In this document: piece after piece, positions 1-64,000 of the stretch
Position numbering within the stretch: the stretch's first letter is position 1
Layout of the letters: each line of letters opens with the position of its first letter
Source of the DNA: Prorocentrum cordatum
Lineage: Eukaryota
DNA: 64,000 nucleotides
Direction of reading: 5' to 3'
NCBI GenBank assembly: GCA_963575745.1
Contig: CAUYUJ010000082.1
Coordinates: 1 to 64,000 of the forward strand
The notes under the pieces: generated by a model
The model's input: only the letters and a program-made list of their open reading frames with translations
What the model was told of the DNA's origin: nothing
The model's database searches: none
Program-made: the position numbers and the translations under genes

Positions 1-99
1 CCCCCCTCCTCTCCTCTCCTCTCCTCTCCTCCGCCCCTCCTCTCCTCCTCCTCTGCCCCCCTCCGTGGGGGGAAGCGCTCCCGCCGCCGCCCCCGGGAG

Positions 100-175
100 G
101 TTCCTCGGCGAGACGCGCGCCGCCTGGGCCGCGGAGCGCCCGAGGGGAGGGCGTGGCGGGCTCGCCTTTGTGGGA
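100..175 (+). CDS. Candidate upstream exon of WD40-repeat host gene (3' boundary uncertain)
   Basis: AG at 98-99 followed by (G)FLGETRAAWAAERPRGGRGGLAFVG, which fits the GFxG..W / hydrophobic strand that precedes the first WD repeat in WDR90/CFAP52/EML-like proteins; no clean donor identified. Confidence 0.35.
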
Positions 176-234
176 GGGCTGGGCGTGTCCAGCGGCCGGA
201 GAGCACCGCACGGGGCGGAGGAGTACTTCGAGAG

Positions 235-830
235 GGGGAGGAGAAATGGAGGAGGAGGAGGAGGAGGAGGAGGAGGAGGAGGAGGAGGAGGAGGGAGGAG
301 GAGGAGGAGGAGGAGGAGGAGGAGGGAGGAGGGAGGAGGAGGGAGGAGGCGGAGGAGGAGGCGGAGGAGGAGGCGGAGGAGACTGCGGCCTTAACTGCAT
401 CCAATCCTCACACCGTCTCAAATAATCACCTTTTGGCTTATCGAATTGAGGCTTCTCTCCGGCTACTTAAGCGACAGAAGAAGACATCTCCAAAGAAAGG
501 GCTAACATAAAAATACGTCTGTACAACGAGCACACTGGTATGGGAACGATGCCAGCAAATGTGGACTTCCTGCACCAACGACAAGCTTAACTTGGATAGC
601 TTGGGCGAATGAACAACTGATACAAAACATAAAACAATCAGAAACAGAAAAACAACGACACACAAAATGCAATAATAACTGAAAAAGAAACGACATAAAC
701 AAGGAGGAGGAGGGAGGAGGAGGAGGAGGAGGAGGAGGCGGAGGAGGCGGAGGAGGAGGAGGGAGGAGGAGGAGGAGAAGGAGGAGGAGGAGGAGGAGGA
801 GGAATGGGGGAGGAGCGAGAGGGGGATGAT
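235..830. repeat. (GAG)n purine microsatellite blocks (235-380, 700-830) around an AT-richer unique stretch
   Basis: Direct reading. Confidence 0.9.
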
Positions 831-858
831 GCGGATGCTGCTGATGCTGCTGCTGATT

Positions 859-925
859 ATTGTTGTGATCTCACGGGTTTCCGATGTATCTTGTGGGCCG
901 CCGCCGTTCTGGTTGCTCAAGTCTT
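859..925 (+). repeat. Split direct repeat A1
   Basis: attgttgtgatctcacgggtttccgatgtatcttgtgggccgccgccgttctggttgctca recurs at 7470-7530 with one mismatch; gtctt continues in both after a further mismatch. Confidence 0.95.
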
Positions 926-930
926 GAGGG

Positions 931-1500
931 ATGTGGGAGAGGCTCACGAACCACGCCGTCACAGGGGTGGTCTCCTATCTCACGAGGTGCCCGCAGGTGC
1001 CATCTTGTCCCGCCTGTCCCGTGTGCTCGTTGGCGTGCGGGTCGCCAGCTCCTTGCCCAGGGTGCTCACTGCAGTGCCCAGCGATCCCGCCGTGCGCGGA
1101 GGTCGCCCCGGCGGTGTGCCCCTCGCCGCCGCCCTGCCCGACGCCGGCGTGCCCGGCGTGTGGGGCCTGCCCCGCGCCAGAGGCCGCGCCCGCGCCCGCG
1201 GGGCCGGAGGCGGCGGCGCCTTCGGCGGCGGCCGTGCTGGCGAGCGACGTCGCCATCGACCTGCGCTCCCTGGCCGCGGGCCTGGTGGGCGGCGCGGTGG
1301 GCTTCCTGCTCGTCGCCGCGTGCGTCGGCTTCTGCTGTGTCGTGCTGCGGAGGGACGCTCGCCCGCGTGTTCGGCATCCTGCTGGCTGCCTCAGTGATGG
1401 CGGCGGTGGCGACGAGTCGCTGGGTGTACGTCTTCTACGCAGGCGAGGTGGTGTGGCACCAGCACTTGAATCTGGGGCGGGTGGCATTGTCCGAGGCTGA
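931..1500 (+). CDS. ORF0: Cys/Pro-rich (CPxC repeats) predicted single-pass membrane protein, 189 aa
   Basis: ATG immediately after repeat A1; CPACP/CPGC motifs; hydrophobic LAAGLVGGAVGFLLVAACVGFCCVVL followed by basic RRDARPRVRH. Confidence 0.6.
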   Translation: MWERLTNHAVTGVVSYLTRCPQVPSCPACPVCSLACGSPAPCPGCSLQCPAIPPCAEVAPAVCPSPPPCPTPACPACGACPAPEAAPAPAGPEAAAPSAAAVLASDVAIDLRSLAAGLVGGAVGFLLVAACVGFCCVVLRRDARPRVRHPAGCLSDGGGGDESLGVRLLRRRGGVAPALESGAGGIVRG

Positions 1501-2620
1501 CCACGTCATCTACACGGCGGACGGCGATCTCTACATCGTCGCGCTGGCCAACAATGCTGATGTGCAGGCGGCGCGTTTCGGTGCCTTCAACCCGCCGCCT
1601 CCAGGGATCGCGGGCAACCAGGTGTATGGGTTCAGAGCCGAGCCGACGGATGCGGAGCTGGCCCAGCTCACCTTGGAGGCGGAGCAGATCGCGACCGCGG
1701 AGTTCCGCACCAGGGCTGCCGCCATCGGCAACCTCGGCCTGCTCACCAACTTGCGGCCGCTGGTCGCGCCTGGAGGAGGAGGAGTGGTGGCCCCCATCGC
1801 GCCCGCGGGCCCTGCTCTGGGCTTGCTGCGCGGAGCTGCCGTGCTCCCCGCTGGTGCGCCTGGAGGTGACCCCGCTGGGGTGTGGAGGGCGGCCGCTTGC
1901 GAGGGTGGATATCGGATTGGCGATGAGGTGCCTGGACACGTGCCCACTGCAGCTCGAGTCCTGGATCGGGACATTCATGTGCTGCCAGACGGCCAGGGCC
2001 TGTTCGTGGAGCTGGTGCCGCCAGCCGCCCTCGAGACTTTCTTGCGCAAGGCTGTAGATGCGGACGCCAGGATCTTGCCCATTGTTCGAGATGGGCAGGA
2101 TCGCCGCGACGTCCCGTGGCACAAGATGGTGGAGATGACCCGCCAGGAGGATTTCGGCTCGGACTGGGCGCTGCCGGGCCCGAGGACGGCGGCGTGGTGC
2201 ATGAGCTACCTGCAGCGGGAGGGCCTCGGCATAGAGGGCCATCACGAGCACTTCAGGCAGATCTGCAAGCTCGCCGCCACGGATTGGGGAGTTCAAGAAC
2301 ACTACCAGCTGTGCCAGCAGATCAAGTCGGCGACCTGCCAGGACCTCCTGGACGGGACGGGCTCCAGACCATCGAGTTTGCCCACTGGGACAAGGCCAAA
2401 GACGCCGAAAGCAAAGGCGTCGGTGGCAAGATGAGTCTGGAGGAGCAGGCCGCTTTCTCTGGGGTTTCACGTTCGACGTCGTCGGTGATGGTATCTCCAG
2501 AGTTGATCGAGCATGTCCGCGGTGACGTTGAGTAGGAAGCGGAGGTACACAAGAGTTTGCGCCTGGCCCGCGAGGAGCGGGAGTCCAGGCGCAAAAATGG
2601 CTGGGCATCAGAGCCGTGCT
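1397..2620 (+). pseudogene. Gag-like ORF of the YR element, disrupted
   Basis: MAAVATSRWVYVFYAGEVVWHQH...LPGPRTAAWC...HHEHF...WGVQEH; protein-like reading shifts frame near 2355 (QTIEFAHWDKAK...VMVSPELIEHVRGDVE), then TAG at 2533-2535 followed in frame by EAEVHKSLRLAREERE; position upstream of RT. Confidence 0.7.
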
Positions 2621-5600
2621 GGCTTCGGAGGGGGGGCCGGCACGTGTACTGCACCCCTCCACCACGGCGACCCGAGTGGGCCCTTCTTCCCTCAGGACGT
2701 CCACGACATTGGCAGGCGTCGGCCCCGGGACATCTTGCCGCTGCCCTACCCCTCGTTCAAAGAGCCGCTGGATAAGGCTTCTATCAAGGAGCTCGCCAGA
2801 GGTACGAGGCAAAGGATTGGGCGAAGGCTTGGTGTCTGCAACGATGTCTATGCATGCGTGGACGCTCTTAATTGGCTTCATGACCCGTCCCTCCGTTGCG
2901 GTCGTGACCGTTCTGCGCGATACGTTGGGCCGTCACTCGCCCAGAGCCAGTGCTTGGCCCACATCTCCGAGTCGGTGCGCAACCTTGGTCCGCCGCCGTC
3001 GACTCTTTCTCCTGCAGAAGCGCTGGTGCAGCTTCGCGTGGCCGGGGGTGCCTACAATGTCGAGCAGTCGCCCCTCGGGAGCTACGACCCCGCGCTCCTC
3101 TCCTTGCCGGACGTCAGTACCGCCCCTGTGCCGCTGGCCGACGTGTGGGGGGAGGGCGGGCAAGCCAAGGTCGAACAGTTCGTTCTGCAGAGCTTGATGG
3201 ATCCGAGCGAGGCCGAAGCCAGGCTGAGGCAGAGCTCTATACCTGTTCCTTACTCTGACCCTCTTCTACGTGATCAGCGGCGCTGGTCCCGTTTTGTTCA
3301 GTTGCTGTATGAGCGGCACCTAGTCGACTTCAGCTTTGAGGACGGCGTTCGAGCCGAGATTTTCTTTGTGAAGAAAAAGGGAGGCCGCCTTCGCATGGTG
3401 GCGGACTGCCGCCGCTCCAACGAGGTGTTCACCGAGCCCCTGGGCGTGCGGCTCGCGACTGGCGACGCCTTCGGGATGCTGGAGATGGCGGCGGACGACT
3501 CTCTCCTGACAGTGGAGGGTGCCGACCTGAAGGACGCCTTCTACCACCTTGAGCTCCCCGAGCAGCTCCGTCCGTGTTTCAGCCTGCGACCTGTGCGCGC
3601 GGGCATCCTGGGCATCAAGGAGGTCGGCGGGGTCGCTGTCGGGGCCTCCACCAAGCTCTACCCGCGCCTCAGGGTCGTGCCCATGGGTTGGTCCTGGGCA
3701 ATGTGGTGGTGTCAGTCGGTGATGGAGCGAGTGGCAGAGGCAGCAGGCTGCGGTGATGACGCGCGACTTCGAGATGTCAGGCCTGCTCCCTCTTTGGACC
3801 CAGCGTGTTACCTTGAGTACGTCGACAACTTCGTGAGCATCGGCTACGACGCGGAGGCGGTTCGGTCCGCTGTGACTCGTGTCATGACGGAGCTCAAGCT
3901 CCGAGGTTCGGTGGTGACCAGGGGGGAGCACCTCGGTGACAGCGAGGGCGAGTATGCGGTGCTGGGTTGGTCCATCACTGCGGCTGGGCGTCTCTCGGCG
4001 TCTGCTTCGAGATTGTGGAGGGTGCGGTTAGCGGTGCGTGGTCTTCTGCGGCGTGGCCGTGCCAGTGGTCGTGATCTCGAGCGCGTGCTGGGCCACATCA
4101 TCTTCGTCACTCTCGCTCGGCGTGAGGGCTTGAGCATCCTCGAGGCGAGTTTCCGCTTCGTCCAGAAGTGCTACCGCCAGCAGGTGCCGCTCTGGTCTCA
4201 GGTCAGGCAGGAGCTCATGGCCTGGGATGGCGTCGCTCCTTTGCTGTGGCGTGATCTCCGTGCTCAGTGGTCGTGTTCCGTCGGCTGCGTTGACGCCTCC
4301 CCTTGGGGGTTGGGCGCCTGCGAGGCTGACTGGGATGTCGGCGCTGTTCGGGAGGTTGGTCGTCATAGCGAGCGGTGGCGCTATGGCAGGGCTGAGCGCT
4401 TGCCTCCTCGTCGCCGGGCCCTTGCCGCTGAATGTGCCGCCGACGGGGTCGCAGCCTGTGACCTAGGGATCGTAGCGGCCCAGCTCGATCCTGGCTGTCC
4501 GGCGGAGGACAGCCAGCCCGTCGGCCCGCCTGTGGAGCGCGACCTGATCGCTTTCCCCGAGGTCTCGAAGAAATACGTGGACAAGTCGTTGTGGCGTGTC
4601 ACGGGACGTCGTAAGTGGGATCGCCTTGAGGGGATGCCTGTTCTCGAAGCTCGGGCGGTCCTGTGCCATGTTCGGCATGCTTTACGGGCCGTTCGGAACC
4701 ATGGGAAGAGGATGCTTGTCCTGGGAGATTCTCTCGCGTCTGTCTCGGCGGCCTCTCGGATGCGGGCCCACAGCCGCACCATGTTGGGGATCATGCGCCG
4801 TATTGGGGCTCTGTCTCTTGAGTCGGGGAGCTCCTTTTGTATTCGGTGGATACCGTCCGAGTATAACGTCGCGGATGGCCCCTCTAGAGGCCGAGGAGAA
4901 CCCAGTCTCCCTTCAGCTGTCATTCTAAAGGAGGGCCTCGGCAATGCCCCGAAGTACAAGGTCGGCCTGGACCCCAAAGAGCACGACCCTCCCCAGGGGC
5001 CCCAACAAGGTAGGCTACTTCGTGACCTAGGTGAGGAAGAAGGAGAGCCCCATAGGGAGCCCGATCAAGAACAGCACGGACCAGCACTACACGGTCCTCA
5101 AGGGCGGGGTCAGCACCAGCACATGCACGAGGAGGTGGGCGAGAAGGTGGTAGAGGAGGAGGAGCGCGGGCACGATGAGGGCCTCGGAGTGGCCTCGCTG
5201 GAGGACGTCTTGGGTGCTCGTGGTCCGCTTCGCTCCGAGCCGCTGACTGGCCCAAGACCTCTACGTATTATTCCATATGTTGTCGGCTCTCTTCCTCGTC
5301 GCCCTCGTCAGCACTCTTCCTGCCATGTCCGCGGGGCTGTTGCAGGGGGACGCTCGCAAGCGACCAGCCGCGGCTGCGACCTTGCCGCCGGCGGGAGCTT
5401 CCCTGGTCCGTGGGGCGCGCAAGGCTGGCTTGCAGTCGCCGGCGCTGCCAGTGCTCCAGGCCTCGCCCGCGAGCCGCCAGGGCTCGAGCGGTGGCCCCAC
5501 GCCGCAGCAGCGGGCTCGGCTGATCCAGCCGCCAGCGGGCATGCCAGTGCTCAACGCGGCATCCGTGCGCACGGCGTCGGGGCGTCAGGCTTATCTCTCG

Positions 5601-7285
5601 ATGCTGGTGGGTTTCGACAACTGGGCGAGACAGCATCGACGGGCTACGCAGGAGCCTGCTCAGATGGACCGAGCGGTCCGCGACTACATCAGCCATCTCT
5701 TCGAGCGGGGGTATCACCAGACCTACGCCAACCGTATGATAGCGGCGGTGGCATGGCGCGATCCGCGCTATGCCAGAACGGGCCAGTTCGAGCTGCCGCT
5801 GTCCAAGCAAGCCGCCAAGTGGTGGCGCAACCTGGCCCCAGCTCGCAGCCGAATGGCCCTTCCGTACGAGGTCGTCGCCATGGTGGTCAACTGCGTGCTC
5901 CATCGGCGCGGCACCCCGGAGGCGCTCGCGATCTGGCTCCTCTTCGAGATCTACGGCCGCCCAGGCGGGGTCCACGGGCTTCGCCTGCAGGGCGCGGTGC
6001 CGCCGGCGCCTTCCGCGTCAGGGGCTCACCGCTACACCTCGGTGACGCTCCATGCGCAGGAGGTCGGCGACGTCTCGAAGACGGGGGAATTCGACGCGGC
6101 GATCCGCCTCGACCTCGAGCGCCAGGCAGGCCTGGCCGCGGGACTGCTGGCGATGGCCGCCGCGCGGCGCCGCGCGGGAGCGCCGCCCTGGGCGCCGCTT
6201 TTTGCAGTCGACCAGCGCAGTGTGGCCAGCGCATGGCGGGGGGCTGTCGCCGCCCTCGGCCTCCGCAAGCTGGGTGCCTGCCGCGTCTACCAGCTCCGCC
6301 ACTCGGGCCCAAGCCACGACTGCGCAGCAGGGCTGTGCGACCTGGAGCAGATCAGGCGGCGTGGGCGCTGGAAGAGCTGGAGCTCAGTCCGCAGGTGCGA
6401 AAAAGGAGGCCGCCTGACCGAGCAGCTGCACAAATTAGGAGGGCCGCAGCGAGAGCACGCGGAGGCCTGCGCGCGCTTGCTGAGCCGTGCGTCGCACGGC
6501 CTGCCCTCAGCGTTAGTGCCAGTTTGCCCGACCCGCCAGTGATCTTAGAGTTGTTCTCTGGCTCAGCAGGATTTTCGAAGGCGGTCGCTCAGCTAGGCAT
6601 GCCAGTTTTGATGTGGGACACTACTCTAGGCGAGAGATACGAACTCGCCCGACCGTGTAGTCGCTCGCTGCTTTTGTCATGGATCCGTGCTGGTCGAATC
6701 AGGGGTTGGCATGCGGGTGTACCTTGCAACGCGCTGACCAGGTGCCGCGATCATGGGGTCGGGGCGCCGCCAGTACGATCCGATCTCCACCTCTTTGGCC
6801 TCCCGAGCCTCCCTCCTCATTTGCAAGCGATTGTCGATGTATCCAACATCCTCAACAGGTTTGTTGCCAATCTCGCTGGTGTTTCACTTTCGTTACGTGT
6901 GCCCTGGAGTATCGAGAACCCTAAGACTTCTCGGCTGTGGCTTTTCCCACGCTACAAAGCCCTAATGCGGCGCCGGGCTGTCTCTTTCCATGTCACCTCT
7001 ATGTGCCAGTGGGGTGCGGCTTGGAAAAAAGATACTGGCCTTCTCCTCGGGGACCTTGACCCGGGGCCGTTCCGTGAGTCGCGGTGCATCGGATCCAGGC
7101 GTGGCATTTGCTCTCGTACGGGTCGTGCTCACGAGCAGCTGCAAGGTTTTTTGCCCTCAGGAGGTTTCCAGACCAAGAGAGGGGCAGAGTATCCTCGAAC
7201 ATTTTGCGTCGCCCTCGCTCGTCTCTTTCGTAATGCCGAGGTCAGAGCTTCCGCAGAGGTCATACAGCGATCGTGTGGTTTGTGA
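2513..7285 (+). CDS. Pol ORF (1590 aa): reverse transcriptase (~3350-3980), RNase H (~4280-4895), linker overlapping the YR gene, C5 cytosine methyltransferase (~6530-7285)
   Basis: RT: FFVKKKGGRLRMVADCR, ADLKDAFY, VPMGWSWA, YVDN. RNase H: VDASPWG, LEARA, LGDS, WIPSEYNVADGPSR. DNMT: ELFSGSAG, AGVPC, IENP, MCQWG..WKK.T, AEYP. Confidence 0.9.
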   Translation: MSAVTLSRKRRYTRVCAWPARSGSPGAKMAGHQSRAGFGGGAGTCTAPLHHGDPSGPFFPQDVHDIGRRRPRDILPLPYPSFKEPLDKASIKELARGTRQRIGRRLGVCNDVYACVDALNWLHDPSLRCGRDRSARYVGPSLAQSQCLAHISESVRNLGPPPSTLSPAEALVQLRVAGGAYNVEQSPLGSYDPALLSLPDVSTAPVPLADVWGEGGQAKVEQFVLQSLMDPSEAEARLRQSSIPVPYSDPLLRDQRRWSRFVQLLYERHLVDFSFEDGVRAEIFFVKKKGGRLRMVADCRRSNEVFTEPLGVRLATGDAFGMLEMAADDSLLTVEGADLKDAFYHLELPEQLRPCFSLRPVRAGILGIKEVGGVAVGASTKLYPRLRVVPMGWSWAMWWCQSVMERVAEAAGCGDDARLRDVRPAPSLDPACYLEYVDNFVSIGYDAEAVRSAVTRVMTELKLRGSVVTRGEHLGDSEGEYAVLGWSITAAGRLSASASRLWRVRLAVRGLLRRGRASGRDLERVLGHIIFVTLARREGLSILEASFRFVQKCYRQQVPLWSQVRQELMAWDGVAPLLWRDLRAQWSCSVGCVDASPWGLGACEADWDVGAVREVGRHSERWRYGRAERLPPRRRALAAECAADGVAACDLGIVAAQLDPGCPAEDSQPVGPPVERDLIAFPEVSKKYVDKSLWRVTGRRKWDRLEGMPVLEARAVLCHVRHALRAVRNHGKRMLVLGDSLASVSAASRMRAHSRTMLGIMRRIGALSLESGSSFCIRWIPSEYNVADGPSRGRGEPSLPSAVILKEGLGNAPKYKVGLDPKEHDPPQGPQQGRLLRDLGEEEGEPHREPDQEQHGPALHGPQGRGQHQHMHEEVGEKVVEEEERGHDEGLGVASLEDVLGARGPLRSEPLTGPRPLRIIPYVVGSLPRRPRQHSSCHVRGAVAGGRSQATSRGCDLAAGGSFPGPWGAQGWLAVAGAASAPGLAREPPGLERWPHAAAAGSADPAASGHASAQRGIRAHGVGASGLSLDAGGFRQLGETASTGYAGACSDGPSGPRLHQPSLRAGVSPDLRQPYDSGGGMARSALCQNGPVRAAAVQASRQVVAQPGPSSQPNGPSVRGRRHGGQLRAPSARHPGGARDLAPLRDLRPPRRGPRASPAGRGAAGAFRVRGSPLHLGDAPCAGGRRRLEDGGIRRGDPPRPRAPGRPGRGTAGDGRRAAPRGSAALGAAFCSRPAQCGQRMAGGCRRPRPPQAGCLPRLPAPPLGPKPRLRSRAVRPGADQAAWALEELELSPQVRKRRPPDRAAAQIRRAAARARGGLRALAEPCVARPALSVSASLPDPPVILELFSGSAGFSKAVAQLGMPVLMWDTTLGERYELARPCSRSLLLSWIRAGRIRGWHAGVPCNALTRCRDHGVGAPPVRSDLHLFGLPSLPPHLQAIVDVSNILNRFVANLAGVSLSLRVPWSIENPKTSRLWLFPRYKALMRRRAVSFHVTSMCQWGAAWKKDTGLLLGDLDPGPFRESRCIGSRRGICSRTGRAHEQLQGFLPSGGFQTKRGAEYPRTFCVALARLFRNAEVRASAEVIQRSCGL
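5277..6542 (+). CDS. Tyrosine recombinase (catalytic Tyr apparently replaced by Cys)
   Basis: YGRPG (Arg 5958-5960), SKTG, YQLRHSG, RRGRW, SSVRRCEK with TGC at 6396-6398 where Tyr is expected. Confidence 0.88.
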   Translation: MLSALFLVALVSTLPAMSAGLLQGDARKRPAAAATLPPAGASLVRGARKAGLQSPALPVLQASPASRQGSSGGPTPQQRARLIQPPAGMPVLNAASVRTASGRQAYLSMLVGFDNWARQHRRATQEPAQMDRAVRDYISHLFERGYHQTYANRMIAAVAWRDPRYARTGQFELPLSKQAAKWWRNLAPARSRMALPYEVVAMVVNCVLHRRGTPEALAIWLLFEIYGRPGGVHGLRLQGAVPPAPSASGAHRYTSVTLHAQEVGDVSKTGEFDAAIRLDLERQAGLAAGLLAMAAARRRAGAPPWAPLFAVDQRSVASAWRGAVAALGLRKLGACRVYQLRHSGPSHDCAAGLCDLEQIRRRGRWKSWSSVRRCEKGGRLTEQLHKLGGPQREHAEACARLLSRASHGLPSALVPVCPTRQ

Positions 7286-7336
7286 GTCTCTTTTCTTCGG
7301 CGGTGCCAGCTTGCTCTGTAAACTCGGGAGCATGTT

Positions 7337-7471
7337 TGGTGTTATGTTCTGGGGTTGAGCTCTCACCCCAGGACTTGAGCTTGCCTGTGCCTCGCTCGGC
7401 GGTCTCGACGGCTGGATTCCGCCCGTGCTCAGTCTCTTGCAGTTGCTGGCAGAAACAAGAGCCCAAAGGAT
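7337..7471 (+). repeat. Split direct repeat B1
   Basis: tggtgttatgttctggggttgagc...agaaacaaga(gc)ccaaaggat repeated at 7585-7717. Confidence 0.95.
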
Positions 7472-7536
7472 TGTCGTGATCTCACGGGTTTCCGATGTAT
7501 CTTGTGGGCCGCCGCCGTTCTGGTTGCTCACGTCTT
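7470..7536 (+). repeat. Split direct repeat A2, abutting B1
   Basis: Copy of 859-925. Confidence 0.95.
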
Positions 7537-7584
7537 CCGCCTCCTCCTCTCCTCCACCGCTTTCTTGTCACTCAGGTGTTATGG

Positions 7585-7717
7585 TGGTGTTATGTTCTGG
7601 GGTTGAGCTCTCACCCCAGGACTTGAGCTTGCCTGTGCCTCGCTCGGCGGTCTCGACGGCTGGATTCCGCCCGTGCTCAGTCTCTTGCAGTTGCTGGCAG
7701 AAACAAGACCAAAGGAT
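7585..7717 (+). repeat. Split direct repeat B2 (right end of element)
   Basis: Copy of 7337-7471 with a 2-bp indel. Confidence 0.95.
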
Positions 7718-10990
<3,273 letters not shown>

Positions 10991-11019
10991 GCAGAAGGCC
11001 AGGGGCTGCTTGGATTCCT

Positions 11020-11400
11020 TGAGGCTTCCTTCGAGGCTCTTTAGGCCGTCTTGGATGTCTCTTGGTGGTCTCGGGGGCCCCTTGGGGTGTCTTGGGTGCC
11101 GTTGAGCGGTGCCTCTTGAGGCCTCTTGGGGCCGTTCAGGCACCTCTTTGGGGCCTCTTCGGAGCCTCTTGGAGCTGTCTTGGGGGCCCTGGAGTCCCTC
11201 TTGAGGTCATCCTGTAGGACATTGATCAAAGAAGGGGGCATCTTGGGCCATCTTGGATGCTCCAGTCGATCGCGGGGCGCCCCGTCCAGGTCCAGGAGGA
11301 GGGGGTAGGAGGAGGGGCCAACCCCTCTCCAACTGGGAAGAGGGGAAGATGGAACAGAACGTGCCCTAAACTACCTACGCCCAGAGGGCTGGTGGGATTA
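11020..11400 (+). repeat. Dispersed degenerate repeat family built on gggccgtcttgg/ggcctcttgg; other copies at ~20200-20450 and ~35530-36200
   Basis: Same short motifs reiterated at three loci. Confidence 0.7.
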
Positions 11401-12454
11401 TGCTTACGCCTGTATTTTTTTCGCTAGTAGCGACGGGTCTCAGCTTCGGCCGCACTGCCTGGCGGAGCACGCCGAGGTCGAGGGGGAGTCGCTCTCCCTC
11501 CGCGCAGCGGGTAGCAGCTCTGGGAGCACGCGTGCGGCGTCCAAGCGAGAGCACGATCTCGCAGAGGAGCTGCTCCATTGTCTGTGCAGCTCGCGGGACA
11601 CGCAAGGCTGTGGAACAACGATATGCAAGGAGGGCTCAAGCGAGAGTCCCGTTTCGACCGCCCTCCATCCGTGCACAAGCGTATGCTTCGAGGGGTTATC
11701 AGGCGAACAATCTGTTTTCACGAGGGTCGCCAGCCATCCGTGTAGCCACTGAGAACTTTAGCCTTGATGTCATACAGCTTGGGGGAGTCGCAGACGAGAG
11801 CCTGACCATGAAAAGGGGGCCGCTCTCTTCTCGTGTACTTATTGAACGCCTGAAACTTTGTTAGTCATCAGTTCTCACGATTCCGTTTGCTGGGGCAGTA
11901 TTATGAAATCGACTTGCCCTCCATCCAAGTAGCTGCGAAGTGTGAGGCTTGTACAATTGAGGGACTGGCACACAGGCGAGAACCATACTTGACAATGAAC
12001 CGCCCTCAAACAGTGAAGAAGTTAGATGCTTCGAATATCAGGGCAGTATGATTTACGGAATTCGCAAGTGGAGCCTATGTGTAGAGAAAAGGCCTTGCTT
12101 GTAATCACGCATGCTCTTCGAAGTTCCAAGCTCCAGGATCATATACTTTGAGGATTTCTCAAGCGAGCCGCCTGGGCCGCTCTAGTATTACGCTTGATTG
12201 TGAGACGAGGAGGCTTTCCACAGAGGGAATAGGTTGAGGATGACGACGATGAGGATTAGTATTCCCAATCCTCTCGTGTTCGGCCATCGTTTTGAATAGA
12301 GCACCGTGGTCTCCATCAGTGCTCCTCCCCCCTCTCCTCCTCCTCCTTCTCCTCCTCCTCCTCCTCATCCTCCTCCTCCTCTTTCCCCGCCCTCCTCCCC
12401 CTCCTCCTCCTCCTCCTCCTCCTTCTCCTCCGCCTCCTTCCCCTCTTCCTCCGA

Positions 12455-12985
12455 AATGCGAACAGTCGCCGCTTTCGAGGGCTGCTTGGGGCTCCAGCAC
12501 AGTGGCTTCCCACGCACATCGTAATGAGACCTCGTCGTCCCTGGGGGATGCGAATTGCGAAACTGTCGCCACTCGAGGGCTGTTGGGGGGTCCAGCATAT
12601 GACGTCCCACGCACATCATAATAAAACCTCGCCGACTTTCGGGGTTGCGAACTGCGAAGATGTCACCACTTTCGAGGGCTGCTGGGGGTCCAACATAGTG
12701 ACGGCCTACGCACATCAGAATGAGACCCCGCCGTCCTTGGGGGTTGCGAACTGCTAAAAGTGTCGCCACTTTCGAGGGCTGTTTGGGGTCCATCGGAGTG
12801 ACGCCATACGCATGCCGGAGTGAGACCTCGCCGTCCCCGGGGTCTGCGAGCTGCGAAACAGTCGGACCGTTCGTGGGCTCCTGGGATGTCCAGCGGGGTG
12901 ACGTCAGACGCGCATTAGGTCAAGACCTCGCTGTTCCTGGGGCCCGCGAGCGGCGAAACAGTCGGCTTTTGCGTGGGCTCCTAGG
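12455..12985. repeat. Diverged ~100-bp minisatellite, 5 full copies plus a partial
   Basis: gtcgcc/gtcgg unit starts at 12465, 12565, 12662, 12762, 12861, 12961; shared ttcgagggctg, cgcacatc, gagacctcgcc and gcgaactgcgaa blocks. Confidence 0.9.
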
Positions 12986-13200
12986 AGGTCGCCCATTGGT
13001 CCAACGGACCCAGATTTGATTCAGTCAGCGGGGCCTTCCCGGGGTCCGGATATCTCGCAAATGCTCTGATGCATACCGAGTTCACGTAATTAACTGCCTC
13101 ACGTGCGGAAGGGTGGGCACATTTCGGTTAATGATGATAATGATGCGGAGTTGTGACTGATGATGATGCTGCTGCTGATGCTGCTGCTGATGATGCTGCT

Positions 13201-13261
<61 letters not shown>

Positions 13262-13594
13262 AGGGGGAGGAGGAGGTGGAGGAAGGGGATCTAATACTTT
13301 GGATGTTGGAGGGCCGTCAGCGCGAGAGTGCTGTGGACGGAGATGGCCGATCATTGGAGCTTTCAGAGCATGGTGGCAGGCCCAGAGGTTGACACCAACA
13401 CCAAAATCGGCGGTGTGCCTCCACCGAGGGGAGATGATCCCGATATCGGTGATGGTGGTAATATTCTGGCTTCCTGGGCGGCCGAAGTATTGCCACCAAC
13501 ACCGAAGTCTATGATCATCCTCCCCGCCCCCCTGTTTTGGTGCTGGTGGCAATTTCGAAGCCTCCAACATGGGGAATGCAGAGGCGGAGGGGAG

Positions 13595-13632
13595 GGCAAG
13601 CTCATCGTGATCCACGACCTCGACTCCGGGAG
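13595..13632 (+). CDS. WD40 host gene micro-exon GKLIVIHDLDSG(R)
   Basis: AG|G acceptor and AG|GCCGCG donor; phase-2 join to 18044 rebuilds an AGG (Arg) codon. Confidence 0.65.
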
Positions 13633-14051
13633 GCCGCGCCCTCGCCTGGCCTCGCCCCGCGCCGGCCAGGGGAAGCACGGACGAGGAGGAGGAGAAGGAG
13701 GAGGAGGAGGAGGAGGAGGAGGAGGAGGAGGGAGGAGGAGGAGGAGGAGGAGGAGGAGGAGGAGGAGGAGGAGGACCAGCGTGAACCCAAGACTCATCAA
13801 CGATGTTGCAGTACACCCTCCCGTCCAAGTCGGACCCTCTGCGGCGGTCGCGTGGGCCCCGCGGGACGCGCCTGCTGGCGCTCCCGCCTCCGCCCCCGCC
13901 GGCCGCTCCGGCGCTCCCCCTCGTGGCGCTGGCTCTCCCGGTCGGGAGCCTCGCGGCTGCGGCCCACTCCTCGCCCGCCGCGAGGGCGGGGTCGCCGCCC
14001 CGTGGCACCCCGCGTGCGCGCACGGGCCGGCCAGCCAGGGAGGCCCTTCAC

Positions 14052-14197
14052 CCGGCCAGCCACAGCTGGGGGAGCTGTGGTCCTTTTACCCCCCTGGGGG
14101 ACCCATCGATCTCGACACCCCTCTCGAGAGATCGTCGATGCGATGGGTTCCCCCAAGGGGGGTAAGGACCACAGCTCCCCCAGTTGTGGCTGGTCGG
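14052..14197. repeat. ~146-bp near-perfect inverted repeat (foldback/MITE-like)
   Basis: ccggccagccacagctgggggagctgtggtcctt pairs with aaggaccacagctcccccagttgtggctggtcgg; pairing continues inward. Confidence 0.9.
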
Positions 14198-14479
14198 CTT
14201 CACAGGTCACTGATCGAAGCGCCCGGTTGGAAAACAACCGCTTGACAATCGTGAGCTGTGCCAGAGCACCATTCGTGGGACTCTGCGCTGCTCCTGCGTT
14301 CTGACGACCCTGCATCGTGCCAGAACATCATACCTGGGACTTCAACGCCATGAATTAACGTAACTGTTGCGCCCTGACAGTCCGGCATCGTGCCCAAACA
14401 CACTTCCATGAGAATCCTTGATAATCCTTACAATCCTTGATAACCAGGATGATCCTTGGAATTGTTGTAAACTCTTAGC

Positions 14480-14630
14480 ACGAATGTGCGTGGCGCGAAG
14501 GCTAGAGCCAAATTTTGAAAAGGGGCCGCCCTCCATCCGTGAGACCCTTGTTTTCTTAAACGAATGTGAGCGGTGCTCAGGCGAGAGCCACATATTGAAA
14601 ACCACCTGCCCTCCGTCCGCGAAACCCTTG
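14480..14630 (+). repeat. Dispersed ~60-85-bp degenerate repeat family (gcgctaaggcgagagccacattttg); also ~11620-11750, 36690-36960, and minus-strand at ~20495-20610 and ~22185-22300
   Basis: Recurrent motif in short tandem runs. Confidence 0.7.
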
Positions 14631-15779
14631 CGGAGGAGGAAGAAGACGAGGAGGATGAGGAGGAGGAGGGGGAGAAGGAGGGCGAGGAGGAGGAGGAGGA
14701 GGAGGCGGAGGAAGAGTGATGAGTTGGATGCTGATGGGGAGGAGGAGGGGGCGGATGAGGAGGATCGATGAGGACGGACAAGAGATGTAGCGGAGGTGGG
14801 AGGTTCGATGGGTTGGAAGAGGAGAGTGGCAATGCGGGGGAGGAAGAGGAGGATTATGAGGAGGAGGATCGGGAGTTTGACGAGGAACATATACATGTGA
14901 TAAAAAGTTTAAATTCCGTATTCTCCAAATAGGTTTGCCCTATAGGAGTTCTAACTCAAACCTTACTAATTGGTCCGTTGCCCCCCCTAATTCCTATGCC
15001 CCCCCTAATTCCTATGGCTATGCCTATGCCTATGCCTCCCCCCTAACTCCCATGGCCCCCCTATTTACAATGGCACCCCCCAGCTATTTCCAATGTCGAG
15101 TCCTATGGATTCCTATGAGTCGCTTGCTCTTGCTTGCTCTTGCGTGCTCTTGCTTGCTTGCTCTTGTGGCTTGCTCTCGCTTGCTTGCTCTTGCTTGCCC
15201 TTGCTTGCTTGGACTTGATCGCTGGCTCTTGCTTGCTTGTTTTTACTCGCTTGCGCTTGCTTGCTTCCGCTTGCTTGCTTCCGCTTGCTTGATTGCGCTC
15301 CTCCCGTCCTCCCGTCCTGCTCCGGTCCTCCTTTCGTCCTCCTCCTATCCTCCTCTTGTTCTCCTCCTGTCCTCCTATCTATTTGGAGTCAACGCTGGCT
15401 GATATCGGGCTCCTGTCTGAGATTTGGAGAGTTTTGCTTCAGAAGAGCTACCCCTAGTGGCGCTTGAAGAATGTTCGTGCGCACGAGTCAGCTGACAATT
15501 TCTCTGACATCGCTCTCAGACATCAACCAAGAGACAGCAAGGCCGATGACTATGCTGAGGATGGAGTTCGTCCCCACCCGTATGTACTGAACATCATCTT
15601 CCTCTACGGCTCTGCCGAGGGAGAGATGGTAATGTGATCGCCAGGTTTGTTGCAATGGCCGAGGTACGTCTCCAGTGGCCGCCCTTACCGAGTCTTTTGA
15701 AACGAGTCGCGTTGGCGCTGCATTCAGTGCGCCCGTTGCTTTGGTGACGCGAGGGCTCCATGTAGACTCGCGGTTCTCA

Positions 15780-15990
15780 CCCCAGCAATGAATCACTCAC
15801 CTGGTATTAAGCTCGACTCCCCCCTCTCCACACACACCCACACGCTTCACGTTTATACGGTGGCCGAAACTGATTTGCCCATCAGTTTCTGCATTCGTTG
15901 TGGGGCCTACACCCGCTTTTGTCGGGCAAATCCCTGCCGCCTGGCCAGCATGTTTCCCATCCCTCATCCCTGATTGCCCCAACTGGAGTG
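15780..15990 (+). pseudogene. Possible relic of a non-LTR retrotransposon C-terminal Zn-binding motif
   Basis: HTLHVY...FCIRCGAY...PC pattern only. Confidence 0.3.
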
Positions 15991-16047
15991 AGTGGTGGAA
16001 TCTGCTATACAGTGCAGAGGAGGATAAGGAGGACCCGAAAAGGAGAA

Positions 16048-16099
<52 letters not shown>

Positions 16100-16100
16100 C

Positions 16101-16163
<63 letters not shown>

Positions 16164-16399
16164 GGATGATGAGGTGATGATGAGGAGGAGGAGGAGGAGG
16201 ACGAGGAGGAGAAGGATCGGCGTGACTACGTGGTGGGGAGGGACGCCACTCTCGTGTCGGCCGAATGGGGCGCCGACGCGGCGTGGCTGGGCCCGTGGCG
16301 CCCCTCCCGTGCCGGAGCGAGACCAGGGCGGGCGGCACGCCTAGGCTCACGGCAGTAGTGTCCGAGGCCAAGGCGAGGCTCCGCGCCGTCGGCGCAAGG

Positions 16400-16960
16400 G
16401 TGCAAGGGTGCGCTGGGACCCAATCGTACCTGGTCGAGCAAAAAACGTACAGCCAGCAGATGGTGCAATAGCGCCCGTCGCACGACAGTGCCATGCGTGG
16501 CCTCGGCTCACGAGCTGCTCGCAGAGCACGCCAACAAGCGCCCCGTGGGACCAGGGGTCGTACTCCGCCACGACGGCACGCGGGACACACTGGGCGAGTG
16601 GCTCGCCAAGTGCTACGGGGAGAACGCGGTCAGCTTCGAGCAGCGCGTCCCCACCTGGGACTGGCGCACTGCCGAGGGCTGGCATCCCTGACGTCCCTGA
16701 CGTCGTGCTGGCATGCCCGGGCTGGCGGCTGTGCTGCGACGTGAGCGTCTTCGAAGCTTTGGTGTCCGCAGGTCCTGGCAACCGCCGGAAGGCTGCGACG
16801 TCCATCCTCGCGGCGCGAGGGCGGGGGCGGAAGAAGCGTGCCCGAAACGTGGGCCCCAGGCTTTGGCGCCGCCGTCCTCGAGCCCGGCGGCTTCACGGGA
16901 GCGGTCGGAGCTGCAGGGCTTCTGCGCGCCCGTGCTCCGGGCGCGGGTCGCCTGAAACCG
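16400..16960 (+). pseudogene. Decayed restriction-like endonuclease domain of a non-LTR (R2/CRE-type) retrotransposon
   Basis: Across frames: HANKRPVGPGVVLRHDGTRDTLGEWL...EQRVPTW; PDVVL...CDVSV...KKRARN; VLEPGGFTG. Confidence 0.55.
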
Positions 16961-17399
16961 CGCTGGCTGGCGCGCGCCGGCGCGTGGTCTCGGCAGTGGC
17001 GCGGGGCACTGCGCCCGTGCTCCCAAACGCGCCTGGGCCTGGGCTGCGGGCGGTCGCGTGCCCACATGGTCCAGCTGCGGCCGCCGAGGTCGTCGTCCTG
17101 GTCGTCGTCCGCCTCCCCCTTCCGCACCAGCTGCCGGCCACATGCGAACCCTACCCCTACCCCCCCACGATTTCTGAGGGGGAGGGTAGGGTTCACTTCG
17201 TTCGGGAGCTCCCGAGCGAAGTGAACCCTTCCACTCCGGCGTGCTCGGCGTCGGCCCCCGTGTGCTCACGGGGGCTCTGGCGTGGAGCTCGGGCGCGGGT
17301 CGCGCGGTTCTGTGAGCTGGAGCTCCTGGGCTCGCGTGCTCTGAGTCCCGTGAGCGGCGGCCGACCTTCTCGTCGCCCTCACCTCGCGCGCGCCCGCCG

Positions 17400-17542
<143 letters not shown>

Positions 17543-18043
17543 CTATCCCGCTCGATGCCTCGGGCGGGCGCCCAGCGGGGGTGCTGGGTGGTTGGCGGTC
17601 CCCGTCCGCGCGCACGCCGCCTCCGCCCTCCGCTCCTCGCCGCGCGGTGGGGCGCAGCCTGGGTGCCCGCGCGGGGGGGGGGGGGGGGCGGGGAAGCGTC
17701 GGCTCCGCCGGCTGGGCTGGGGCGCGAGGGGCTTGGCATCGCTCGGACGTGTGCGTTCTCCCTTGGCGAGCAACGTCGGGGAGCATCCTGGAACATCTCG
17801 CGAAAGATAAGCGCACGAAGCCAAACAGTGCACGGGCAACGGACGTCCGAGCGACGGCAAGGGGGGGGAAGGGAGGTGCGAAGGCTGGAACGGAGGGGGG
17901 GGGGGGCGCTGGAGGAAGCTGTGGGGGCGAGTGGGTGCGGGAGATGCTGTGTGTGGGGGGGGGGCGCACGAGGACGAGGAAGGAAGGGATGGAGGAACTG
18001 AACTTCGCCGCGCGCCGTCGGCGGCCCCGCCGCCACCCCGCAG

Positions 18044-18125
18044 GCAGGACTTCGTCCGCGGGCACTCTGCCGCGATCACCTGCCTGGCGCACTCCGTGGA
18101 GCAGTCCCTCGGCGCCTCGGGGCAG
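18044..18125 (+). CDS. WD40 host gene exon (R)QDFVRGHSAAITCLAHSVEQSLGASGQ
   Basis: ccccgcag acceptor, CAG|GCCGCG donor; classic GH...I.CLA.S......ASG WD40 core. Confidence 0.78.
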
Positions 18126-18193
18126 GCCGCGGCCCCCTTTGTGGCGCCGCCGGGGGAGGGCTCCCCACGGTCCTGGTGGCGAGTTGTGGATTC

Positions 18194-18249
<56 letters not shown>

Positions 18250-18364
18250 GTGGTGATGATGATGGCGACGACGACGATGATGATGCTGCTGACGACGATG
18301 ATGATACTGATGATATTGATGATGCTGATTCTGCTGCTGATGATGATGATGATGATGCTGCTGC

Positions 18365-18404
<40 letters not shown>

Positions 18405-18721
18405 AATGATGATGATGGTGATGATGGTGATGATGATGACGATGACTACGACGACGACATCGATGATGATCACAATGACGATGAGGACGCTGATGATTCT
18501 GGGGATGATGCTAATGATGATGCTGATGCTGAGGATGATGTTACTGCTGATAATGATGATGATGCTGATGCTGCTGCTGATGATGATGGTGGTGGTGGTG
18601 ATGGTGCTGGTGCTGTTGGTGGTGGTGAGGATCATGATGGTGATGATGATGATGATGATGATGATCATGATGATGATGATGGTGGTGGTGGTGGTGGTGA
18701 TACTGATGATGCTGATGATGG

Positions 18722-18772
<51 letters not shown>

Positions 18773-19175
18773 CTACGACGACGACATTGATGATGACGAT
18801 GACGATGAGGACGCTGATGATTCTGGGGATGATGCTGATGATGATGCTGATGCTGATGACGATGTTGCTGCTCATGATGCTGATGATGATGACGATGATG
18901 ATGATGATGCTGATGCTGCTGCTGATGATGGTGGTGGTGGTGATGCTGTTGGTGGTCGTTCTGATCATGATGGTGATGATGATGATGATGGTGATAATGA
19001 TTATGATCATGATGATGATGATGATGCTGATGCTGATGACGACGACGACGACGATGATGATGATGCTGATGCTGATGACGATGTTGCTGCTCATGATGCT
19101 GATGATGATGATGATGATGATGATGCTGATGCTGCTGCTGATGATGATGATGATGATGATGATGATGCTTCTGCT

Positions 19176-19234
<59 letters not shown>

Positions 19235-19559
19235 CGAGGAGGAGGAGGAGGATGAGGAGGAGGAGGAGGAGAAGGTGGGGGGGGACGTTGAGGACACTGA
19301 GGAGGGGGAGTGGGAGGATGAGGAGAAAGGGGATGATGATGATGTTGATGATGATGATGATGATGCTGATGATGATGATGACGATGATGCTGCTGCTGAT
19401 GATGATGATGATGATGATGAAAATGAGGATGAGGATGAGGATGAGGTGAGGATGCTGATGATGATGACGACGATGATGATGATGATGATGATGAGGAGGA
19501 GGAGGAGGATGAGGATGAGGATGAGGATGAGGATGAGGATGATATTGATGATGATGATA

Positions 19560-19650
<91 letters not shown>

Positions 19651-19745
19651 GGAGGAGGAGGAGGAGGAGGAGGAGAGGAGGACAGGATGAGGAGGAGTAG
19701 GAGGAGGAGGAGGAGAGGAGGAGGAGGAGGAGGAGGAGGAGGAGG
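18194..19745. repeat. Compound (GAT/GCT/GGT)n then (GAG)n microsatellite with internal block duplication (~18430-18540 vs ~18770-18860)
   Basis: Direct reading. Confidence 0.95.
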
Positions 19746-20739
19746 ACGGCCTCTTGTTCCTGCCCTTCTGCTTGCGCTCGTCTGCTCTCGCTGTCGGGGC
19801 TGCTCCTGGCCCCCAGTTTCTGATTATTCCAATCTCCCTCTTGTTTCTCTTCAACTTTTTTCTGCTCGTCCTCGGCCTGCTGCTGCTGCTGCTCCTCGGA
19901 TCGCCCCTCTCCTGGGGAGGTGTTGTTCACCGGCGATGGTGGTCTCCAGCCGCAAGGCTACTTACATAAGGCCAATTCTCTCAAAACTGGAGAGGGTGGA
20001 ACTGCGAAGGGGATGAGGACGACGATTCGCTCCCCGTGCCAGCCCAGCACCTTGTTCGGTGGGCGCTCAGGAGGCCATAACGTGCGAGAACTCGTGTCCC
20101 AAGGCTTGGGAGGGCCATAACATGCGACACTCTCTTCCGAGTCGTGTCGGGGATTCTCTTCTTGTCATCGTCGCCTTCCTTCCCTCGGTTCTTCTTTTCC
20201 TGGGCTCCTGTAGGGCAGTCTTGGCTGTCCTTTGGGCAGCTCTTGGCCGCCTTCGGGCACTAGTGGGCCGTCTTGGGGCTCTCTTGGCCGCCTGGGGGGG
20301 GTCTCTTCCAGCAGTCGTGAGGCCGTCTTTCGGCCGTCTGGTGTCGTCGAGGGGCTCGCTGAGGCCGTCCTGGGCCCCTCTGCAGGCTTTCTCGGGCCAG
20401 CCTGGGGCTCGTGCTGGGCCTCCCTGGGCCCTGGGAGAGCGGCGGCCGCGTCGACCGCGCCCCCCCCCCCCCCATCTCCTCCTCGCCTCAGAATGGAGCT
20501 CTCGCCCAAGCGCCGCGCACACTCTTTCCAGACTTTTGCAATTCAAGGATGGAGCAGAGGGGGTCGTCTTCAGCATGGGGCCCCCCGCCTCAGCGCCGCG
20601 CCCAATCGTTCTATAAAGTTACACGAGGTTCAACGAGTCGTTTTGAAAATGGGGCTGTTGCCTCGGCGCCAGGAGCATAAAATTATCCTGGCGAAAGACC
20701 CAACCATAAGCAATTGTTGGTAACGCGTTGTGGGTGCCG

Positions 20740-22020
20740 CTTTCGGTGGGGCTCCATATGGGGCCACGAAGCGCTGCCTTGGATGGGGGAACCGCATGCG
20801 GACTGCGCCACCGGGGCGGGCCTTCGGTGGAGCTCCCTATGGGGCTACGAAACGCTGCCCTGGGTGGGGGAACCGCATGCGAACTGCGCCACTGGGGCCT
20901 TCGGTGGAGCTCCCTATGGTGCCACGAAACGCTGCCCTGGGTGGGGGAAGCGCATGCGAACTGCGCCACGGGGGCTTTCGGTGGAGCTCCCCATGGGGCC
21001 ACGAAGCGCTGCCCTGGGTGGGGGAACCGCATGCGAACACCCCCACTGGGGCCTTCGGTGGAGCTCCCTATGGGGCCACGAAACGCTGCCCTGGGTGGGG
21101 GAACCGCATGCGAACACCCCCACTGGGGCCTTCGGTGGAGCTCCCTATGGGGCCACGAAACGCTGCCCTGGGTGGGGGAACCGCATGCGAACACCCCCAC
21201 TGGGGCCTTCGGTGGAGCTCCCTATGGGGCTACGAAACGCTGCCCTGGGTGGGGGAACCGCATGCGAACACCCCCACTGGGGCCTTCGGTGGAGCTCCCT
21301 ATGGGGCCACGAAACGCTGCCCTGGGTGGGGGAACCGCATGCGAACACCCCCACTGGGGCCTTCGGTGGAGCTCCCTATGGGGCTACGAAACGCTGCCCT
21401 GGGTGGGGGAACCGCATGCGAACCCCCCACTGGGGCCTTCGGTGGAGCTCCCTATGGGGCCACGAAACGCTGCCCTGGGTGGGGGAACCGCATGCGAACA
21501 CCCCCACTGGGGCCTTCGGTGGAGCTCCCTATGGGGCCACGAAACGCTGCCCTGGGTGGGGGAACCGCATGCGAACACCCCCACTGGGGCCTTCGGTGGA
21601 GCTCCCTATGGGGCTACGAAACGCTGCCCTGGGTGGGGGAACCGCATGCGAACACCCCCACTGGGGCCTTCGGTGGAGCTCCCTATGGGGCTACGAAACG
21701 CTGCCCTGGGTGGGGGAACCGCATGCGAACACCCCCACTGGGGCCTTCGGTGGAGCTCCCTATGGGGCCACGAAACGCTGCCCTGGGTGGGGGAACCGCA
21801 TGCGAACACCCCCACTGGGGCCTTCGGTGGAGCTCCCTATGGGGCCACGAAACGCTGCCCTGGGTGGGGGAACCGCATGCGAACACCCCCACTGGGGCCT
21901 TCGGTGGAGCTCCCTATGGACGAAACGCTGCCCTGGGTGGGGGAACCGCATGCGAACACCCCACTGGGCCTTCGCTACGAAACGCCCTATGGTGAGCTCC
22001 CTATGGGGCTACGAAACGCG
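20740..22020. repeat. 77-bp GC-rich tandem satellite, about 16 near-identical copies
   Basis: Unit ggggccttcggtggagctccctatggggccacgaaacgctgccctgggtgggggaaccgcatgcgaacacccccact. Confidence 0.97.
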
Positions 22021-22996
22021 TGAGAGGTGTGCCGAGAGCAGAGGCAAGGAGGGGGAGGAGGAGGAGGAGAGGAGAGGAACGCGGGGCACCGTCTCTTCAA
22101 AACGAGGACCCAACACCACAGGATGGTTGGGAAAAAAACGCTCGCAGTGGCTTCACTGACGGAGGGCGGATCCTTCTTTCAAACTGGGGCTCTCGTCTCA
22201 GCGCCACGCGCATTCGCCCCCAAGAGGCTGGAATACCTTCCACGGGGCCGTGTCCAGTAGGAGGCCCTCGCCTCAGCGCCGACCTCGCCCGAGCGCCGCG
22301 CAGCCTGTGAGTGAAAGTGGCAGCGCCGCGTCTGCCCGGCGCGTGCTTCGCCTTCGCCGCGCCCCTCGCAAGCACCGCCGCTCCCGCCCCGGCGCGGCCT
22401 GCGCACTCTTCCCTCTGCCAGGCCGTCGGAAGCGGGGCCGCGCGCGAGGGCCGTCCGCCTGCGAGGCGGGAGCGCGCTCCAGCCCCAATGCGAAGACAGA
22501 TGCCCCAGTTGACTCCTCTGCTGTGGGAGGGGGCGTGGGAACAGCCTCCTGCCTCGCTCGAGCTTGGCCAAACTTGGCTCCTGCTCCTGCTCCTCCTCCC
22601 TCCTATTTCTCCTCCTCCCCATCCCCCTCCACCTCCTCCTCCCCATCCCTCTCCTCCTCCTGCGACACTGCGGGCATGGCGGTCCTGTTCCGCCGCAGCC
22701 CGCGCCGCGCCGCGCGCTACTGCGCGACGCGACGCCGAACCAGTCGAGCGACCGATGTTGGCCCAGGGACCCGCCACCAGGGAGAGGAAGCCTCTAAGTT
22801 TCGGAGCGAAGGAAGGCGGGCCCAGGGAAAACGGAACCAGGCGAACGCGTCCAGGGGGAAAGCGAGAAACGAGGGCCTCCTGGGCGATCGGAGAGGGCGA
22901 GATCGAAGGACGCGAACGAGGCCTGGCTGATGCCGCTGAGAAGGCCCCTTGTGGGCGACTGGTAGTCTACCCGTCCTAGCGCCCGTGCGGGCTCTG

Positions 22997-25900
22997 TTAG
23001 GTGGGCATGTGCATCTCCCCCCCCTCGTCCTCGAGGGGGCGTTCACCTCGGGGTTGGCCTCGTTCGCGTGCGTACACGGCGCCATCGCGTGGTGGTTGCC
23101 CCCGTTGCTCTTCTTGTGCCCCTGTTACGGGCATGGCGTTTTCCGTTGTCTGACGACGTGTGGTGTGGTCGGTCGTGCGTTCTGACGTGGTTGATGAAGC
23201 GAGGCAGTTCGAGGCTTGTGGCGACGAGTATCCAGGTCGCGGCTCGAGGAGCACCGCGCCTGGACGTTCTGACATCCAGCAGTCGGGTCCTGGCTGTTGT
23301 GGATGACGATGCAGTCGAGCATGCCACATATCGTCGGTGCTGGGTCGGCGTTCGGTGCTGATGTGGTCGCCGTTGCCATCATGTCCATCATAGTGCCACG
23401 TCTGTGCCTTTGTGTATGCGTCGGCGGTGGGCTGGAGTGTTTGCTCTATGGCCTGCGTCAGTGTCGTTGTCGTGGTGATGTCTGCAGGGCAGTTGCAAGC
23501 AGTGAATGCTGTGGTCGGGGTTGTGCTGCACGTCGTTGTGATGTATGCGTATTCCTGTAGCTGCAGGTGTCGGAGGCTGCTGTCCAAGATGATGGTAGGT
23601 GTGCGCGTCATCATCATCCGCTGTGCGGTCCGTAGGACGTGCCTCATGCTGTCGTTGTCTTGTCGTACCGCTCTGTGCTGCGCGGGTGTGAGATCCAGTC
23701 GTCCCCAAGGTGCCTCTTGCGTCCTGAGGTTGAGGTCGCGGTCGAAGGTCGTGAGGTCGGCGTCGATGATGCAGAAGGCAGCGTGGTCGTATGGTGTCGT
23801 GGCCATGTCGGAAGCCGTTGGGTCAGGTTGGGGTGGGTGCATGGTTGGCAGGTGGTGGAGTTCGATGGAGATGCTGTGTCTGTCTGCGGTGGCTTGGAGG
23901 GCGTCGGTCACCGCGCTGGTGTGGTCGTGGTTGGCGGTGAAGAGCAGTACGATGCTGGGCTTTCCTGTGATGTCGGTCATCCCCGTGTCTGCTCGGTTGG
24001 GTCCGCTGTCTTGTGTGGTGGGTGCGTCGGTGGGTAGTTGGGCTGGTATTGGTCGGTGGTCGTGGTCGGCGTGGGTTGGTGGTCCCAGTGCTGGCCCATG
24101 TAGCTGGATGGGTGGCCGCTCGGCGTAGTCTTCTGGAAGCCCAGCGTGTCGGTTGGATCGTCGTACGCGTCGGGTCTCCTCCTTGTGCGCGTCGATGTCT
24201 TCTGTTGGCGGCTTCGCTCCGAACTGCATCAGTGTGGCTGCACACTGGTGTGACGCCTTGACGTGTTTGGTAAGTCTGTTCGCGGTGTAGAAGTACTTCA
24301 AGCATACCTGGCAGGTGTCGCCGACGATGTAGTTGTCTATGGTGTGCTTGTCCTGGTGGACAGCGTAGACATGCTTGTTGTGTGCTGCTTTGGTCTTGAA
24401 TGTAGCACCGCAATGGTAACACATAACTCTGGCTGGTGCTGGTGTCGTGGTTCCTGCTTGTCGGGGTAGTGGCGGCACTCCCAGTGCTGTTGCCGTTAGC
24501 GATAGGTCTGCCCGCAGCTGGTCCTGCGCTGCTCGGTCGGAGGATGAGTCTTGTGCGCGCTTGTAGGTGCTCGTAATAAAAGACTTGACCGTGTGCATGT
24601 CGTTGCGTGCAGCCTTGATGAAGTCGATGATGTCCTTGGGTGCGGTGGTGATGCGGGTGCCGTCGCAGTGCTGTCGGCATGTGTGGATGTCGTTGTTGAT
24701 GGTTTGCGTCCAGGTGCCGTTGACTTCGATGTCGTAGTCAATGAGTGCCTGCGTTTCGTACGGGCATCCTTTTATGAGTCGCAAAAGTTCTCGCAGTCGT
24801 AGCCATCGTAGTCGGTCTTCGAGGTTCGGTAGTTGAGCACGTGCCAGTATCTGCTCGTTGGTGATGTGCTTGTCCTTCATGGCCTTGTGCGTAATTCCTA
24901 TTGCCTGTCGAGCCGCAGTGACGTAGGCTGTGTTGATCCTGTGGTAGTCCCGCGCTGTTGTGATGAGCCATGTCCCCGCGTTAAATAGCAGTCTTGAATA
25001 GCCGAAGGACTCGAGGTAGTGGATCTTAGTCTGGATGGAGATGGCTTGTCGTTGGAACAAGGTGCGTCGGAGTGGGCCTGTTGTCTCGCGTAGCGCGATG
25101 GTGCGTGCTACCGTCTCCTGGCCCATGTCGTTCCTGTCGTTGAACATCGCGCCCAGCAGCTTGGTGCTTCTAGCGATGGTGACGCAGAGCCCCATGTCGG
25201 TGATGCTGTGGTTGTCCCGTATCATGGTCCGTGTAGCTCTTTTGCCTGCGACGGTGTTGGGGTAGACGGTGAAGCTGGACTTCTTGGTGTTGATCGGGAG
25301 GCCTCTTCGCAGTGTCGCGCGTATGAGATGTCCCCACATCTTGGTGATGAGTGCGTGGATCATGGTGCCGTCTGCCGTGGATGCAGCCGCCTTGACGTCG
25401 TCTACGAAGGATGTAGAGGACAGTGTGGCGTTGTGGTCGCAAGCTCGGAGACGTGGTGGGGCATGCGGTATGTCGAAAGTCGCTCCATCCTCGACGGCGT
25501 GGTCGTGGTAGTCTCGCGTGACGTCCGCCATGAGCATGTTGAATGTGAAGTCGGCTGTTGGTACGCCAGGGCGTGTACCAAGTCGTGGTGCTGCGTAGCT
25601 GCACTGGTCGTCAATATAGAACCAAGTCCCAGTGTGTGCCTCCGTGAGCATGTCGACAATGTGTTGGTTGTCCACGTGTTGGTTGACAATGCCGTTGTCG
25701 GTCATGAGGGCCTCAATCGCGGGAAGCATGACATGGGGGATGTCGATGTGGGCGAGAAGGTCGTCCAGCTGCTCCTTGGTCTGGGTGAGGTTGTACACGA
25801 GCTGGTTGACTACCTTGTGGAAGGCTGCTTTCAAGTCTATCATGATGATGACCATGTCGTGCTTCAAGTGGTAGGCGGTGTTGAATAGGAGCCGCATCGT

Positions 25901-28900
25901 CATGTGGTTGATGTCCGTGCTGTAGTGGTGTCGGCCTCCCGTCTGGGTGGAGAAGAGCATCGTGGGGATGAGGTCCTTCATGCATTGTCTGATGTATCTG
26001 TAGTGGTGCTTGATGACGGTGTTGGCTAACGTGATTGACCGCTGGTTGTTCAGGTCCTCCTCGCTGCCCTTGCCCTTCCAGAAGTACGTCATCCTGGACC
26101 CCTTGAGAGCTACGCCCTCCCTGCATAAGAGCGCCGCTTTGGTGATGATCGGATGCATGTGTCGGGCCATCTGCCGTGGGGCGATCTTGGAGAAGTCGTC
26201 GGATACACGATCTGGTCCTGGTGCGCGGTGAGGTCTCGCTTTGTGAAGGATGTCGGTGAGCTCGTAGATGCTGGCGAAGTTGTTGACGTGGCGCGTTCTC
26301 CTGGGCTGAGCTGGGTCGGTCCTGTCCTCCTTGGCGTTGTATCTGTCAACCACGTCCTGAGCGGAGAGGATGTCGGCTGCTTCGTTGTGTCCGAAGTGTC
26401 GTGTGGCTGCGTCGGCCTTGCTCGTGGAGCTGTCGAGGACAGTGCCGTCTGCTGCGTTCATCATGGGGTATGCTTGCCGCTTACGTCTCTTGCGGCCGCC
26501 GAATAGCAGGAGCTTCTTGGTGTACTTCCACTCGGTGTACGTGTCGCCAGTGCGCTTTGCATCCATTGCCTTTTGTGCTTGCTCTTCCAAGAACGCGTCG
26601 TAGTCCCTGTCGGTCATCTTGACGATTACTTTTCTCGTGGCGTCGATCCAGTGCCGTACGTGTTGTAAAAACCCATGATAGTCGGGGTTGTAAGGGAAAT
26701 TCGCTGCAGCGTAGTTGAGCATGTAAGTCTCGCAGTAAGTAGTGTGGATCGCCTCGGGAGTCATCTGAAGGGTCGGGTCGTTGTGGATGTCGTTGATGAG
26801 CCTTTGGATTCTGCGCTTTGTCGTGCTAGCTGTCGCTCCATGTGTTGTTGCCTTACGGAGGAGCTTCATGAACTTCCGTCGGCTGAGGACAAAGTCGAGC
26901 GTGGTCTCTGAGATGTACTCCTGGTATTTCTTCTTCCCGCTTCTTTTGAACGCTGAGGTTGCTGCGTCCATGATGGTCAGCATGTACTGGTGGATGTGCT
27001 CATCGTAGTCCGTCCCCCATGGCGGTAAGACAGTAGCGTCCAGGTGCATCTTGAAGGTCTCGACGGCCTTCTCGTCATTGAGCTGGTGCTTGTCGATCTT
27101 CGGGAAGAGCTGCTTTGGCGCAGTGTGCCGCACGGTCCAGCAGGCTCGAGCTGTAACTGGCAGGTGATCCTCGCGGTGATGCTGCCCTTGTCGGTGTTTC
27201 TTCATGGTCTCAATGTCGGCCAATGTCTTGACGTCGGTGATGTGGCTGATGAGCGTATCGTCCGCGATGATGTAGTCGATGCGATGCTTGTGCCCATATG
27301 CGTCTGTCCACGTGTGGTGCTCGTCGCCGTTGGAGATCACGGTGTTGGCGATGACGTAGTGCCCTGCGGCTGCTATCTCGTGAAGTTCCTTGCCGTTGCT
27401 GTCCTCGGTCTGGGAGAGTCCAGCAGGTCCAACAGATGTCGACTGCACGCTTCCAAGTCGGCCGTTGGCGTCGGCGAGCATGAGGTTGGGTCTGTGCTGT
27501 TGTACGAGCTTCTGTAGTCGCTGCCAAAAGTCTTGTCGTTCTTGAGGACCTTTCTTGCTGTGAGGAGCATGAAATACGCAAATGGTGGTATTGATGCAGT
27601 CCGTAGTGACTTTGGCGATGAGGATCCTTGGCTCACTGATGAGAACGTGGCAGTGTCTGGGCTCGAAGTGCTGTGGGCCGTCCTTGTTGTAGGCGTAGGG
27701 CTCCTCCACGTTGATCCATAGCTCACATCCAGCGTTGTAGTGGTCGTGCGGGCTGCTGATGATGAAGTATCCATTCCCGGTTGTTGTACGTCGTTCGTTG
27801 CGCGCCTCCTGTATGCCGATGATGTGGAGTCGCTTTTCTTGAAATTGTCGTCGAAGCAAGGGTCCCCGCCACTGGTGTGCAAGCCGAGCTGCCTTTGTGA
27901 ACTTCTTCTGCTGCTGAGCGTCGGACTCTCTGACACTCTCGGCGTTGTAGGTTGCAATGGAGAGCTCGATCTTGGTTTCTTTGGCAGAGACCGTCTTAGG
28001 CGCCATGAGGTGTCGAACACTAGCATTCCGAGTTGGTAATCCAAAGCGTAAGGTGGCACCTTCGCGTAGTGGGTAAGCTGCTCGATCGGGATGATCAGGC
28101 TGGAGGATCGACTCCCATTGGTAGTACTTTGTGTCCGCAATGATGTCTCTGAAGTTGTGCGGGATGGTGTCGTAGTCGTGGCCTCTCTCGTAGCGCTTGC
28201 GTGTCCTCTTTGAGATTCCGTCGGCGAGCTCGTTCCACGGCATGCCTTCGTGACTCGGGACGTGATGCAAGGTGGTGTCGTTTTCGTTCTTGAGCGTGTC
28301 GAAGATGACCTTCATGAATCTCGCAAGATGTTCGTCTGCTGATGCTGTGGCGCGTCCCATGCATATGTTGATGGCCGTCTCGCAGTCGGTGTGGATACAG
28401 ATAGGTTGCGGCTCGGCGACGGCGATGGACCACATGAGAGCCTGCACGATGGCCATGATCTCGCCTGTGGTGTTGGTGGTGCTGCGGTCATTCAACTTCA
28501 TGTTGTGGCTCTTGCTGACGATGCTGCTGAAGGCTCCTCTGAACGTGCGTTGGTCGTGTTCACCACCTTCTTGTAGTACCAAGAATGCCCATGAGCAGCA
28601 GTCTGGTCTCCGTGCGTTGTGGGAAGCGTCAGTGAAGATGTGCTTTGCGCTGTGGGCATTGTTGCCTTTCGTCGTATTGTTGAGCGCATATGTTGCTGCT
28701 GGGTGCAGGTCATCACCTTCGATGTTGGCGTTGAGAAAGGGGGCGGTCGTGGCCCGTATTCGTCTGATCAGTCCTCTGGTATCCCCTAGGTCGCATGTGC
28801 AGTCGCCTGGTGGTTGCAGGCCGTGATATCTTGTGATGTCGAGATTGGCCTCGTGGTAAGATGGTTGCGGTTGTTGGGGCTGCTTGTCGGCGCTGGGATT

Positions 28901-30085
28901 GGGTGGTCGCTGTACTCGAAACGGTAACAATGCTGTCGCCTTCTGCTGTCGTCTGTGTGCAGCTTGTCCGTTGTGCGTTGTTGCAGAAACTCCTGTTGGG
29001 CATCGAAAGGGATGCATGGCTGTCCTTTGTCGTTGACGCCTTTCACCTGTGGCCACGTGGCAGTCTCTGTCGGGTGCTGCTGTGCCATGTCCAGCGCCCT
29101 GGGATGCTTTCAGGACTACTGGTGGATGGCCGGTGGGCTGCTGTGTCGGAAGCGTGGTGGTATGTCTTGCTGAGGGTGGCGGTGGGCTGGGTTGCAGGGC
29201 TTGGAATCGATTGTGGGTCGTGGTGTACGTAGATGTCTGCTGTGCTGTTAGTCGCCGTCGCTGCTGCCGTCGGACTCGTGCCAGAAGCCGCGTGCGAATG
29301 GCGTCGTCATCGAGGTGGAAGTTGCCGCTATCCATCTCGCTGCTGTTATCGAGGAAGGTATCCTCGATCCCAGGGAAGTAGTCTATCGTGATCGCGCTGT
29401 GGTACTCGGGCGTCTCGTTGTGGACGTCGGAGCCGTTGAATTTCCGTGCGTGCATAGAGCCAAAATGGCTAGTTGTGGTGACCGTGACGTCGGGCTTGAG
29501 TCGGTCTGGTCTAGGTGGCGTGTCGTATGCCTGATCCCGCTGACCTGGTCGCGCCCTCGGTGTAGACGGACTGAGAGTGGGTACCCTCTGTGGAAGTGTT
29601 GTGCGACTGCCTGCTGGAAGCACGGAGTCGGTCTGGCTACCTGAGGGGAGTCGCCCCAGTATAGCCCGCTGTGAGTCAGGGTGACGTACTTCACCTGAGT
29701 AGCTCTCCCACTCGGTGGACTGTCTTCCTGGTGGCGTGTTGGCGCGCAAAGGTGCGTCTGGGGTGGTCTTTTTATGGTTTTTGGTATTTTTATGGCTTGG
29801 TAGTGTAGCTGGTTGTTGTGCGTGCCCTGGGCCTTGATGCTGATCCGCTATCCCCAAAGCGGGTGGCAACATACTGAGGCTGGTAAAGTCGGGCTTCCCT
29901 AGTGGAAGTGGTTGTTGGTGAGATGGAGAAGTGCTGCAAGTCACCCGCACCGCAGGGGTCGCAGAGTTGGTTGCCGCAGTGGGAGTCCCCAAAGCGGGTG
30001 TCAGCCTGTCGAGGTCAGTCGTCGTGGGCTTCCCTAGTGGAAGGCGGGGTGGGTGTGCGTGTCTGAAGCTGCAAGTTACCTGCAC
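22997..30085 (-). CDS. LINE ORF2 (2362 aa): RNase H (~28200-28645), APE endonuclease (~27155-27960), RT (~25140-26230), two C2H2-type fingers (~24260-24425), degenerate DNMT-like domain (~23500-23960)
   Basis: RNase H: IFTDAS, GEIMA, IHTDC, HVPSH..WNELAD. APE: TYNAE, GIQEAR, ADANGR, TW, RIDYI, DHLPV. RT: APGPD, RSITL, IDLKAAFHKV, GTRPG, FVDD, KLLG. Fingers: CYHC..H....H and CQVC..H. True start codon uncertain. Confidence 0.92.
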   Translation of the reverse strand: MQVTCSFRHAHPPRLPLGKPTTTDLDRLTPALGTPTAATNSATPAVRVTCSTSPSHQQPLPLGKPDFTSLSMLPPALGIADQHQGPGHAQQPATLPSHKNTKNHKKTTPDAPLRANTPPGRQSTEWESYSGEVRHPDSQRAILGRLPSGSQTDSVLPAGSRTTLPQRVPTLSPSTPRARPGQRDQAYDTPPRPDRLKPDVTVTTTSHFGSMHARKFNGSDVHNETPEYHSAITIDYFPGIEDTFLDNSSEMDSGNFHLDDDAIRTRLLARVRRQQRRRLTAQQTSTYTTTHNRFQALQPSPPPPSARHTTTLPTQQPTGHPPVVLKASQGAGHGTAAPDRDCHVATGERRQRQRTAMHPFRCPTGVSATTHNGQAAHRRQQKATALLPFRVQRPPNPSADKQPQQPQPSYHEANLDITRYHGLQPPGDCTCDLGDTRGLIRRIRATTAPFLNANIEGDDLHPAATYALNNTTKGNNAHSAKHIFTDASHNARRPDCCSWAFLVLQEGGEHDQRTFRGAFSSIVSKSHNMKLNDRSTTNTTGEIMAIVQALMWSIAVAEPQPICIHTDCETAINICMGRATASADEHLARFMKVIFDTLKNENDTTLHHVPSHEGMPWNELADGISKRTRKRYERGHDYDTIPHNFRDIIADTKYYQWESILQPDHPDRAAYPLREGATLRFGLPTRNASVRHLMAPKTVSAKETKIELSIATYNAESVRESDAQQQKKFTKAARLAHQWRGPLLRRQFQEKRLHIIGIQEARNERRTTTGNGYFIISSPHDHYNAGCELWINVEEPYAYNKDGPQHFEPRHCHVLISEPRILIAKVTTDCINTTICVFHAPHSKKGPQERQDFWQRLQKLVQQHRPNLMLADANGRLGSVQSTSVGPAGLSQTEDSNGKELHEIAAAGHYVIANTVISNGDEHHTWTDAYGHKHRIDYIIADDTLISHITDVKTLADIETMKKHRQGQHHREDHLPVTARACWTVRHTAPKQLFPKIDKHQLNDEKAVETFKMHLDATVLPPWGTDYDEHIHQYMLTIMDAATSAFKRSGKKKYQEYISETTLDFVLSRRKFMKLLRKATTHGATASTTKRRIQRLINDIHNDPTLQMTPEAIHTTYCETYMLNYAAANFPYNPDYHGFLQHVRHWIDATRKVIVKMTDRDYDAFLEEQAQKAMDAKRTGDTYTEWKYTKKLLLFGGRKRRKRQAYPMMNAADGTVLDSSTSKADAATRHFGHNEAADILSAQDVVDRYNAKEDRTDPAQPRRTRHVNNFASIYELTDILHKARPHRAPGPDRVSDDFSKIAPRQMARHMHPIITKAALLCREGVALKGSRMTYFWKGKGSEEDLNNQRSITLANTVIKHHYRYIRQCMKDLIPTMLFSTQTGGRHHYSTDINHMTMRLLFNTAYHLKHDMVIIMIDLKAAFHKVVNQLVYNLTQTKEQLDDLLAHIDIPHVMLPAIEALMTDNGIVNQHVDNQHIVDMLTEAHTGTWFYIDDQCSYAAPRLGTRPGVPTADFTFNMLMADVTRDYHDHAVEDGATFDIPHAPPRLRACDHNATLSSTSFVDDVKAAASTADGTMIHALITKMWGHLIRATLRRGLPINTKKSSFTVYPNTVAGKRATRTMIRDNHSITDMGLCVTIARSTKLLGAMFNDRNDMGQETVARTIALRETTGPLRRTLFQRQAISIQTKIHYLESFGYSRLLFNAGTWLITTARDYHRINTAYVTAARQAIGITHKAMKDKHITNEQILARAQLPNLEDRLRWLRLRELLRLIKGCPYETQALIDYDIEVNGTWTQTINNDIHTCRQHCDGTRITTAPKDIIDFIKAARNDMHTVKSFITSTYKRAQDSSSDRAAQDQLRADLSLTATALGVPPLPRQAGTTTPAPARVMCYHCGATFKTKAAHNKHVYAVHQDKHTIDNYIVGDTCQVCLKYFYTANRLTKHVKASHQCAATLMQFGAKPPTEDIDAHKEETRRVRRSNRHAGLPEDYAERPPIQLHGPALGPPTHADHDHRPIPAQLPTDAPTTQDSGPNRADTGMTDITGKPSIVLLFTANHDHTSAVTDALQATADRHSISIELHHLPTMHPPQPDPTASDMATTPYDHAAFCIIDADLTTFDRDLNLRTQEAPWGRLDLTPAQHRAVRQDNDSMRHVLRTAQRMMMTRTPTIILDSSLRHLQLQEYAYITTTCSTTPTTAFTACNCPADITTTTTLTQAIEQTLQPTADAYTKAQTWHYDGHDGNGDHISTERRPSTDDMWHARLHRHPQQPGPDCWMSERPGAVLLEPRPGYSSPQASNCLASSTTSERTTDHTTRRQTTENAMPVTGAQEEQRGQPPRDGAVYARERGQPRGERPLEDEGGEMHMPT

Positions 30086-30110
30086 CGCAGGGGTCGCAAG
30101 GTTCGTTGCT
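29853..30110. repeat. ~135-bp imperfect tandem duplication at the start of ORF2
   Basis: cccaaagcgggtg, gggcttccctagtggaag and gctgcaagt.acc.gcaccgcaggggtcgca each occur twice. Confidence 0.8.
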
Positions 30111-30249
30111 GCGTCTGTGACATTGTGATGCTGTGTGGCGCTGGGCCGATAGTTACGTATGGTCGCTTGAGGCCGACCAGGGGCCTGTTGCTCTGGTCTT
30201 TTTCGACGGGTCCGATGAGCCAGAGCGCCCTCATCGGGGTCGTTCGTAT

Positions 30250-33234
30250 CTAGTTTTTTGGACGCAGCGCGGTGTCCGATCCTTCATCGTCAGGATCGGC
30301 ACGGAGAGGGACGCGGTCGGATATGTCCACGAAGCCGTCACCGCTGTCGTGGATACGGACCTTCCGCGGTGGTCGTGATGTGGAGTCCTGTCTCTTGAGG
30401 GCCGATCGGGTTCGTGAGGGTGGCGCTGACTGGGCCCTGTCGGGCGTTCCCATATGGAATCTGGGTGGAGGGATGATGGGGCTGTAGGCTTGGGTTGGGG
30501 TGATGCTGGTGATCGGTCGAGTCTTGGGCGTGGTGGGTACTTCGTGCTCGTCGTCGCTGAGATCGATGAGAATTGTGGTAAGGGGCGTGGATCGCTGTTG
30601 GTCATCGGGTGTCGATCTCGTGTCGGGGGGGGCGGACATGGCACGTACTTCGGGGAAGATGATGTGTGGGGTGGGGGGAGTGGCCTGCGCAGCTGGGATG
30701 GGGGTGTCGGTGCCTTCGAGGTCGGAGTCGTGGTGAAGGTCAGGAATGGGCGTAGACTGTCCGTCGTCGTGCTGAGAGAGGTAGCCGTCGTCGGCGATGG
30801 GCGTGGGAGAGCACGAAGATCTCGGAGAGCTCGATTGGTGTGCTTGTGTATCGCCGTGGTGTGCTTCAGAGGGCTTGTCGTGGTCGGCATCGCTGAGTGG
30901 GGCGATACTGGCTGGAGGGTGTGTGGGCGTTCTGTCGTGGGTGTGGTCGGGGTTCGGGGCGGGTGGTGAGGTGGGTGGTGCGGTTGCAAAGCCGAGGTCT
31001 CGTAAGCTCCATGCGTCTGAGTTGGACGTGGAATGAGCTGCGTTCGGTGGAGAGCTCATCTGTCGTAGCTGCTCGAGGTAGATGTCGGCGTGTGGGTGAG
31101 GCAGCTCGTAGGGGCCTGGGATGATCGCGGTGAGGGCGCCTTCGATCTCGCGGTGGATGCGCTTCTCCTCTGAGTCGGCTAACGCCTGCTGTCTGTTCTC
31201 CTCCTCGTCTCTCTCGCTGAACCTCGTGTTCAATTCTTGCAACAGTTCAAGATCAAGAGGGTCATGAAGGAGCTCGGCTTGTCGAAACTCTCGTTGCATT
31301 TCCTCCCTTTCCTTTATTCGCATCTCCTCGGTCGTCGCCAAGTGGTTGATGTACCTGTCGTGGAGCTGCTGCTCGGTGAGGTGTAGGTTGGCACGTTCGC
31401 CTTGGAGTCGGGCTCGCTCGTGCTGGTGCTCGGTGCATATCGTGGCTGCTTCGTGTTGTTGCGCACGCAGTTCACCGTACTCCTCGAGGATCTTCTCTTT
31501 GGCTTGCATGAGTGCCGATGATTCCGCATGAGCCCTGCAGTTGATTTCATGAAGCTGTCGTTGCTGAGCCAGTCGAAGTGCGTCTTCTTGTTGCTGCCCT
31601 CTCATCTCGTGCTGAAGTAGGAGGTTGTGAGCGCACTGAGCTTCCTCCTGTTGAAGGCGGTGCTTGGATTCACGAATTAGATGCTGGAGCCAAAATGGCT
31701 TAGCCTCCCGTAGTTCGTGTTGTTGTACTGCTTCCCGCCGTGCAAGGTGACCACGTGCGGCGTCGTGAAGTGATTGGTGCTGTTCGAGCTCGGTCTTCAT
31801 GCGATGTGCCTGTTCAGCTTCATCTTCCTGGCGTCGTTGTTCGGACTGTCGTAGGAACCGTTGTGCTTGCTGATGTTCTAGGTGGCGGTTGCGTGCGTTG
31901 ATCTCGTCTATCTCCTCCTGGAAGCGGCGCTGGAGTCGTTGCTCGTGGTGCTGTAGTTCGAGATGAAGCTCGTTGAAGGCCTTCCGAGACGTGTGTGCTT
32001 CCATGCGCGTAAGCTCCTCCTGCAACTGTTCGCGGTGCTCGGATTGTCGGAGATCAGCTTGTTGGTGGAGGTGGGCTAGGTGGTGCTGATGGAGTCCCGT
32101 GTGTTGTCGCTGCTGGTCCACCTTTTTGGAGAGGTCCGTGATCATCGCGAGCAGCTCTTTGTGACCTTTTTGGTGTGGGTCGTCCTGCTGTCGAAGTGGT
32201 GCTGCTGCTGGTGCTGCGTACTGCTGTGGTCGATGATCTTCGCGCTGTCGTGGGTGAGGTGTCTGTGTCCGAGTCCTGCGCCTGTTGTGGTGATCCTTCT
32301 CGCTCTCGTCGTTGTCGCTGTAGAAGTCGTCGTACTCGAGGTCGGGTGTGGCGTCGTCCCTCTTCAACTTCGACTCCTGGAGTAGAGCTCGTAGTATCCT
32401 CAAGCTGCCCTCCGTGTTGTCGAACTCGGTCTGCATCTTCCTGATGTCGTCCTTGAGCGCATTCTTTCGCCTGACCGTGGTGTCGATGCATCGGCGGTAG
32501 TAGTGCACCCGCTCGTCGGGAGACAACGTGAGGAGGAGCATTGCCTTGTTGACAGACAGCTCTGCGACGATCTTGGCATCGTCGACGCCGACGGCGCGTG
32601 CGCCCTGAGCTTGGTCTGCCAACCGAGCGATGCGTCCGCGCTTGGTTGTCACCCAAAGGCGGCGCATGTCCTCCTCAAGCGGGGGCGTGGAGAAGCTCTC
32701 GTGGGACTGCATGCGCACGTCGTCGGCAGGGAGGACCTGGTCGAGGATCTCGCGCTGCTTCTTGGAGAACTGGAAGCCGTCGAAGAAGTTGTGCGCGCCG
32801 TAGTGCTTCTTGCTCTGCGTCCGTGTCGTTGTGCGAGGTGTGGAGCGAGCCCGTGAACCTTTCTTGTGGGTGTCCTCGCCGTGGTGGGTGAAGTGGTGAG
32901 CATGCTCGTCCTTGGCGTAGTGCTGCTGGCAGTGGCTGTTGTGACGGGTGCTTGCGTTGCCGTCGTACTGGTCGTGGCCGTCGCGGTCCTGCTGCCAGCT
33001 CTGGTCGTCGTTCTTCCCGTACGTCCTGCGTCGTCGCGTCCGAGATCCCGACCTCCACGGCCATGGCTGAGCTCCGACGGGATGACCACGAGAGGCTCGT
33101 GTTGATGACGCCGTCGTGTCGAAGTGCGGCTGCTCCCAGTCGCGCTGGTGCTTCCAGTCCTGCGTCATCTTGTCGACGGGCTGGGCGCTGTGGTGCTCCG
33201 CGAGGGTCCTCGCGGCAGAGAGGACTCGGAGCAA
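30250..33234 (-). CDS. LINE ORF1 (up to 994 aa), long Q/E/H-rich coiled coil with Pro/Thr-rich tail
   Basis: Long uninterrupted ORF directly upstream of ORF2; helical heptad-like composition; first ATG (MTQDW) near 33168. Confidence 0.8.
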   Translation of the reverse strand: MLRVLSAARTLAEHHSAQPVDKMTQDWKHQRDWEQPHFDTTASSTRASRGHPVGAQPWPWRSGSRTRRRRTYGKNDDQSWQQDRDGHDQYDGNASTRHNSHCQQHYAKDEHAHHFTHHGEDTHKKGSRARSTPRTTTRTQSKKHYGAHNFFDGFQFSKKQREILDQVLPADDVRMQSHESFSTPPLEEDMRRLWVTTKRGRIARLADQAQGARAVGVDDAKIVAELSVNKAMLLLTLSPDERVHYYRRCIDTTVRRKNALKDDIRKMQTEFDNTEGSLRILRALLQESKLKRDDATPDLEYDDFYSDNDESEKDHHNRRRTRTQTPHPRQREDHRPQQYAAPAAAPLRQQDDPHQKGHKELLAMITDLSKKVDQQRQHTGLHQHHLAHLHQQADLRQSEHREQLQEELTRMEAHTSRKAFNELHLELQHHEQRLQRRFQEEIDEINARNRHLEHQQAQRFLRQSEQRRQEDEAEQAHRMKTELEQHQSLHDAARGHLARREAVQQHELREAKPFWLQHLIRESKHRLQQEEAQCAHNLLLQHEMRGQQQEDALRLAQQRQLHEINCRAHAESSALMQAKEKILEEYGELRAQQHEAATICTEHQHERARLQGERANLHLTEQQLHDRYINHLATTEEMRIKEREEMQREFRQAELLHDPLDLELLQELNTRFSERDEEENRQQALADSEEKRIHREIEGALTAIIPGPYELPHPHADIYLEQLRQMSSPPNAAHSTSNSDAWSLRDLGFATAPPTSPPAPNPDHTHDRTPTHPPASIAPLSDADHDKPSEAHHGDTQAHQSSSPRSSCSPTPIADDGYLSQHDDGQSTPIPDLHHDSDLEGTDTPIPAAQATPPTPHIIFPEVRAMSAPPDTRSTPDDQQRSTPLTTILIDLSDDEHEVPTTPKTRPITSITPTQAYSPIIPPPRFHMGTPDRAQSAPPSRTRSALKRQDSTSRPPRKVRIHDSGDGFVDISDRVPLRADPDDEGSDTALRPKN

Positions 33235-34618
33235 CGTACGCGCCTGAGCGCGTTGCTGCCGCTGGCGCCGATGCCAGGATGGTTCGCCTTCACGAGGCGT
33301 CCTGGCGGGGCGCCTGCCGCGGCCGCGGCGCCGAGCGATGGCCCGCGGCGCGCGAGCCCGAGCACGAGGGGGCGACCGACGAGGGCGACGACGGCCCAGC
33401 CCCCCTCAGCCCGTGGCTTTCTCCTCCTCCTCCTCCTCCTCCTCGTCCTCCTCCTCCTCCTCCTCTTAATCTTCGGAGTAAGCGGGCGCACCGGACCTCT
33501 CATTGAAGCTTACCTTGTTTCGCGCAGAGCGGTCTCCCGTAAGTGTTTCGATGCGAGGCCAGAAAGCTGCTATCACTGACAACACTACCTCTCTGGGAGG
33601 GGGCGGCGAGGAGCGCGGACGAGGCGAGGAAGAAACAAGGTGAGGAGGAGGTAAGAAGGGGGATAATGATAACGACAAACCGAAGCATAGAGCATGGAAA
33701 CGGACATTGAGCATGCATATAACGATGCAACACACAGGCGGGCCGAGGAGGATACGAATGAAGATGCGAACATGATGATCAAAGTCAGACTGCATCTGGT
33801 GGAGGATGACGAGGGATGGAGGAGGAGATGGGAAGGGGAGAAGGATGATGAGACGAGTTGCCACATCCACGCCTGGGGCTGCATCTCGACAGCACACCCT
33901 GACCGCGAGTCGATCCTCGACGAGACGTCGGGGACATTGCCGTCTCCCAGTGGCAAGCCCACCCCCCTTTGTGCAAGAGCGTGGTCGGGACAGTGCATAT
34001 CTGCGTGGTGTACTTCGCCACCCGAGAAAAGATCACGGTCCTCAACCTGCGACAGGGTCTTGGTGGCGCAACCGTGGCGGCGTGCGACATGTTGTTGCTC
34101 AAAGAATTCTGGGTGAGCACGCCCTGAATGGACTAGAGCCTCTGCACGGTTGGCCAGGTGCGCATCCACCGCTGCGACAACGGTGTGCCGTAACCGCACA
34201 TGATGAAGGACAGCACGATCATGGCCATGCATCCTTTGTACTCCGCAGCGATTACTCCCACGCTTTCGATCACGCACAGACCGAACACCGAGCCTGCGAC
34301 CAGGCCGACTTTCGAGAGCGACATCGACCACAGAGCGTGCAGCAGAGGCCCGCGCACGCCATCGCCATCGATCGCGCCTTCGCCTTCCTCGGCGTCGCCA
34401 CGCCAGCCGAGACCCGCGCGCAAACCACTAGGGCGCTGTATTGGTGAATCATCTCCTTCCTCTCCTCACGTTGGCCTGCCTCTCATCGTCCCAATCTTCC
34501 CCTTCACACCCCAAATCGCCACGCCGTCTTTCCTGTTCCAGCACCTCGACGTACGCCACAGTGCCCGCTGGCACGCTGAGGCGTGGTAGATTGTCAAGGT
34601 CCGACCAGTGTGATATGT

Positions 34619-34664
34619 TACTAGAACCACGCGCGCGCTTCGCGCGCGCTTAGGTTCTAGCTAG
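34619..34664 (-). other. GC hairpin followed by CTAG|T (Helitron-like 3' terminus)
   Basis: Minus strand reads gcgcgcgcgaagcgcgcgc-gtggtt-ctag-t. Confidence 0.45.
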
Positions 34665-36959
34665 GATCGTCACCGTCGTCATCATGAACATCACCATCGC
34701 CATCATTCCCCCCGCCAGGGCTAATGTACATCGTTTCTGGATACTTCTGGTCGGAATACGAAAGGAGTTTCTGTAGTTAGAGTCTCTGGGGGAAGTCGCG
34801 GGGAAGCTTTTGTTGTCTTTGGTGTTGCGTCGCCAGGAGGTCTGGGCTCCCTCCTCCTCGTGTTCCTACCTCCTCTCTGGACGTCCGATGTCGTGATGCT
34901 TTCTGTGCGCGGCCCCTGGACCTCTCGACGACTTCCTGGGGATGTGTTCTTTTTTCATCCTGAGTCGTTTTCTGACGGTCCCGGGACCCTGCGAGGGGCC
35001 CCGGAGGCCGAAAATTGACCGAAACCGCCGTCGTGATTTTTCCAAGACGTCGGAGGTCCAGGTCGTGCTTCCCGCCTCCCCAGACCTCCGACGTCGTAAT
35101 TTTTGCGACCTCGGGCCCAGGAATCGATTGGGAAAACGCACATGGGAAGGCAAGAAATGATGGACCCATCATTTCGTACCTGTGCCTTGATCAGTGGGAC
35201 GGGCTTCGCACCGCCGCACATCACAAGACACGCTCGAGCGGATCCAGCCGTGGCGACGTCGGGGACTGCAGAAGGTCGCAAGGACACGGAATCTGAAAGG
35301 AAGAAAGAGAAAGAGAGAGAAAGAGAGGGAGAGAGAGAGACAGACAGACAGAGAGCGAAGGAGAGAGAGAGAGAGAGATGGAGAGAGAGAGAGAGAGAAG
35401 AAGACAGAGAGAGAGAGAGGCAGAGAGAGGAAATGGAGAGGAGGCGAGCTTGAGTCAACGAAAGTCGCAGGGAAGGGGGCAGGGGGAAGAAGGCCAGAGA
35501 GCGCTGAAGGATACAAATACTGGAACCCTCTTGGGATTTTTTGGGGGGCCTCGTCCGGCCGCTCGCTGGGAGTTTGACGTAGCTTCTTGTGAGCCTCTGA
35601 ACCTGTCGGGGGCCTCCTGGAAGCAGGTTCGAAGCATTGTGGGGGCCGATTTGGGGCTTCTCGGGGCCTCCTTTGGGCCTCTTGGGGGTCTCCTGGGGCC
35701 TCTTGAGGGGCCTCCTGGGGGCCTCCTGGCGGCCTCTTGGGGCGGAAGGCTCGAGCTTGCGGTTCGTGGTCCCCCTCTGGGCCCCCTCTTGGGCCCGTCT
35801 TGGGGCCCTCTTGGGCCATCTTGGGCGCCTCTTGGGCCGTCTTGGGGCCCTCTTGGGCTGTCCTGGGGCCCTCTTGGAAGCTTCTTGGGCCGTCTTGGGG
35901 CGGTCTTGGGCGCCTCTTGGGCCGTCCTGTAACGTCGGAAAGCCCAAAAGACAACTTTGTTGAAAATGTACGTTTTACGAAGGGAATGGGCCAATTTTTG
36001 CGTCTAGGGGCCCTCTTGGGACGCATGTTGGAGGCTTCTTGGGGCCTCTTGGGGGCGTCCTTGGACGTCTGGAGGCCATCTTCAGCATCTCGGAGCCCTC
36101 TTGGAGGCCTCTTGGAAGTTTCTTGGGCCGTCTTGGGCGCTTCTGGGGCCGTCTTGTCTGACCGGGGAGGCCTCCGGCAAGCCCCGACGAGCCTCCGGGC
36201 CCCCCGGGGTGCACATTTGTGGTCGAGGTCCCGGCCCCGGGCCCCCGGACCCGGTGCGCCGTTATATGTATACAAGGGGGTGGAATAATGAACAGGGGGT
36301 GGGAAGGAGGATGAGGAGAAGGAGGAGGAAGATGAAGATGATGAGGAGGAGGAGCAGGACAAGACGGACACGAGGAAACCAGGAAAAGGAATGATGATGA
36401 GGAGGAGAACCAGTGTACATCCAAGACGCACCAACGATGTTGCAACACACCCTATCTCCAAATTTCTTTATCCATAGGTCACTACAGTAACGTATTTGAA
36501 TTGCGGAAGGTGGTCGATGCGAAGACAACAGCTTGCGAATCCGCAGTCGTGCCAAAGCACAACCCCTGAGGCTTCAGCTCCGCGAGTCAACGTGACTGCT
36601 GCGTCCCGACAATCGTAAACCGTGCCAGGGCACAGCTCCTGGGAGTTCAACGATACGAGTCCTTGGCACCGTTGCACACTTTCAAACGGATGTGCGCAGC
36701 GTTAAGGCGAGAGCCGCATTTTGCAAACCGTCTGCATTCTATTCGTGGAACTGTTGCAAGCTTTCAGAAAGAATTTGCGCGGTGCTAAGGCGATAATCAT
36801 ATTTTTGAAGAGGAATTGCCATCCATCATACGAATGTGCGCAGCGCTAAGGCGACAGCCACATTTTGGAAACCACCTGCCATTCACCCGTGGAGCGATTG
36901 CAACCTTTCAAAACAAATATGCGCGGCGCTAAGGCGAGAGTCACATTTTGGAAACGCTC

Positions 36960-37153
36960 AGCATGATGGTGCTGATGATGATGATGCTGCTGCTGAAATG
37001 GACTATTCTGATGTTGGAGATGAGCGTGTGTGGTGATGGTGATGATGATGGCGATGATAATGGTGATGATGATGGCGATTGTGACCGTGATGGTGATGGT
37101 GATGGTGACCGTGATGATGATGGTGGTGAGGGTGATGATGAGGATGGTGGTGA

Positions 37154-37242
<89 letters not shown>

Positions 37243-37243
37243 C

Positions 37244-37299
<56 letters not shown>

Positions 37300-37370
37300 T
37301 GATGGTGATGAGGGGGAGGTACAAGGAATATAATCGTCGTCGTCGTTTCGTCGTCGTCGTCGTCGTCGTC
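36960..37370. repeat. (GAT/GAC/GTC)n microsatellite
   Basis: Direct reading. Confidence 0.9.
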
Positions 37371-37384
37371 GGTCGCGCCCGCAG

Positions 37385-37438
37385 GCCCGGCGGCCAGGGG
37401 CCAGGTTCGCGGAGGTGTTGCTGTGGAGCTCGCGGGAG
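37385..37438 (+). CDS. WD40 host gene micro-exon ARRPGARFAEVLLWSSRE
   Basis: cccgcag|G acceptor, phase 0 matching the previous exon; supplies the terminal V.LW strand of the WD repeat; donor uncertain by about 1 nt. Confidence 0.65.
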
Positions 37439-37599
37439 GGCGATCGGCAGGCGTCCTCGCCGTCGCCCTCGTCCTCGCCCTCGCCGTCATCCTCGCCCTC
37501 GCCGTCGTCCTTGCCCTCGCCTCGTCCTCGCTCTCGCCCTCGTTCCCGCTGTCGAATATCAGTGTCTAGCGACTTGCGATTGTTGATCTATGAAAGCGG

Positions 37600-38070
37600 T
37601 TCTGTCGCTCCCGCCTCGACGCTGGCTACATGTTCCTTTGAGAGCAGGGCTCCCGCTCGAGCGTCGGCTTGGGCACAAATCTCGGTTTCTGAAGTCCCAA
37701 CTACGGCGACAATGGCTCCCGCTCGATACTTCCTCACGGTTTATTCCGAGACGCCCTGGCCAGAGAGGGCCCCAAGCTCAGGAAGGGCGCTCTCGCTCGA
37801 AACTTCCTTTCGCAACTCAGTCAAGTTGGGGACGCCCCAGCTACGACGTCAAGGGGTCCTGCATGATAGTCCTTCACATTTTACTTCGAGACGCCCTGGC
37901 CAGAGATCCCTCAAACTCAGTAATGGCACTCTCGCCCCAGACTTCCTCGCAATTCAGTCAAGTTGGTGACGTCACAGCTGCGACGACAACGGTTCCCGCT
38001 TGATAATTCCTCACATTTTGCTTCGAGACGCCTTGGCCAGAGAGACCTGCTTGAGATTTCCTCGCATCGC
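37600..38070. repeat. Diverged ~140-bp tandem repeat, about 3 copies
   Basis: cgagacgccctggccagaga near 37748, 37888 and 38024; cgcaa.tcagtcaagttgg.gacg twice. Confidence 0.75.
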
Positions 38071-41000
38071 AGATGAAATGGTGAATCGCCCGCGGGCACG
38101 TCAGCTCGCATGATCGCATCTAGAGCGCACTGCTGAATGCGTTCTCCAGGCGCTGGTACGAAAAGAAGCCCCCCCAAACAAAAAGGAGGTTGGTTCATAT
38201 AAATTTAGCGGGCGGGTACGAGGGAAAGGGAGAAACAAACTAAAGTAATATCAGCTTGTGGGATCATGTTCGCAATATGGTCGTCGTCGGTTTTGTCACC
38301 GTCATCATCAGCGTCAGCATCGTCGTCCTGGTTATCTTCGCGTCTCGTCCTCGTCTTCTCCCCCGTTCTCCTCTGTCTCTTCCTCCTCGTCCTCCTCCTC
38401 CTCCTCGTCCTCCCTCCCTTGCTCTCTATCTCTCTCTGTCTCTCGCTATCTAGCCTGGGCCCGAATCTCTTGATGACAGAGCGCGGCCATAGGTACAGAC
38501 CCCCAAGCGGTCCTTCCAGATCCTCATGGGCATGCTAGATGGGCGTAACCAATCTGAACCACCACCCCTCCATACCGCGCAGCCATGTCCTGCGCCGCCA
38601 CTCCGACTTCGTTCCGAACGGTGACCACCGCGTCGCCTACTACTTCAGCGACCCAAAGTGCCCGACTCTGGAGGGCGGCAGCTGCCGCGTGCCGTGCTTC
38701 GTCGGGACCGTCCAGGTTCCCCAGGGCCAACTGTGGTGCTGAGGGTGTGATGGTCATGCGCGCCTGCTTCCGTGGCTGCACCACGGAAGCGGACGACGCC
38801 CATCTCCGACGCTTGTCCTGGCTTGACGCCTTAGGCCACCGCTAGTGCTCGACGTACCACGCCGACGGCGTCTTCGTCCGACCCTGCATGGCGACGTCGT
38901 CTGTAGACTGACCGACGGTTTGTTGCCTCCTGGGGGCACCGTTCCCATGCTCCATGCTGCTTTTCGGCGCCGCTGCCATGAATGCCGTCTTCTACTGCCA
39001 TCCTCCGTTTGCCTCCTTCGGGTGTGCGCCATCAGGTGCATTGTCCGCGCGGGGTAAGGACCAGTCCATACGGGATATGTCTTGCATCGTCGTGTGGGGC
39101 CCCTGGATACGTCCCGTGTGTAAGCTGCGACCAGGGGCCCAGCTTCCTTTCGCAATGAGGCCTTCCCACCTTTCCCGCATTCGGGCTCCCACGGGGGTGA
39201 AAACCTCTTGTGTGCCGCTGAGTGGCATGGCCCCTGTCCCTCCCCTGTTCCTGCCTGGCCCCGCGCTTGCGGTGCCTTTTGGTGCCGCCGACGTGGGGTT
39301 GGGTGGAGCCCGGGACGGCCGTGTCTGCGCGGCCGCTGGTTCTCGGGTCCTGTCGCCCGCATGTTCGGGCGGGGAGGCTCTTGCACCCCCCTTCTGGGTG
39401 GGGCTGTTCGCACCGGTTGTCGCTCCACTCTGCCGCACGCTGCGCGAACACATGGCAGCATGTTCCGCAGGCCAGGAGCTGGGCCGCCGAGGGGGGTGCC
39501 CCAGAGAGGCGCCGTCTCTTCACAGGGCCCCGTGGCGCGCACGGCCAAGCGCGTTTGAAGCCAGCGCCTTTTCTGCTCGTGGGGGTGCAGTCGGCCCGGA
39601 TTAGTAGGTCGACCCTGCCAAATCGAGGGTACCCTCGTGTCCTGTGTCTTGCGACCCATGCCTCCTGCAGTTCTGTGGCAACGTGGCCCTCGGAAGGGTC
39701 TTGTGTCCTCTCGCGTGTCCTCTCCAATCAAGCCCGACTGTACAGGAGGGGCGAGTCTCGCCCTTCCCCTATCACCACTTCCAGTTTCTGTTTTCCGGCC
39801 GGGGTCCTTTCGACCGCACCAGGGGCGAGGCTAGCACCACCGCTGCCATTAGCATGCGGTGCCTCCCGCCCGAAGAGGTGGGCGCAGGGGGCGCCGGCAC
39901 CCCGCATGCCTGGACGGGTTTCGGCCCGCCGAATCGCTGCGATCCCTCTGTCGTACTCTCTCGCTTTCTCTCTCCCTCTCTCCCTCTCTCACTGCCTTGG
40001 TTGTTTACTAGTGTTTGTTGTTTTTCGTGTTATGCGTTGTCATTTTTGTAGTTGACTTCGGATCAGTGTACTCTCTCTGTATATATATATATAGATATAT
40101 ATCCCCCCTCTGCTGCCCAGGGTACCGTTTTCAGTGTTGGCTGGATATGTGGGCTGCTCAGCCGTCTCCATGCTCCAATGTTCACTGTCCACGTTGCAGG
40201 CGCGAGTTCGCTGTTGGCATCCATTTCTTTTCTTCTTTCCTCCTTGCCCGCCTTCTCCCTATTCTGATTCGTGGTGCCAGTTTGTTGGTCCAGGCTGGCT
40301 GGACATTTTCGAGGCCGATGAGGGCCTTCCTGCCCACTTGCATTGCGACAGCATGCAGGTGTCCCCCTCTTCCTTCACCCCTCATCTGCTCCTCTCCTTC
40401 CCCACTTGCTCACTCTTTCTCCCAACTGGTGCTGTGGCACTGCGTGCGTGCGGGTCGATGCCGTTTTCCTCGCCTGGCATTGTCGGACTCTGTATGCCCC
40501 CGCCCAAGTTTTCTTGGGTCCGCCTTAAGCTTGCGCAGTGCTTTCGGCGGGATTTGGCTTTCGCATGGCCGCCCCTTTCGGTTATGTTTCATATAGACTC
40601 TGACGCGTGCTTCGCGCCCAGATTTAGTACCATCCGTGCTCATGGGCCTGCTGTGCGCTTCGAATTAGGTATTGTGAGCTTCTCCGTTTTACTTCCTCCT
40701 TTCTCCCGCCCTCTTGGTTCTGCCTCCTCCTTCCCCTTCTCTGCTGGTTCCTCAGTTGTGGCATGTCTGGAATTCGGGGTGTATTCCGACATCGTGTTAT
40801 GCTCAGAACTGTGCTGTGGCTCCTGGTTGCTGTTGTGTACTGCAAATTTTTATGAATGGGCGTCCAGATCATGGGGTGTGGCATTCACAACCCTTTAACG
40901 CATTCATCCTTTCCTCCTCGACCCCAATGCTTCTCCGTTCTCCTCCGTTCCGCTGTGTGCGATTTGAGTTGGCGGCTGGTTAGGCCGCATGGGGATGTCC

Positions 41001-42920
41001 ACGCAGCAGGGACGGACCTAGTTATGTCGCGCTCATCCAGTTTTGCTTTCGTTCGGCGCTTCCGTGGTTTGCCCGGGTACCCGTTTGGAGTGCACGCGAA
41101 TTAGCAGATCTTGTTCGCTCTTCGTCCCCTCAGCTTTCTTTTTTCTCCTCCCAAATTGCGCTGATACGCACACATATAGATGTATGTATATGTGTGTATA
41201 TGTGTATATCTATATATATATATATATATATATATATCTCACGCTCTCTCCTTCTCCTCTCACCACGCTCCAGTTGTTGATCACCGAACAATGTCCGTGC
41301 GCAGCTTCAGCCGGCGGGGCTTGTAAAGACTCCCGTGGGGGGAAACGCACTGCCCAACAGGCTGTTCGCAAGCGCCACAATGCCGATTCCAACAACGAGG
41401 CCAAACGTGAACAGGATAAGGCTTTGTTTTATGTGGTGAGGGCCATATTCGAAAACCAGGCCGCCACCGTGGCGATCCGAAAACACACCCAGCAGTTTGG
41501 CCGCAACGGTTCGGTTGCAAGTAAAAGAGAACTCACGGCGGTTTTCGGCATCTCACCAGCCAGCGCCACCAGAGTCCTCACAGTTTTCGGGTGCGGACAG
41601 GGTCACCTACGAGCGCAACCGCCGAAACACCTCCCTACTCACACACACGTTGGCGTCACCATGCTTTAGCACCAGGTGCGAGATCGATGCCACGATTGAG
41701 GCCGCAATGGCCGCCTGGCTCGCCCAGCAGTCTGGCCCCCCCGCCGCCGCGAAGCACGTCGCGCCCGGACTCCATCGGCTGAGGCTGCAGCGCCTGACCC
41801 AGCGCGCCAAGCTGGTCCCGACCGTGAGGGCGGCCCACAGCATGCCCTTTTCTGCCAGTTCCGTGAATTCGGCAGCGAAGGCGAAAACATGGACGGCCTC
41901 GAAGACGACTTGGGCAGACCAACGCCGTGAGGGACATCGCCTCCACGGCGTGTGCGAAGCTCCTCCTGGATCTCAGAGAACCCAACAGCACCACTCTCGG
42001 CATCGCCTGCACAAGCCTGGAGGAAAGGCACCGAGAGTTCACGACATCCATCCAGATCCTGCGGTGTCAGGCTGAGGACCTCTCGAGCCAGCAACGAAGC
42101 CTGTCACAGAGCAGCAGCGCGCTCGGCGCCCCAGCGTGCAGCAGCTCCTCCAGCAGCTCTGCGTTGCAGAGGCGCCTGCGCCCCCGACGCCTCCAGGTGA
42201 TGAGCGGCCCCCGCCGGAGATCGTCGAGGACCTCGAAGCAGCTGCCCGGGCAGCCCCAGGCGGCCCGGGCGGCCCCACCCGCCGCCGGCCTTCGGTCGGC
42301 GCCCACGGCTCCGCCGCGGGATCGCACTGAGTCACCGAGCGCGTTCCACTGCTGAGGTTCTCCGCTCGCGCACAGCACGGCTCCCCTGCGAGCACGCCGC
42401 GCCCCCGCCCACTTGGCCGCCACGCGCGCGGCCGCCTGATGCCCAGGGATCGCCCTCCGCCGGCGCAGCCGTGCTCCTCTCCAACGTCAAGTGGCGAGGC
42501 GCTCGCCCGGCCCGCGGGCGCCACCGGGACGCTCGCTGTGGCACTCAGGCCGCCGTGGCGGCCGAGGTGTGCAGGCCGACCGACCTCGCGGCCGCCCTCC
42601 CCGGCCACGGGCTCCTCGCTGCTCACGCTGCCGCGTCCAGCAGCGGGTCGAGCCAACCGTCCGACCCCTGGCGCCCTGGCGTGTGTCCACCCGTGCTTTG
42701 GCGCACGGATCGTCCTGCCCAGCACGCAGGTTAGGCCCTCCCCCCCCCGCGCGCAGGGTGCCTCACGGCGGTGTCCACCTGGGCCGAAGGGGCGCCCTGC
42801 CACGGCGCTATTCCGCCCTTGGTCATCTGCCACTGGGCTTCCCAGTGGTCTAGAGCTGCCTGGCGCTCTGGGCGCAAAGCTGCCAAACAGTCGTGCGTAT
42901 TCTCGCGCGCCTATCAGCCA

Positions 42921-43077
42921 CGCGCAGAGGGGGTGGGGGGGAGGGGGGGGGGGCTTCTTAGAAGCACCCCTGCTTCTTAGAAGGCGCGGGCCTCATCTAT
43001 AGATGTAGGGCCGTCGCCTTCTAAGAAGCAGCCTCCTTCTAAGAAGCCCTCCCCCTTTTCTCCACCCCCTTGTGCGC
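42921..43077. repeat. Inverted repeat centred on palindrome catctatagatg (42994-43005), with four cttcttagaag/cttctaagaag boxes
   Basis: gggcttcttagaag..ctgcttcttagaaggcg pairs with cgccttctaagaagcag..cttctaagaagccc. Confidence 0.88.
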
Positions 43078-43324
43078 ACCGCCAAGCCTAGGGTCTCCTC
43101 AGCCTCACTCGCCCTAATTCGCTGCGGGCCCCCGGTACAAGGGCGGGGAGGGGGGCGGGCGGGTCGCTAGGCGTCGCCCGGCGCCAGGGCGGTGGACCGT
43201 CGGAATCGGTGCGCGCTCTCTCTCCCTCTCTCTTTCTCTCATTCTCCGTTTGTTTTTGTATATATATATATATATGTGCATATGGACTTACCAACGTTCC
43301 CAGTTTTTTTTTGTTCCTTCTCTC

Positions 43325-43372
<48 letters not shown>

Positions 43373-43748
43373 TGTGTCTCTATGTCCTCAACTCCACCTT
43401 CACCTATGCGTCCAAGTCCTCCCCCGCGCCCAAATTGCCGTCGCAGTGCATGGCAAGAACGACAAGGGAGGCAGGGAGGGGGGAGGGCGGTCGGAGGGAG
43501 GTAGACGAGGAGGAGGGACGTGCGGGCGGGGGGTGGGCAACGCAGAGGAGGAGGAGGAGGAGAAGGAGGAGGACGTGGAGAAAGAGATAACAGCGACAAG
43601 GCAGAAGCTGGAGGGGGGGATAAGTAGGAGGAGTCTGGTGACAAGGGAGCAGAAGGATTGCTAGGATATCGAGGAGGAGGACGAATTGGAGGAGGAGGGA
43701 TAGGAATGTCAAGGAGGATGAAGAGGGGGAGGATCAGTCCCCAGAGAG

Positions 43749-43787
43749 GTGTGCACCGTCTTTGCGTTCCACCAGGCAGACGTGGAG
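43749..43787 (+). CDS. WD40 host gene micro-exon VCTVFAFHQADVE
   Basis: AG|G acceptor, GAG|GC donor; C...F..H...VE start of the next WD repeat. Confidence 0.6.
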
Positions 43788-43869
43788 GCTGCGCGCCACT
43801 GGGGGCTGCTGCTGCTGTGGCCACGTCCCTCCCTCGCTCCCTTCGTTCCTGCTGCTGATATGGCTACTG

Positions 43870-43900
43870 ACTCCTCCTCCTCCTCCTCATCAGCATCAGC

Positions 43901-43953
<53 letters not shown>

Positions 43954-44274
43954 GCATCAGCATCAGCATCAGCATCAGCATCATCATCATCACTATTATT
44001 ATCATCACCATCATCATCGTCATCATCATCAGCATCATTATTATCCTCATCATCATCATTCTCCTCATCATCATCACCATCCTCCTCACCCTCCTCCTCA
44101 TCCTCCTCATCATCATCGTCGTCATCATCACCATCATCATCATCAGCATCATCATCATCATTACTATTATTATCATCATCGCTATCATCATCATCGTCAT
44201 CATCATCAACATCATTATCATCCTCCTCATCATCCTCATCATCATCACCATCCTCCTCACCCTCCTCATCATCC

Positions 44275-44320
<46 letters not shown>

Positions 44321-44356
44321 AACTATCATCAACATCATCAACATCATCATCATCAG

Positions 44357-44437
<81 letters not shown>

Positions 44438-44530
44438 AATCATAATCATCATCAACGTCATCATAATCATCATCACCACCTCCTTCCCCCATTCCTCCGC
44501 CTCACCCTCCTCCTCCTCCTCACCCTCCTG
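43870..44530. repeat. (ATC/CTC)n microsatellite
   Basis: Direct reading. Confidence 0.95.
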
Positions 44531-45084
44531 ACGTCGTCTTCCATTCCCCTTTCCTCATCCTCTTCCTACTCGAAAGGGAGGGCTGTCCCCCCTTCCTACT
44601 GCCTTGCCTGTTTCTCACCCAGCCTGTCGCTGCTGTTCTGGCCCTGGGGTACGGGAGCCTGCAGTGCTCCTGTGCCACTGTGTCTCGAGAGCCCTGGGAG
44701 AAGCACGCAGAGAAGAGGCATCCAGCTACTGTGTCGCTGGTGCCGAGCGGGGATGCAGTGGGGAACAACCCCCCCGAGGTAATGCAGTGGAGAGCATGAC
44801 GACTGGGACGCCATCAATCCGAAGCACCACACCTCGGGACCCACCCCTTCGCTTACCTACTCAGACCCGCCGGCCGGGTAGGGTGGGATCCCGATGCGCA
44901 CTCCTCTAGACGATCGTGCAATTGGCGGTGCTCAGTACAGTGACCAAACGACGTGCGAAGAGCATTCGCGTGACTGTGTCGCGGGATGTTCCGAGTACCG
45001 TGAGCATTACAGTGACACGACAAAAGAGACGCCCAATACGCCGACGAGGAGAAACACATTTGGGGCAAATGTCCTCGGTGACTC

Positions 45085-46410
45085 ATGCAATGCCGCTTCA
45101 GGATCCCCGGCCTCCAGCACCTCTACGACATGTGGAGGGAGCTACATTCCGGATGGAAAACCATCGGAGTAGGCATGTTCGCCATCGCAAGCTGCATCGC
45201 CTGCATGGACGCAGGTGGTGGCAGCGGCAATGTGCGCTACATCCGCGCTTGGGGGCTCGAGCGCCCGGCTCGCGTGCGTTTCCAGAAATGCGTGTGCGAG
45301 GTGGTGATCTGGTCAGTGGCGAACTCTGACCTCGACGATTTTCGCCAGGCGGTCTACGCCTTACCAACATGGCGCGTAAGAGCGTGGACGAATGACCGTC
45401 GGTCGTCCTGATCCAGGGAGGTTTCATCAACGGCAACCCAGTGCCACCGATAGCCTTCCTTGTGCACAGCTTGGCAGAGCGATGGGACCAGCTGGACGAG
45501 GAGGATCGCACAGTATCGGCTCTGATGAACTTCAGCCGGCTGCCGCCGGAGTGCATCGGCAATTCCCTAACGAGGTCCGATATTTTCCGCAACCTGGCGC
45601 AGCAAACTTATCAACGCATGATCGGCTACAAGGGGCTCAGCTTCCTCCTGCTGCGCGCCGTTGGCGTGTCGAGCGCTCAACTCACCATGCTCCTGCAGCG
45701 CTGTGACGTGCCCTTTTCCGCGGACGCTCAGCAGCTCACCATGTGATGGGTCAGCTGAGATGCTTTGTGCACATGATAGAGGGATTGCCAGGCAAACTCG
45801 CCTCGGCGGTCCACTTTGCCCAACAGCATGCGTTCCTCATGGTTGGGCTGGGGCGGCGTGGGTCCTGTTGCATTGAGGTCGGCACCGCGCCCCCCCGTGC
45901 CAGCCGAGGCCGTGTCCGGAGGCTGTGCCTCTAGCGCGGCACCGCTGGCGCAGGGGGCATGCCCGGCAGCGGAGATCGGCTCAGGCACCGACGCCGACGC
46001 CGCCAGCTCACGCGGCGAGGACATAGCCGCCGACGACCCTGAGCTACGCGACATTCCCGTGGTTAGCGTGGTGCGCACCTCTGCCGGGCTTGCGAGCGCG
46101 CCGAAGCATGCTATGCTATGCTGGCTCAGCTTCGACAGCCGAGGGCCCGCGCGCCGCGTTTGGGAGGTCATCGAGCGGAAGGGCAAGGACAAGGGTAAAA
46201 GCTACCGCGCTTTCCTAGCCGCCCTGTCCGAGAAGAACCTCCAGGAGACCTTCGCGGGTTTCGGGATGGGGAAAGGTAAGGGGAGAGGGAAGTTCAGGAC
46301 TGCGGGCATGGGTTCGGGCCGCCGAGGCAACCCCGTGGGCCCTGGCGGGGTGCGTCTCAACTTCCGCGAGTGCGACCACGAGGAGCACCTCGTGCGCGAA
46401 TGCCCCCGGC
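45085..46410 (+). pseudogene. gag remnant with CCHC-like knuckle
   Basis: VVIWSVANSDLDDFRQA; LAERWDQLDEE; GKG-rich stretch, then (F)RECDHEEHLVRECP. Confidence 0.6.
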
Positions 46411-47549
46411 GCCGCCGGCGAGGGCGCGCTCTCTTCCTCGACGCCTGCGCCCCAGCGAGGCCATCGGCGCCATCATCCTCGCCATTTTCTTTCCTGGGAC
46501 AACGAGTGCTGCCGGGGCCGCCGAGCAGCGGCCCGTGCCAGAACCATGCGCGGTCTGGATGACTAGGGGCACCTCCTGGACTCCTCGGTCTGTGGCCAGG
46601 CGTGCCGGAAACGGCGATGCACTGCAGAGCGCTGACCCTTGCGGCGGGCAGCCGACTCCAGCTGCGCCAGCGCCGCGGCCATCGGCGCCAGCAGCTACTC
46701 CGAGTTCTTCGTCGTGCGGCTCGTGGCAACCCGTTGGCCGCGACCATTGGTCAACTTTGCTGGGGGCGTCGTCGTCGTCCTCGTCCTTGCCGCGCGTTGC
46801 CGAAGTGCGTGGAATTGCAGATCTCATGGGCCTTGGGCAAGCCTTTGTAGCGCTGGCGGTTCTGGTGACTGTGTCGCCGGGCCGTCGGGCAGCAGAGGGG
46901 GGGGGGCCGCCGCCGGCCACGCCAGCTTCGGGGGCGCCAACAACGCCGGCAGCTCCAGCTGCCTCAGAGGCACCACCACCACCACAGCATCAGTATACCA
47001 CAAGTGTGGACACAAGTGGGCGGTGCGACTGGGTCTGCGACCTTGGCGCGCGAGTCGCCGCGCCCCCGACCCAGTCTGCCGACGTGCAGTTGCCGAGCTG
47101 GGCTTGCGTGCCTTCAGTCTCCGTCCTCGGTATCAGCGCGCCATGTGGATCGAGCTCCATGTGGCCGCCGCAGTCCGCGCTGGCTGCTGCGTCACCGCCA
47201 CTGCCCGAGTCTCCCCAGGACTTGGCTCTTCAATCAGAACAGCCCCGTCGACGTGCGCCAAACGTCCGGGAGAGTGGCCATGTGGTTCGCTGGCCGCGAC
47301 GCCTGGATGTCCGGCGGCGGCCGATCCGAGCACGACGTACACGCCGCCCTCGACTATGCGCGACGACGGCACTTCGACGATCTCCACAACGTGCAGCAGG
47401 CGCTCAAGCTCGCGCGGCAGCAAGATGAGCAACGACGCCAGGCCGCACAGAGCTGGACGGAGACACCTGTTGATCCTTCTCCTGTGCCAGCCGCTGCGCC
47501 GACTGCTCCGCCTCCCTCAGTGGCGACGTTCAGTGGCGACGATAGGGAG

Positions 47550-47680
47550 TGCCCCATCTGCTTCGAGGCCTTCCAGCGCGGCGACTGGGTGGTGCGCCTG
47601 CAGTGCCGCCACATCTTGCGCCAATCATGCCATCTGCAGCCTCTGCAGAGCACAGACGCCCGCTTGGTGCGCTGTCTGGC
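47550..47680 (+). pseudogene. RING-finger remnant
   Basis: CPICFEAFQRGDWVVRLQCRHILRQSC...RC. Confidence 0.7.
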
Positions 47681-48099
47681 GCGCCGCGGACCGGCCGACA
47701 TCATCGCCGAGTTCTGCATCATTGGTGTGGATTATGTATCGACGGTTCTGGTGCTTGTGGCATTGGCCCGCGCGGCAGCAGTCAGTGTGCCCGCGGTTCT
47801 GGCAGATGCGTTGCCGGCCCGCGCAGCGTCGGGCAGGGGCGTGCAGATAGAGATCGCGCCACAGCAGGACCTTCTGCAGCCTCCCCGCCGTTCCCTGACC
47901 CCAGGGTGCCTGGGCCAGACCTCATGCGGTCACTAGGCAGTGCGTCCAGCTTCTCGTCCGCAGTGGGCGCGGCGGTGCCCTGCGACGCCCGGCTAGACAT
48001 GCGCGTGCCGGCCCACGGGCCGACGTTTCCGTGGTGGCCAGGCTCGTCGGGTACAGGCTCGAGTCCATCGAACGACTACCTGGCGGGCACCGACCTGCC

Positions 48100-48545
48100 A
48101 AGTGGTCGTCGTCGAGACTGGCGCCTGGACCAACCGCTAGGGATTGCGTGCCGCCATGCATGTGGCGCGCAAGGCCCAGCAAGCCAAAATGCAGCCCTCC
48201 GAGGAGAAGTTGTCGTCTCCACTTTGCGTAGCAGGAGTCGGCAACGGGTCGCAGGTGGCGAACTGCGAGGTCCACTGCCCCGTCGCAGCGACTTCCTTCG
48301 ACAGCGTGGCCAGTCGGCGCAGCGTGCGCGCCCCGGCCGTGGAGGGCGCAGGAGCTGTCTTCCTTGCCTCACCTTAGTCTGCAATCCATGCAGTCCAACA
48401 GCGGGGTGGTAGAGACCGGCGCGGGCCACGAGCGCCTCGCGTTTCTCGAGCTAGGCGGCTGCGAGATCGCATGGGGCTGCCGCGCCATCCATGTCGACCT
48501 CGTGTCGACGCCGAGTGGGCATGTGTGCATCTTGGTTGACGACTG
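48100..48545 (+). pseudogene. Aspartic protease remnant
   Basis: VVETGAW (DTGA-like), VAGVGNG, STPSGHVCILVDD. Confidence 0.5.
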
Positions 48546-48657
48546 CGACGAGCTCAAGCCGCACTCCGCGGGCCTTCCGCCCAAGCAGCTCGCGCTGCTG
48601 GCGGTGGGCAGCGACGACCAGGATTCCGACGCCACCGACGGCCGCGAGTTCCAGAAG

Positions 48658-49050
48658 TTGAAGGTCCAGCTCCTCGGCCCCAACGCGCGGTCACCCTCGC
48701 GGGGTGCGACCTCTACGCGTGCGCGGACGTCAGTCTCGCGACCTGTGGTCGTGAACTGGTGTCGATGGGCATAGCGCCCCTGGCACCGCCGGGCACCTAC
48801 CTGCGCGTCGCCCCCCGCTCAGGTTTCGCCCTCAAGGGAATCGACGTCGCCGGCGGCGTGGTGGGCCCCGATTTCCGCGGCAAGAGCAAGGCGATCATGT
48901 CCAACGCAAGTCAGCGGACGTACTTGGTCGAGCAGGTCTATCGCATCGCCCGGCTCATCCTTGAGCGCGTCGTCAGCGATGCCGAGATCGTGGTCGCCCC
49001 CGACGCTCCCATCGGCGTCGCGTGGATCTGGAGGCTTCGGACACGCTGGC
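48658..49050 (+). pseudogene. dut: dUTPase remnant, frameshifted
   Basis: LKVQLL..NARSPSRG; PPGTYLRVAPRSGFALKGIDVAGGVVGPDFRG; RIARLIL; RGSGGFG. Confidence 0.88.
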
Positions 49051-50374
49051 ATGACGTTCCTTGGCCAAGATTCCACCGCGAGAGAGCGAGGCAGCACGTC
49101 CACGGAGTCTCTTGGTGACTGTGTCATCGAAGGCTTCAAGGAGCTGCCGCGCTAGGATGCGGCCGGGCCGGCCCGCCTGGCTGGCCCCGCCGATCTGTCC
49201 CGACAGGATTGGGCAGCAGCCTCGGGACGTCCCGCCTGGGTCCTGGAACGAGGCAGGGGCGCGACGCTAGCATTGCAAGATCACGGATCCCACGTCATTC
49301 GCACCAGTGTGCTATCGAGACGTTTTCCGATGGCGCGTTCCCCAGCACCTGCTGCAGCATGCTGTGGATCACGTGCGACGCGAACATGGGGCGAGGTTCA
49401 CCGCATCCTCGATTCCCTTCCTAACTGGTGCGCCCGGGTCATGGACGCCGGCGCCAGGCTAGTGGTCATCGGCCGGCATGGCCAGCAGTGGCGGCGCGCG
49501 GTGCGGAATATGATCGACACCCGTGTGCTCCACTCCCGCGCGCATCGGGCTTGCCGCAAGCCTTTGGCCCCCGAGGCCAAACGTAGCAGCGGCGCATCCA
49601 TAGTGCTGACCGGGGCGCCCATCATCAACCAGCTGTGCAAGTGCGACATCAAGCTAGACGAGCACGTCGACGACGGGGCGACCACCAACCGACGCGTGTA
49701 GTTGGCTCTGATGTGGCGCGAACTCGTGCGACTTGCGACTTGCCTATTGGTCAGCGCATCCTGTTGTGCAAGTGGAGGCGTGTCTAAGAAGGTGCGCTTC
49801 CAACGAAGCACGACGGCAGGTCGCTCACCCGACTCGAACGCCTTCCTGTCCAGCTGGCAGCCGCAAGCACCGCAATCACGACGCCCAGGACCTTGCGCGA
49901 CCTCGCACGCCATTCGACCACAGGTAAAGATAACGAACCACCGCAGAAGGCGCCTGGCGACCGCGTGGTTGGCGCTGATCCGATGGCAGAGCGCACGCGC
50001 CAGAAATCGAGGATAAAAGAGGGCCGCGTGCCCAAAGTACGTGAGCATGTCGTAGAGGACCATTGGGACGACTGCGGCACCGACCTCACAGGTCTAGCCC
50101 CTGTTCTTCTGTGCTTTCAAGCCATTGGCGAGCCGGGTCAAACCGATGAGTGTGACGACGATGACTTCCAGGGCAGCCTCGCCCCAGGCTTGCCCGCCCG
50201 GTGTCTCCGCGGCTCGTCGGCCCTGGCATTCCCGAGGGACCCGTGCCCCTTTAATTTCCCGGACACGTCAGATCGCCGACTGGCGGGTGCCCAAACGGCC
50301 CAGCCAGCCAAGGTCAAGGTCGACGACATCCATTGCCCCCTCACCAACGTTAGTTTTATCGACTACGGCGCTGC

Positions 50375-50970
50375 CATCATGGCGTCGTGCGGTGGGGGGG
50401 CGCGGACCAGCAGACTCGCTGTCCGCCGCCGCCCCAGGGCGGGCGCCAACTTCGATTTATTGATTGATTGCGACCTCGACAACGAGAGCCGGCAGACAGC
50501 CGTGGGGCGATTCCTAAGAGAAAAACGGCCCCTAGTGGCCATCGTGGCCCCCGCTTGCCAGCCCTTCGGTCGTTGGGCTGCGTTTCGCTGCAAAGGTGGC
50601 CGCAGCACCTGGCAGCGCCGCTACGAGGGCGTGGTCCCGCATTGCCGATTCGCGGCTTTGAGCGCAGTTGCAGATCGAGTTGGGCGGCTACTTCATCACC
50701 GAGCAGCCCGCGCCATCGTGGCTGTGCGCCGAGTCGCCCTGGCTAGTGGTGCTTGCAGTGCCGAGTGTGGACATGATCATCTTCGACCGACGTCAGCTTG
50801 GGCTTCGGGATTGCTTCGGAGGCATCTTGAAGAAGACCGCCCGGCTGGTCTCTAAGGCCCTGGAGATCTCTGAGCGCTTCTCCGAATCCGCTGCCCAGGT
50901 AAGCGCGCGCGTCCGCGTCGAGGGCCACGACCGCTTCGACGCCCAGATTTGGCCGTGCAAGATGGCCGGG
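50375..50970 (+). pseudogene. C5 methyltransferase remnant
   Basis: IMASCGG (motif I-like), FDLLIDCDL, VAPACQPF (PC-like), YFITEQP (motif VI-like), KKT, AQIWP; same motif order as the 6530-7285 domain. Confidence 0.65.
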
Positions 50971-51499
50971 CGACGCGTCCAGGGCACAATGGACTTGCGT
51001 CGCCGTTCGCGGCAGCGTCCGATCAGCAGCCTTCCCAGCCGTGGCTGCCGGCGCCGCTGAGGGAGAGTTCAGACGCGAAGTTGCAGTCAAACGCGCGCGC
51101 TACACATGCCAGGCGTGCAAGCGCAACGTACGGACGGACTCGCTCATGCACTCCAGGGATCCAGCAGCGTGCCGCTACCATCACAGCGCGCCGATCCATT
51201 GGGAGTGTCCCAGCTTCCAAGAGGGAAAGGAGCGCGTTCTCCCCGCGCACTTTCACGAGTTTGGCAAGTGCAGGTTCGCGGATCCCTACGTCCGGCCGCG
51301 CCCGAGCGCCGGCCAGCACCCGCGAGCGCCGGCGCGACCTGGAGGACCGCCTTGCCCCAGCGATCCACAGTAACCTCGTCGAGCAGGGTCGTGAGCTGCC
51401 GACGCAGCTGCAGGCGATCCAACGCCCGCAGACTGGACCTCGCGTCGTCGTCGCAACCTCCTTGCGAGCACCTCGCAGTGACTTGTATGAAACACGCCT

Positions 51500-52540
51500 T
51501 CGGGAGCTTCGCAAGCTGCGCTTCCGCTTGTGGCACGTCGCCAGGGAAGAGATGTGCACTGCGAACAGCCAACGTACCACAGGACATCCTCAACTTCATT
51601 CCCACGGTGGTCAACGACTGCAGGGGGCGTCGCGAGTGGCTACCGCCAGCGCGCTAGACCATCCTGCACTCCACCTGCCGACGCGATTCAACCAGCACGT
51701 CGAGTGCGACATCCTGTTCTACAAGGGTCTCATAATTATCCACCTGATCTGTTGCACCTCGCGGTGGCATAGTGGCCAGGAGGTCACGTCCGAGCACGAC
51801 TCGACGCTGCTTGCCGCCATCGACCGCTCATGAATCCAGCCGTTCGGCTCGATGGAGACTCTGATCGTGGGCGGCGATGGTGGGATGACCTCGACGTCCT
51901 TCGGGGAGGAGATGGAGAGGAGTGGAGTGCAGGTTGACATGCCTGCTCCGCGCCATCACGCTCGTTTCGTCGAGCGGCGTGTGGCCATGTTGAAACAATC
52001 TCTTCGCGCCACGGAAGAGCAGCTGGTGCGCGAAGGCATCGCAGTGAACCTCGACTAATTGCTAGCACGTGCCGTTATTGCTGGCAAGAGCCTCGCGCAC
52101 GTGGGCGGCGTCGCGCCATGCAACATCGTCTTCGGACGGCAGCCGTCCATGCTGCCACCGCTCGGAGCAGACGAACAGGGCGAGGCATCCGGCGACTGTG
52201 TCGCTGGTGCCGAGCCTCCTGCTGGTGGGGAAGTGCATCCCAGCCGACTGCAGTGGCGCATCCGAGAGAGCCCTGCAACGAATAACGGAGGCCACGCCAA
52301 GAGCGCGCGTCGACCGCGCCCTCGGGGCCTGAATTGCCTAGTCCGGGGAGGGCCGCTTCAACGTGGGCGACCAGGTGGAGATCCACTGGCTGCCAAGCAC
52401 CAAGGATGCATCAGGCTGGGCGGGCCCTGCGATAGTTATGTCTATAGGCTCGGCTCGAGGCGAGGTGGTGGTTAAGTGCCGCCGAGCCGAGATGGTCTGC
52501 AGACTGCAAGACGTCCGGGCCTTCGTCGGTGCCGTCTTCG
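51500..52540 (+). pseudogene. Integrase remnant
   Basis: LWH...VNDC; PTRFNQHVECDILF; ICCTSRW; QPFGSMETLIVG; FVERRVAML; PCNIVFGRQP. Confidence 0.7.
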
Positions 52541-53579
52541 ACGAGATGGGCGCTGGTATGGCGCGAGCAGGCTTGGCTTGGGACCGCGTTGAGGATTACC
52601 TGGAGCACATGGCGCCAGGCTCTGGGGCCAGGACCTTCGGCCATGGGGGGGCGCCGCGGGTGAGCGGGCACGACGGCGCCCATGCGTCCTCGAAGCCCTG
52701 CGCCATTTGCCCCGCAGGTGCTTTCCACTACCTGACGTTCGCGCTGTGCGAGTCCTGCGCGGGCAGGAATATGTGGGTAACTGGCTGGGATGCGCCCGCA
52801 GCCTGGCCATCTGGCGGTTCCCATCGGGGCCCTGCCGACGTCTGGCATATTCACTTCAACGGCTTCGCGTTCGACGCCCGCCGGCCCCCAGGCGAGCAGG
52901 GGAGCTCGCGCCATCTAGTTTATCTTGGGCGATGAGGCGCCAGCCGTGACAGACGCTGGACAGGACCTGGACAGAACTCTCGATGACAGTGTCATCGACG
53001 TTCCCGAGGACACCGCCAGCGCCACCGAAGGTGGATCGCCATCAGCCCTGTCGGCCAGGCCGGAGGAAACCGGCAGCGACGTCTCCAGCCACGTCCAGCA
53101 GGTGATGCCGGCAATTGGGCGTGAAGTCGGTTCGGCAGAAGATTTGGCCCAGGAGCTGGAGGAGCTGGGGGGCGCCGACAGCCGCATCATATATCCGCTG
53201 CCGTCGAGCACGCCGCGGCCGACCTAGGTCGAGGGCCGCGCGAGTGGCCCTGGCACCTCGAGTCGGAGCACCGTCGTCAGAGCATCCACGCGCAATGCCA
53301 CTACTATTGGCGCAGGGCCTCCGTGGGCGACTACGCCGCGCCAGAGGGGGGGGGGCGATTTAGGTGGACGCGTGGCGTTGCATATTGGTCCCGGGGTGTG
53401 CGAAGCATTCCCGAGCTTCCACGAGGCTGCGTCCCGCGACTGCGTCGTCGGCGCTCCTCAGACAGCCGTGCTTGACATGTCTGCCGCCGTCGAGGCCGCG
53501 GTCATCGAGCGCGACGCCGACCTTCTGTCCCACGAGGAGGTGTCGAGGCTGTCGAAGGAGGTCGTAGCGGCCGCCCTCG

Positions 53580-55050
53580 ACGAGCGCACCATTTGGGTCA
53601 TGTGCAAGCTTGCGAGAGGCGGCCGTCCGAAGGCGCTCGACATGTAATGGGCTCCAGACATGTCTCCGAGTGGAAGCGCCGGAAAGGGTCAGACGGCGAG
53701 ACTGTCAGGGTCACCCAGCGCCGCGTGGCGCTGAGCGGCTTCCGCGACGTGGGCGCCGGAGCCCTGGAGACGTTCGCTGGTACAGCGAAGCAGGCGTCTC
53801 AGCGCCTACTATCCTCAGAGGCGGCGCGTGGCCCCGACAGGGTGTGCGTCGCCATTGACGCCGAGAAGGCGTTCCCGCGAGGCATGACCTATACGGAAAT
53901 GCAAGGGCAAGGCGAAGCACCTCGAGGGGTGAACTTCGCCCTGCCACCTGGCAGTGCAGCATCTTCAGGCAGGTGCTCGGCTTCGAGAGCTTCGACGAGC
54001 GGACCGAGTGCCTGCGCTGCATCAAGCCGGGTACGCACTGCAAGGATGTGCCCCGAGCCTTATCCATGAAGCTCGCCTGGGTCACGCGCTCGCCCGAGTG
54101 CAGCGCCGAATCTACCAGGTGGGGCAAGCGCGTGACGTCCGGCAGATGTGCCGCCAGCGTCTTGGAGCTAGCGTTTGCCTTGTCCAGCCGTTTTGACGAT
54201 CTGAAGATCGCTGGGCACGAGGAGCACGTCGACCGGCGGATCATCCACATCGATGGCGTCTTTGGCAATATGAAGGGTGGCTGCGACGATTTCACCAATT
54301 GCGGAGTGCGCCAGCACCGCAGTGCCGATGGCACCGTGATCTTCGACCAGGACGAGTACATCGACGCTCTGGTACTGATCAGACACGTCGACCTGGTCAA
54401 CGCCAGGGCTGACGAGCCAGCCAGAGGTCAGCCCGCCGCCCTCTGTGTCTCCCTCCTGGGAGCAGCGGCTCACGCTCTGGTCGCCCAGCACCATTTTGCA
54501 GCGTGCATCGTCGCGCCGAGAATATGCTGCTCACCCAGCGCGTGATGCAGCTCAACTCCGTTGTTCTGGCCATGCAGCAGGTCATGGCACGCATTGCGTT
54601 TCCATCACTGGAGTGTGCTGGGCGACTCGTCGCGCGCAGCGACGGGTCCTGCAGGGGGGGGGAAGAGACGGGATGCGGCACGAGAGGGGCCGTGTGCATT
54701 CGTCTCGGGAAGTGCCGCCGCGCCGGCACACGAGTGCGCCGCCTGCTGGGCGTTGTGAGCCGATCGCGCAAGCTTGTGTGCATGGCCTCATTCTGCTCTG
54801 AGCTGCTCGCAGCGCGCGGCGTGGCAGACGGTCTGCAGGCGCGCCTCCTCGCGGTGTGCGAGATGGTGCACGGCCCCGCCCCTGCCCGGGGGGAGGGGGT
54901 TGCGCGATCCCTGCGTGCCTCGTCATAGACGGCGCGCTTGTATTCGGCGCCCTGCCCATGGGCCCGGTCGGGCCGCCGTCCGAGGACAGCGCGGCTAGCC
55001 GCCCGTGGTGGTTGGCCGACCAGCTGCGCACCCAGCGGATCGACGACTTG
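53580..55050 (+). pseudogene. Copia-type RT and RNase H remnant
   Basis: SRHVSEWK, RVALSGFRD, AIDAEKAF, CIKPGTHCKDVPRA, DDLKIAG, FTNCG, DQDEYID; SDGS, SRK.V..SF.SELLA, VID. Confidence 0.75.
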
Positions 55051-55714
55051 CACTAATGTGAACTCGGGACACGCGGGGCGACCCCATGACCGAGGGCAGC
55101 ATGGGCCGAGAGCTCATTTTCAGCGTGATGGGCGGCAAGAGCAGCTATGACCACGCCGCGGTCAAGTTCAGCGACGAGAAGCTGAGGAAGGCCGCCCCGG
55201 GCTCGCAGCATAGCTCATCCACGCAGAAGTCAGGAGATGACTTTCTTGACTGTGTCGCGAGGTCACGCGGAGTCGGAAAGCGGGAATAGATTTAAGCGCC
55301 GCGTTGGCCTATGGGGGGTGGGATGCGCGCTTTATTTCCAAGCGCCGCATCGGCCCGCTGTGGGTGGGATGCGCCGACGCCCGCGGAGATCAACGGACGA
55401 AATCGACGAGTTGAGCGCTCAGTTGGGCAGGCTTGCGCGAACCGTGTCTGGGCAGCTCGCAGATCTTAGCTGCGCTCCTCTAAATCGTCTCGCACTTGAC
55501 TGCGCAGGAGAATTGGCTGGCATGCTTTGGCTGATCTTAGAGGCTCCACTGGGATTGGACTCCAGCCCTGCCACGTGTGCCGTGCAAGTTTTTTGCGGTT
55601 GGCGTCGTGGGGGCCAATGTGCCTTGGGCTGCTGCGGGGGCTGCTGCGGAGTCCGGTGACCTTGAGGCCCGCCGAAACCAGCTCAACGTGTTCCCCCGCG
55701 AGGCCTTTGTTTAA

Positions 55715-55850
55715 CAGTATATATATACACAGATGCATATCATCACAAACCTACATGTGTCTGTATATGTATTTGTATATATGTATATGTATATTTATAT
55801 ATTTGTATAGGTATATGTATATGTATATGTATATGTATCTATATATCCAG
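55715..55850. repeat. (TATATG)n microsatellite
   Basis: Direct reading. Confidence 0.85.
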
Positions 55851-55989
55851 AATTACTGATAAAACGGAAGTGGTGGTTATTCGAGTCTTCCTGTTGTGCT
55901 GTCTTTTTGAAGGCACGACGGACTCGTTTGAGCACTTGACTCGAGCGGTAGGTCTGTTCTCTTTACTACTGCCATGCCTGTTTCTTCTT

Positions 55990-57390
55990 AGTTCCCTACC
56001 TAGGCTCTGCCTAGAAGGGTTCTTTCTCTCTTTGCTTAAAGGGCCCGGGCAGTGTTGACCGCCCCGGGCGGTTCCCCCAGGATCCGCCCCGCGGTTCCCC
56101 CAGTCCCCTGGGAGCTTTAGCTTTAGTTTTAGCTTTAGCTTTAGCTTTAGCTTCAGCTTAGCTTTAGCTTAGCTTTAGCTTAGCTTTAGCTTAGCTTGAG
56201 CTCAGCTTAAGCCTGGCTTTAGCTCAGCTTTAGCTTAGCTTTAGTTAGCTCAGCTTTAGCTTAGCTTTAGCTGAGCTTTAGCTTAGCTTTAGCTTAGCTT
56301 TAGCCTAGCTTCACCTTAATTCCCTACCCAGGCTCTGCCTAGAAGGGTTCTTACTTTCTTAGCTTAAAGGGGCCGGGCAGTGGAAATCGCCCCGGGCGGG
56401 TCCCCCAGTCCCCTGGGAGCGGTTCCCCCCAGTCCCCTGGGAGCTTTAGCTTTAGCTTTAGCTTTAGCTTTAGCTTAGCTTCAGCTTAGCTTTAGCATAG
56501 CTGTAGCTTAGCTTTCGCTTAGCGTTTCGCTTAGCGTTCTGCTTAGCTTTTCGCTTAGCTTAGCTTTAGCTTAGCTTTAGCTTAGCTTGAGCTTAGCTGT
56601 AGTTCAGCTTTAGCTTAGCTTTAGCTTAGCTGTAGCTTGGCTTTAGCTGAGCTTTAGCTTAGCTTTAGCTTAGCTGTATCTTAGCTTTAGCTTAGCTGTT
56701 GCTCAGCTTCAGCTTAGCTTTAGCTTAGCTTTAGCTTAGCCTTAGCTTAGCTTTAGCTCAGCTTTAGCTTAGCTTTACCTTAGCTTTAGCTAAGCTTTAG
56801 CTTAGCTGTAGCTTAGCTTTAGCTTAGCTTTAGCTTAGCTTTAGCTTAGCGTTACTGTTACTACTAATGCTGCTTTCCTAGGGGTTCCAACTCCTAGGAA
56901 GGGCCGCACTGGGATAATTTTACTTCAGCTTTAGCTTATCTTTAGCTTTAGCTTAGCTTTACCGTAGCTATAGCTTAGCTTTAGCTTAGCTTCAGCTTAT
57001 TTTTAACTTAGCTTGAGCTTAGCTTTAGCTTAGCTGTATCTTAGCTTCAGCTTAGCTTTAACTTAGCTGTAGCTTAACTTTAGCTTAGCTCTAGCTTAGC
57101 TTTTTCTTAACTTTAGCTTAGCTTTAGGCTAGCTTTAGCTTAGTTTTAGCTTAGCTTTCGCTTAGCTCTAGCTCAGCTTTAGCTTAGCTTTAGCTTAACT
57201 TCAGCTTAGCTTTACTGTTGCTACTAATGCTGCTTTCCTAGGGGCTCCAACTCCTAGGTAGGGTCGCACTGGGATAATTTGTTTGTTGTTCCCTACCTAG
57301 GCTTTGCCTAGAAGGGTTCTTGCTCGCTTGGCTTAAAGGGGCCGGGCAGTGCAAACCGCCCCGGGCGGTTCCCCCAGTCCCCTGGGAGCC
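55990..57390. repeat. (TTAGC/TTTAGC)n arrays punctuated by two recurrent modules
   Basis: Module X (ttccctacc.aggct.tgcctagaagggttct...cccccagtcccctgggagc) at ~55992, 56320, 57289; module Y (ctactaatgctgctttcctagg...cctagg..ggg.cgcactgggataattt) at ~56861, 57221 and diverged at ~61543. Confidence 0.9.
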
Positions 57391-57420
57391 AAGCAAAAGC
57401 AACAGCAAAGGTAAAAGCAA

Positions 57421-57470
57421 ACGCGCGGTTCCCCCAGTTGCGCTCTTGCGCAACTGGGGGAACCGCGCGT
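57421..57470. repeat. Perfect 23-bp stem, 4-nt loop palindrome
   Basis: acgcgcggttcccccagttgcgc-tctt-gcgcaactgggggaaccgcgcgt. Confidence 0.95.
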
Positions 57471-57614
57471 ACAGTTTCGTAGGAACGTTCGGTGCAGCAA
57501 GTGTTGCACAACTTTGCTCAATGCCAAGTCGTGCGGTGTAGGCCGGATCCAGGGCATTTTCAAGCACGCCCGGTGAGCGGGTGCAAAAACATGCGCGCGT
57601 GTGTGTGTCTGTGC

Positions 57615-58180
57615 GCAGGCAAAGCAAAAGCAACTCCAAACAAAATCAACAACAAAAACAAACAAACAACAACAGCGAAAACAAAAGCAAAAGCACAGGC
57701 AAAGGCTAAAGCAAAGGCAGGAGCAAAAGCAAAGGCAATGCAAAGCAAGAGTAAAACCAATGCGAAAGTGTATATGTAGGTGTAGATGTAGGTGTAGGTG
57801 TAGATGTGGATGTAGGTGTAGATGTAGATGTAGATGTAGGTGTAGATGTATGTGTAGATGTAGATGTGAGTCTCGCTGTTGATTTAGATGTTTATGCAGG
57901 TGTACATGTATATGTAGCTGTAGGTGTAGATGTAGATGTAGATCCAGATGTAGATGTAGGTGTCGATGTATACGTAGGTGTATATATAGCTGTAGATGTA
58001 AAGAACTCCCCAGTGCCCCGCTCTCATCTCCGTGCCTGTTTGCTTTTGCTGCTGTCTCGGCGGCTTGCTGCCTGCTTCTGCTGCTGCTTCACTTACGGCG
58101 TGGCGTCGGCGGTTCTGGCGCTACAACAACTACTACTACTACTACTACTACTACTATTACTATTACTGCTACTACTACTG

Positions 58181-58214
<34 letters not shown>

Positions 58215-58330
58215 CACTACTACCACTACTACCACTGCCACTACTACCTACTACTACTACTACTACCTACTACTACCACTACCTACTACTACACTACTAC
58301 TACTACTACTACTACTACCTATACCACTTA
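57615..58330. repeat. Successive (GCAAAA)n, (TGTAGA)n and (CTA)n microsatellites
   Basis: Direct reading. Confidence 0.9.
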
Positions 58331-58349
58331 CTTCCTTACTTAGAATATA

Positions 58350-60168
58350 CTCCTACTCCCCCCTCAGGCCGGCCATTAGGGGCCGCATCCGGGGGGTCCC
58401 ATCCTAACTTGTAACAAACAATATAAAATCAACAATTTTCTTATTTTTTCCTCTCGACATGGACGTCCTGTCGTCCACGGCGATAATCCATTGCAAAAAA
58501 TACCACAAAGAGCACGCGCGCGCGTTCATGTCAGAATCCTACCGAACACCGTGTGTTTGCAAGCATTCAACATAAAAACATCAAAAACCCAATGCTTTTT
58601 CCACAAAAATTGTACAAATTTCCCGCCCGGGCTCTCTTGCTGAAATCATAGGAAAACCATAGGAATCTTAAGAGTTCTGTCAAATCCAGCGATTTCACGT
58701 CATCGCGCGGTGCACTCGCGATGCTCTGTCATGCACCCAGGCCGCGAATCCTGTGCAAAAAATACCACAAAGAGCACACTCGCGCGTTCATGTCAGAATC
58801 CTACCGAACACCGTGTGTTTGCAAGCATTTCAACATAAAAACATCAAAAACCCAATGCTTTTTCACAAAAATGCTTTGGGGTGTCCTGTCAGACCGTCGG
58901 GCTTCCTCCGGCCACCTCTGGCTTCCTGCGGTGTACCAGGCCATTCTCGACTCGTCTGGCAATGCGTGCGCGGCATTCATCACGCGCTCGCCAGTTCCCG
59001 TCGGCAACCGCCATCGCGGCCGCATCAGCTGTACCAAACCGGCTGGCCGGTGTGACTTCGGCCCCCAGTTGTGCCAGCTTTGCTTCTTATGTTGTGGGAG
59101 GGCGGGTGGGACTGGGCATGCCATGCTTGACTCGCTCGAGCTGGCTAGCTTGACTCCTACTCCTACTCCTACTCCTACTCCTACTCCTCCTACTCTACTC
59201 CTACTCCTACTCCTACTCCTACTCCTATTCCTATTTCTATCCTTATTCCTTATTAGAATATACTCCTACTCCCCCCTCAGGCCGGCCATTAGGGGCCGCA
59301 TCCGGGTGGTCCCATCCTAACCTGTAAAAAACAATACAAAATCAACATTTTTCTTATTTTTCCCTCTCGACATGGACGTCCTGTCGTCCACGGCGATAAT
59401 CCATTGCAAAAAATACCACAAAGAGCACACGCGCGCGTTCATGTCAGAATCCTACCGAACACCGTGTGTTTGCAAGCATTTCAACATAAAAACATCAAAA
59501 ACCCAATGCTTTTTCACAAAAATTGTACAAATTTCCCGCCCGGGCTCTCTTGCTGAAATCATAGGAAAACCATAGGAATCTTAAGAATTCGGTCAAATCC
59601 AGCGATTTCACGTCATCGCGCGGTGCACTCGCGATGCTCTGTCATGCACCCAGGCCGCGAATCCTGTGCAAAAAATACCACAAAGAGCACACTCGCGCGT
59701 TCATGTCAGAATCCTACCGAACACCGTGTGTTTGCAAGCATTTCAACATAAAAACATCAAAAACCCAATGCTTTTTCACAAAAATGCTTTGGGGTGTCCT
59801 GTCAGACCGTCGGGCTTCCTCCGGCCACCTCTGGCTTCCTGCGGTGTACCGGGCCATTCTCGACTCGTCTGGCAATGCGTGCGCGGCATTCAACACGCGC
59901 TCGCCAGTTCCCGTCGGCAACCGCCATCGCGGCCGCATCAGCTGTACCAAACCGGCTGGCCGGTGTGACTTCGGCCCCCAGTTGTGCCAGCTTTGCTTCT
60001 TTTGTTGTGGGAGGGCGGGTGGGACTGGGCATGCCATGCTTGACTCGCTCGAGCTGGCTAGCTTGACTACTCCTACTCCTACTCCTACTCCTCTTCCTCC
60101 TACTACTACTACTACGACGACTACTACTACTACTACTGCTACTACTACTACTACTACTCCTACTACTA

Positions 60169-60257
<89 letters not shown>

Positions 60258-61054
60258 CCCCCTCAGGCCGGCCATTAGGGGCCGCATCCGGGTGGTCCCA
60301 TCCTAACCTGTAAAAAACAATGCAAAATCAACATTTTTCTTATTTTTCCCTCTCGACATGGACGTCCTGTCGTCCACGGCGATAATCCATTGCAAAAAAT
60401 ACCACAAAGAGCACACGCGCGCGTTCATGTCAGAATCCTACCGAACACCGTGTGTTTGCAAGCATTTCAACATAAAAACATCAAAAACCCAATGCTTTTT
60501 CACAAAAATTGTACAAATTTCCCGCCCGGGCTCTCTTGCTGAAATCATAGGAAAACCATAGGAATCTTAAGAATTCGGTCAAATCCAGCGATTTCGCGTC
60601 ATCGCGCGGTGCACTCGCGATGCTCTGTCATGGACCCAGGCCGCGAATCCTGTGCAAAAAATGCCACAAAGAGCACACTCGCGCGTTCATGTCAGAATCC
60701 TACCGAACACCGTGTGTTTGCAAGCATTTCAACATAAAAACATCAAAAACCCAATGCTTTTTCACAAAAATGCTTTGGGGTGTCCTGTCAGACCGTCGGG
60801 CTTCCTCCGGCCACCTCTGGCTTCCTGCGGTGTACCGGGCCATTCTCGACTCGTCTGGCAATGCGTGCGCGGCATTCAACACGCGCTCGCCAGTTCCCGT
60901 CGGCAACCGCCATCGCGGCCGCATCAGCTGTACCAAACCGGCTGGCCGGTGTGACTTCGGCCCCCAGTTGTGCCAGCTTTGCTTCTTATGTTGTGGGAGG
61001 GCGGGTGGGACTGGGCATGCCATGCTTGACTCGCTCGAGCTGGCTAGCTTGACT

Positions 61055-61055
<1 letters not shown>
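58350..61055. repeat. Three near-identical ~800-bp units in tandem, separated by variable (ACTCCT)n/(ACT)n tracts
   Basis: tcaggccggcc at 58364, 59277 and 60263 (periods 913 and 986); each unit has an internal ~120-bp duplication and ends gagctggctagcttgact. Confidence 0.97.
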
Positions 61056-61500
<445 letters not shown>

Positions 61501-63384
61501 TACGACGGTGAGGAGGAGGAGGAGGACGCCGTTTACCGTTCCTACTAATGTTGCTTTCCTAAAGGCTCCAACTCCTAGGTATGGTCACACTGGAATATTT
61601 TTTGTGGCTCGGGGCACGGGGGTCTGCAGTGTGTCCGTGTTCGCCTTATACGCGCCTTATACCATTCGCCTTATATTTCGCGCTATTGAAAGTACGCTTT
61701 TCACCTCTACATCCTTATTTACAGTATCCTCCTCCTCCTCCCTCTCCTCCTCCTCCTCCTACGCCCCTCCGCTGACCACATCAGGGCCCAGACTGCTGGA
61801 ACAACTCCTCCGCCTCCTGCTACTCCGCCTCCTCCTCCCTTCCCCTCTGGTCCCTCCTCTTCTTCCTCCTCCTCTTCCTCTTTCGCCTCCTTGTCTATCT
61901 TCCTCCTTTCCCTCCTGCCCCTTTCCCCTGTCCACCTCCTCGTCTTCTTCCTTTTCTTCTCTCCTCCCCGCCTTGCCTGGGTCCTGCTGCACCTCTTCCT
62001 CCTACTCCGTCTACAAGTACACGCGATGAATACCATTATCCTTTTTCCCCTGACTCTGTCCGAAGAGTGTCCCGTCCTCTCCGCGTATTGTTTTTCATTC
62101 ACCGGATTTTATTGCTATACATGTTTTTCCCGGTCGATTCTGGTTCTTCCAAAATGGTGCTCCCCCTGCAGCGCCGCCCGCATGTCCGCGCTTCGGTCAT
62201 TCAAAACCGTGCTCCCGCTGCAGCGCTGGCCTCGTTCAGCGCCTCTGGACGGCATTTGGCATTCGAAAGCGCCCACATCGGGCAGGCACGTTTGCGGAGG
62301 ACATGGAGCCGGCATTTCGGACAGGCCCTGTCCTCTCGTAGAGCGGCCATTTACCCTCCAAAACATTTGGTGTCACCCGCGGTATGTAATGCGATGCTGT
62401 GTTGTGCACCGCCGCGCGATGCCATGCTTTGCGTTGCTATGCTTTGTGATGCAATGCTTCACTACGCAATGCCACGCCATGCTATGACATGCTATGTTCT
62501 GCCGTGCTCTTTTACGCCATGCTTTTCCATCCATCGCGTACCCTCTTGGGATCATTGCCCTGCTCGACATCCGACTGTGCGAATGTGTAGGATATCTACG
62601 CCACTGTAGGGGATGGGAGGGACGGGTAGGACGTCAGATGTGACGCTAGCGCACCTATCTTGCCGCTCCCGCCTCCTCCCTCTCACCTCCCCCCTCCCTC
62701 CTCTCCACCCTCGAAGGCAGCGACGGCGGCAGTGGCGGCGGCGGCGCCGTGCTCCTCTGCGCTTTCCCCCACATCCTAGATAAGGGGGTTCCTTTTATCA
62801 GTGTGACGCCTCCGCCCCCTCCTATTCCTCCTCACCTCCCGCCTTCCCCTCCTCCACTCGTTCTCGTACTCGTTCACGCTCAGACCCGCTCACAGTCGGA
62901 ATCATTTACGCTCAGCCTCATCCGCACCGATACTCATTCTGAGATGCACTCACACTCAGACCCATTCATATTTATAGCCAGCCATATCTATAGTCACGCT
63001 CACATCCAGACCAACTACCGCGACGTAGCAGGCCTAGCACTCGGGCGCCCCAAGTGGAAGCCGCCAGGGGCGGGGGTACTTACCCGTTCGCAGCCAGATT
63101 GTTGGGGTATCTTGAGCAAGGCGCTCGTTTTGAACTTCGGACCCTCTCTAATCAGGGCGCCGTGATCACGGCGAATGCAGCAGGCGAGGACTCTCTCACA
63201 TTTCGTCGCTGACCGCGGGAAGTGCCAGGAAACGGGGTGCACAAGGGGGATCTCCGCGTTGCTCATTTCCGTAACAGCGTTTGGCCAGGGTACCGTTTGT
63301 GGTTTTAAAGAAGGACCGCAGAAGAGGCCCGCAAGGGGGGGCGGGGAGCCCGAGGACCCCCGGTCTCCAGCAGCCGTTTCGCCG

Positions 63385-63930
63385 GAGGAGGAGGAGGAGG
63401 AGGAGGAGGAAGGAGGAGGAGGAGGAGGAGGGGGAGGAGGGGGAGGAGGAGGAGGAGGAGGAGGAGGAGGAGGAGGAGGGCCGACCGGCCCTGATCATGG
63501 ATCTCTCCAGCCACCCCTGAACCAGGAACCAACCCCTCCCCCATACCCCCCTCCCCTCGGGACCCGGGGCGGAGCGCGTCACGCTTCGCGGGCCGAGGAG
63601 CAGGAGGTCGGCTGCATGTTGTGGCTGCCATGAGCAGGGACACTCTAGCAGTCCTGTCACTGAACTACACATGTGTTGAAAATGTGTAAAGCATGTTCTG
63701 AAAAGGTTTCGAGCATGCTTTTAGATACTCACAACACGTTTGAAAACACCTGGAACTCACTTGGCAGCATGCTTCCTCTCCATGAATCGACTTCCACAAG
63801 CTCCTTCCCTCCCTCCCTCCCTCCCTCCCTCCCTCCTCCTCCTCCTCCCCCTCCCCCTCTCCTCCTCCTCCTCCTCCTCCTCCTCCTTCTCCTCCTCCTC
63901 CTCCTCCTCCTCCTCCTCCTCCTCCTCATG
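63385..63930. repeat. (GAG)n (63385-63480) and (CTC)n (63805-63930) microsatellites
   Basis: Direct reading. Confidence 0.9.
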
Positions 63931-64000
63931 GCCAGGGGCAAACGCACGGCCGCGCGCACCCCAAGATGCCTCTCTGCACCGGACGTCGTGGCAGCCCGGG

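What the first reader, a model, noticed from the sequence alone, without database searches (positions are those of the whole stretch)
859..55290. Three unrelated retrotransposon classes each carry a C5 methyltransferase domain, in three states of decay
Seen: intact motifs (ELFSG/PC/ENP) in the YR element at 6530-7285, a motif-dead homolog in the open LINE ORF2 at 23500-23960, and a frameshifted copy between dUTPase and integrase in the Copia-order element at 50375-50970. Known: DNMT capture by dinoflagellate retrotransposons has been reported, so the phenomenon itself is not new. Inference: one DNMT family has been exchanged among, or repeatedly captured by, YR, LINE and LTR-type elements, possibly for self-methylation of cDNA or the insertion site.
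Basis: partly seen in the sequence, partly recalled or inferred. Interest (0 to 1): 0.75.

Follow-up and report, generated by a model that had tools for sequence, protein, structure and literature searches.

The report
Hidden cytosine-methylase domain in retrotransposons
A jumping gene in this probably dinoflagellate DNA ends in a well-preserved enzyme domain shaped like a DNA cytosine methylase that standard methylase profiles miss; a neighbouring LINE element keeps only a short relic of it, and the third claimed copy could not be proven.

Summary
Partly confirmed.

**Segment 1 (6524-7282)** is real and intact. It is the C-terminal domain of the pol ORF of a young split-direct-repeat tyrosine-recombinase (YR) retrotransposon (859-7717).
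- It keeps the FSGxG, PC and ENP motifs.
- It belongs to a very large family: 3238 representative clusters at E<=1e-3.
- Pfam PF00145 and NCBIfam do not detect it.
- It folds confidently (pLDDT 96). Its best structural matches are only C5 DNA methyltransferases (Z 11-12).
- 16 of 50 family members match the phage 'DNA methyltransferase' family phrog_757 (best E 3.6e-10).

**Segment 2 (LINE ORF2)** has a 48-residue stretch (23588-23731) that matches the family profile. It scores E 1e-4 among the window's 1089 ORFs, and 0 of 5000 shuffles reach its score. The catalytic motifs and the flanks are not recognisable, and no fold could be obtained.

**Segment 3 (50391-50796, frameshifted)** matches only weakly, though in the right order (E 0.1-0.2 at window scale). 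The integrase and RT of its 'Copia' host element were read by eye only.

DNMT capture by dinoflagellate DIRS and LINE elements is published (de Mendoza 2018). Other agents of this scan noted the same hidden family elsewhere in this genome. The new points are that the family is uncatalogued and phage-like, and that a LINE carries a relic of it.

The parts
859..925 (+). Terminal repeat A, first copy, of the YR retrotransposon
   Evidence: 67 nt, 97% identical to 7470-7536
869..2434 (+). First ORF (gag-like position), 521 codons
   Evidence: Open frame. 1883-2353 matches four Polarella-type family proteins by tblastn, E 3e-13 to 7e-13. No Pfam family.
2507..7285 (+). pol ORF of 1592 codons: RT-RNase H region, a linker with non-coding composition, and the C-terminal methyltransferase-like domain
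   Evidence: Open frame. Relatives of about 1400 aa align to 2717-4996 and 6305-7357 in this frame at 38-42% identity.
2717..4996 (+). RT / RNase H part of pol
   Evidence: tblastn with P0009, P0010, P0016 and P0029 gives E 1e-141 to 1e-150. RVT_1 is weak in this copy (E 0.033). It is found in 9 of 37 long relatives.
5247..6542 (+). Tyrosine-recombinase ORF in another frame, overlapping the pol linker. The expected catalytic Tyr reads Cys (RRCEKGGR).
   Evidence: Translation. Its YR part matches 9 of 187 family proteins, E 9e-29 to 8e-4. The third-codon-position GC signal follows this frame from about 4900 to 6500. The Tyr-to-Cys reading is by eye, against P0008.
6524..7282 (+). Segment 1: intact C5-methyltransferase-like domain (FSGxG, PC, ENP, CQxG..WKK.T, Cys/His cluster, AEYP)
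7309..7471 (+). Terminal repeat B, first copy
   Evidence: Aligns with 7559-7717
7470..7536 (+). Terminal repeat A, second copy
7559..7717 (+). Terminal repeat B, second copy. The element layout is A - coding - B - A - B.
30250..33405 (-). LINE upstream ORF (1051 codons, His/Gln/Glu-rich) with no methyltransferase
   Evidence: no Pfam family, and the only family-profile row overlapping it is a 57-codon sub-ORF at 32057-32674(-), E 7.8
22997..30283 (-). LINE ORF2, open for 2428 codons
   Evidence: Contigs of 4 of 4 public runs cover it at about 99% identity.
28205..28648 (-). RNase H domain of LINE ORF2
   Evidence: PF00075, E 3.5e-11
25247..26053 (-). Reverse transcriptase of LINE ORF2
   Evidence: PF00078, E 1.2e-6 and 8.7e-5
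24257..24424 (-). C2H2 zinc fingers of LINE ORF2
   Evidence: PF13894, E 4.1e-5
23588..23731 (-). Segment 2: 48-residue relic matching family-profile positions 86-133 (LRS..G..L..p....V...N + helix)
47547..47654 (+). RING finger in the third element
   Evidence: PF13639, E 8.9e-5
48693..48989 (+). dUTPase in the third element
   Evidence: PF00692, E 4.3e-19
50391..50573 (+). Segment 3, first half (frame of ORF 49788-50855), up to APACQPFGR
   Evidence: hhalign E 0.068. hmmsearch 3.7-5.8 bits. Atlas lead to PF00145 at 0.88.
50657..50665 (+). Position of the +1 frame change inside segment 3
   Evidence: Three-frame reading
50692..50796 (+). Segment 3, second half (frame of ORF 50662-51060): FITEQPAPSW ... 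DRRQLG
   Evidence: hhalign E 0.033. hmmsearch about 0 bits.

Best explanation
**The YR element and segment 1.**
- The element at 859-7717 is a young tyrosine-recombinase retrotransposon with split direct repeats.
- Its pol ORF ends in a roughly 250-residue domain of an uncatalogued but very large family of C5-cytosine-methyltransferase-like proteins.
- The domain keeps the SAM-loop motif (FxGxG), the catalytic Pro-Cys, the ENV-type glutamate and a basic motif VIII.
- In place of a large target-recognition domain it has a short Cys/His-rich segment.

**Most likely function (inferred, not shown).** It is an active SAM-dependent DNA cytosine-5 methyltransferase made as part of pol. It would methylate the element's own new cDNA or integrated copy, as shown for SymbioDIRS-Dnmt3 domains in yeast.

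**The LINE (segment 2).** The LINE at 22997-33405 carries, behind the zinc fingers of ORF2, a relic of the same family. Only the central 48 residues are still recognisable and the catalytic motifs are gone. If it does anything, it is not methyl transfer.

**The third element (segment 3).** The segment between dUTPase and the presumed integrase may be a decayed, frameshifted member of the wider group, but this is unproven.
For: **Size and make-up of the family**
- 3238 representative clusters match at E<=1e-3, 1190 at <=1e-10 and 83 at <=1e-30. Most sit at the C-terminus of proteins of about 1400 aa.
- Named members come from Prorocentrum, Polarella and Fugacium.
- Motifs and 10 invariant residues are conserved across 50 sequences of 30-60% identity.

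**Similarity to known methyltransferases**
- A profile search of PDB sequences gave 12 hits, of which 11 are DNMT2 or M.HhaI. They align motif I through motif IV, but only at E 0.12-0.56.
- The AF2 model has pLDDT 96.1 and pTM 0.92.
- Foldseek gave 103 hits at E<=1e-3, and every row shown is a C5 DNA methyltransferase; the best is E 2.3e-6.
- VIA-align on Foldseek's list gave Z 12.0 for DNMT1 (219 aligned, rmsd 4.1) and Z 11.8 for M.HhaI residues 10-327. All 50 rows shown are cytosine or DNA-modification methyltransferases.
- The Foldseek-independent search of 48161 chains put such enzymes in ranks 1-17 (Z 11.2-9.2, 171-214 aligned). Generic Rossmann dehydrogenases followed at Z<=9.0 (154-172 aligned).
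- PHROGs: 16 of 50 members match phrog_757 'DNA methyltransferase'. The best is E 3.6e-10 over profile positions 15-180 of 247. Segment 1 itself scores E 1.3e-3.

**Segment 2**
-, as set out under the observation check.
- The stretch belongs to the LINE family itself. Contigs from 4 of 4 runs cover the region at about 99% identity, and some bridge from it into the RT region.

**Activity of related enzymes**
Against: **Against calling segment 1 a methyltransferase**
- PF00145 finds none of the three segments at E<=10. It finds only 2 of 50 family members, best E 0.041.
- NCBIfam finds nothing.
- A single-sequence search of PDB finds no methyltransferase.
- Foldseek TM-scores are only 0.34-0.49.
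- The Z margin over unrelated Rossmann folds is about 2.
- No ordinary target-recognition domain is present.
- No activity, methylation or expression data exist for this family.
- CpG observed/expected is 0.95-1.06 in all three elements, so there is no footprint of methylation-driven decay.
- This copy's recombinase appears to have lost its catalytic tyrosine, so the copy itself may be immobile.

**Against segment 2**
- The flanks of the 48-residue match are no more profile-like than random placements.

**Against segment 3**
- It is not significant at window scale, E 0.11-0.2.
Confidence: 0.7

Rival explanations
1. One methyltransferase family has moved among YR, LINE and Copia-type elements, and all three segments are its descendants in three states of decay.
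For: - Segment 2 shares the family-specific stretch between motifs IV and VI with segment 1's family.
- Both halves of segment 3 align to the profile in the right order. Only 2-4 of 5000 shuffles reach its score.
- For its first half, the nearest Atlas cluster that carries any Pfam family carries PF00145. This is a lead only: score 0.88, and 13% of cluster members carry the family.
- Unchecked notes of this scan report methyltransferase-shaped domains in copia-type elements of the same genome.
Against: - Segment 3 reaches only E 0.11-0.2 at window scale.
- There is no pairwise similarity among the segments.
- Segment 3 lacks the LRS..GLP insert that defines segment 1's family, judged by eye.
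- The third element's integrase, RT and LTRs were not confirmed.
- No tree was made.
Confidence: 0.3
2. Only the YR element carries a methyltransferase-like domain. The LINE match is a short patch picked up by recombination or template switching from a YR element, not a decayed whole domain. Segment 3 is a chance look-alike.
For: - The significant match covers only 48 residues.
- The flanks are no better than random.
- Segment 3 is not significant at window scale.
- The 187 family proteins hit nothing else in the window by tblastn except the YR element.
Against: - The LINE stretch sits in an open frame of a multi-copy, roughly 99%-conserved family.
- A motif-I-like beta strand, a Cys and an 'IILD' strand lie at about the expected spacings. 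This was read by eye and is not statistically supported.
- The Atlas lead for segment 3 points to PF00145.
Confidence: 0.25
3. The segment 1 family has the methyltransferase fold but does not methylate DNA cytosine. It might act on RNA, as DNMT2 does, or serve as a non-catalytic DNA- or SAM-binding module of pol.
For: - DNMT2 is the best profile hit among PDB sequences (E 0.12). Dnmt2 structures score Z 9.3-9.9.
- The target-recognition domain is replaced by a short Cys/His segment.
- The standard DNMT profile fails.
Against: - The catalytic Cys, the ENP glutamate and the FxGxG loop are invariant or nearly so across the family. That argues for catalysis.
- The closest library families are phage DNA methyltransferases.
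- DNA enzymes (M.HhaI, DNMT1, DNMT3) score as high as or higher than Dnmt2.
Confidence: 0.15

Closest known systems
SymbioDIRS-Dnmt3 (Symbiodiniaceae; de Mendoza et al. 2018, PMC5890265; sections on structure, dynamics, yeast assay and search methods read)
   Same: - Dinoflagellate YR retrotransposon with A-coding-B-A-B repeats.
- A cytosine-methyltransferase-type domain inside the pol ORF.
- A separate recombinase ORF.
   Different: - Those DNMTs were found with PF00145 and group with Dnmt3.
- The domain here is invisible to PF00145 and has its best library matches in phage families.
- Its relation to Dnmt3 was not tested by a tree.
SymbioLINE-Dnmt (same paper)
   Same: A dinoflagellate LINE associated with a methyltransferase-type sequence.
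   Different: - There the DNMT is intact and lies in ORF1, upstream of the RT ORF.
- Here ORF1 has none.
- The relic lies at the C-terminal end of ORF2, behind the zinc fingers, without catalytic motifs.
DIRS1-like / DAM-DIRS elements (Piednoel et al. 2011, PMC3266345, passages read; bioRxiv 10.64898/2026.05.21.726589, passages read)
   Same: - The pol ORF is laid out as RT - RNase H - methyltransferase.
- The recombinase ORF overlaps pol.
   Different: - Their MT is a Dam-type adenine methyltransferase, and their ends are inverted repeats with internal complementary regions.
- Here the MT has the C5 fold with a Pro-Cys motif, and the ends are split direct repeats.
phrog_757 and related phage 'DNA methyltransferase' families (PHROGs v4)
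   Same: - Similar length (profile of 247 positions).
- Significant profile matches for 16 of 50 family members, best E 3.6e-10.
   Different: - No tblastn match of the best member (P0101) in 50,697 phage records.
- The family here is fused to retrotransposon pol or recombinase proteins.
M.HhaI, DNMT1, DNMT3A/B catalytic domains (solved structures)
   Same: - Fold match from motif I to motif X: Z 11-12, about 190-219 residues aligned.
- Motifs I, IV and VI are present.
   Different: - 10-18% identity.
- No ordinary target-recognition domain.
- An extra LRS..GLP loop between motifs IV and VI.

Membership tests
C5 cytosine DNA methyltransferases (PF00145 / Dnmt fold): segment 1 | Motif I FxGxG (SAM loop) | tested here: met
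   ELFSGSAG. G13 is kept in >=90% of 50 sequences. It aligns to the M.HhaI and DNMT2 motif I.
C5 cytosine DNA methyltransferases (PF00145 / Dnmt fold): segment 1 | Motif IV Pro-Cys with the catalytic cysteine | tested here: met
   GVPCNAL. C68 is invariant and P67 is kept in >=90%. It aligns to GfPCQaFS of M.HhaI.
C5 cytosine DNA methyltransferases (PF00145 / Dnmt fold): segment 1 | Motif VI ENV glutamate | tested here: met
   SIENP. E131 is invariant; N132 and P133 are kept in >=90%.
C5 cytosine DNA methyltransferases (PF00145 / Dnmt fold): segment 1 | Motif VIII QxRxR and a target-recognition domain between motifs VIII and IX | tested here: inconclusive
   The variant is CQxG..W(R)K.T, with K169 invariant. 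About 45 residues with C188, C196 and H203 stand where the recognition domain would be. The residue-level structural equivalence was not available.
C5 cytosine DNA methyltransferases (PF00145 / Dnmt fold): segment 1 | Match to the curated family profile | tested here: not met
   PF00145 gives no hit at E<=10. Only 2 of 50 members hit it, best E 0.041. NCBIfam finds nothing.
C5 cytosine DNA methyltransferases (PF00145 / Dnmt fold): segment 1 | Catalytic-domain fold | tested here: met
   pLDDT 96.1. Z 12.0-10.5 for the 50 rows shown, all such enzymes. They also fill ranks 1-17 of the wide search.
C5 cytosine DNA methyltransferases (PF00145 / Dnmt fold): segment 1 | SAM-dependent methylation of cytosine C5 | not testable with these tools
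   Needs an enzyme or yeast assay.
Segment 1's family (alignment A1): segment 2 in the LINE | Significant match to the family profile | tested here: met
   E 1e-4 among 1089 ORFs. 18.9 bits for the segment alone; 0 of 5000 shuffles reach it. Only profile positions 86-133 are matched.
Segment 1's family (alignment A1): segment 2 in the LINE | Catalytic motifs I, IV and VI, and the whole-domain extent | tested here: not met
   FTANHD stands for FSGxG, FC for PC, and LDS for ENP (by eye). The flank blocks are no better than random.
Segment 1's family (alignment A1): segment 2 in the LINE | Methyltransferase fold | tested here: inconclusive
   The single-sequence model has pLDDT 35.5. No relatives were found for an alignment.
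Segment 1's family (alignment A1): segment 3 | Significant match to the family profile | tested here: inconclusive
   E 0.11-0.2 at window scale. 2-4 of 5000 shuffles reach its score. hhalign E 0.068 and 0.033, in the right order.
SymbioDIRS-Dnmt3 | A-coding-B-A-B terminal repeats and a recombinase ORF | tested here: met
   Repeats. The recombinase ORF matches relatives. Pfam gives only Phage_int_SAM_1 at E 0.11.
SymbioDIRS-Dnmt3 | A DNMT domain detectable by PF00145 that groups with Dnmt3 | tested here: not met
   PF00145 fails. The Dnmt3 grouping was not tested, as there were no reference sequences for a tree.
SymbioLINE-Dnmt | DNMT encoded in ORF1, upstream of the RT ORF | tested here: not met
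   ORF1 (30250-33405) has no Pfam family. The only family-profile row overlapping it is E 7.8 for sub-ORF 32057-32674(-), far from significance.
Ty1/Copia LTR retrotransposons: third element | LTRs, and integrase placed before RT | tested here: inconclusive
   No direct repeats of 40 nt or more flank it. Pfam at E<=0.1 finds neither rve nor RVT_2 in 23 ORFs. PDB searches find nothing. RT-like and integrase-like motifs were read by eye in ORFs 53476-54069 and 50874-51833.
DIRS1-like (DAM-DIRS) | Inverted terminal repeats and a Dam-type adenine methyltransferase | tested here: not met
   The repeats are split direct repeats. The fold and motifs are of the C5 type.

The most novel reading that the evidence does not exclude
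An uncatalogued, phage-like C5-methyltransferase family is the standard C-terminal pol module of a very large group of YR retrotransposons of dinoflagellates and other marine protists. It would be the cytosine counterpart of the Dam domain of DIRS1 elements.

If so, many dinoflagellate elements counted as 'without DNMT' by PF00145 would in fact carry one. The family would also have spread into LINE and LTR-type elements, where it survives as non-catalytic remnants.
Probability: 0.35. Interest if true: 0.7.

Novelty: new variant of a known kind. Interest (0 to 1): 0.5.

Why it matters
Censuses of transposon-borne DNMTs in dinoflagellates rest on PF00145 (PMC5890265, methods section read). A family of thousands of clusters that this profile cannot see would change several things:
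- the count of methyltransferase-carrying elements;
- the inferred origin of these domains, which would be phage-like rather than host Dnmt3;
- the picture of how retrotransposons interact with the unusually heavy CG methylation of these genomes.

A catalytically dead relic kept in an open, multi-copy LINE would also be a case of a captured enzyme domain being repurposed or slowly lost.

The basic phenomenon is already published. This scan had also already noted the hidden family on other pieces of the same genome.

Tried and rejected
**Library and sequence searches that found nothing useful**
- Pfam on the whole ORFs and on the cut segments found no methyltransferase.
- NCBIfam found nothing.
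- A single-sequence PDB search of segment 1 gave only chance hits to leucine-rich-repeat ligases, E >= 0.037.
- BLASTP and phmmer among the three segments found nothing.

**Searches for relatives of segments 2 and 3**
- The word-indexed protein search found none for either segment.
- Viral contigs gave none.
- The metagenome scan for segment 2 gave three loci, L001-L003. They are not relatives: their best A1-profile score is E 0.19.
- The Atlas gave no usable hit for segment 2.
- Earlier-findings look-ups by sequence gave nothing.

**Structure and statistics**
- The single-sequence AF2 model of segment 2 was unusable, pLDDT 35.5.
- The test of the flanks of the segment 2 match was negative.
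- Segment 3 could not be folded, because a joined frame is not a sequence of the window.

**Other checks**
- tblastn of the best phrog_757-like member (P0101) against phages found no match.
- There is no CpG depletion in any element.
- No LTRs flank the third element.
- PDB searches of its presumed integrase and RT ORFs gave nothing.
- The supplements of PMC5890265 hold no gene identifiers that would tell whether Fugacium member P0045 was among their elements.
- No RNA holder was listed among the sequencing runs.
- No whole genome is held for this window.
- A whole-window repeat search was swamped by simple repeats.
- Complex prediction was not used; no binding claim is made.

Full report
**What the window is**

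The window is GC-rich (about 45-70% per 2-kb window) and carries several retroelements. No whole genome is held for it. Named relatives of the main protein family come from the dinoflagellates Prorocentrum cordatum, Polarella glacialis and Fugacium kawagutii, so a dinoflagellate source is likely.

**Segment 1: the element**

A retrotransposon spans 859-7717. It has split direct repeats:
- A: 859-925 and 7470-7536, 97% identical.
- B: 7309-7471 and 7559-7717.
- The layout is A - coding - B - A - B.

It holds three ORFs:
- a first ORF at 869-2434;
- a 1592-codon pol ORF at 2507-7285;
- a recombinase ORF at 5247-6542, in another frame.

Relatives of about 1400 aa align to 2717-4996 (RT/RNase H, E to 1e-150) and to 6305-7357, both in the pol frame. 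They do not align to the stretch between.

In that stretch the third-codon-position GC signal follows the recombinase frame, not the pol frame. From the position-specific composition, about 7 stop codons would be expected in the pol frame there (my estimate). There are none.

Of the 187 family proteins on hand, 30 are 1200 aa or longer and carry the C-terminal domain. Of those 30, only 2 show the recombinase in frame (P0037, P0168). Shorter proteins show a recombinase-methyltransferase fusion in one frame.

I read this as an overlap of pol and the recombinase ORF, as in DIRS1-type elements (PMC3266345, passages read). That is an inference.

The recombinase of this copy reads RRCEKGGR where relative P0008 reads LRLYEHGGR. 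By eye, the catalytic tyrosine seems lost.

**Segment 1: the domain**

Residues encoded at 6524-7282 carry ELFSGSAG, GVPCNAL, SIENP, CQWGAAWKKDT, a Cys/His-rich stretch and AEYP.

Standard libraries and simple searches do not recognise it:
- Pfam gives nothing, even at E<=10.
- NCBIfam gives nothing.
- A single-sequence search of PDB finds no methyltransferase.

The family behind it is very large:
- The exhaustive search of 1.84 billion representatives found 3238 proteins at E<=1e-3, 1190 at <=1e-10 and 83 at <=1e-30.
- An alignment of 50 of them (30-60% identical to the window's domain) has 10 invariant columns, among them the Pro-Cys cysteine and the ENP glutamate.

Several independent lines tie the family to C5 methyltransferases:
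- Its profile finds 12 PDB sequences, of which 11 are DNMT2 or M.HhaI. They align from motif I to motif IV, but only at E 0.12-0.56.
- PF00145 matches 2 of the 50 members, best E 0.041. It matches none of 37 long relatives at E<=1e-3, of which 9 show RVT_1.
- The AF2 model is confident, with pLDDT 96.1 and pTM 0.92.
- Foldseek gives 103 PDB hits at E<=1e-3. Every row shown is a C5 DNA methyltransferase, at TM-scores of 0.34-0.49.
- VIA-align gives Z 12.0 to DNMT1 (219 aligned, rmsd 4.1) and Z 11.8 to M.HhaI over residues 10-327.
- In the Foldseek-independent search of 48161 chains, ranks 1-17 are cytosine or DNA-modification methyltransferases (Z 11.2-9.2). Short-chain dehydrogenases follow at Z<=9.0 with shorter alignments.
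- PHROGs gives sequence-level support. 16 of 50 members match phrog_757 'DNA methyltransferase' (best E 3.6e-10, profile positions 15-180 of 247). 9 match phrog_2882, 7 phrog_363 and 4 phrog_5999. Segment 1 itself scores E 1.3e-3.
- tblastn of the best member against phage genomes found nothing.

So segment 1 is a real, intact member of a C5-methyltransferase-like family that the curated DNMT profile does not see.

**Segment 2**

ORF 22997-30283(-) is open for 2428 codons. It holds the following:
- RNase H (E 3.5e-11);
- an endonuclease-like region, read by eye only;
- RT (E 1.2e-6);
- C2H2 fingers.

The upstream ORF 30250-33405(-) has no methyltransferase.

Evidence for a family match:
- Searching the family profile against all 1089 six-frame ORFs of the window, this ORF is the only significant hit besides segment 1. 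It scores E 1e-4 for the ORF and 1.3e-3 for the domain, at residues 2185-2232 = nt 23588-23731 against profile positions 86-133.
- A 152-sequence profile gives E 3e-4 and 2e-3.
- hhalign gives E 6e-4 at 28.5% probability.
- The 241-residue segment alone scores 18.9 bits; 0 of 5000 shuffles reach that, and their maximum is 9.1.
- The matched part is the loop and long helix between motifs IV and VI, which is particular to this family.

Evidence against a whole domain:
- The flanking blocks, placed at the expected offsets, score no better than random placements. 74% of 14871 null placements score as high or higher.
- The motif positions read FTANHD, FC and LDS.
- The single-sequence structure model is unusable, pLDDT 35.5.
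- No relatives were found for an alignment.

The stretch is part of the LINE family. Contigs from 4 of 4 public runs of 4 studies cover the ORF at about 99% identity (for example 16 differences in 3238 nt). Some bridge from 23636 into the RT region.

**Segment 3**

Upstream lie a RING finger (E 8.9e-5) and a dUTPase (E 4.3e-19). A +1 frame change lies between 50657 and 50665.

- The first half (to APACQPFGR) aligns to the profile at E 0.068 by hhalign. The second half (FITEQPAPSW ... DRRQLG) aligns at E 0.033. They are in the right order.
- Read through with X at the break, the segment scores 6.6-7.6 bits. That is E 0.11-0.2 at window scale. 2 to 4 of 5000 shuffles reach it.
- In the Atlas, the three best clusters (0.94-0.96) are unnamed. 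The nearest cluster with any Pfam family carries PF00145 in 13% of its members, at score 0.88, which is a lead only.
- No relatives were found.
- Pfam, PDB and repeat searches did not confirm integrase, RT or LTRs. The 'Copia order' rests on motifs read by eye.

**Mechanism**

Shown:
- the fold of segment 1's domain;
- conservation of its motifs;
- the size of the family;
- its fusion to pol or to the recombinase.

Inferred:
- the domain is a SAM-dependent cytosine-5 DNA methyltransferase;
- it is delivered with pol;
- it acts on the element's new DNA.

The inference rests on analogy. Two SymbioDIRS-Dnmt3 domains methylated CG de novo in yeast (PMC5890265, section read). There is no CpG depletion in any of the three elements, with observed/expected 0.95-1.06. 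That paper likewise reported no significant depletion for SymbioDIRS-Dnmt3 (section read).

**What is known**

- DNMTs in Symbiodinium LINEs (in ORF1) and DIRS-like elements (in pol) are published. That work found them with PF00145. It states that the abundant Copia elements lack any DNMT domain, and that DIRS and LINE elements without DNMT co-exist with the DNMT-bearing ones.
- A 2026 preprint lists the known transposon-borne DNMTs as SymbioDIRS-DNMT3, SymbioLINE-DNMT, Gypsy-DNMT3 and its own EpiLTRs. It treats the DIRS MT as Dam-type (passages).
- Four literature searches found no description of a PF00145-invisible family in dinoflagellate YR elements, nor of a methyltransferase relic in LINE ORF2.
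- Unchecked notes of this scan report the same kind of hidden domain on other pieces of this genome, in a DIRS-type element, in copia-type elements and behind a transposase.

**Verdict**

This is a new variant of a known kind, of moderate interest.

Noticed in passing
window 4900-6542: The pol frame stays open for about 530 codons across the recombinase ORF, although the coding composition follows the recombinase frame. Of 30 long relatives, 28 likewise have RT and the methyltransferase-like domain in one ORF without an in-frame recombinase. Other relatives fuse recombinase and methyltransferase in one frame. This looks like a conserved overlap of ORFs, with two alternative layouts.
   Followed up: partly
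window 6440-6470 (recombinase ORF, 'RRCEKGGR'): Cys stands where relatives have the Tyr expected to be the recombinase nucleophile. This otherwise intact, young copy (repeats 97-100% identical) may be unable to integrate.
   Followed up: partly
window 22997-33405 (-): The LINE's sense strand is A+C-rich and T-poor (A 0.28, C 0.35, G 0.24, T 0.14), with CpG observed/expected near 1. Of 29 listed differences between this copy and contigs of public runs inside ORF2, 15 fall on third codon positions.
   Followed up: partly
window 23231-23251 and 23283-23371: Contigs of all four runs laid leave the window's sequence at about 23231-23251 with the same alternative letters. All four also show a form that skips 87 nt (29 codons) at 23284-23370. 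The LINE's 3' end therefore probably lies inside what the window reads as the tail of ORF2.
   Followed up: no
window 7600-11100, 18100-19300, 43900-44500, 56100-57400: There are long arrays of short purine-rich or 9-15-nt and 11-nt repeats with extreme GC skew. They create long spurious open frames on both strands.
   Followed up: no
window 49156-49701: The ORF between dUTPase and segment 3 reads ARLVVIGRHGQQW ... HRACRKPL ... IVLTG. By eye this faintly recalls the ENP..W / CQxG..K.T half of the domain, so it might be a second decayed module. The profile gives only E 5.8.
   Followed up: partly
window 16345-19449 and 20681-22159: These are large open frames (1034 and 492 codons) with no Pfam family. 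The first runs into a simple-repeat array and may not be a gene.
   Followed up: partly

What the first reader, a model, noticed from the sequence alone, without database searches (positions are those of the whole stretch)
931..1500. Extra Cys-Pro-rich membrane ORF at the head of a tyrosine-recombinase retrotransposon
Seen: the first ATG after terminal repeat A1 opens a 189-aa ORF with many CPxC motifs, an Ala/Pro linker, one ~26-aa hydrophobic segment containing CC near its end, and a basic tail overlapping the gag start. Known: canonical DIRS-order elements encode gag, RT/RNase H, YR and sometimes a methyltransferase; I know of no standard membrane ORF. Inference: a small envelope-, fusogen- or anchor-like protein. 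The TM-dicysteine-polybasic layout is reminiscent of viral FAST fusogens, by analogy only. It could point to membrane-associated or transmissible particles.
Basis: partly seen in the sequence, partly recalled or inferred. Interest (0 to 1): 0.72.

Follow-up and report, generated by a model that had tools for sequence, protein, structure and literature searches.

The report
Small membrane-protein gene heading dinoflagellate retrotransposon
A tyrosine-recombinase retrotransposon, probably of the dinoflagellate Prorocentrum, carries a small membrane-protein gene in front of its capsid gene, distant relatives carry similar genes in the same place, and this recalls the small cell-fusion proteins recently found in fly retrotransposons.

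Summary
ORF0 (931-1500, 189 aa) starts 6 nt after terminal repeat A1. It has 18 Cys, 27 Pro, one hydrophobic helix (residues 114-139), an Arg-rich stretch, and ends 104 nt inside gag.

An open frame means little here, because all three + frames are stop-free at 76% GC. Other evidence supports a real gene:
- GC3 is 0.89 in the ORF0 frame against 0.71 in the other two.
- Five other copies carry ORF0 sequence (Prorocentrum cordatum gene models, unnamed contigs).
- All 11 comparable Cys are kept in three copies, against 18 of 41 other residues.
- One codon comparison gives omega about 0.5, against 0.14 for gag.

Two deeply diverged lineages of the same element type (gag 35% and 26% identical) also have a small membrane-protein ORF between the left end and gag. 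Each has its own intact relatives. Sequence homology between the lineages is not shown.

The ORF0 body is depleted of ATG in all four loci, which fits leaky scanning to gag.

I read ORF0 as a selected accessory membrane protein. Its closest analogue is sORF2, the FAST-like protein of Drosophila MDG1-group elements. Several FAST features are not met, and the function is untested. No expression data were available. This window copy is dead (31-nt deletion in gag).

The parts
859..925 (+). Terminal repeat A1 (left end of the element)
   Evidence: It matches A2 at 7470-7536 (67 nt, 97.0%). L002 has a repeat pair of the same length, 1660-1726 and 7601-7667 (67 nt, 97%), ending 10 nt before its ORF0 ATG.
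931..1500 (+). ORF0, 189 codons plus stop: small membrane-protein gene, first cistron after A1
   Evidence: GC3 is 0.89 against 0.71/0.71. Homologues: P0003, P0004, P0011, P0014, L001.
988..1173 (+). Cys/Pro-rich segment (residues 20-81; 4 CPxC, 9 CP)
   Evidence: translation. 11 of 11 Cys are kept in window, P0003 and P0014, against 18 of 41 non-Cys residues. AF2 pLDDT is below 50, so it is predicted disordered.
1174..1269 (+). Ala/Pro linker and amphipathic pre-membrane stretch (residues 82-113)
   Evidence: D106, D110 and R112 are invariant in 5 copies.
1270..1347 (+). Transmembrane helix (residues 114-139) with Cys131 and Cys135-136 near its C-terminal end
   Evidence: KD19 maximum 2.62. 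AF2 helix 99-143, pLDDT 77-89 over about 110-140. G120, G121, G124, A129, C131 and L139 are invariant in 5 copies.
1348..1377 (+). Juxtamembrane polybasic stretch RRDARPRVRH (residues 140-149)
   Evidence: R144 and R148 are invariant in 5 copies.
1397..1500 (+). ORF0 tail overlapping the first 35 codons of gag (ORF0 frame is +1 relative to gag)
   Evidence: In the overlap, gag-frame omega is 0.18 and ORF0-frame omega is 4.45. Gag synonymous difference is 0.32 here against 0.64 in the rest of gag.
1397..2434 (+). gag-like ORF, broken in this copy by a 31-nt deletion at about 2359
   Evidence: The start matches P0001/P0002. The deletion is seen against L001, against contigs of run X1 and by tblastn. 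Omega is 0.136 against L001. No Pfam family matches.
2513..7285 (+). pol ORF (1590 aa): divergent RT/RNase H, then a methyltransferase-like C-terminal domain
   Evidence: RVT_1 is only sub-threshold (E 0.089 and 0.022). The domain aligns with L003 and L002 pol.
5277..6542 (+). Tyrosine-recombinase-like ORF (421 aa), wholly inside the pol ORF in another frame
   Evidence: It aligns with L003 4290-5696 and L002 5698-6627, with invariant R228, K268, R341-H342, W365 and R372-R373. Pfam and PDB sequence searches give nothing significant.
7337..7717 (+). Right end B1-A2-B2 (B1 7337-7471, A2 7470-7536, B2 7585-7717)

Best explanation
ORF0 is a genuine, selected accessory gene of a clade of DIRS-order (PAT-like layout) retrotransposons found in Prorocentrum cordatum gene models and in unnamed marine contigs. 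It is the first cistron of the element RNA and starts just after the left repeat.

The product is a small membrane protein with one transmembrane helix. By the positive-inside rule it sits N-terminus out and C-terminus in. This puts a proline-stiffened, Cys-rich stalk on the outer or lumenal side. It puts Cys residues that could be palmitoylated, and an Arg-rich stretch, at the cytosolic face.

Gag, whose AUG lies 466 nt downstream in the +1 frame, is reached by leaky scanning. The ORF0 AUG has a weaker context, the gag AUG a strong one, and no AUG lies between them.

Inferred function: the protein links the element's particles or ribonucleoprotein to a membrane. It would be an envelope-independent transmission or assembly factor, as proposed for sORF2, the FAST-like protein of Drosophila MDG1-group LTR retrotransposons.

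My odds for each step:
- real selected gene: about 0.8
- membrane-inserted: about 0.75
- leaky scanning: about 0.55
- membrane-coupling or transmission role of any kind: about 0.4
- true cell-cell fusogen: about 0.15

Shown here: anatomy, conservation, equivalents in other lineages, AUG depletion. Inferred: topology, acylation, oligomerisation, function.
For: (1) Coding signature. GC3 is 0.89 in the ORF0 frame against 0.71/0.71. It switches to the gag frame near 1350.

(2) Family conservation. A HMMER scan of 1.84 billion representatives gave 4 hits at E<=1e-3: P0003 (1.6e-29), P0014 (6.3e-23), P0011 (4.2e-10) and one spurious Thr/Ser-repeat protein, P0015. P0004 and the 5'-cut frame of L001 also carry ORF0. 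L001 keeps the same layout, with its ORF0 stop 104 nt inside gag.

(3) Residue-level selection. 11 of 11 Cys are kept in window, P0003 and P0014, against 18 of 41 other residues, over an ungapped stretch. 15 residues are invariant in 5 copies, among them 7 of the 26 helix residues.

(4) Codon comparison of window with L001 over 78 non-overlapping codons. pN is 0.35 and pS 0.54, omega 0.50. The two other frames give 0.85 and 1.75. Gag gives omega 0.136 and pS 0.61.

(5) Equivalents in other lineages.
- L002 (gag 35% identical) has a 67-nt A1-type repeat and then, 10 nt on, an ORF with a signal-like start, six Cys, a TM helix and basic residues.
- Its relatives P0021 and P0022 are 45% identical, with conserved islands: signal-like 14/17, Cys region 15/18, C-terminal helix 15/20. 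The TM helix is 6/26 identical but still hydrophobic.
- L003 (gag 26% identical) has a 137-aa hydrophobic ORF overlapping gag by 65 nt.
- 16 database relatives of 137-138 aa were aligned with it, 80-99% identical to it. The largest cluster has 28 members.

(6) Base rate. ORFs of 60 aa or more with a TM-like segment (KD19 >= 1.9) number 4 of 28, 2 of 23 and 1 of 24 in the three loci, ORF0s included.

(7) AUG depletion between the ORF0 start and the gag start: 0, 0, 0 and 1 ATG against 2.1, 1.6, 3.3 and 7.1 expected. Only 1 of 47 same-length control windows downstream is as depleted. At -3 and +4 the ORF0 AUGs have G/U, U/G and C/C; the gag AUGs have G/G, A/G, A/C and G/G.

(8) AF2 gives a confident helix only at the TM segment.

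(9) Precedent. sORF2 lies upstream of gag in the same orientation and has a TM helix plus a polybasic patch (PMC11952523, passages read).
Against: - No RNA or protein evidence. No listed run holding the stretch is on record as RNA.
- The window copy is dead (31-nt deletion in gag).
- Some copies have a broken ORF0. The second half of P0014 is out of frame. The L002 copy is frameshifted after the TM helix. One X2 contig skips 151 nt (1121 to 1273) and one X1 contig skips 83 nt (1312 to 1396).
- The omega of 0.5 rests on one pair, 78 codons, a protein-guided alignment and near-saturated synonymous sites.
- The ORF0 tail in the overlap evolves as gag dictates: ORF0-frame omega is 4.45.
- No sequence homology between the three lineages. 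BLASTP single-pair E values are 0.001 to 0.2. hhalign probabilities are 2.5% and 0.3%.
- The L003-family copies are mostly 94-99% identical, so their intact length may reflect youth.
- The window ORF0 has no signal peptide, yet about 113 residues would have to cross the membrane.
- The L003-family protein has a different topology (N-terminal hydrophobic stretch plus about two helices) and no polybasic stretch.
- Kozak-type context rules are not established for dinoflagellates (my knowledge).
Confidence: 0.6

Rival explanations
1. ORF0 is a long regulatory upstream ORF. Its translation, not its peptide, matters: ribosomes that start at the ORF0 AUG end inside gag and so throttle Gag synthesis.
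For: ORF0 overlaps the gag start in the window, L001 and L003. In the L002 family the stop overlaps the start as TGATG. Its tail is not constrained in its own frame. The ectodomain is low-complexity and predicted disordered. Its omega (0.5) is much weaker than that of gag.
Against: A uORF needs no transmembrane helix, yet a strongly hydrophobic helix is kept in all three lineages, even where its identity is 6 of 26. Cys are kept 11 of 11. Conserved peptide islands are seen in P0021 against P0022. GC3 marks the frame as coding. A length of 132-189 codons is unusual for a regulatory uORF (my knowledge).
Confidence: 0.12
2. ORF0 and gag are made as one protein, by +1 frameshifting or removal of a short intron. 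This would give a membrane-anchored Gag, comparable to the N-terminally extended glyco-Gag of murine leukaemia virus.
For: Three P. cordatum gene models (P0003, P0004, P0011) join the ORF0 frame to the gag frame. Other YR retrotransposons noted in this genome are reported to carry introns (unchecked notes). The overlap shows lowered synonymous divergence.
Against: The three models join at three different places, as expected from decayed copies or gene-finder artefacts. Every gag relative has its own Met a few residues (8 to 23) before the conserved N-terminal motif: P0001, P0002, P0005-7, P0012, L002, L003, L004. The frame relation is not conserved: +1 in the window and L003, -1 with a stop-start overlap in the L002 family. 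In L001 the gag frame is closed by a stop at 157-159, upstream of its ATG.
Confidence: 0.08
3. ORF0 is a chance open frame in a GC-rich leader, and the look-alikes in other lineages are coincidence.
For: All three + frames are stop-free in 931-1350. Ala/Pro/Gly-rich low complexity inflates GC3 periodicity: one antisense frame also reaches 0.88. There are no Pfam, Atlas or cross-lineage matches.
Against: Cys are retained 11 of 11 against 18 of 41 for other residues. pN is below pS only in the ORF0 frame. The L002 and L003 types have independent intact relatives. TM-like ORFs are rare in these loci. ATG depletion is specific to the ORF0 body.
Confidence: 0.05
4. ORF0 is a fragment of a host membrane-protein gene, captured by this one family and carried passively.
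For: The Cys/Pro-rich stalk looks like cell-surface or hinge-type host sequence. Retroelements do capture host ORFs (PMC5408684, listing only).
Against: The scan of 1.84 billion representatives found ORF0 only joined to this gag or on short contigs with the element's own repeat sequence. Three lineages have a gene of the same design at the same place.
Confidence: 0.05

Closest known systems
sORF2 (FAST-like) of Drosophila MDG1-group Ty3/gypsy elements (412, mdg1, Stalker, Blood); preprint 'Direct cell-to-cell transmission of retrotransposons', PMC11952523 (passages read)
   Same: Both are small accessory ORFs upstream of gag in the same orientation. Both have one TM helix with predicted N-out/C-in topology and a polybasic patch just after the helix. 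Primary sequence is poorly conserved. The elements lack a conventional env.
   Different: The element order differs (tyrosine recombinase with split direct repeats, not integrase with LTRs). The host is a unicellular alga. The window ORF0 has about 113 residues before the helix, no N-myristoylation motif, and 18 Cys. It overlaps gag. There is no detectable sequence similarity and no functional data.
Reovirus FAST proteins (p10, p13, p14, p15, p22); features as summarised in PMC11952523 and from my own knowledge
   Same: Under 200 aa, single TM helix, juxtamembrane polybasic cluster. Cys at the membrane-cytosol border, as in the palmitoylated di-Cys of p10 (recalled).
   Different: FAST ectodomains are short (about 20-43 aa, recalled) and carry a myristate or a hydrophobic patch. 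The L002-type ORF0 has a signal-like N-terminus, which FAST proteins lack. Fusion activity is unknown here.
smORF2 of nackednaviruses, upstream of the core gene, as reinterpreted in PMC11952523
   Same: A small TM protein gene placed before the capsid gene of a non-enveloped reverse-transcribing element.
   Different: Those are exogenous fish viruses, with proteins of 75-114 aa, often myristoylated. No sequence relation was tested.
SymbioDIRS-Dnmt3 elements of Symbiodinium (de Mendoza et al. 2018, PMC5890265; passages read)
   Same: Dinoflagellate DIRS-type elements with an A-coding-B-A-B repeat layout. The RT is too divergent for Pfam. Pol carries a methyltransferase domain, and the YR is a separate ORF.
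   Different: That paper's main text mentions neither gag nor any transmembrane ORF (0 occurrences of 'gag', 'transmembrane' and 'envelope'). Whether those elements carry an ORF0 was not tested here.
PAT-like, Ngaro and DIRS1 elements in general (PMC6681497, PMC8547959, passages read; PMC3266345 and PMC7192593, listing only)
   Same: Gag-like ORF1, RT/RNase H, YR, split direct repeats. The YR frame is overprinted on pol, as in DIRS1-type 'long ORF overlap' elements.
   Different: In the passages I read, the Ngaro/DIRS element described has three ORFs (Gag-like, RT/RH, YR), and neither paper's main text contains the word 'transmembrane'. No membrane ORF appears.

Membership tests
DIRS-order retrotransposon with split direct repeats (PAT-like/Ngaro-type layout) | Termini arranged A1 ... 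B1-A2-B2 | tested here: met
   A1 859-925 = A2 7470-7536 (97%). B1 7337-7471 = B2 7585-7717 (98.5%).
DIRS-order retrotransposon with split direct repeats (PAT-like/Ngaro-type layout) | Reverse transcriptase / RNase H | tested here: inconclusive
   Pfam RVT_1 is only below its cut-off: E 0.089 and 0.022 for the window, 1.4e-4 for L003, with 12.9-22.1 bits against a cut-off of 29.6. PMC5890265 states that Symbiodinium DIRS RTs align poorly with Pfam seeds.
DIRS-order retrotransposon with split direct repeats (PAT-like/Ngaro-type layout) | Tyrosine recombinase with the catalytic R...K...HxxR...H/W...Y set (motif recalled) | tested here: inconclusive
   The three-locus alignment has invariant R228-P-G, K268, R341-H342, W365 and R372-R373 (followed by Y in the consensus), in the expected order. 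Pfam gives only Phage_int_SAM_1 at E 0.11, and a PDB profile search gives nothing.
DIRS-order retrotransposon with split direct repeats (PAT-like/Ngaro-type layout) | Gag-like ORF1 upstream of pol | tested here: inconclusive
   A conserved 345-498 aa ORF precedes pol in the window, L001, L003 and L002. It is under strong purifying selection (omega 0.136). No Pfam family matches, so 'gag' is assigned by position only.
FAST / sORF2-FAST-like small fusogens (a functional class, not a homologous family) | Under about 200 aa with a single transmembrane helix | tested here: met
   189 aa; one segment with KD19 of 2.62; AF2 helix 99-143.
FAST / sORF2-FAST-like small fusogens (a functional class, not a homologous family) | N-out/C-in topology without a cleavable signal peptide | tested here: inconclusive
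   The window ORF0 has no N-terminal hydrophobic stretch of KD19 >= 1.6. Flanking charges favour C-in (RRDARPRVRH after the helix, D/D/R before it; read). No topology predictor was available. The L002-type ORF0 has a signal-like start.
FAST / sORF2-FAST-like small fusogens (a functional class, not a homologous family) | Short ectodomain (about 20-43 aa, recalled) with an N-myristoylation motif MGxxxS/T or a hydrophobic/amphipathic patch | tested here: not met
   About 113 residues precede the helix. The protein starts MWERL. The L002 and L003 types start ML and MV.
FAST / sORF2-FAST-like small fusogens (a functional class, not a homologous family) | Juxtamembrane polybasic cluster on the cytosolic side | tested here: met
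   RRDARPRVRH has 5 Arg in 10 residues, with R144 and R148 invariant in 5 copies. The L002 type has KKRLTK. It is absent in the L003 type.
FAST / sORF2-FAST-like small fusogens (a functional class, not a homologous family) | Encoded upstream of the capsid gene in the same orientation (the sORF2 arrangement) | tested here: met
   ORF0 lies between A1 and gag on the + strand in the window and L002, and upstream of gag in L001 and L003.
FAST / sORF2-FAST-like small fusogens (a functional class, not a homologous family) | Cell-cell fusion activity | not testable with these tools
   This needs expression and a fusion assay.
Retroviral / errantiviral Env glycoproteins | Large glycoprotein with a receptor-binding part, fusion peptide and heptad repeats, encoded downstream of pol | tested here: not met
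   ORF0 is 189 aa, lies upstream of gag, has no Pfam match and no ordered ectodomain in AF2.

The most novel reading that the evidence does not exclude
A whole clade of tyrosine-recombinase retrotransposons in dinoflagellates and related marine protists encodes its own small membrane fusogen or transmission protein. These elements could then pass between cells, for example at gamete fusion, feeding or symbiotic contact. They would be infectious without an envelope gene. That would extend the sORF2/FAST-like strategy from insect LTR elements to a different retroelement order and to unicellular hosts.
Probability: 0.13. Interest if true: 0.9.

Novelty: new variant of a known kind. Interest (0 to 1): 0.7.

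Why it matters
DIRS-order elements are described with gag, RT/RNase H, a tyrosine recombinase and sometimes a methyltransferase. None of the papers I searched or read reports a membrane-protein gene in them.

Here the gene recurs at one position in three deeply diverged lineages. Its body is free of AUG, which lets ribosomes reach gag. That points to a conserved, translated fourth or fifth gene.

If it couples particles to membranes or promotes cell-to-cell passage, it would help explain how such elements spread in dinoflagellate genomes and between lineages. It would also show that small FAST-like accessory proteins are a general solution among reverse-transcribing elements, not an insect peculiarity.

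It also gives annotators a concrete feature to look for: a small TM ORF in an ATG-free leader.

Tried and rejected
- No whole genome is held for the window, so other copies could not be collected through the A/B repeats.
- The repeat finder on the whole window was swamped by simple repeats. A blastn self-comparison replaced it.
- A word-indexed protein search with ORF0 found nothing. The 8000 candidates were probably dominated by low-complexity words, because the full HMMER scan later found P0014 in the same length range.
- Sequencing runs: no RNA holder is listed. The laid runs are short Logan contigs with thin cover of ORF0. They could not give a per-codon substitution spectrum or expression data.
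- In the listed indel rows none falls between 894 and 1475, but 3 rows were not shown, so I make no claim from that.
- Viral contig scans with gag and pol profiles found no relatives.
- L004 has only 81 nt upstream of gag and is uninformative.
- Cross-lineage homology of the ORF0 types is not significant.
- ESM Atlas gave no usable lead (best score 0.76).
- AF2 models have mean pLDDT 51 and 61. I therefore ran no fold search, since low-confidence models give meaningless matches.
- PDB profile searches with the YR and methyltransferase-like alignments gave nothing.
- Complex prediction was not used. The ORF0 tail in the window family is unconstrained and disordered, and the L002-family gag at hand is broken, so no well-posed pair existed.
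- Earlier-scan look-ups near this place and by sequence returned nothing.
Full report
**What is there**

The window is GC-rich (about 0.66 over the first 6 kb), and no whole genome is held for it.

A blastn self-comparison shows one element from 859 to 7717 with split direct repeats:
- A1 859-925 matches A2 7470-7536 (67 nt, 97%).
- B1 7337-7471 matches B2 7585-7717 (135 nt, 98.5%).

Its + strand carries these frames:
- ORF0, 931-1500
- a gag-like frame, whose Met at 1397 is the start of homologues P0001 and P0002
- a 1590-codon pol frame, 2513-7285
- a 421-codon recombinase-like frame, 5277-6542, lying wholly within pol in another frame

There is no second copy in the window.

The best gag homologue is 95% identical and is named by NCBI as a Prorocentrum cordatum protein. 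Seven of the 13 gag hits carry that name. The source is therefore probably that dinoflagellate or a close relative.

**The observation**

ORF0 is as described: 189 codons, 18 Cys, 27 Pro, 34 Ala. It has four CPxC motifs and an Ala/Pro linker. One hydrophobic segment (residues 114-139, KD19 2.62) has CC at 135-136 and is followed by RRDARPRVRH. The tail overlaps the first 35 gag codons.

The open frame itself is no evidence. In 931-1350 (GC 0.76) all three + frames lack stops, and the frame from the ATG at 884 even runs open into gag. In L001 that frame is closed by a stop upstream of gag.

**Is it a gene?**

Several independent lines say yes.

- *Codon composition.* Third-position GC is 0.89 in the ORF0 frame against 0.71 and 0.71. 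It reaches 0.9-1.0 for 1081-1320, and the gag frame takes over near 1350.
- *Other copies.* A full HMMER scan of 1.84 billion representatives found four proteins at E<=1e-3. Three are real: P0003, P0014 and P0011. One is a spurious Thr/Ser-repeat protein. P0004 and the metagenome contig L001 also carry ORF0 sequence. L001 (gag 76% identical) keeps the layout, with its ORF0 stop 104 nt inside gag.
- *Cysteines.* In the ungapped N-terminal stretch shared by the window, P0003 and P0014, all 11 Cys are kept, against 18 of 41 other residues.
- *C-terminal half.* 15 residues are invariant across five copies, including GG, G, A, C and L of the helix and two Arg after it.
- *Codon comparison.* A Nei-Gojobori comparison of window and L001 over the 78 non-overlapping codons gives pS 0.54, pN 0.35 and omega 0.50. 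The two other frames of the same alignment give 0.85 and 1.75. Gag gives omega 0.136 with pS 0.61.

So ORF0 is constrained, but much less than gag. The estimate is weak: one pair, a protein-guided alignment and near-saturated synonymous sites.

In the overlap, changes follow the gag frame (gag omega 0.18, ORF0 omega 4.45). The synonymous difference of gag is also halved there (0.32 against 0.64), so some extra constraint acts on this stretch.

**Copies that are broken**

- The window copy has a 31-nt deletion in gag.
- P0014 is out of frame in its second half.
- One X2 contig skips 151 nt and one X1 contig skips 83 nt within ORF0.

This is expected for a decaying family, but it limits any claim of universal integrity.

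**Beyond the family**

One scan of metagenome contigs with a gag profile returned four loci.

*L002* (gag 35% identical over the matched part).
- It has a 67-nt repeat pair, 1660-1726 and 7601-7667.
- An ORF starts 10 nt after the first repeat. It has a signal-like start, six Cys, a TM helix and basic residues.
- In this copy the ORF is cut short by a frameshift just after the helix. Downstream, the shifted frame still encodes the tail seen in relatives, and its TGA overlaps the gag ATG as TGATG.

*L003* (gag 26% identical, with the same gag / pol / overprinted-YR layout) has a 137-codon hydrophobic ORF overlapping gag by 65 nt.

*L004* has too little upstream sequence.

A database search with these two ORFs found relatives of both.
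- L003 type: a cluster of 28 members plus three more sequences at 80-85% identity. Of the 16 that I aligned with L003, all are 137 or 138 aa.
- L002 type: P0021 (132 aa) and P0022 (178 aa) are 45% identical. They share conserved islands: signal-like 14/17, Cys region 15/18, C-terminal helix 15/20. The TM helix is only 6/26 identical yet still hydrophobic.

TM-like ORFs are rare in these loci: 4 of 28, 2 of 23 and 1 of 24 ORFs of at least 60 aa, with the ORF0s included. Their presence at the same place in all three informative lineages is therefore unlikely to be chance.

Sequence homology between the three ORF0 types is not demonstrable. They may be very diverged homologues or independent acquisitions of one design.

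**How gag is reached**

Between the ORF0 AUG and the gag AUG there are 0, 0, 0 and 1 ATG triplets in any frame, in the window, L001, L003 and L002. Shuffles predict 2.1, 1.6, 3.3 and 7.1. Only 1 of 47 same-length control windows downstream is as depleted.

ORF0 AUG contexts are moderate to weak and gag contexts are strong. This fits leaky scanning on one RNA.

The frame relation between ORF0 and gag differs among lineages: +1, +1, and -1 with a stop-start overlap. Every gag also has its own Met a few residues before its conserved N-terminal motif. Both points argue against a conserved frameshift or spliced fusion.

Three gene models do fuse the frames, but at three different points.

**What the protein looks like**

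AF2 with the small family alignment is confident only for a helix spanning 99-143. The Cys/Pro region and the tail are predicted disordered (mean pLDDT 51).

The P0021 model (mean pLDDT 61) shows an N-terminal helix, a small hairpin in the Cys region, a long TM helix and a C-terminal helix.

Pfam, the Atlas and PDB-sequence searches add nothing.

From the flanking charges I infer N-out/C-in. From the resemblance of the CPxC/Pro run to immunoglobulin hinge sequences (recalled) I infer a disulfide-linked stalk. Both inferences are untested.

**Comparison with what is known**

Six literature searches bore on this question. I read passages of five papers. None reports a membrane ORF in DIRS-order elements.

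- De Mendoza et al. 2018 describe dinoflagellate DIRS-type elements with the same repeat layout. Their text does not contain 'gag', 'transmembrane' or 'envelope'.
- The closest functional precedent is sORF2 of Drosophila MDG1-group LTR elements. It is a small TM protein encoded upstream of gag, localises with capsids at the plasma membrane, and is proposed to act like reovirus FAST proteins. The same preprint reads smORF2 of nackednaviruses the same way.

ORF0 shares the size class, the single helix, the polybasic patch and the position. It fails the short-ectodomain and myristoylation criteria, and the L003 type has a different topology. So ORF0 may work like these proteins, but it cannot be filed with them.

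**Classification of the element**

The repeat layout is met. RT is only sub-threshold in Pfam. The recombinase is recognised by the order of invariant R, K, RH, W and RRY positions in a three-locus alignment, not by any library.

The C-terminal pol domain has the motif order ELFxGS ... PC ... ENP. I recall this order from cytosine-5 methyltransferases. Neither Pfam nor PDB confirms it.

**Verdict**

ORF0 is very probably a real accessory gene for a small membrane protein, and equivalents exist in distant relatives.

A membrane-coupling or transmission role is the best-supported mechanism, by analogy with sORF2. It remains unproven, and no expression data were available.

Noticed in passing
window 2355-2365: This copy's gag lacks about 31 nt that L001 and X1 contigs have (they encode NLISIEMKFR...). 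The deletion shifts the frame, so the copy is not autonomous although ORF0, pol and the YR frame are open.
   Followed up: yes
window 884-2434: An ATG inside repeat A1 (884) opens a 516-codon frame that runs without a stop into gag and would add an Arg-rich 171-aa extension. GC3 does not support it as coding, and L001 has a stop in that frame upstream of its gag ATG.
   Followed up: partly
P0014 (194 aa, unnamed 781-nt contig) against window 7337-7536 and 859-931: P0014 reads through sequence resembling the end of B, then A, then ORF0, in one frame. The hydrophobic peptide encoded by A (window: CILWAAAVLVAQVL, in another frame) there becomes a signal-like N-terminal extension of ORF0. The order B-A-ORF0 is what a circular or tandem junction would give.
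   Followed up: partly
window 6500-7282: The C-terminal pol domain shows the motif order ELFSGSAG ... GVPC ... ENP, shared with L003 and L002. It looks like a cytosine-5 rather than a Dam-type methyltransferase (recalled motifs). Pfam and PDB searches found nothing.
   Followed up: partly
window 5277-6542 within 2513-7285: The recombinase frame is completely overprinted on the pol frame, as in DIRS1-type 'long ORF overlap' elements. The same holds in L003 (4290-5699 within 2207-6463).
   Followed up: no
window 1397-1500: The first 35 gag codons have half the synonymous difference of the rest of gag (0.32 against 0.64, window against L001), and nucleotide identity is 0.88. One other 35-codon block (246-280) is also low (0.41).
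   Followed up: partly
L003 52-118: A 67-nt perfect-type hairpin (inverted repeat, 89.6% complementary) lies in the leader upstream of the L003 ORF0.
   Followed up: no
window 240-400, 700-800, 7600-9300, 18200-19400, 43900-44500: The element is embedded in long simple-repeat arrays: (GGA)n on both sides of a 300-nt AT-richer island before A1, and ATG/ATGATG-type arrays after B2. The latter recur at 18.2-19.4 kb and, inverted, at 43.9-44.5 kb.
   Followed up: no
window 3113-5062 (pol): There is a weak Pfam match to the hepadnaviral polymerase C-terminal (RNase H) domain, E 0.11, far below the cut-off.
   Followed up: no
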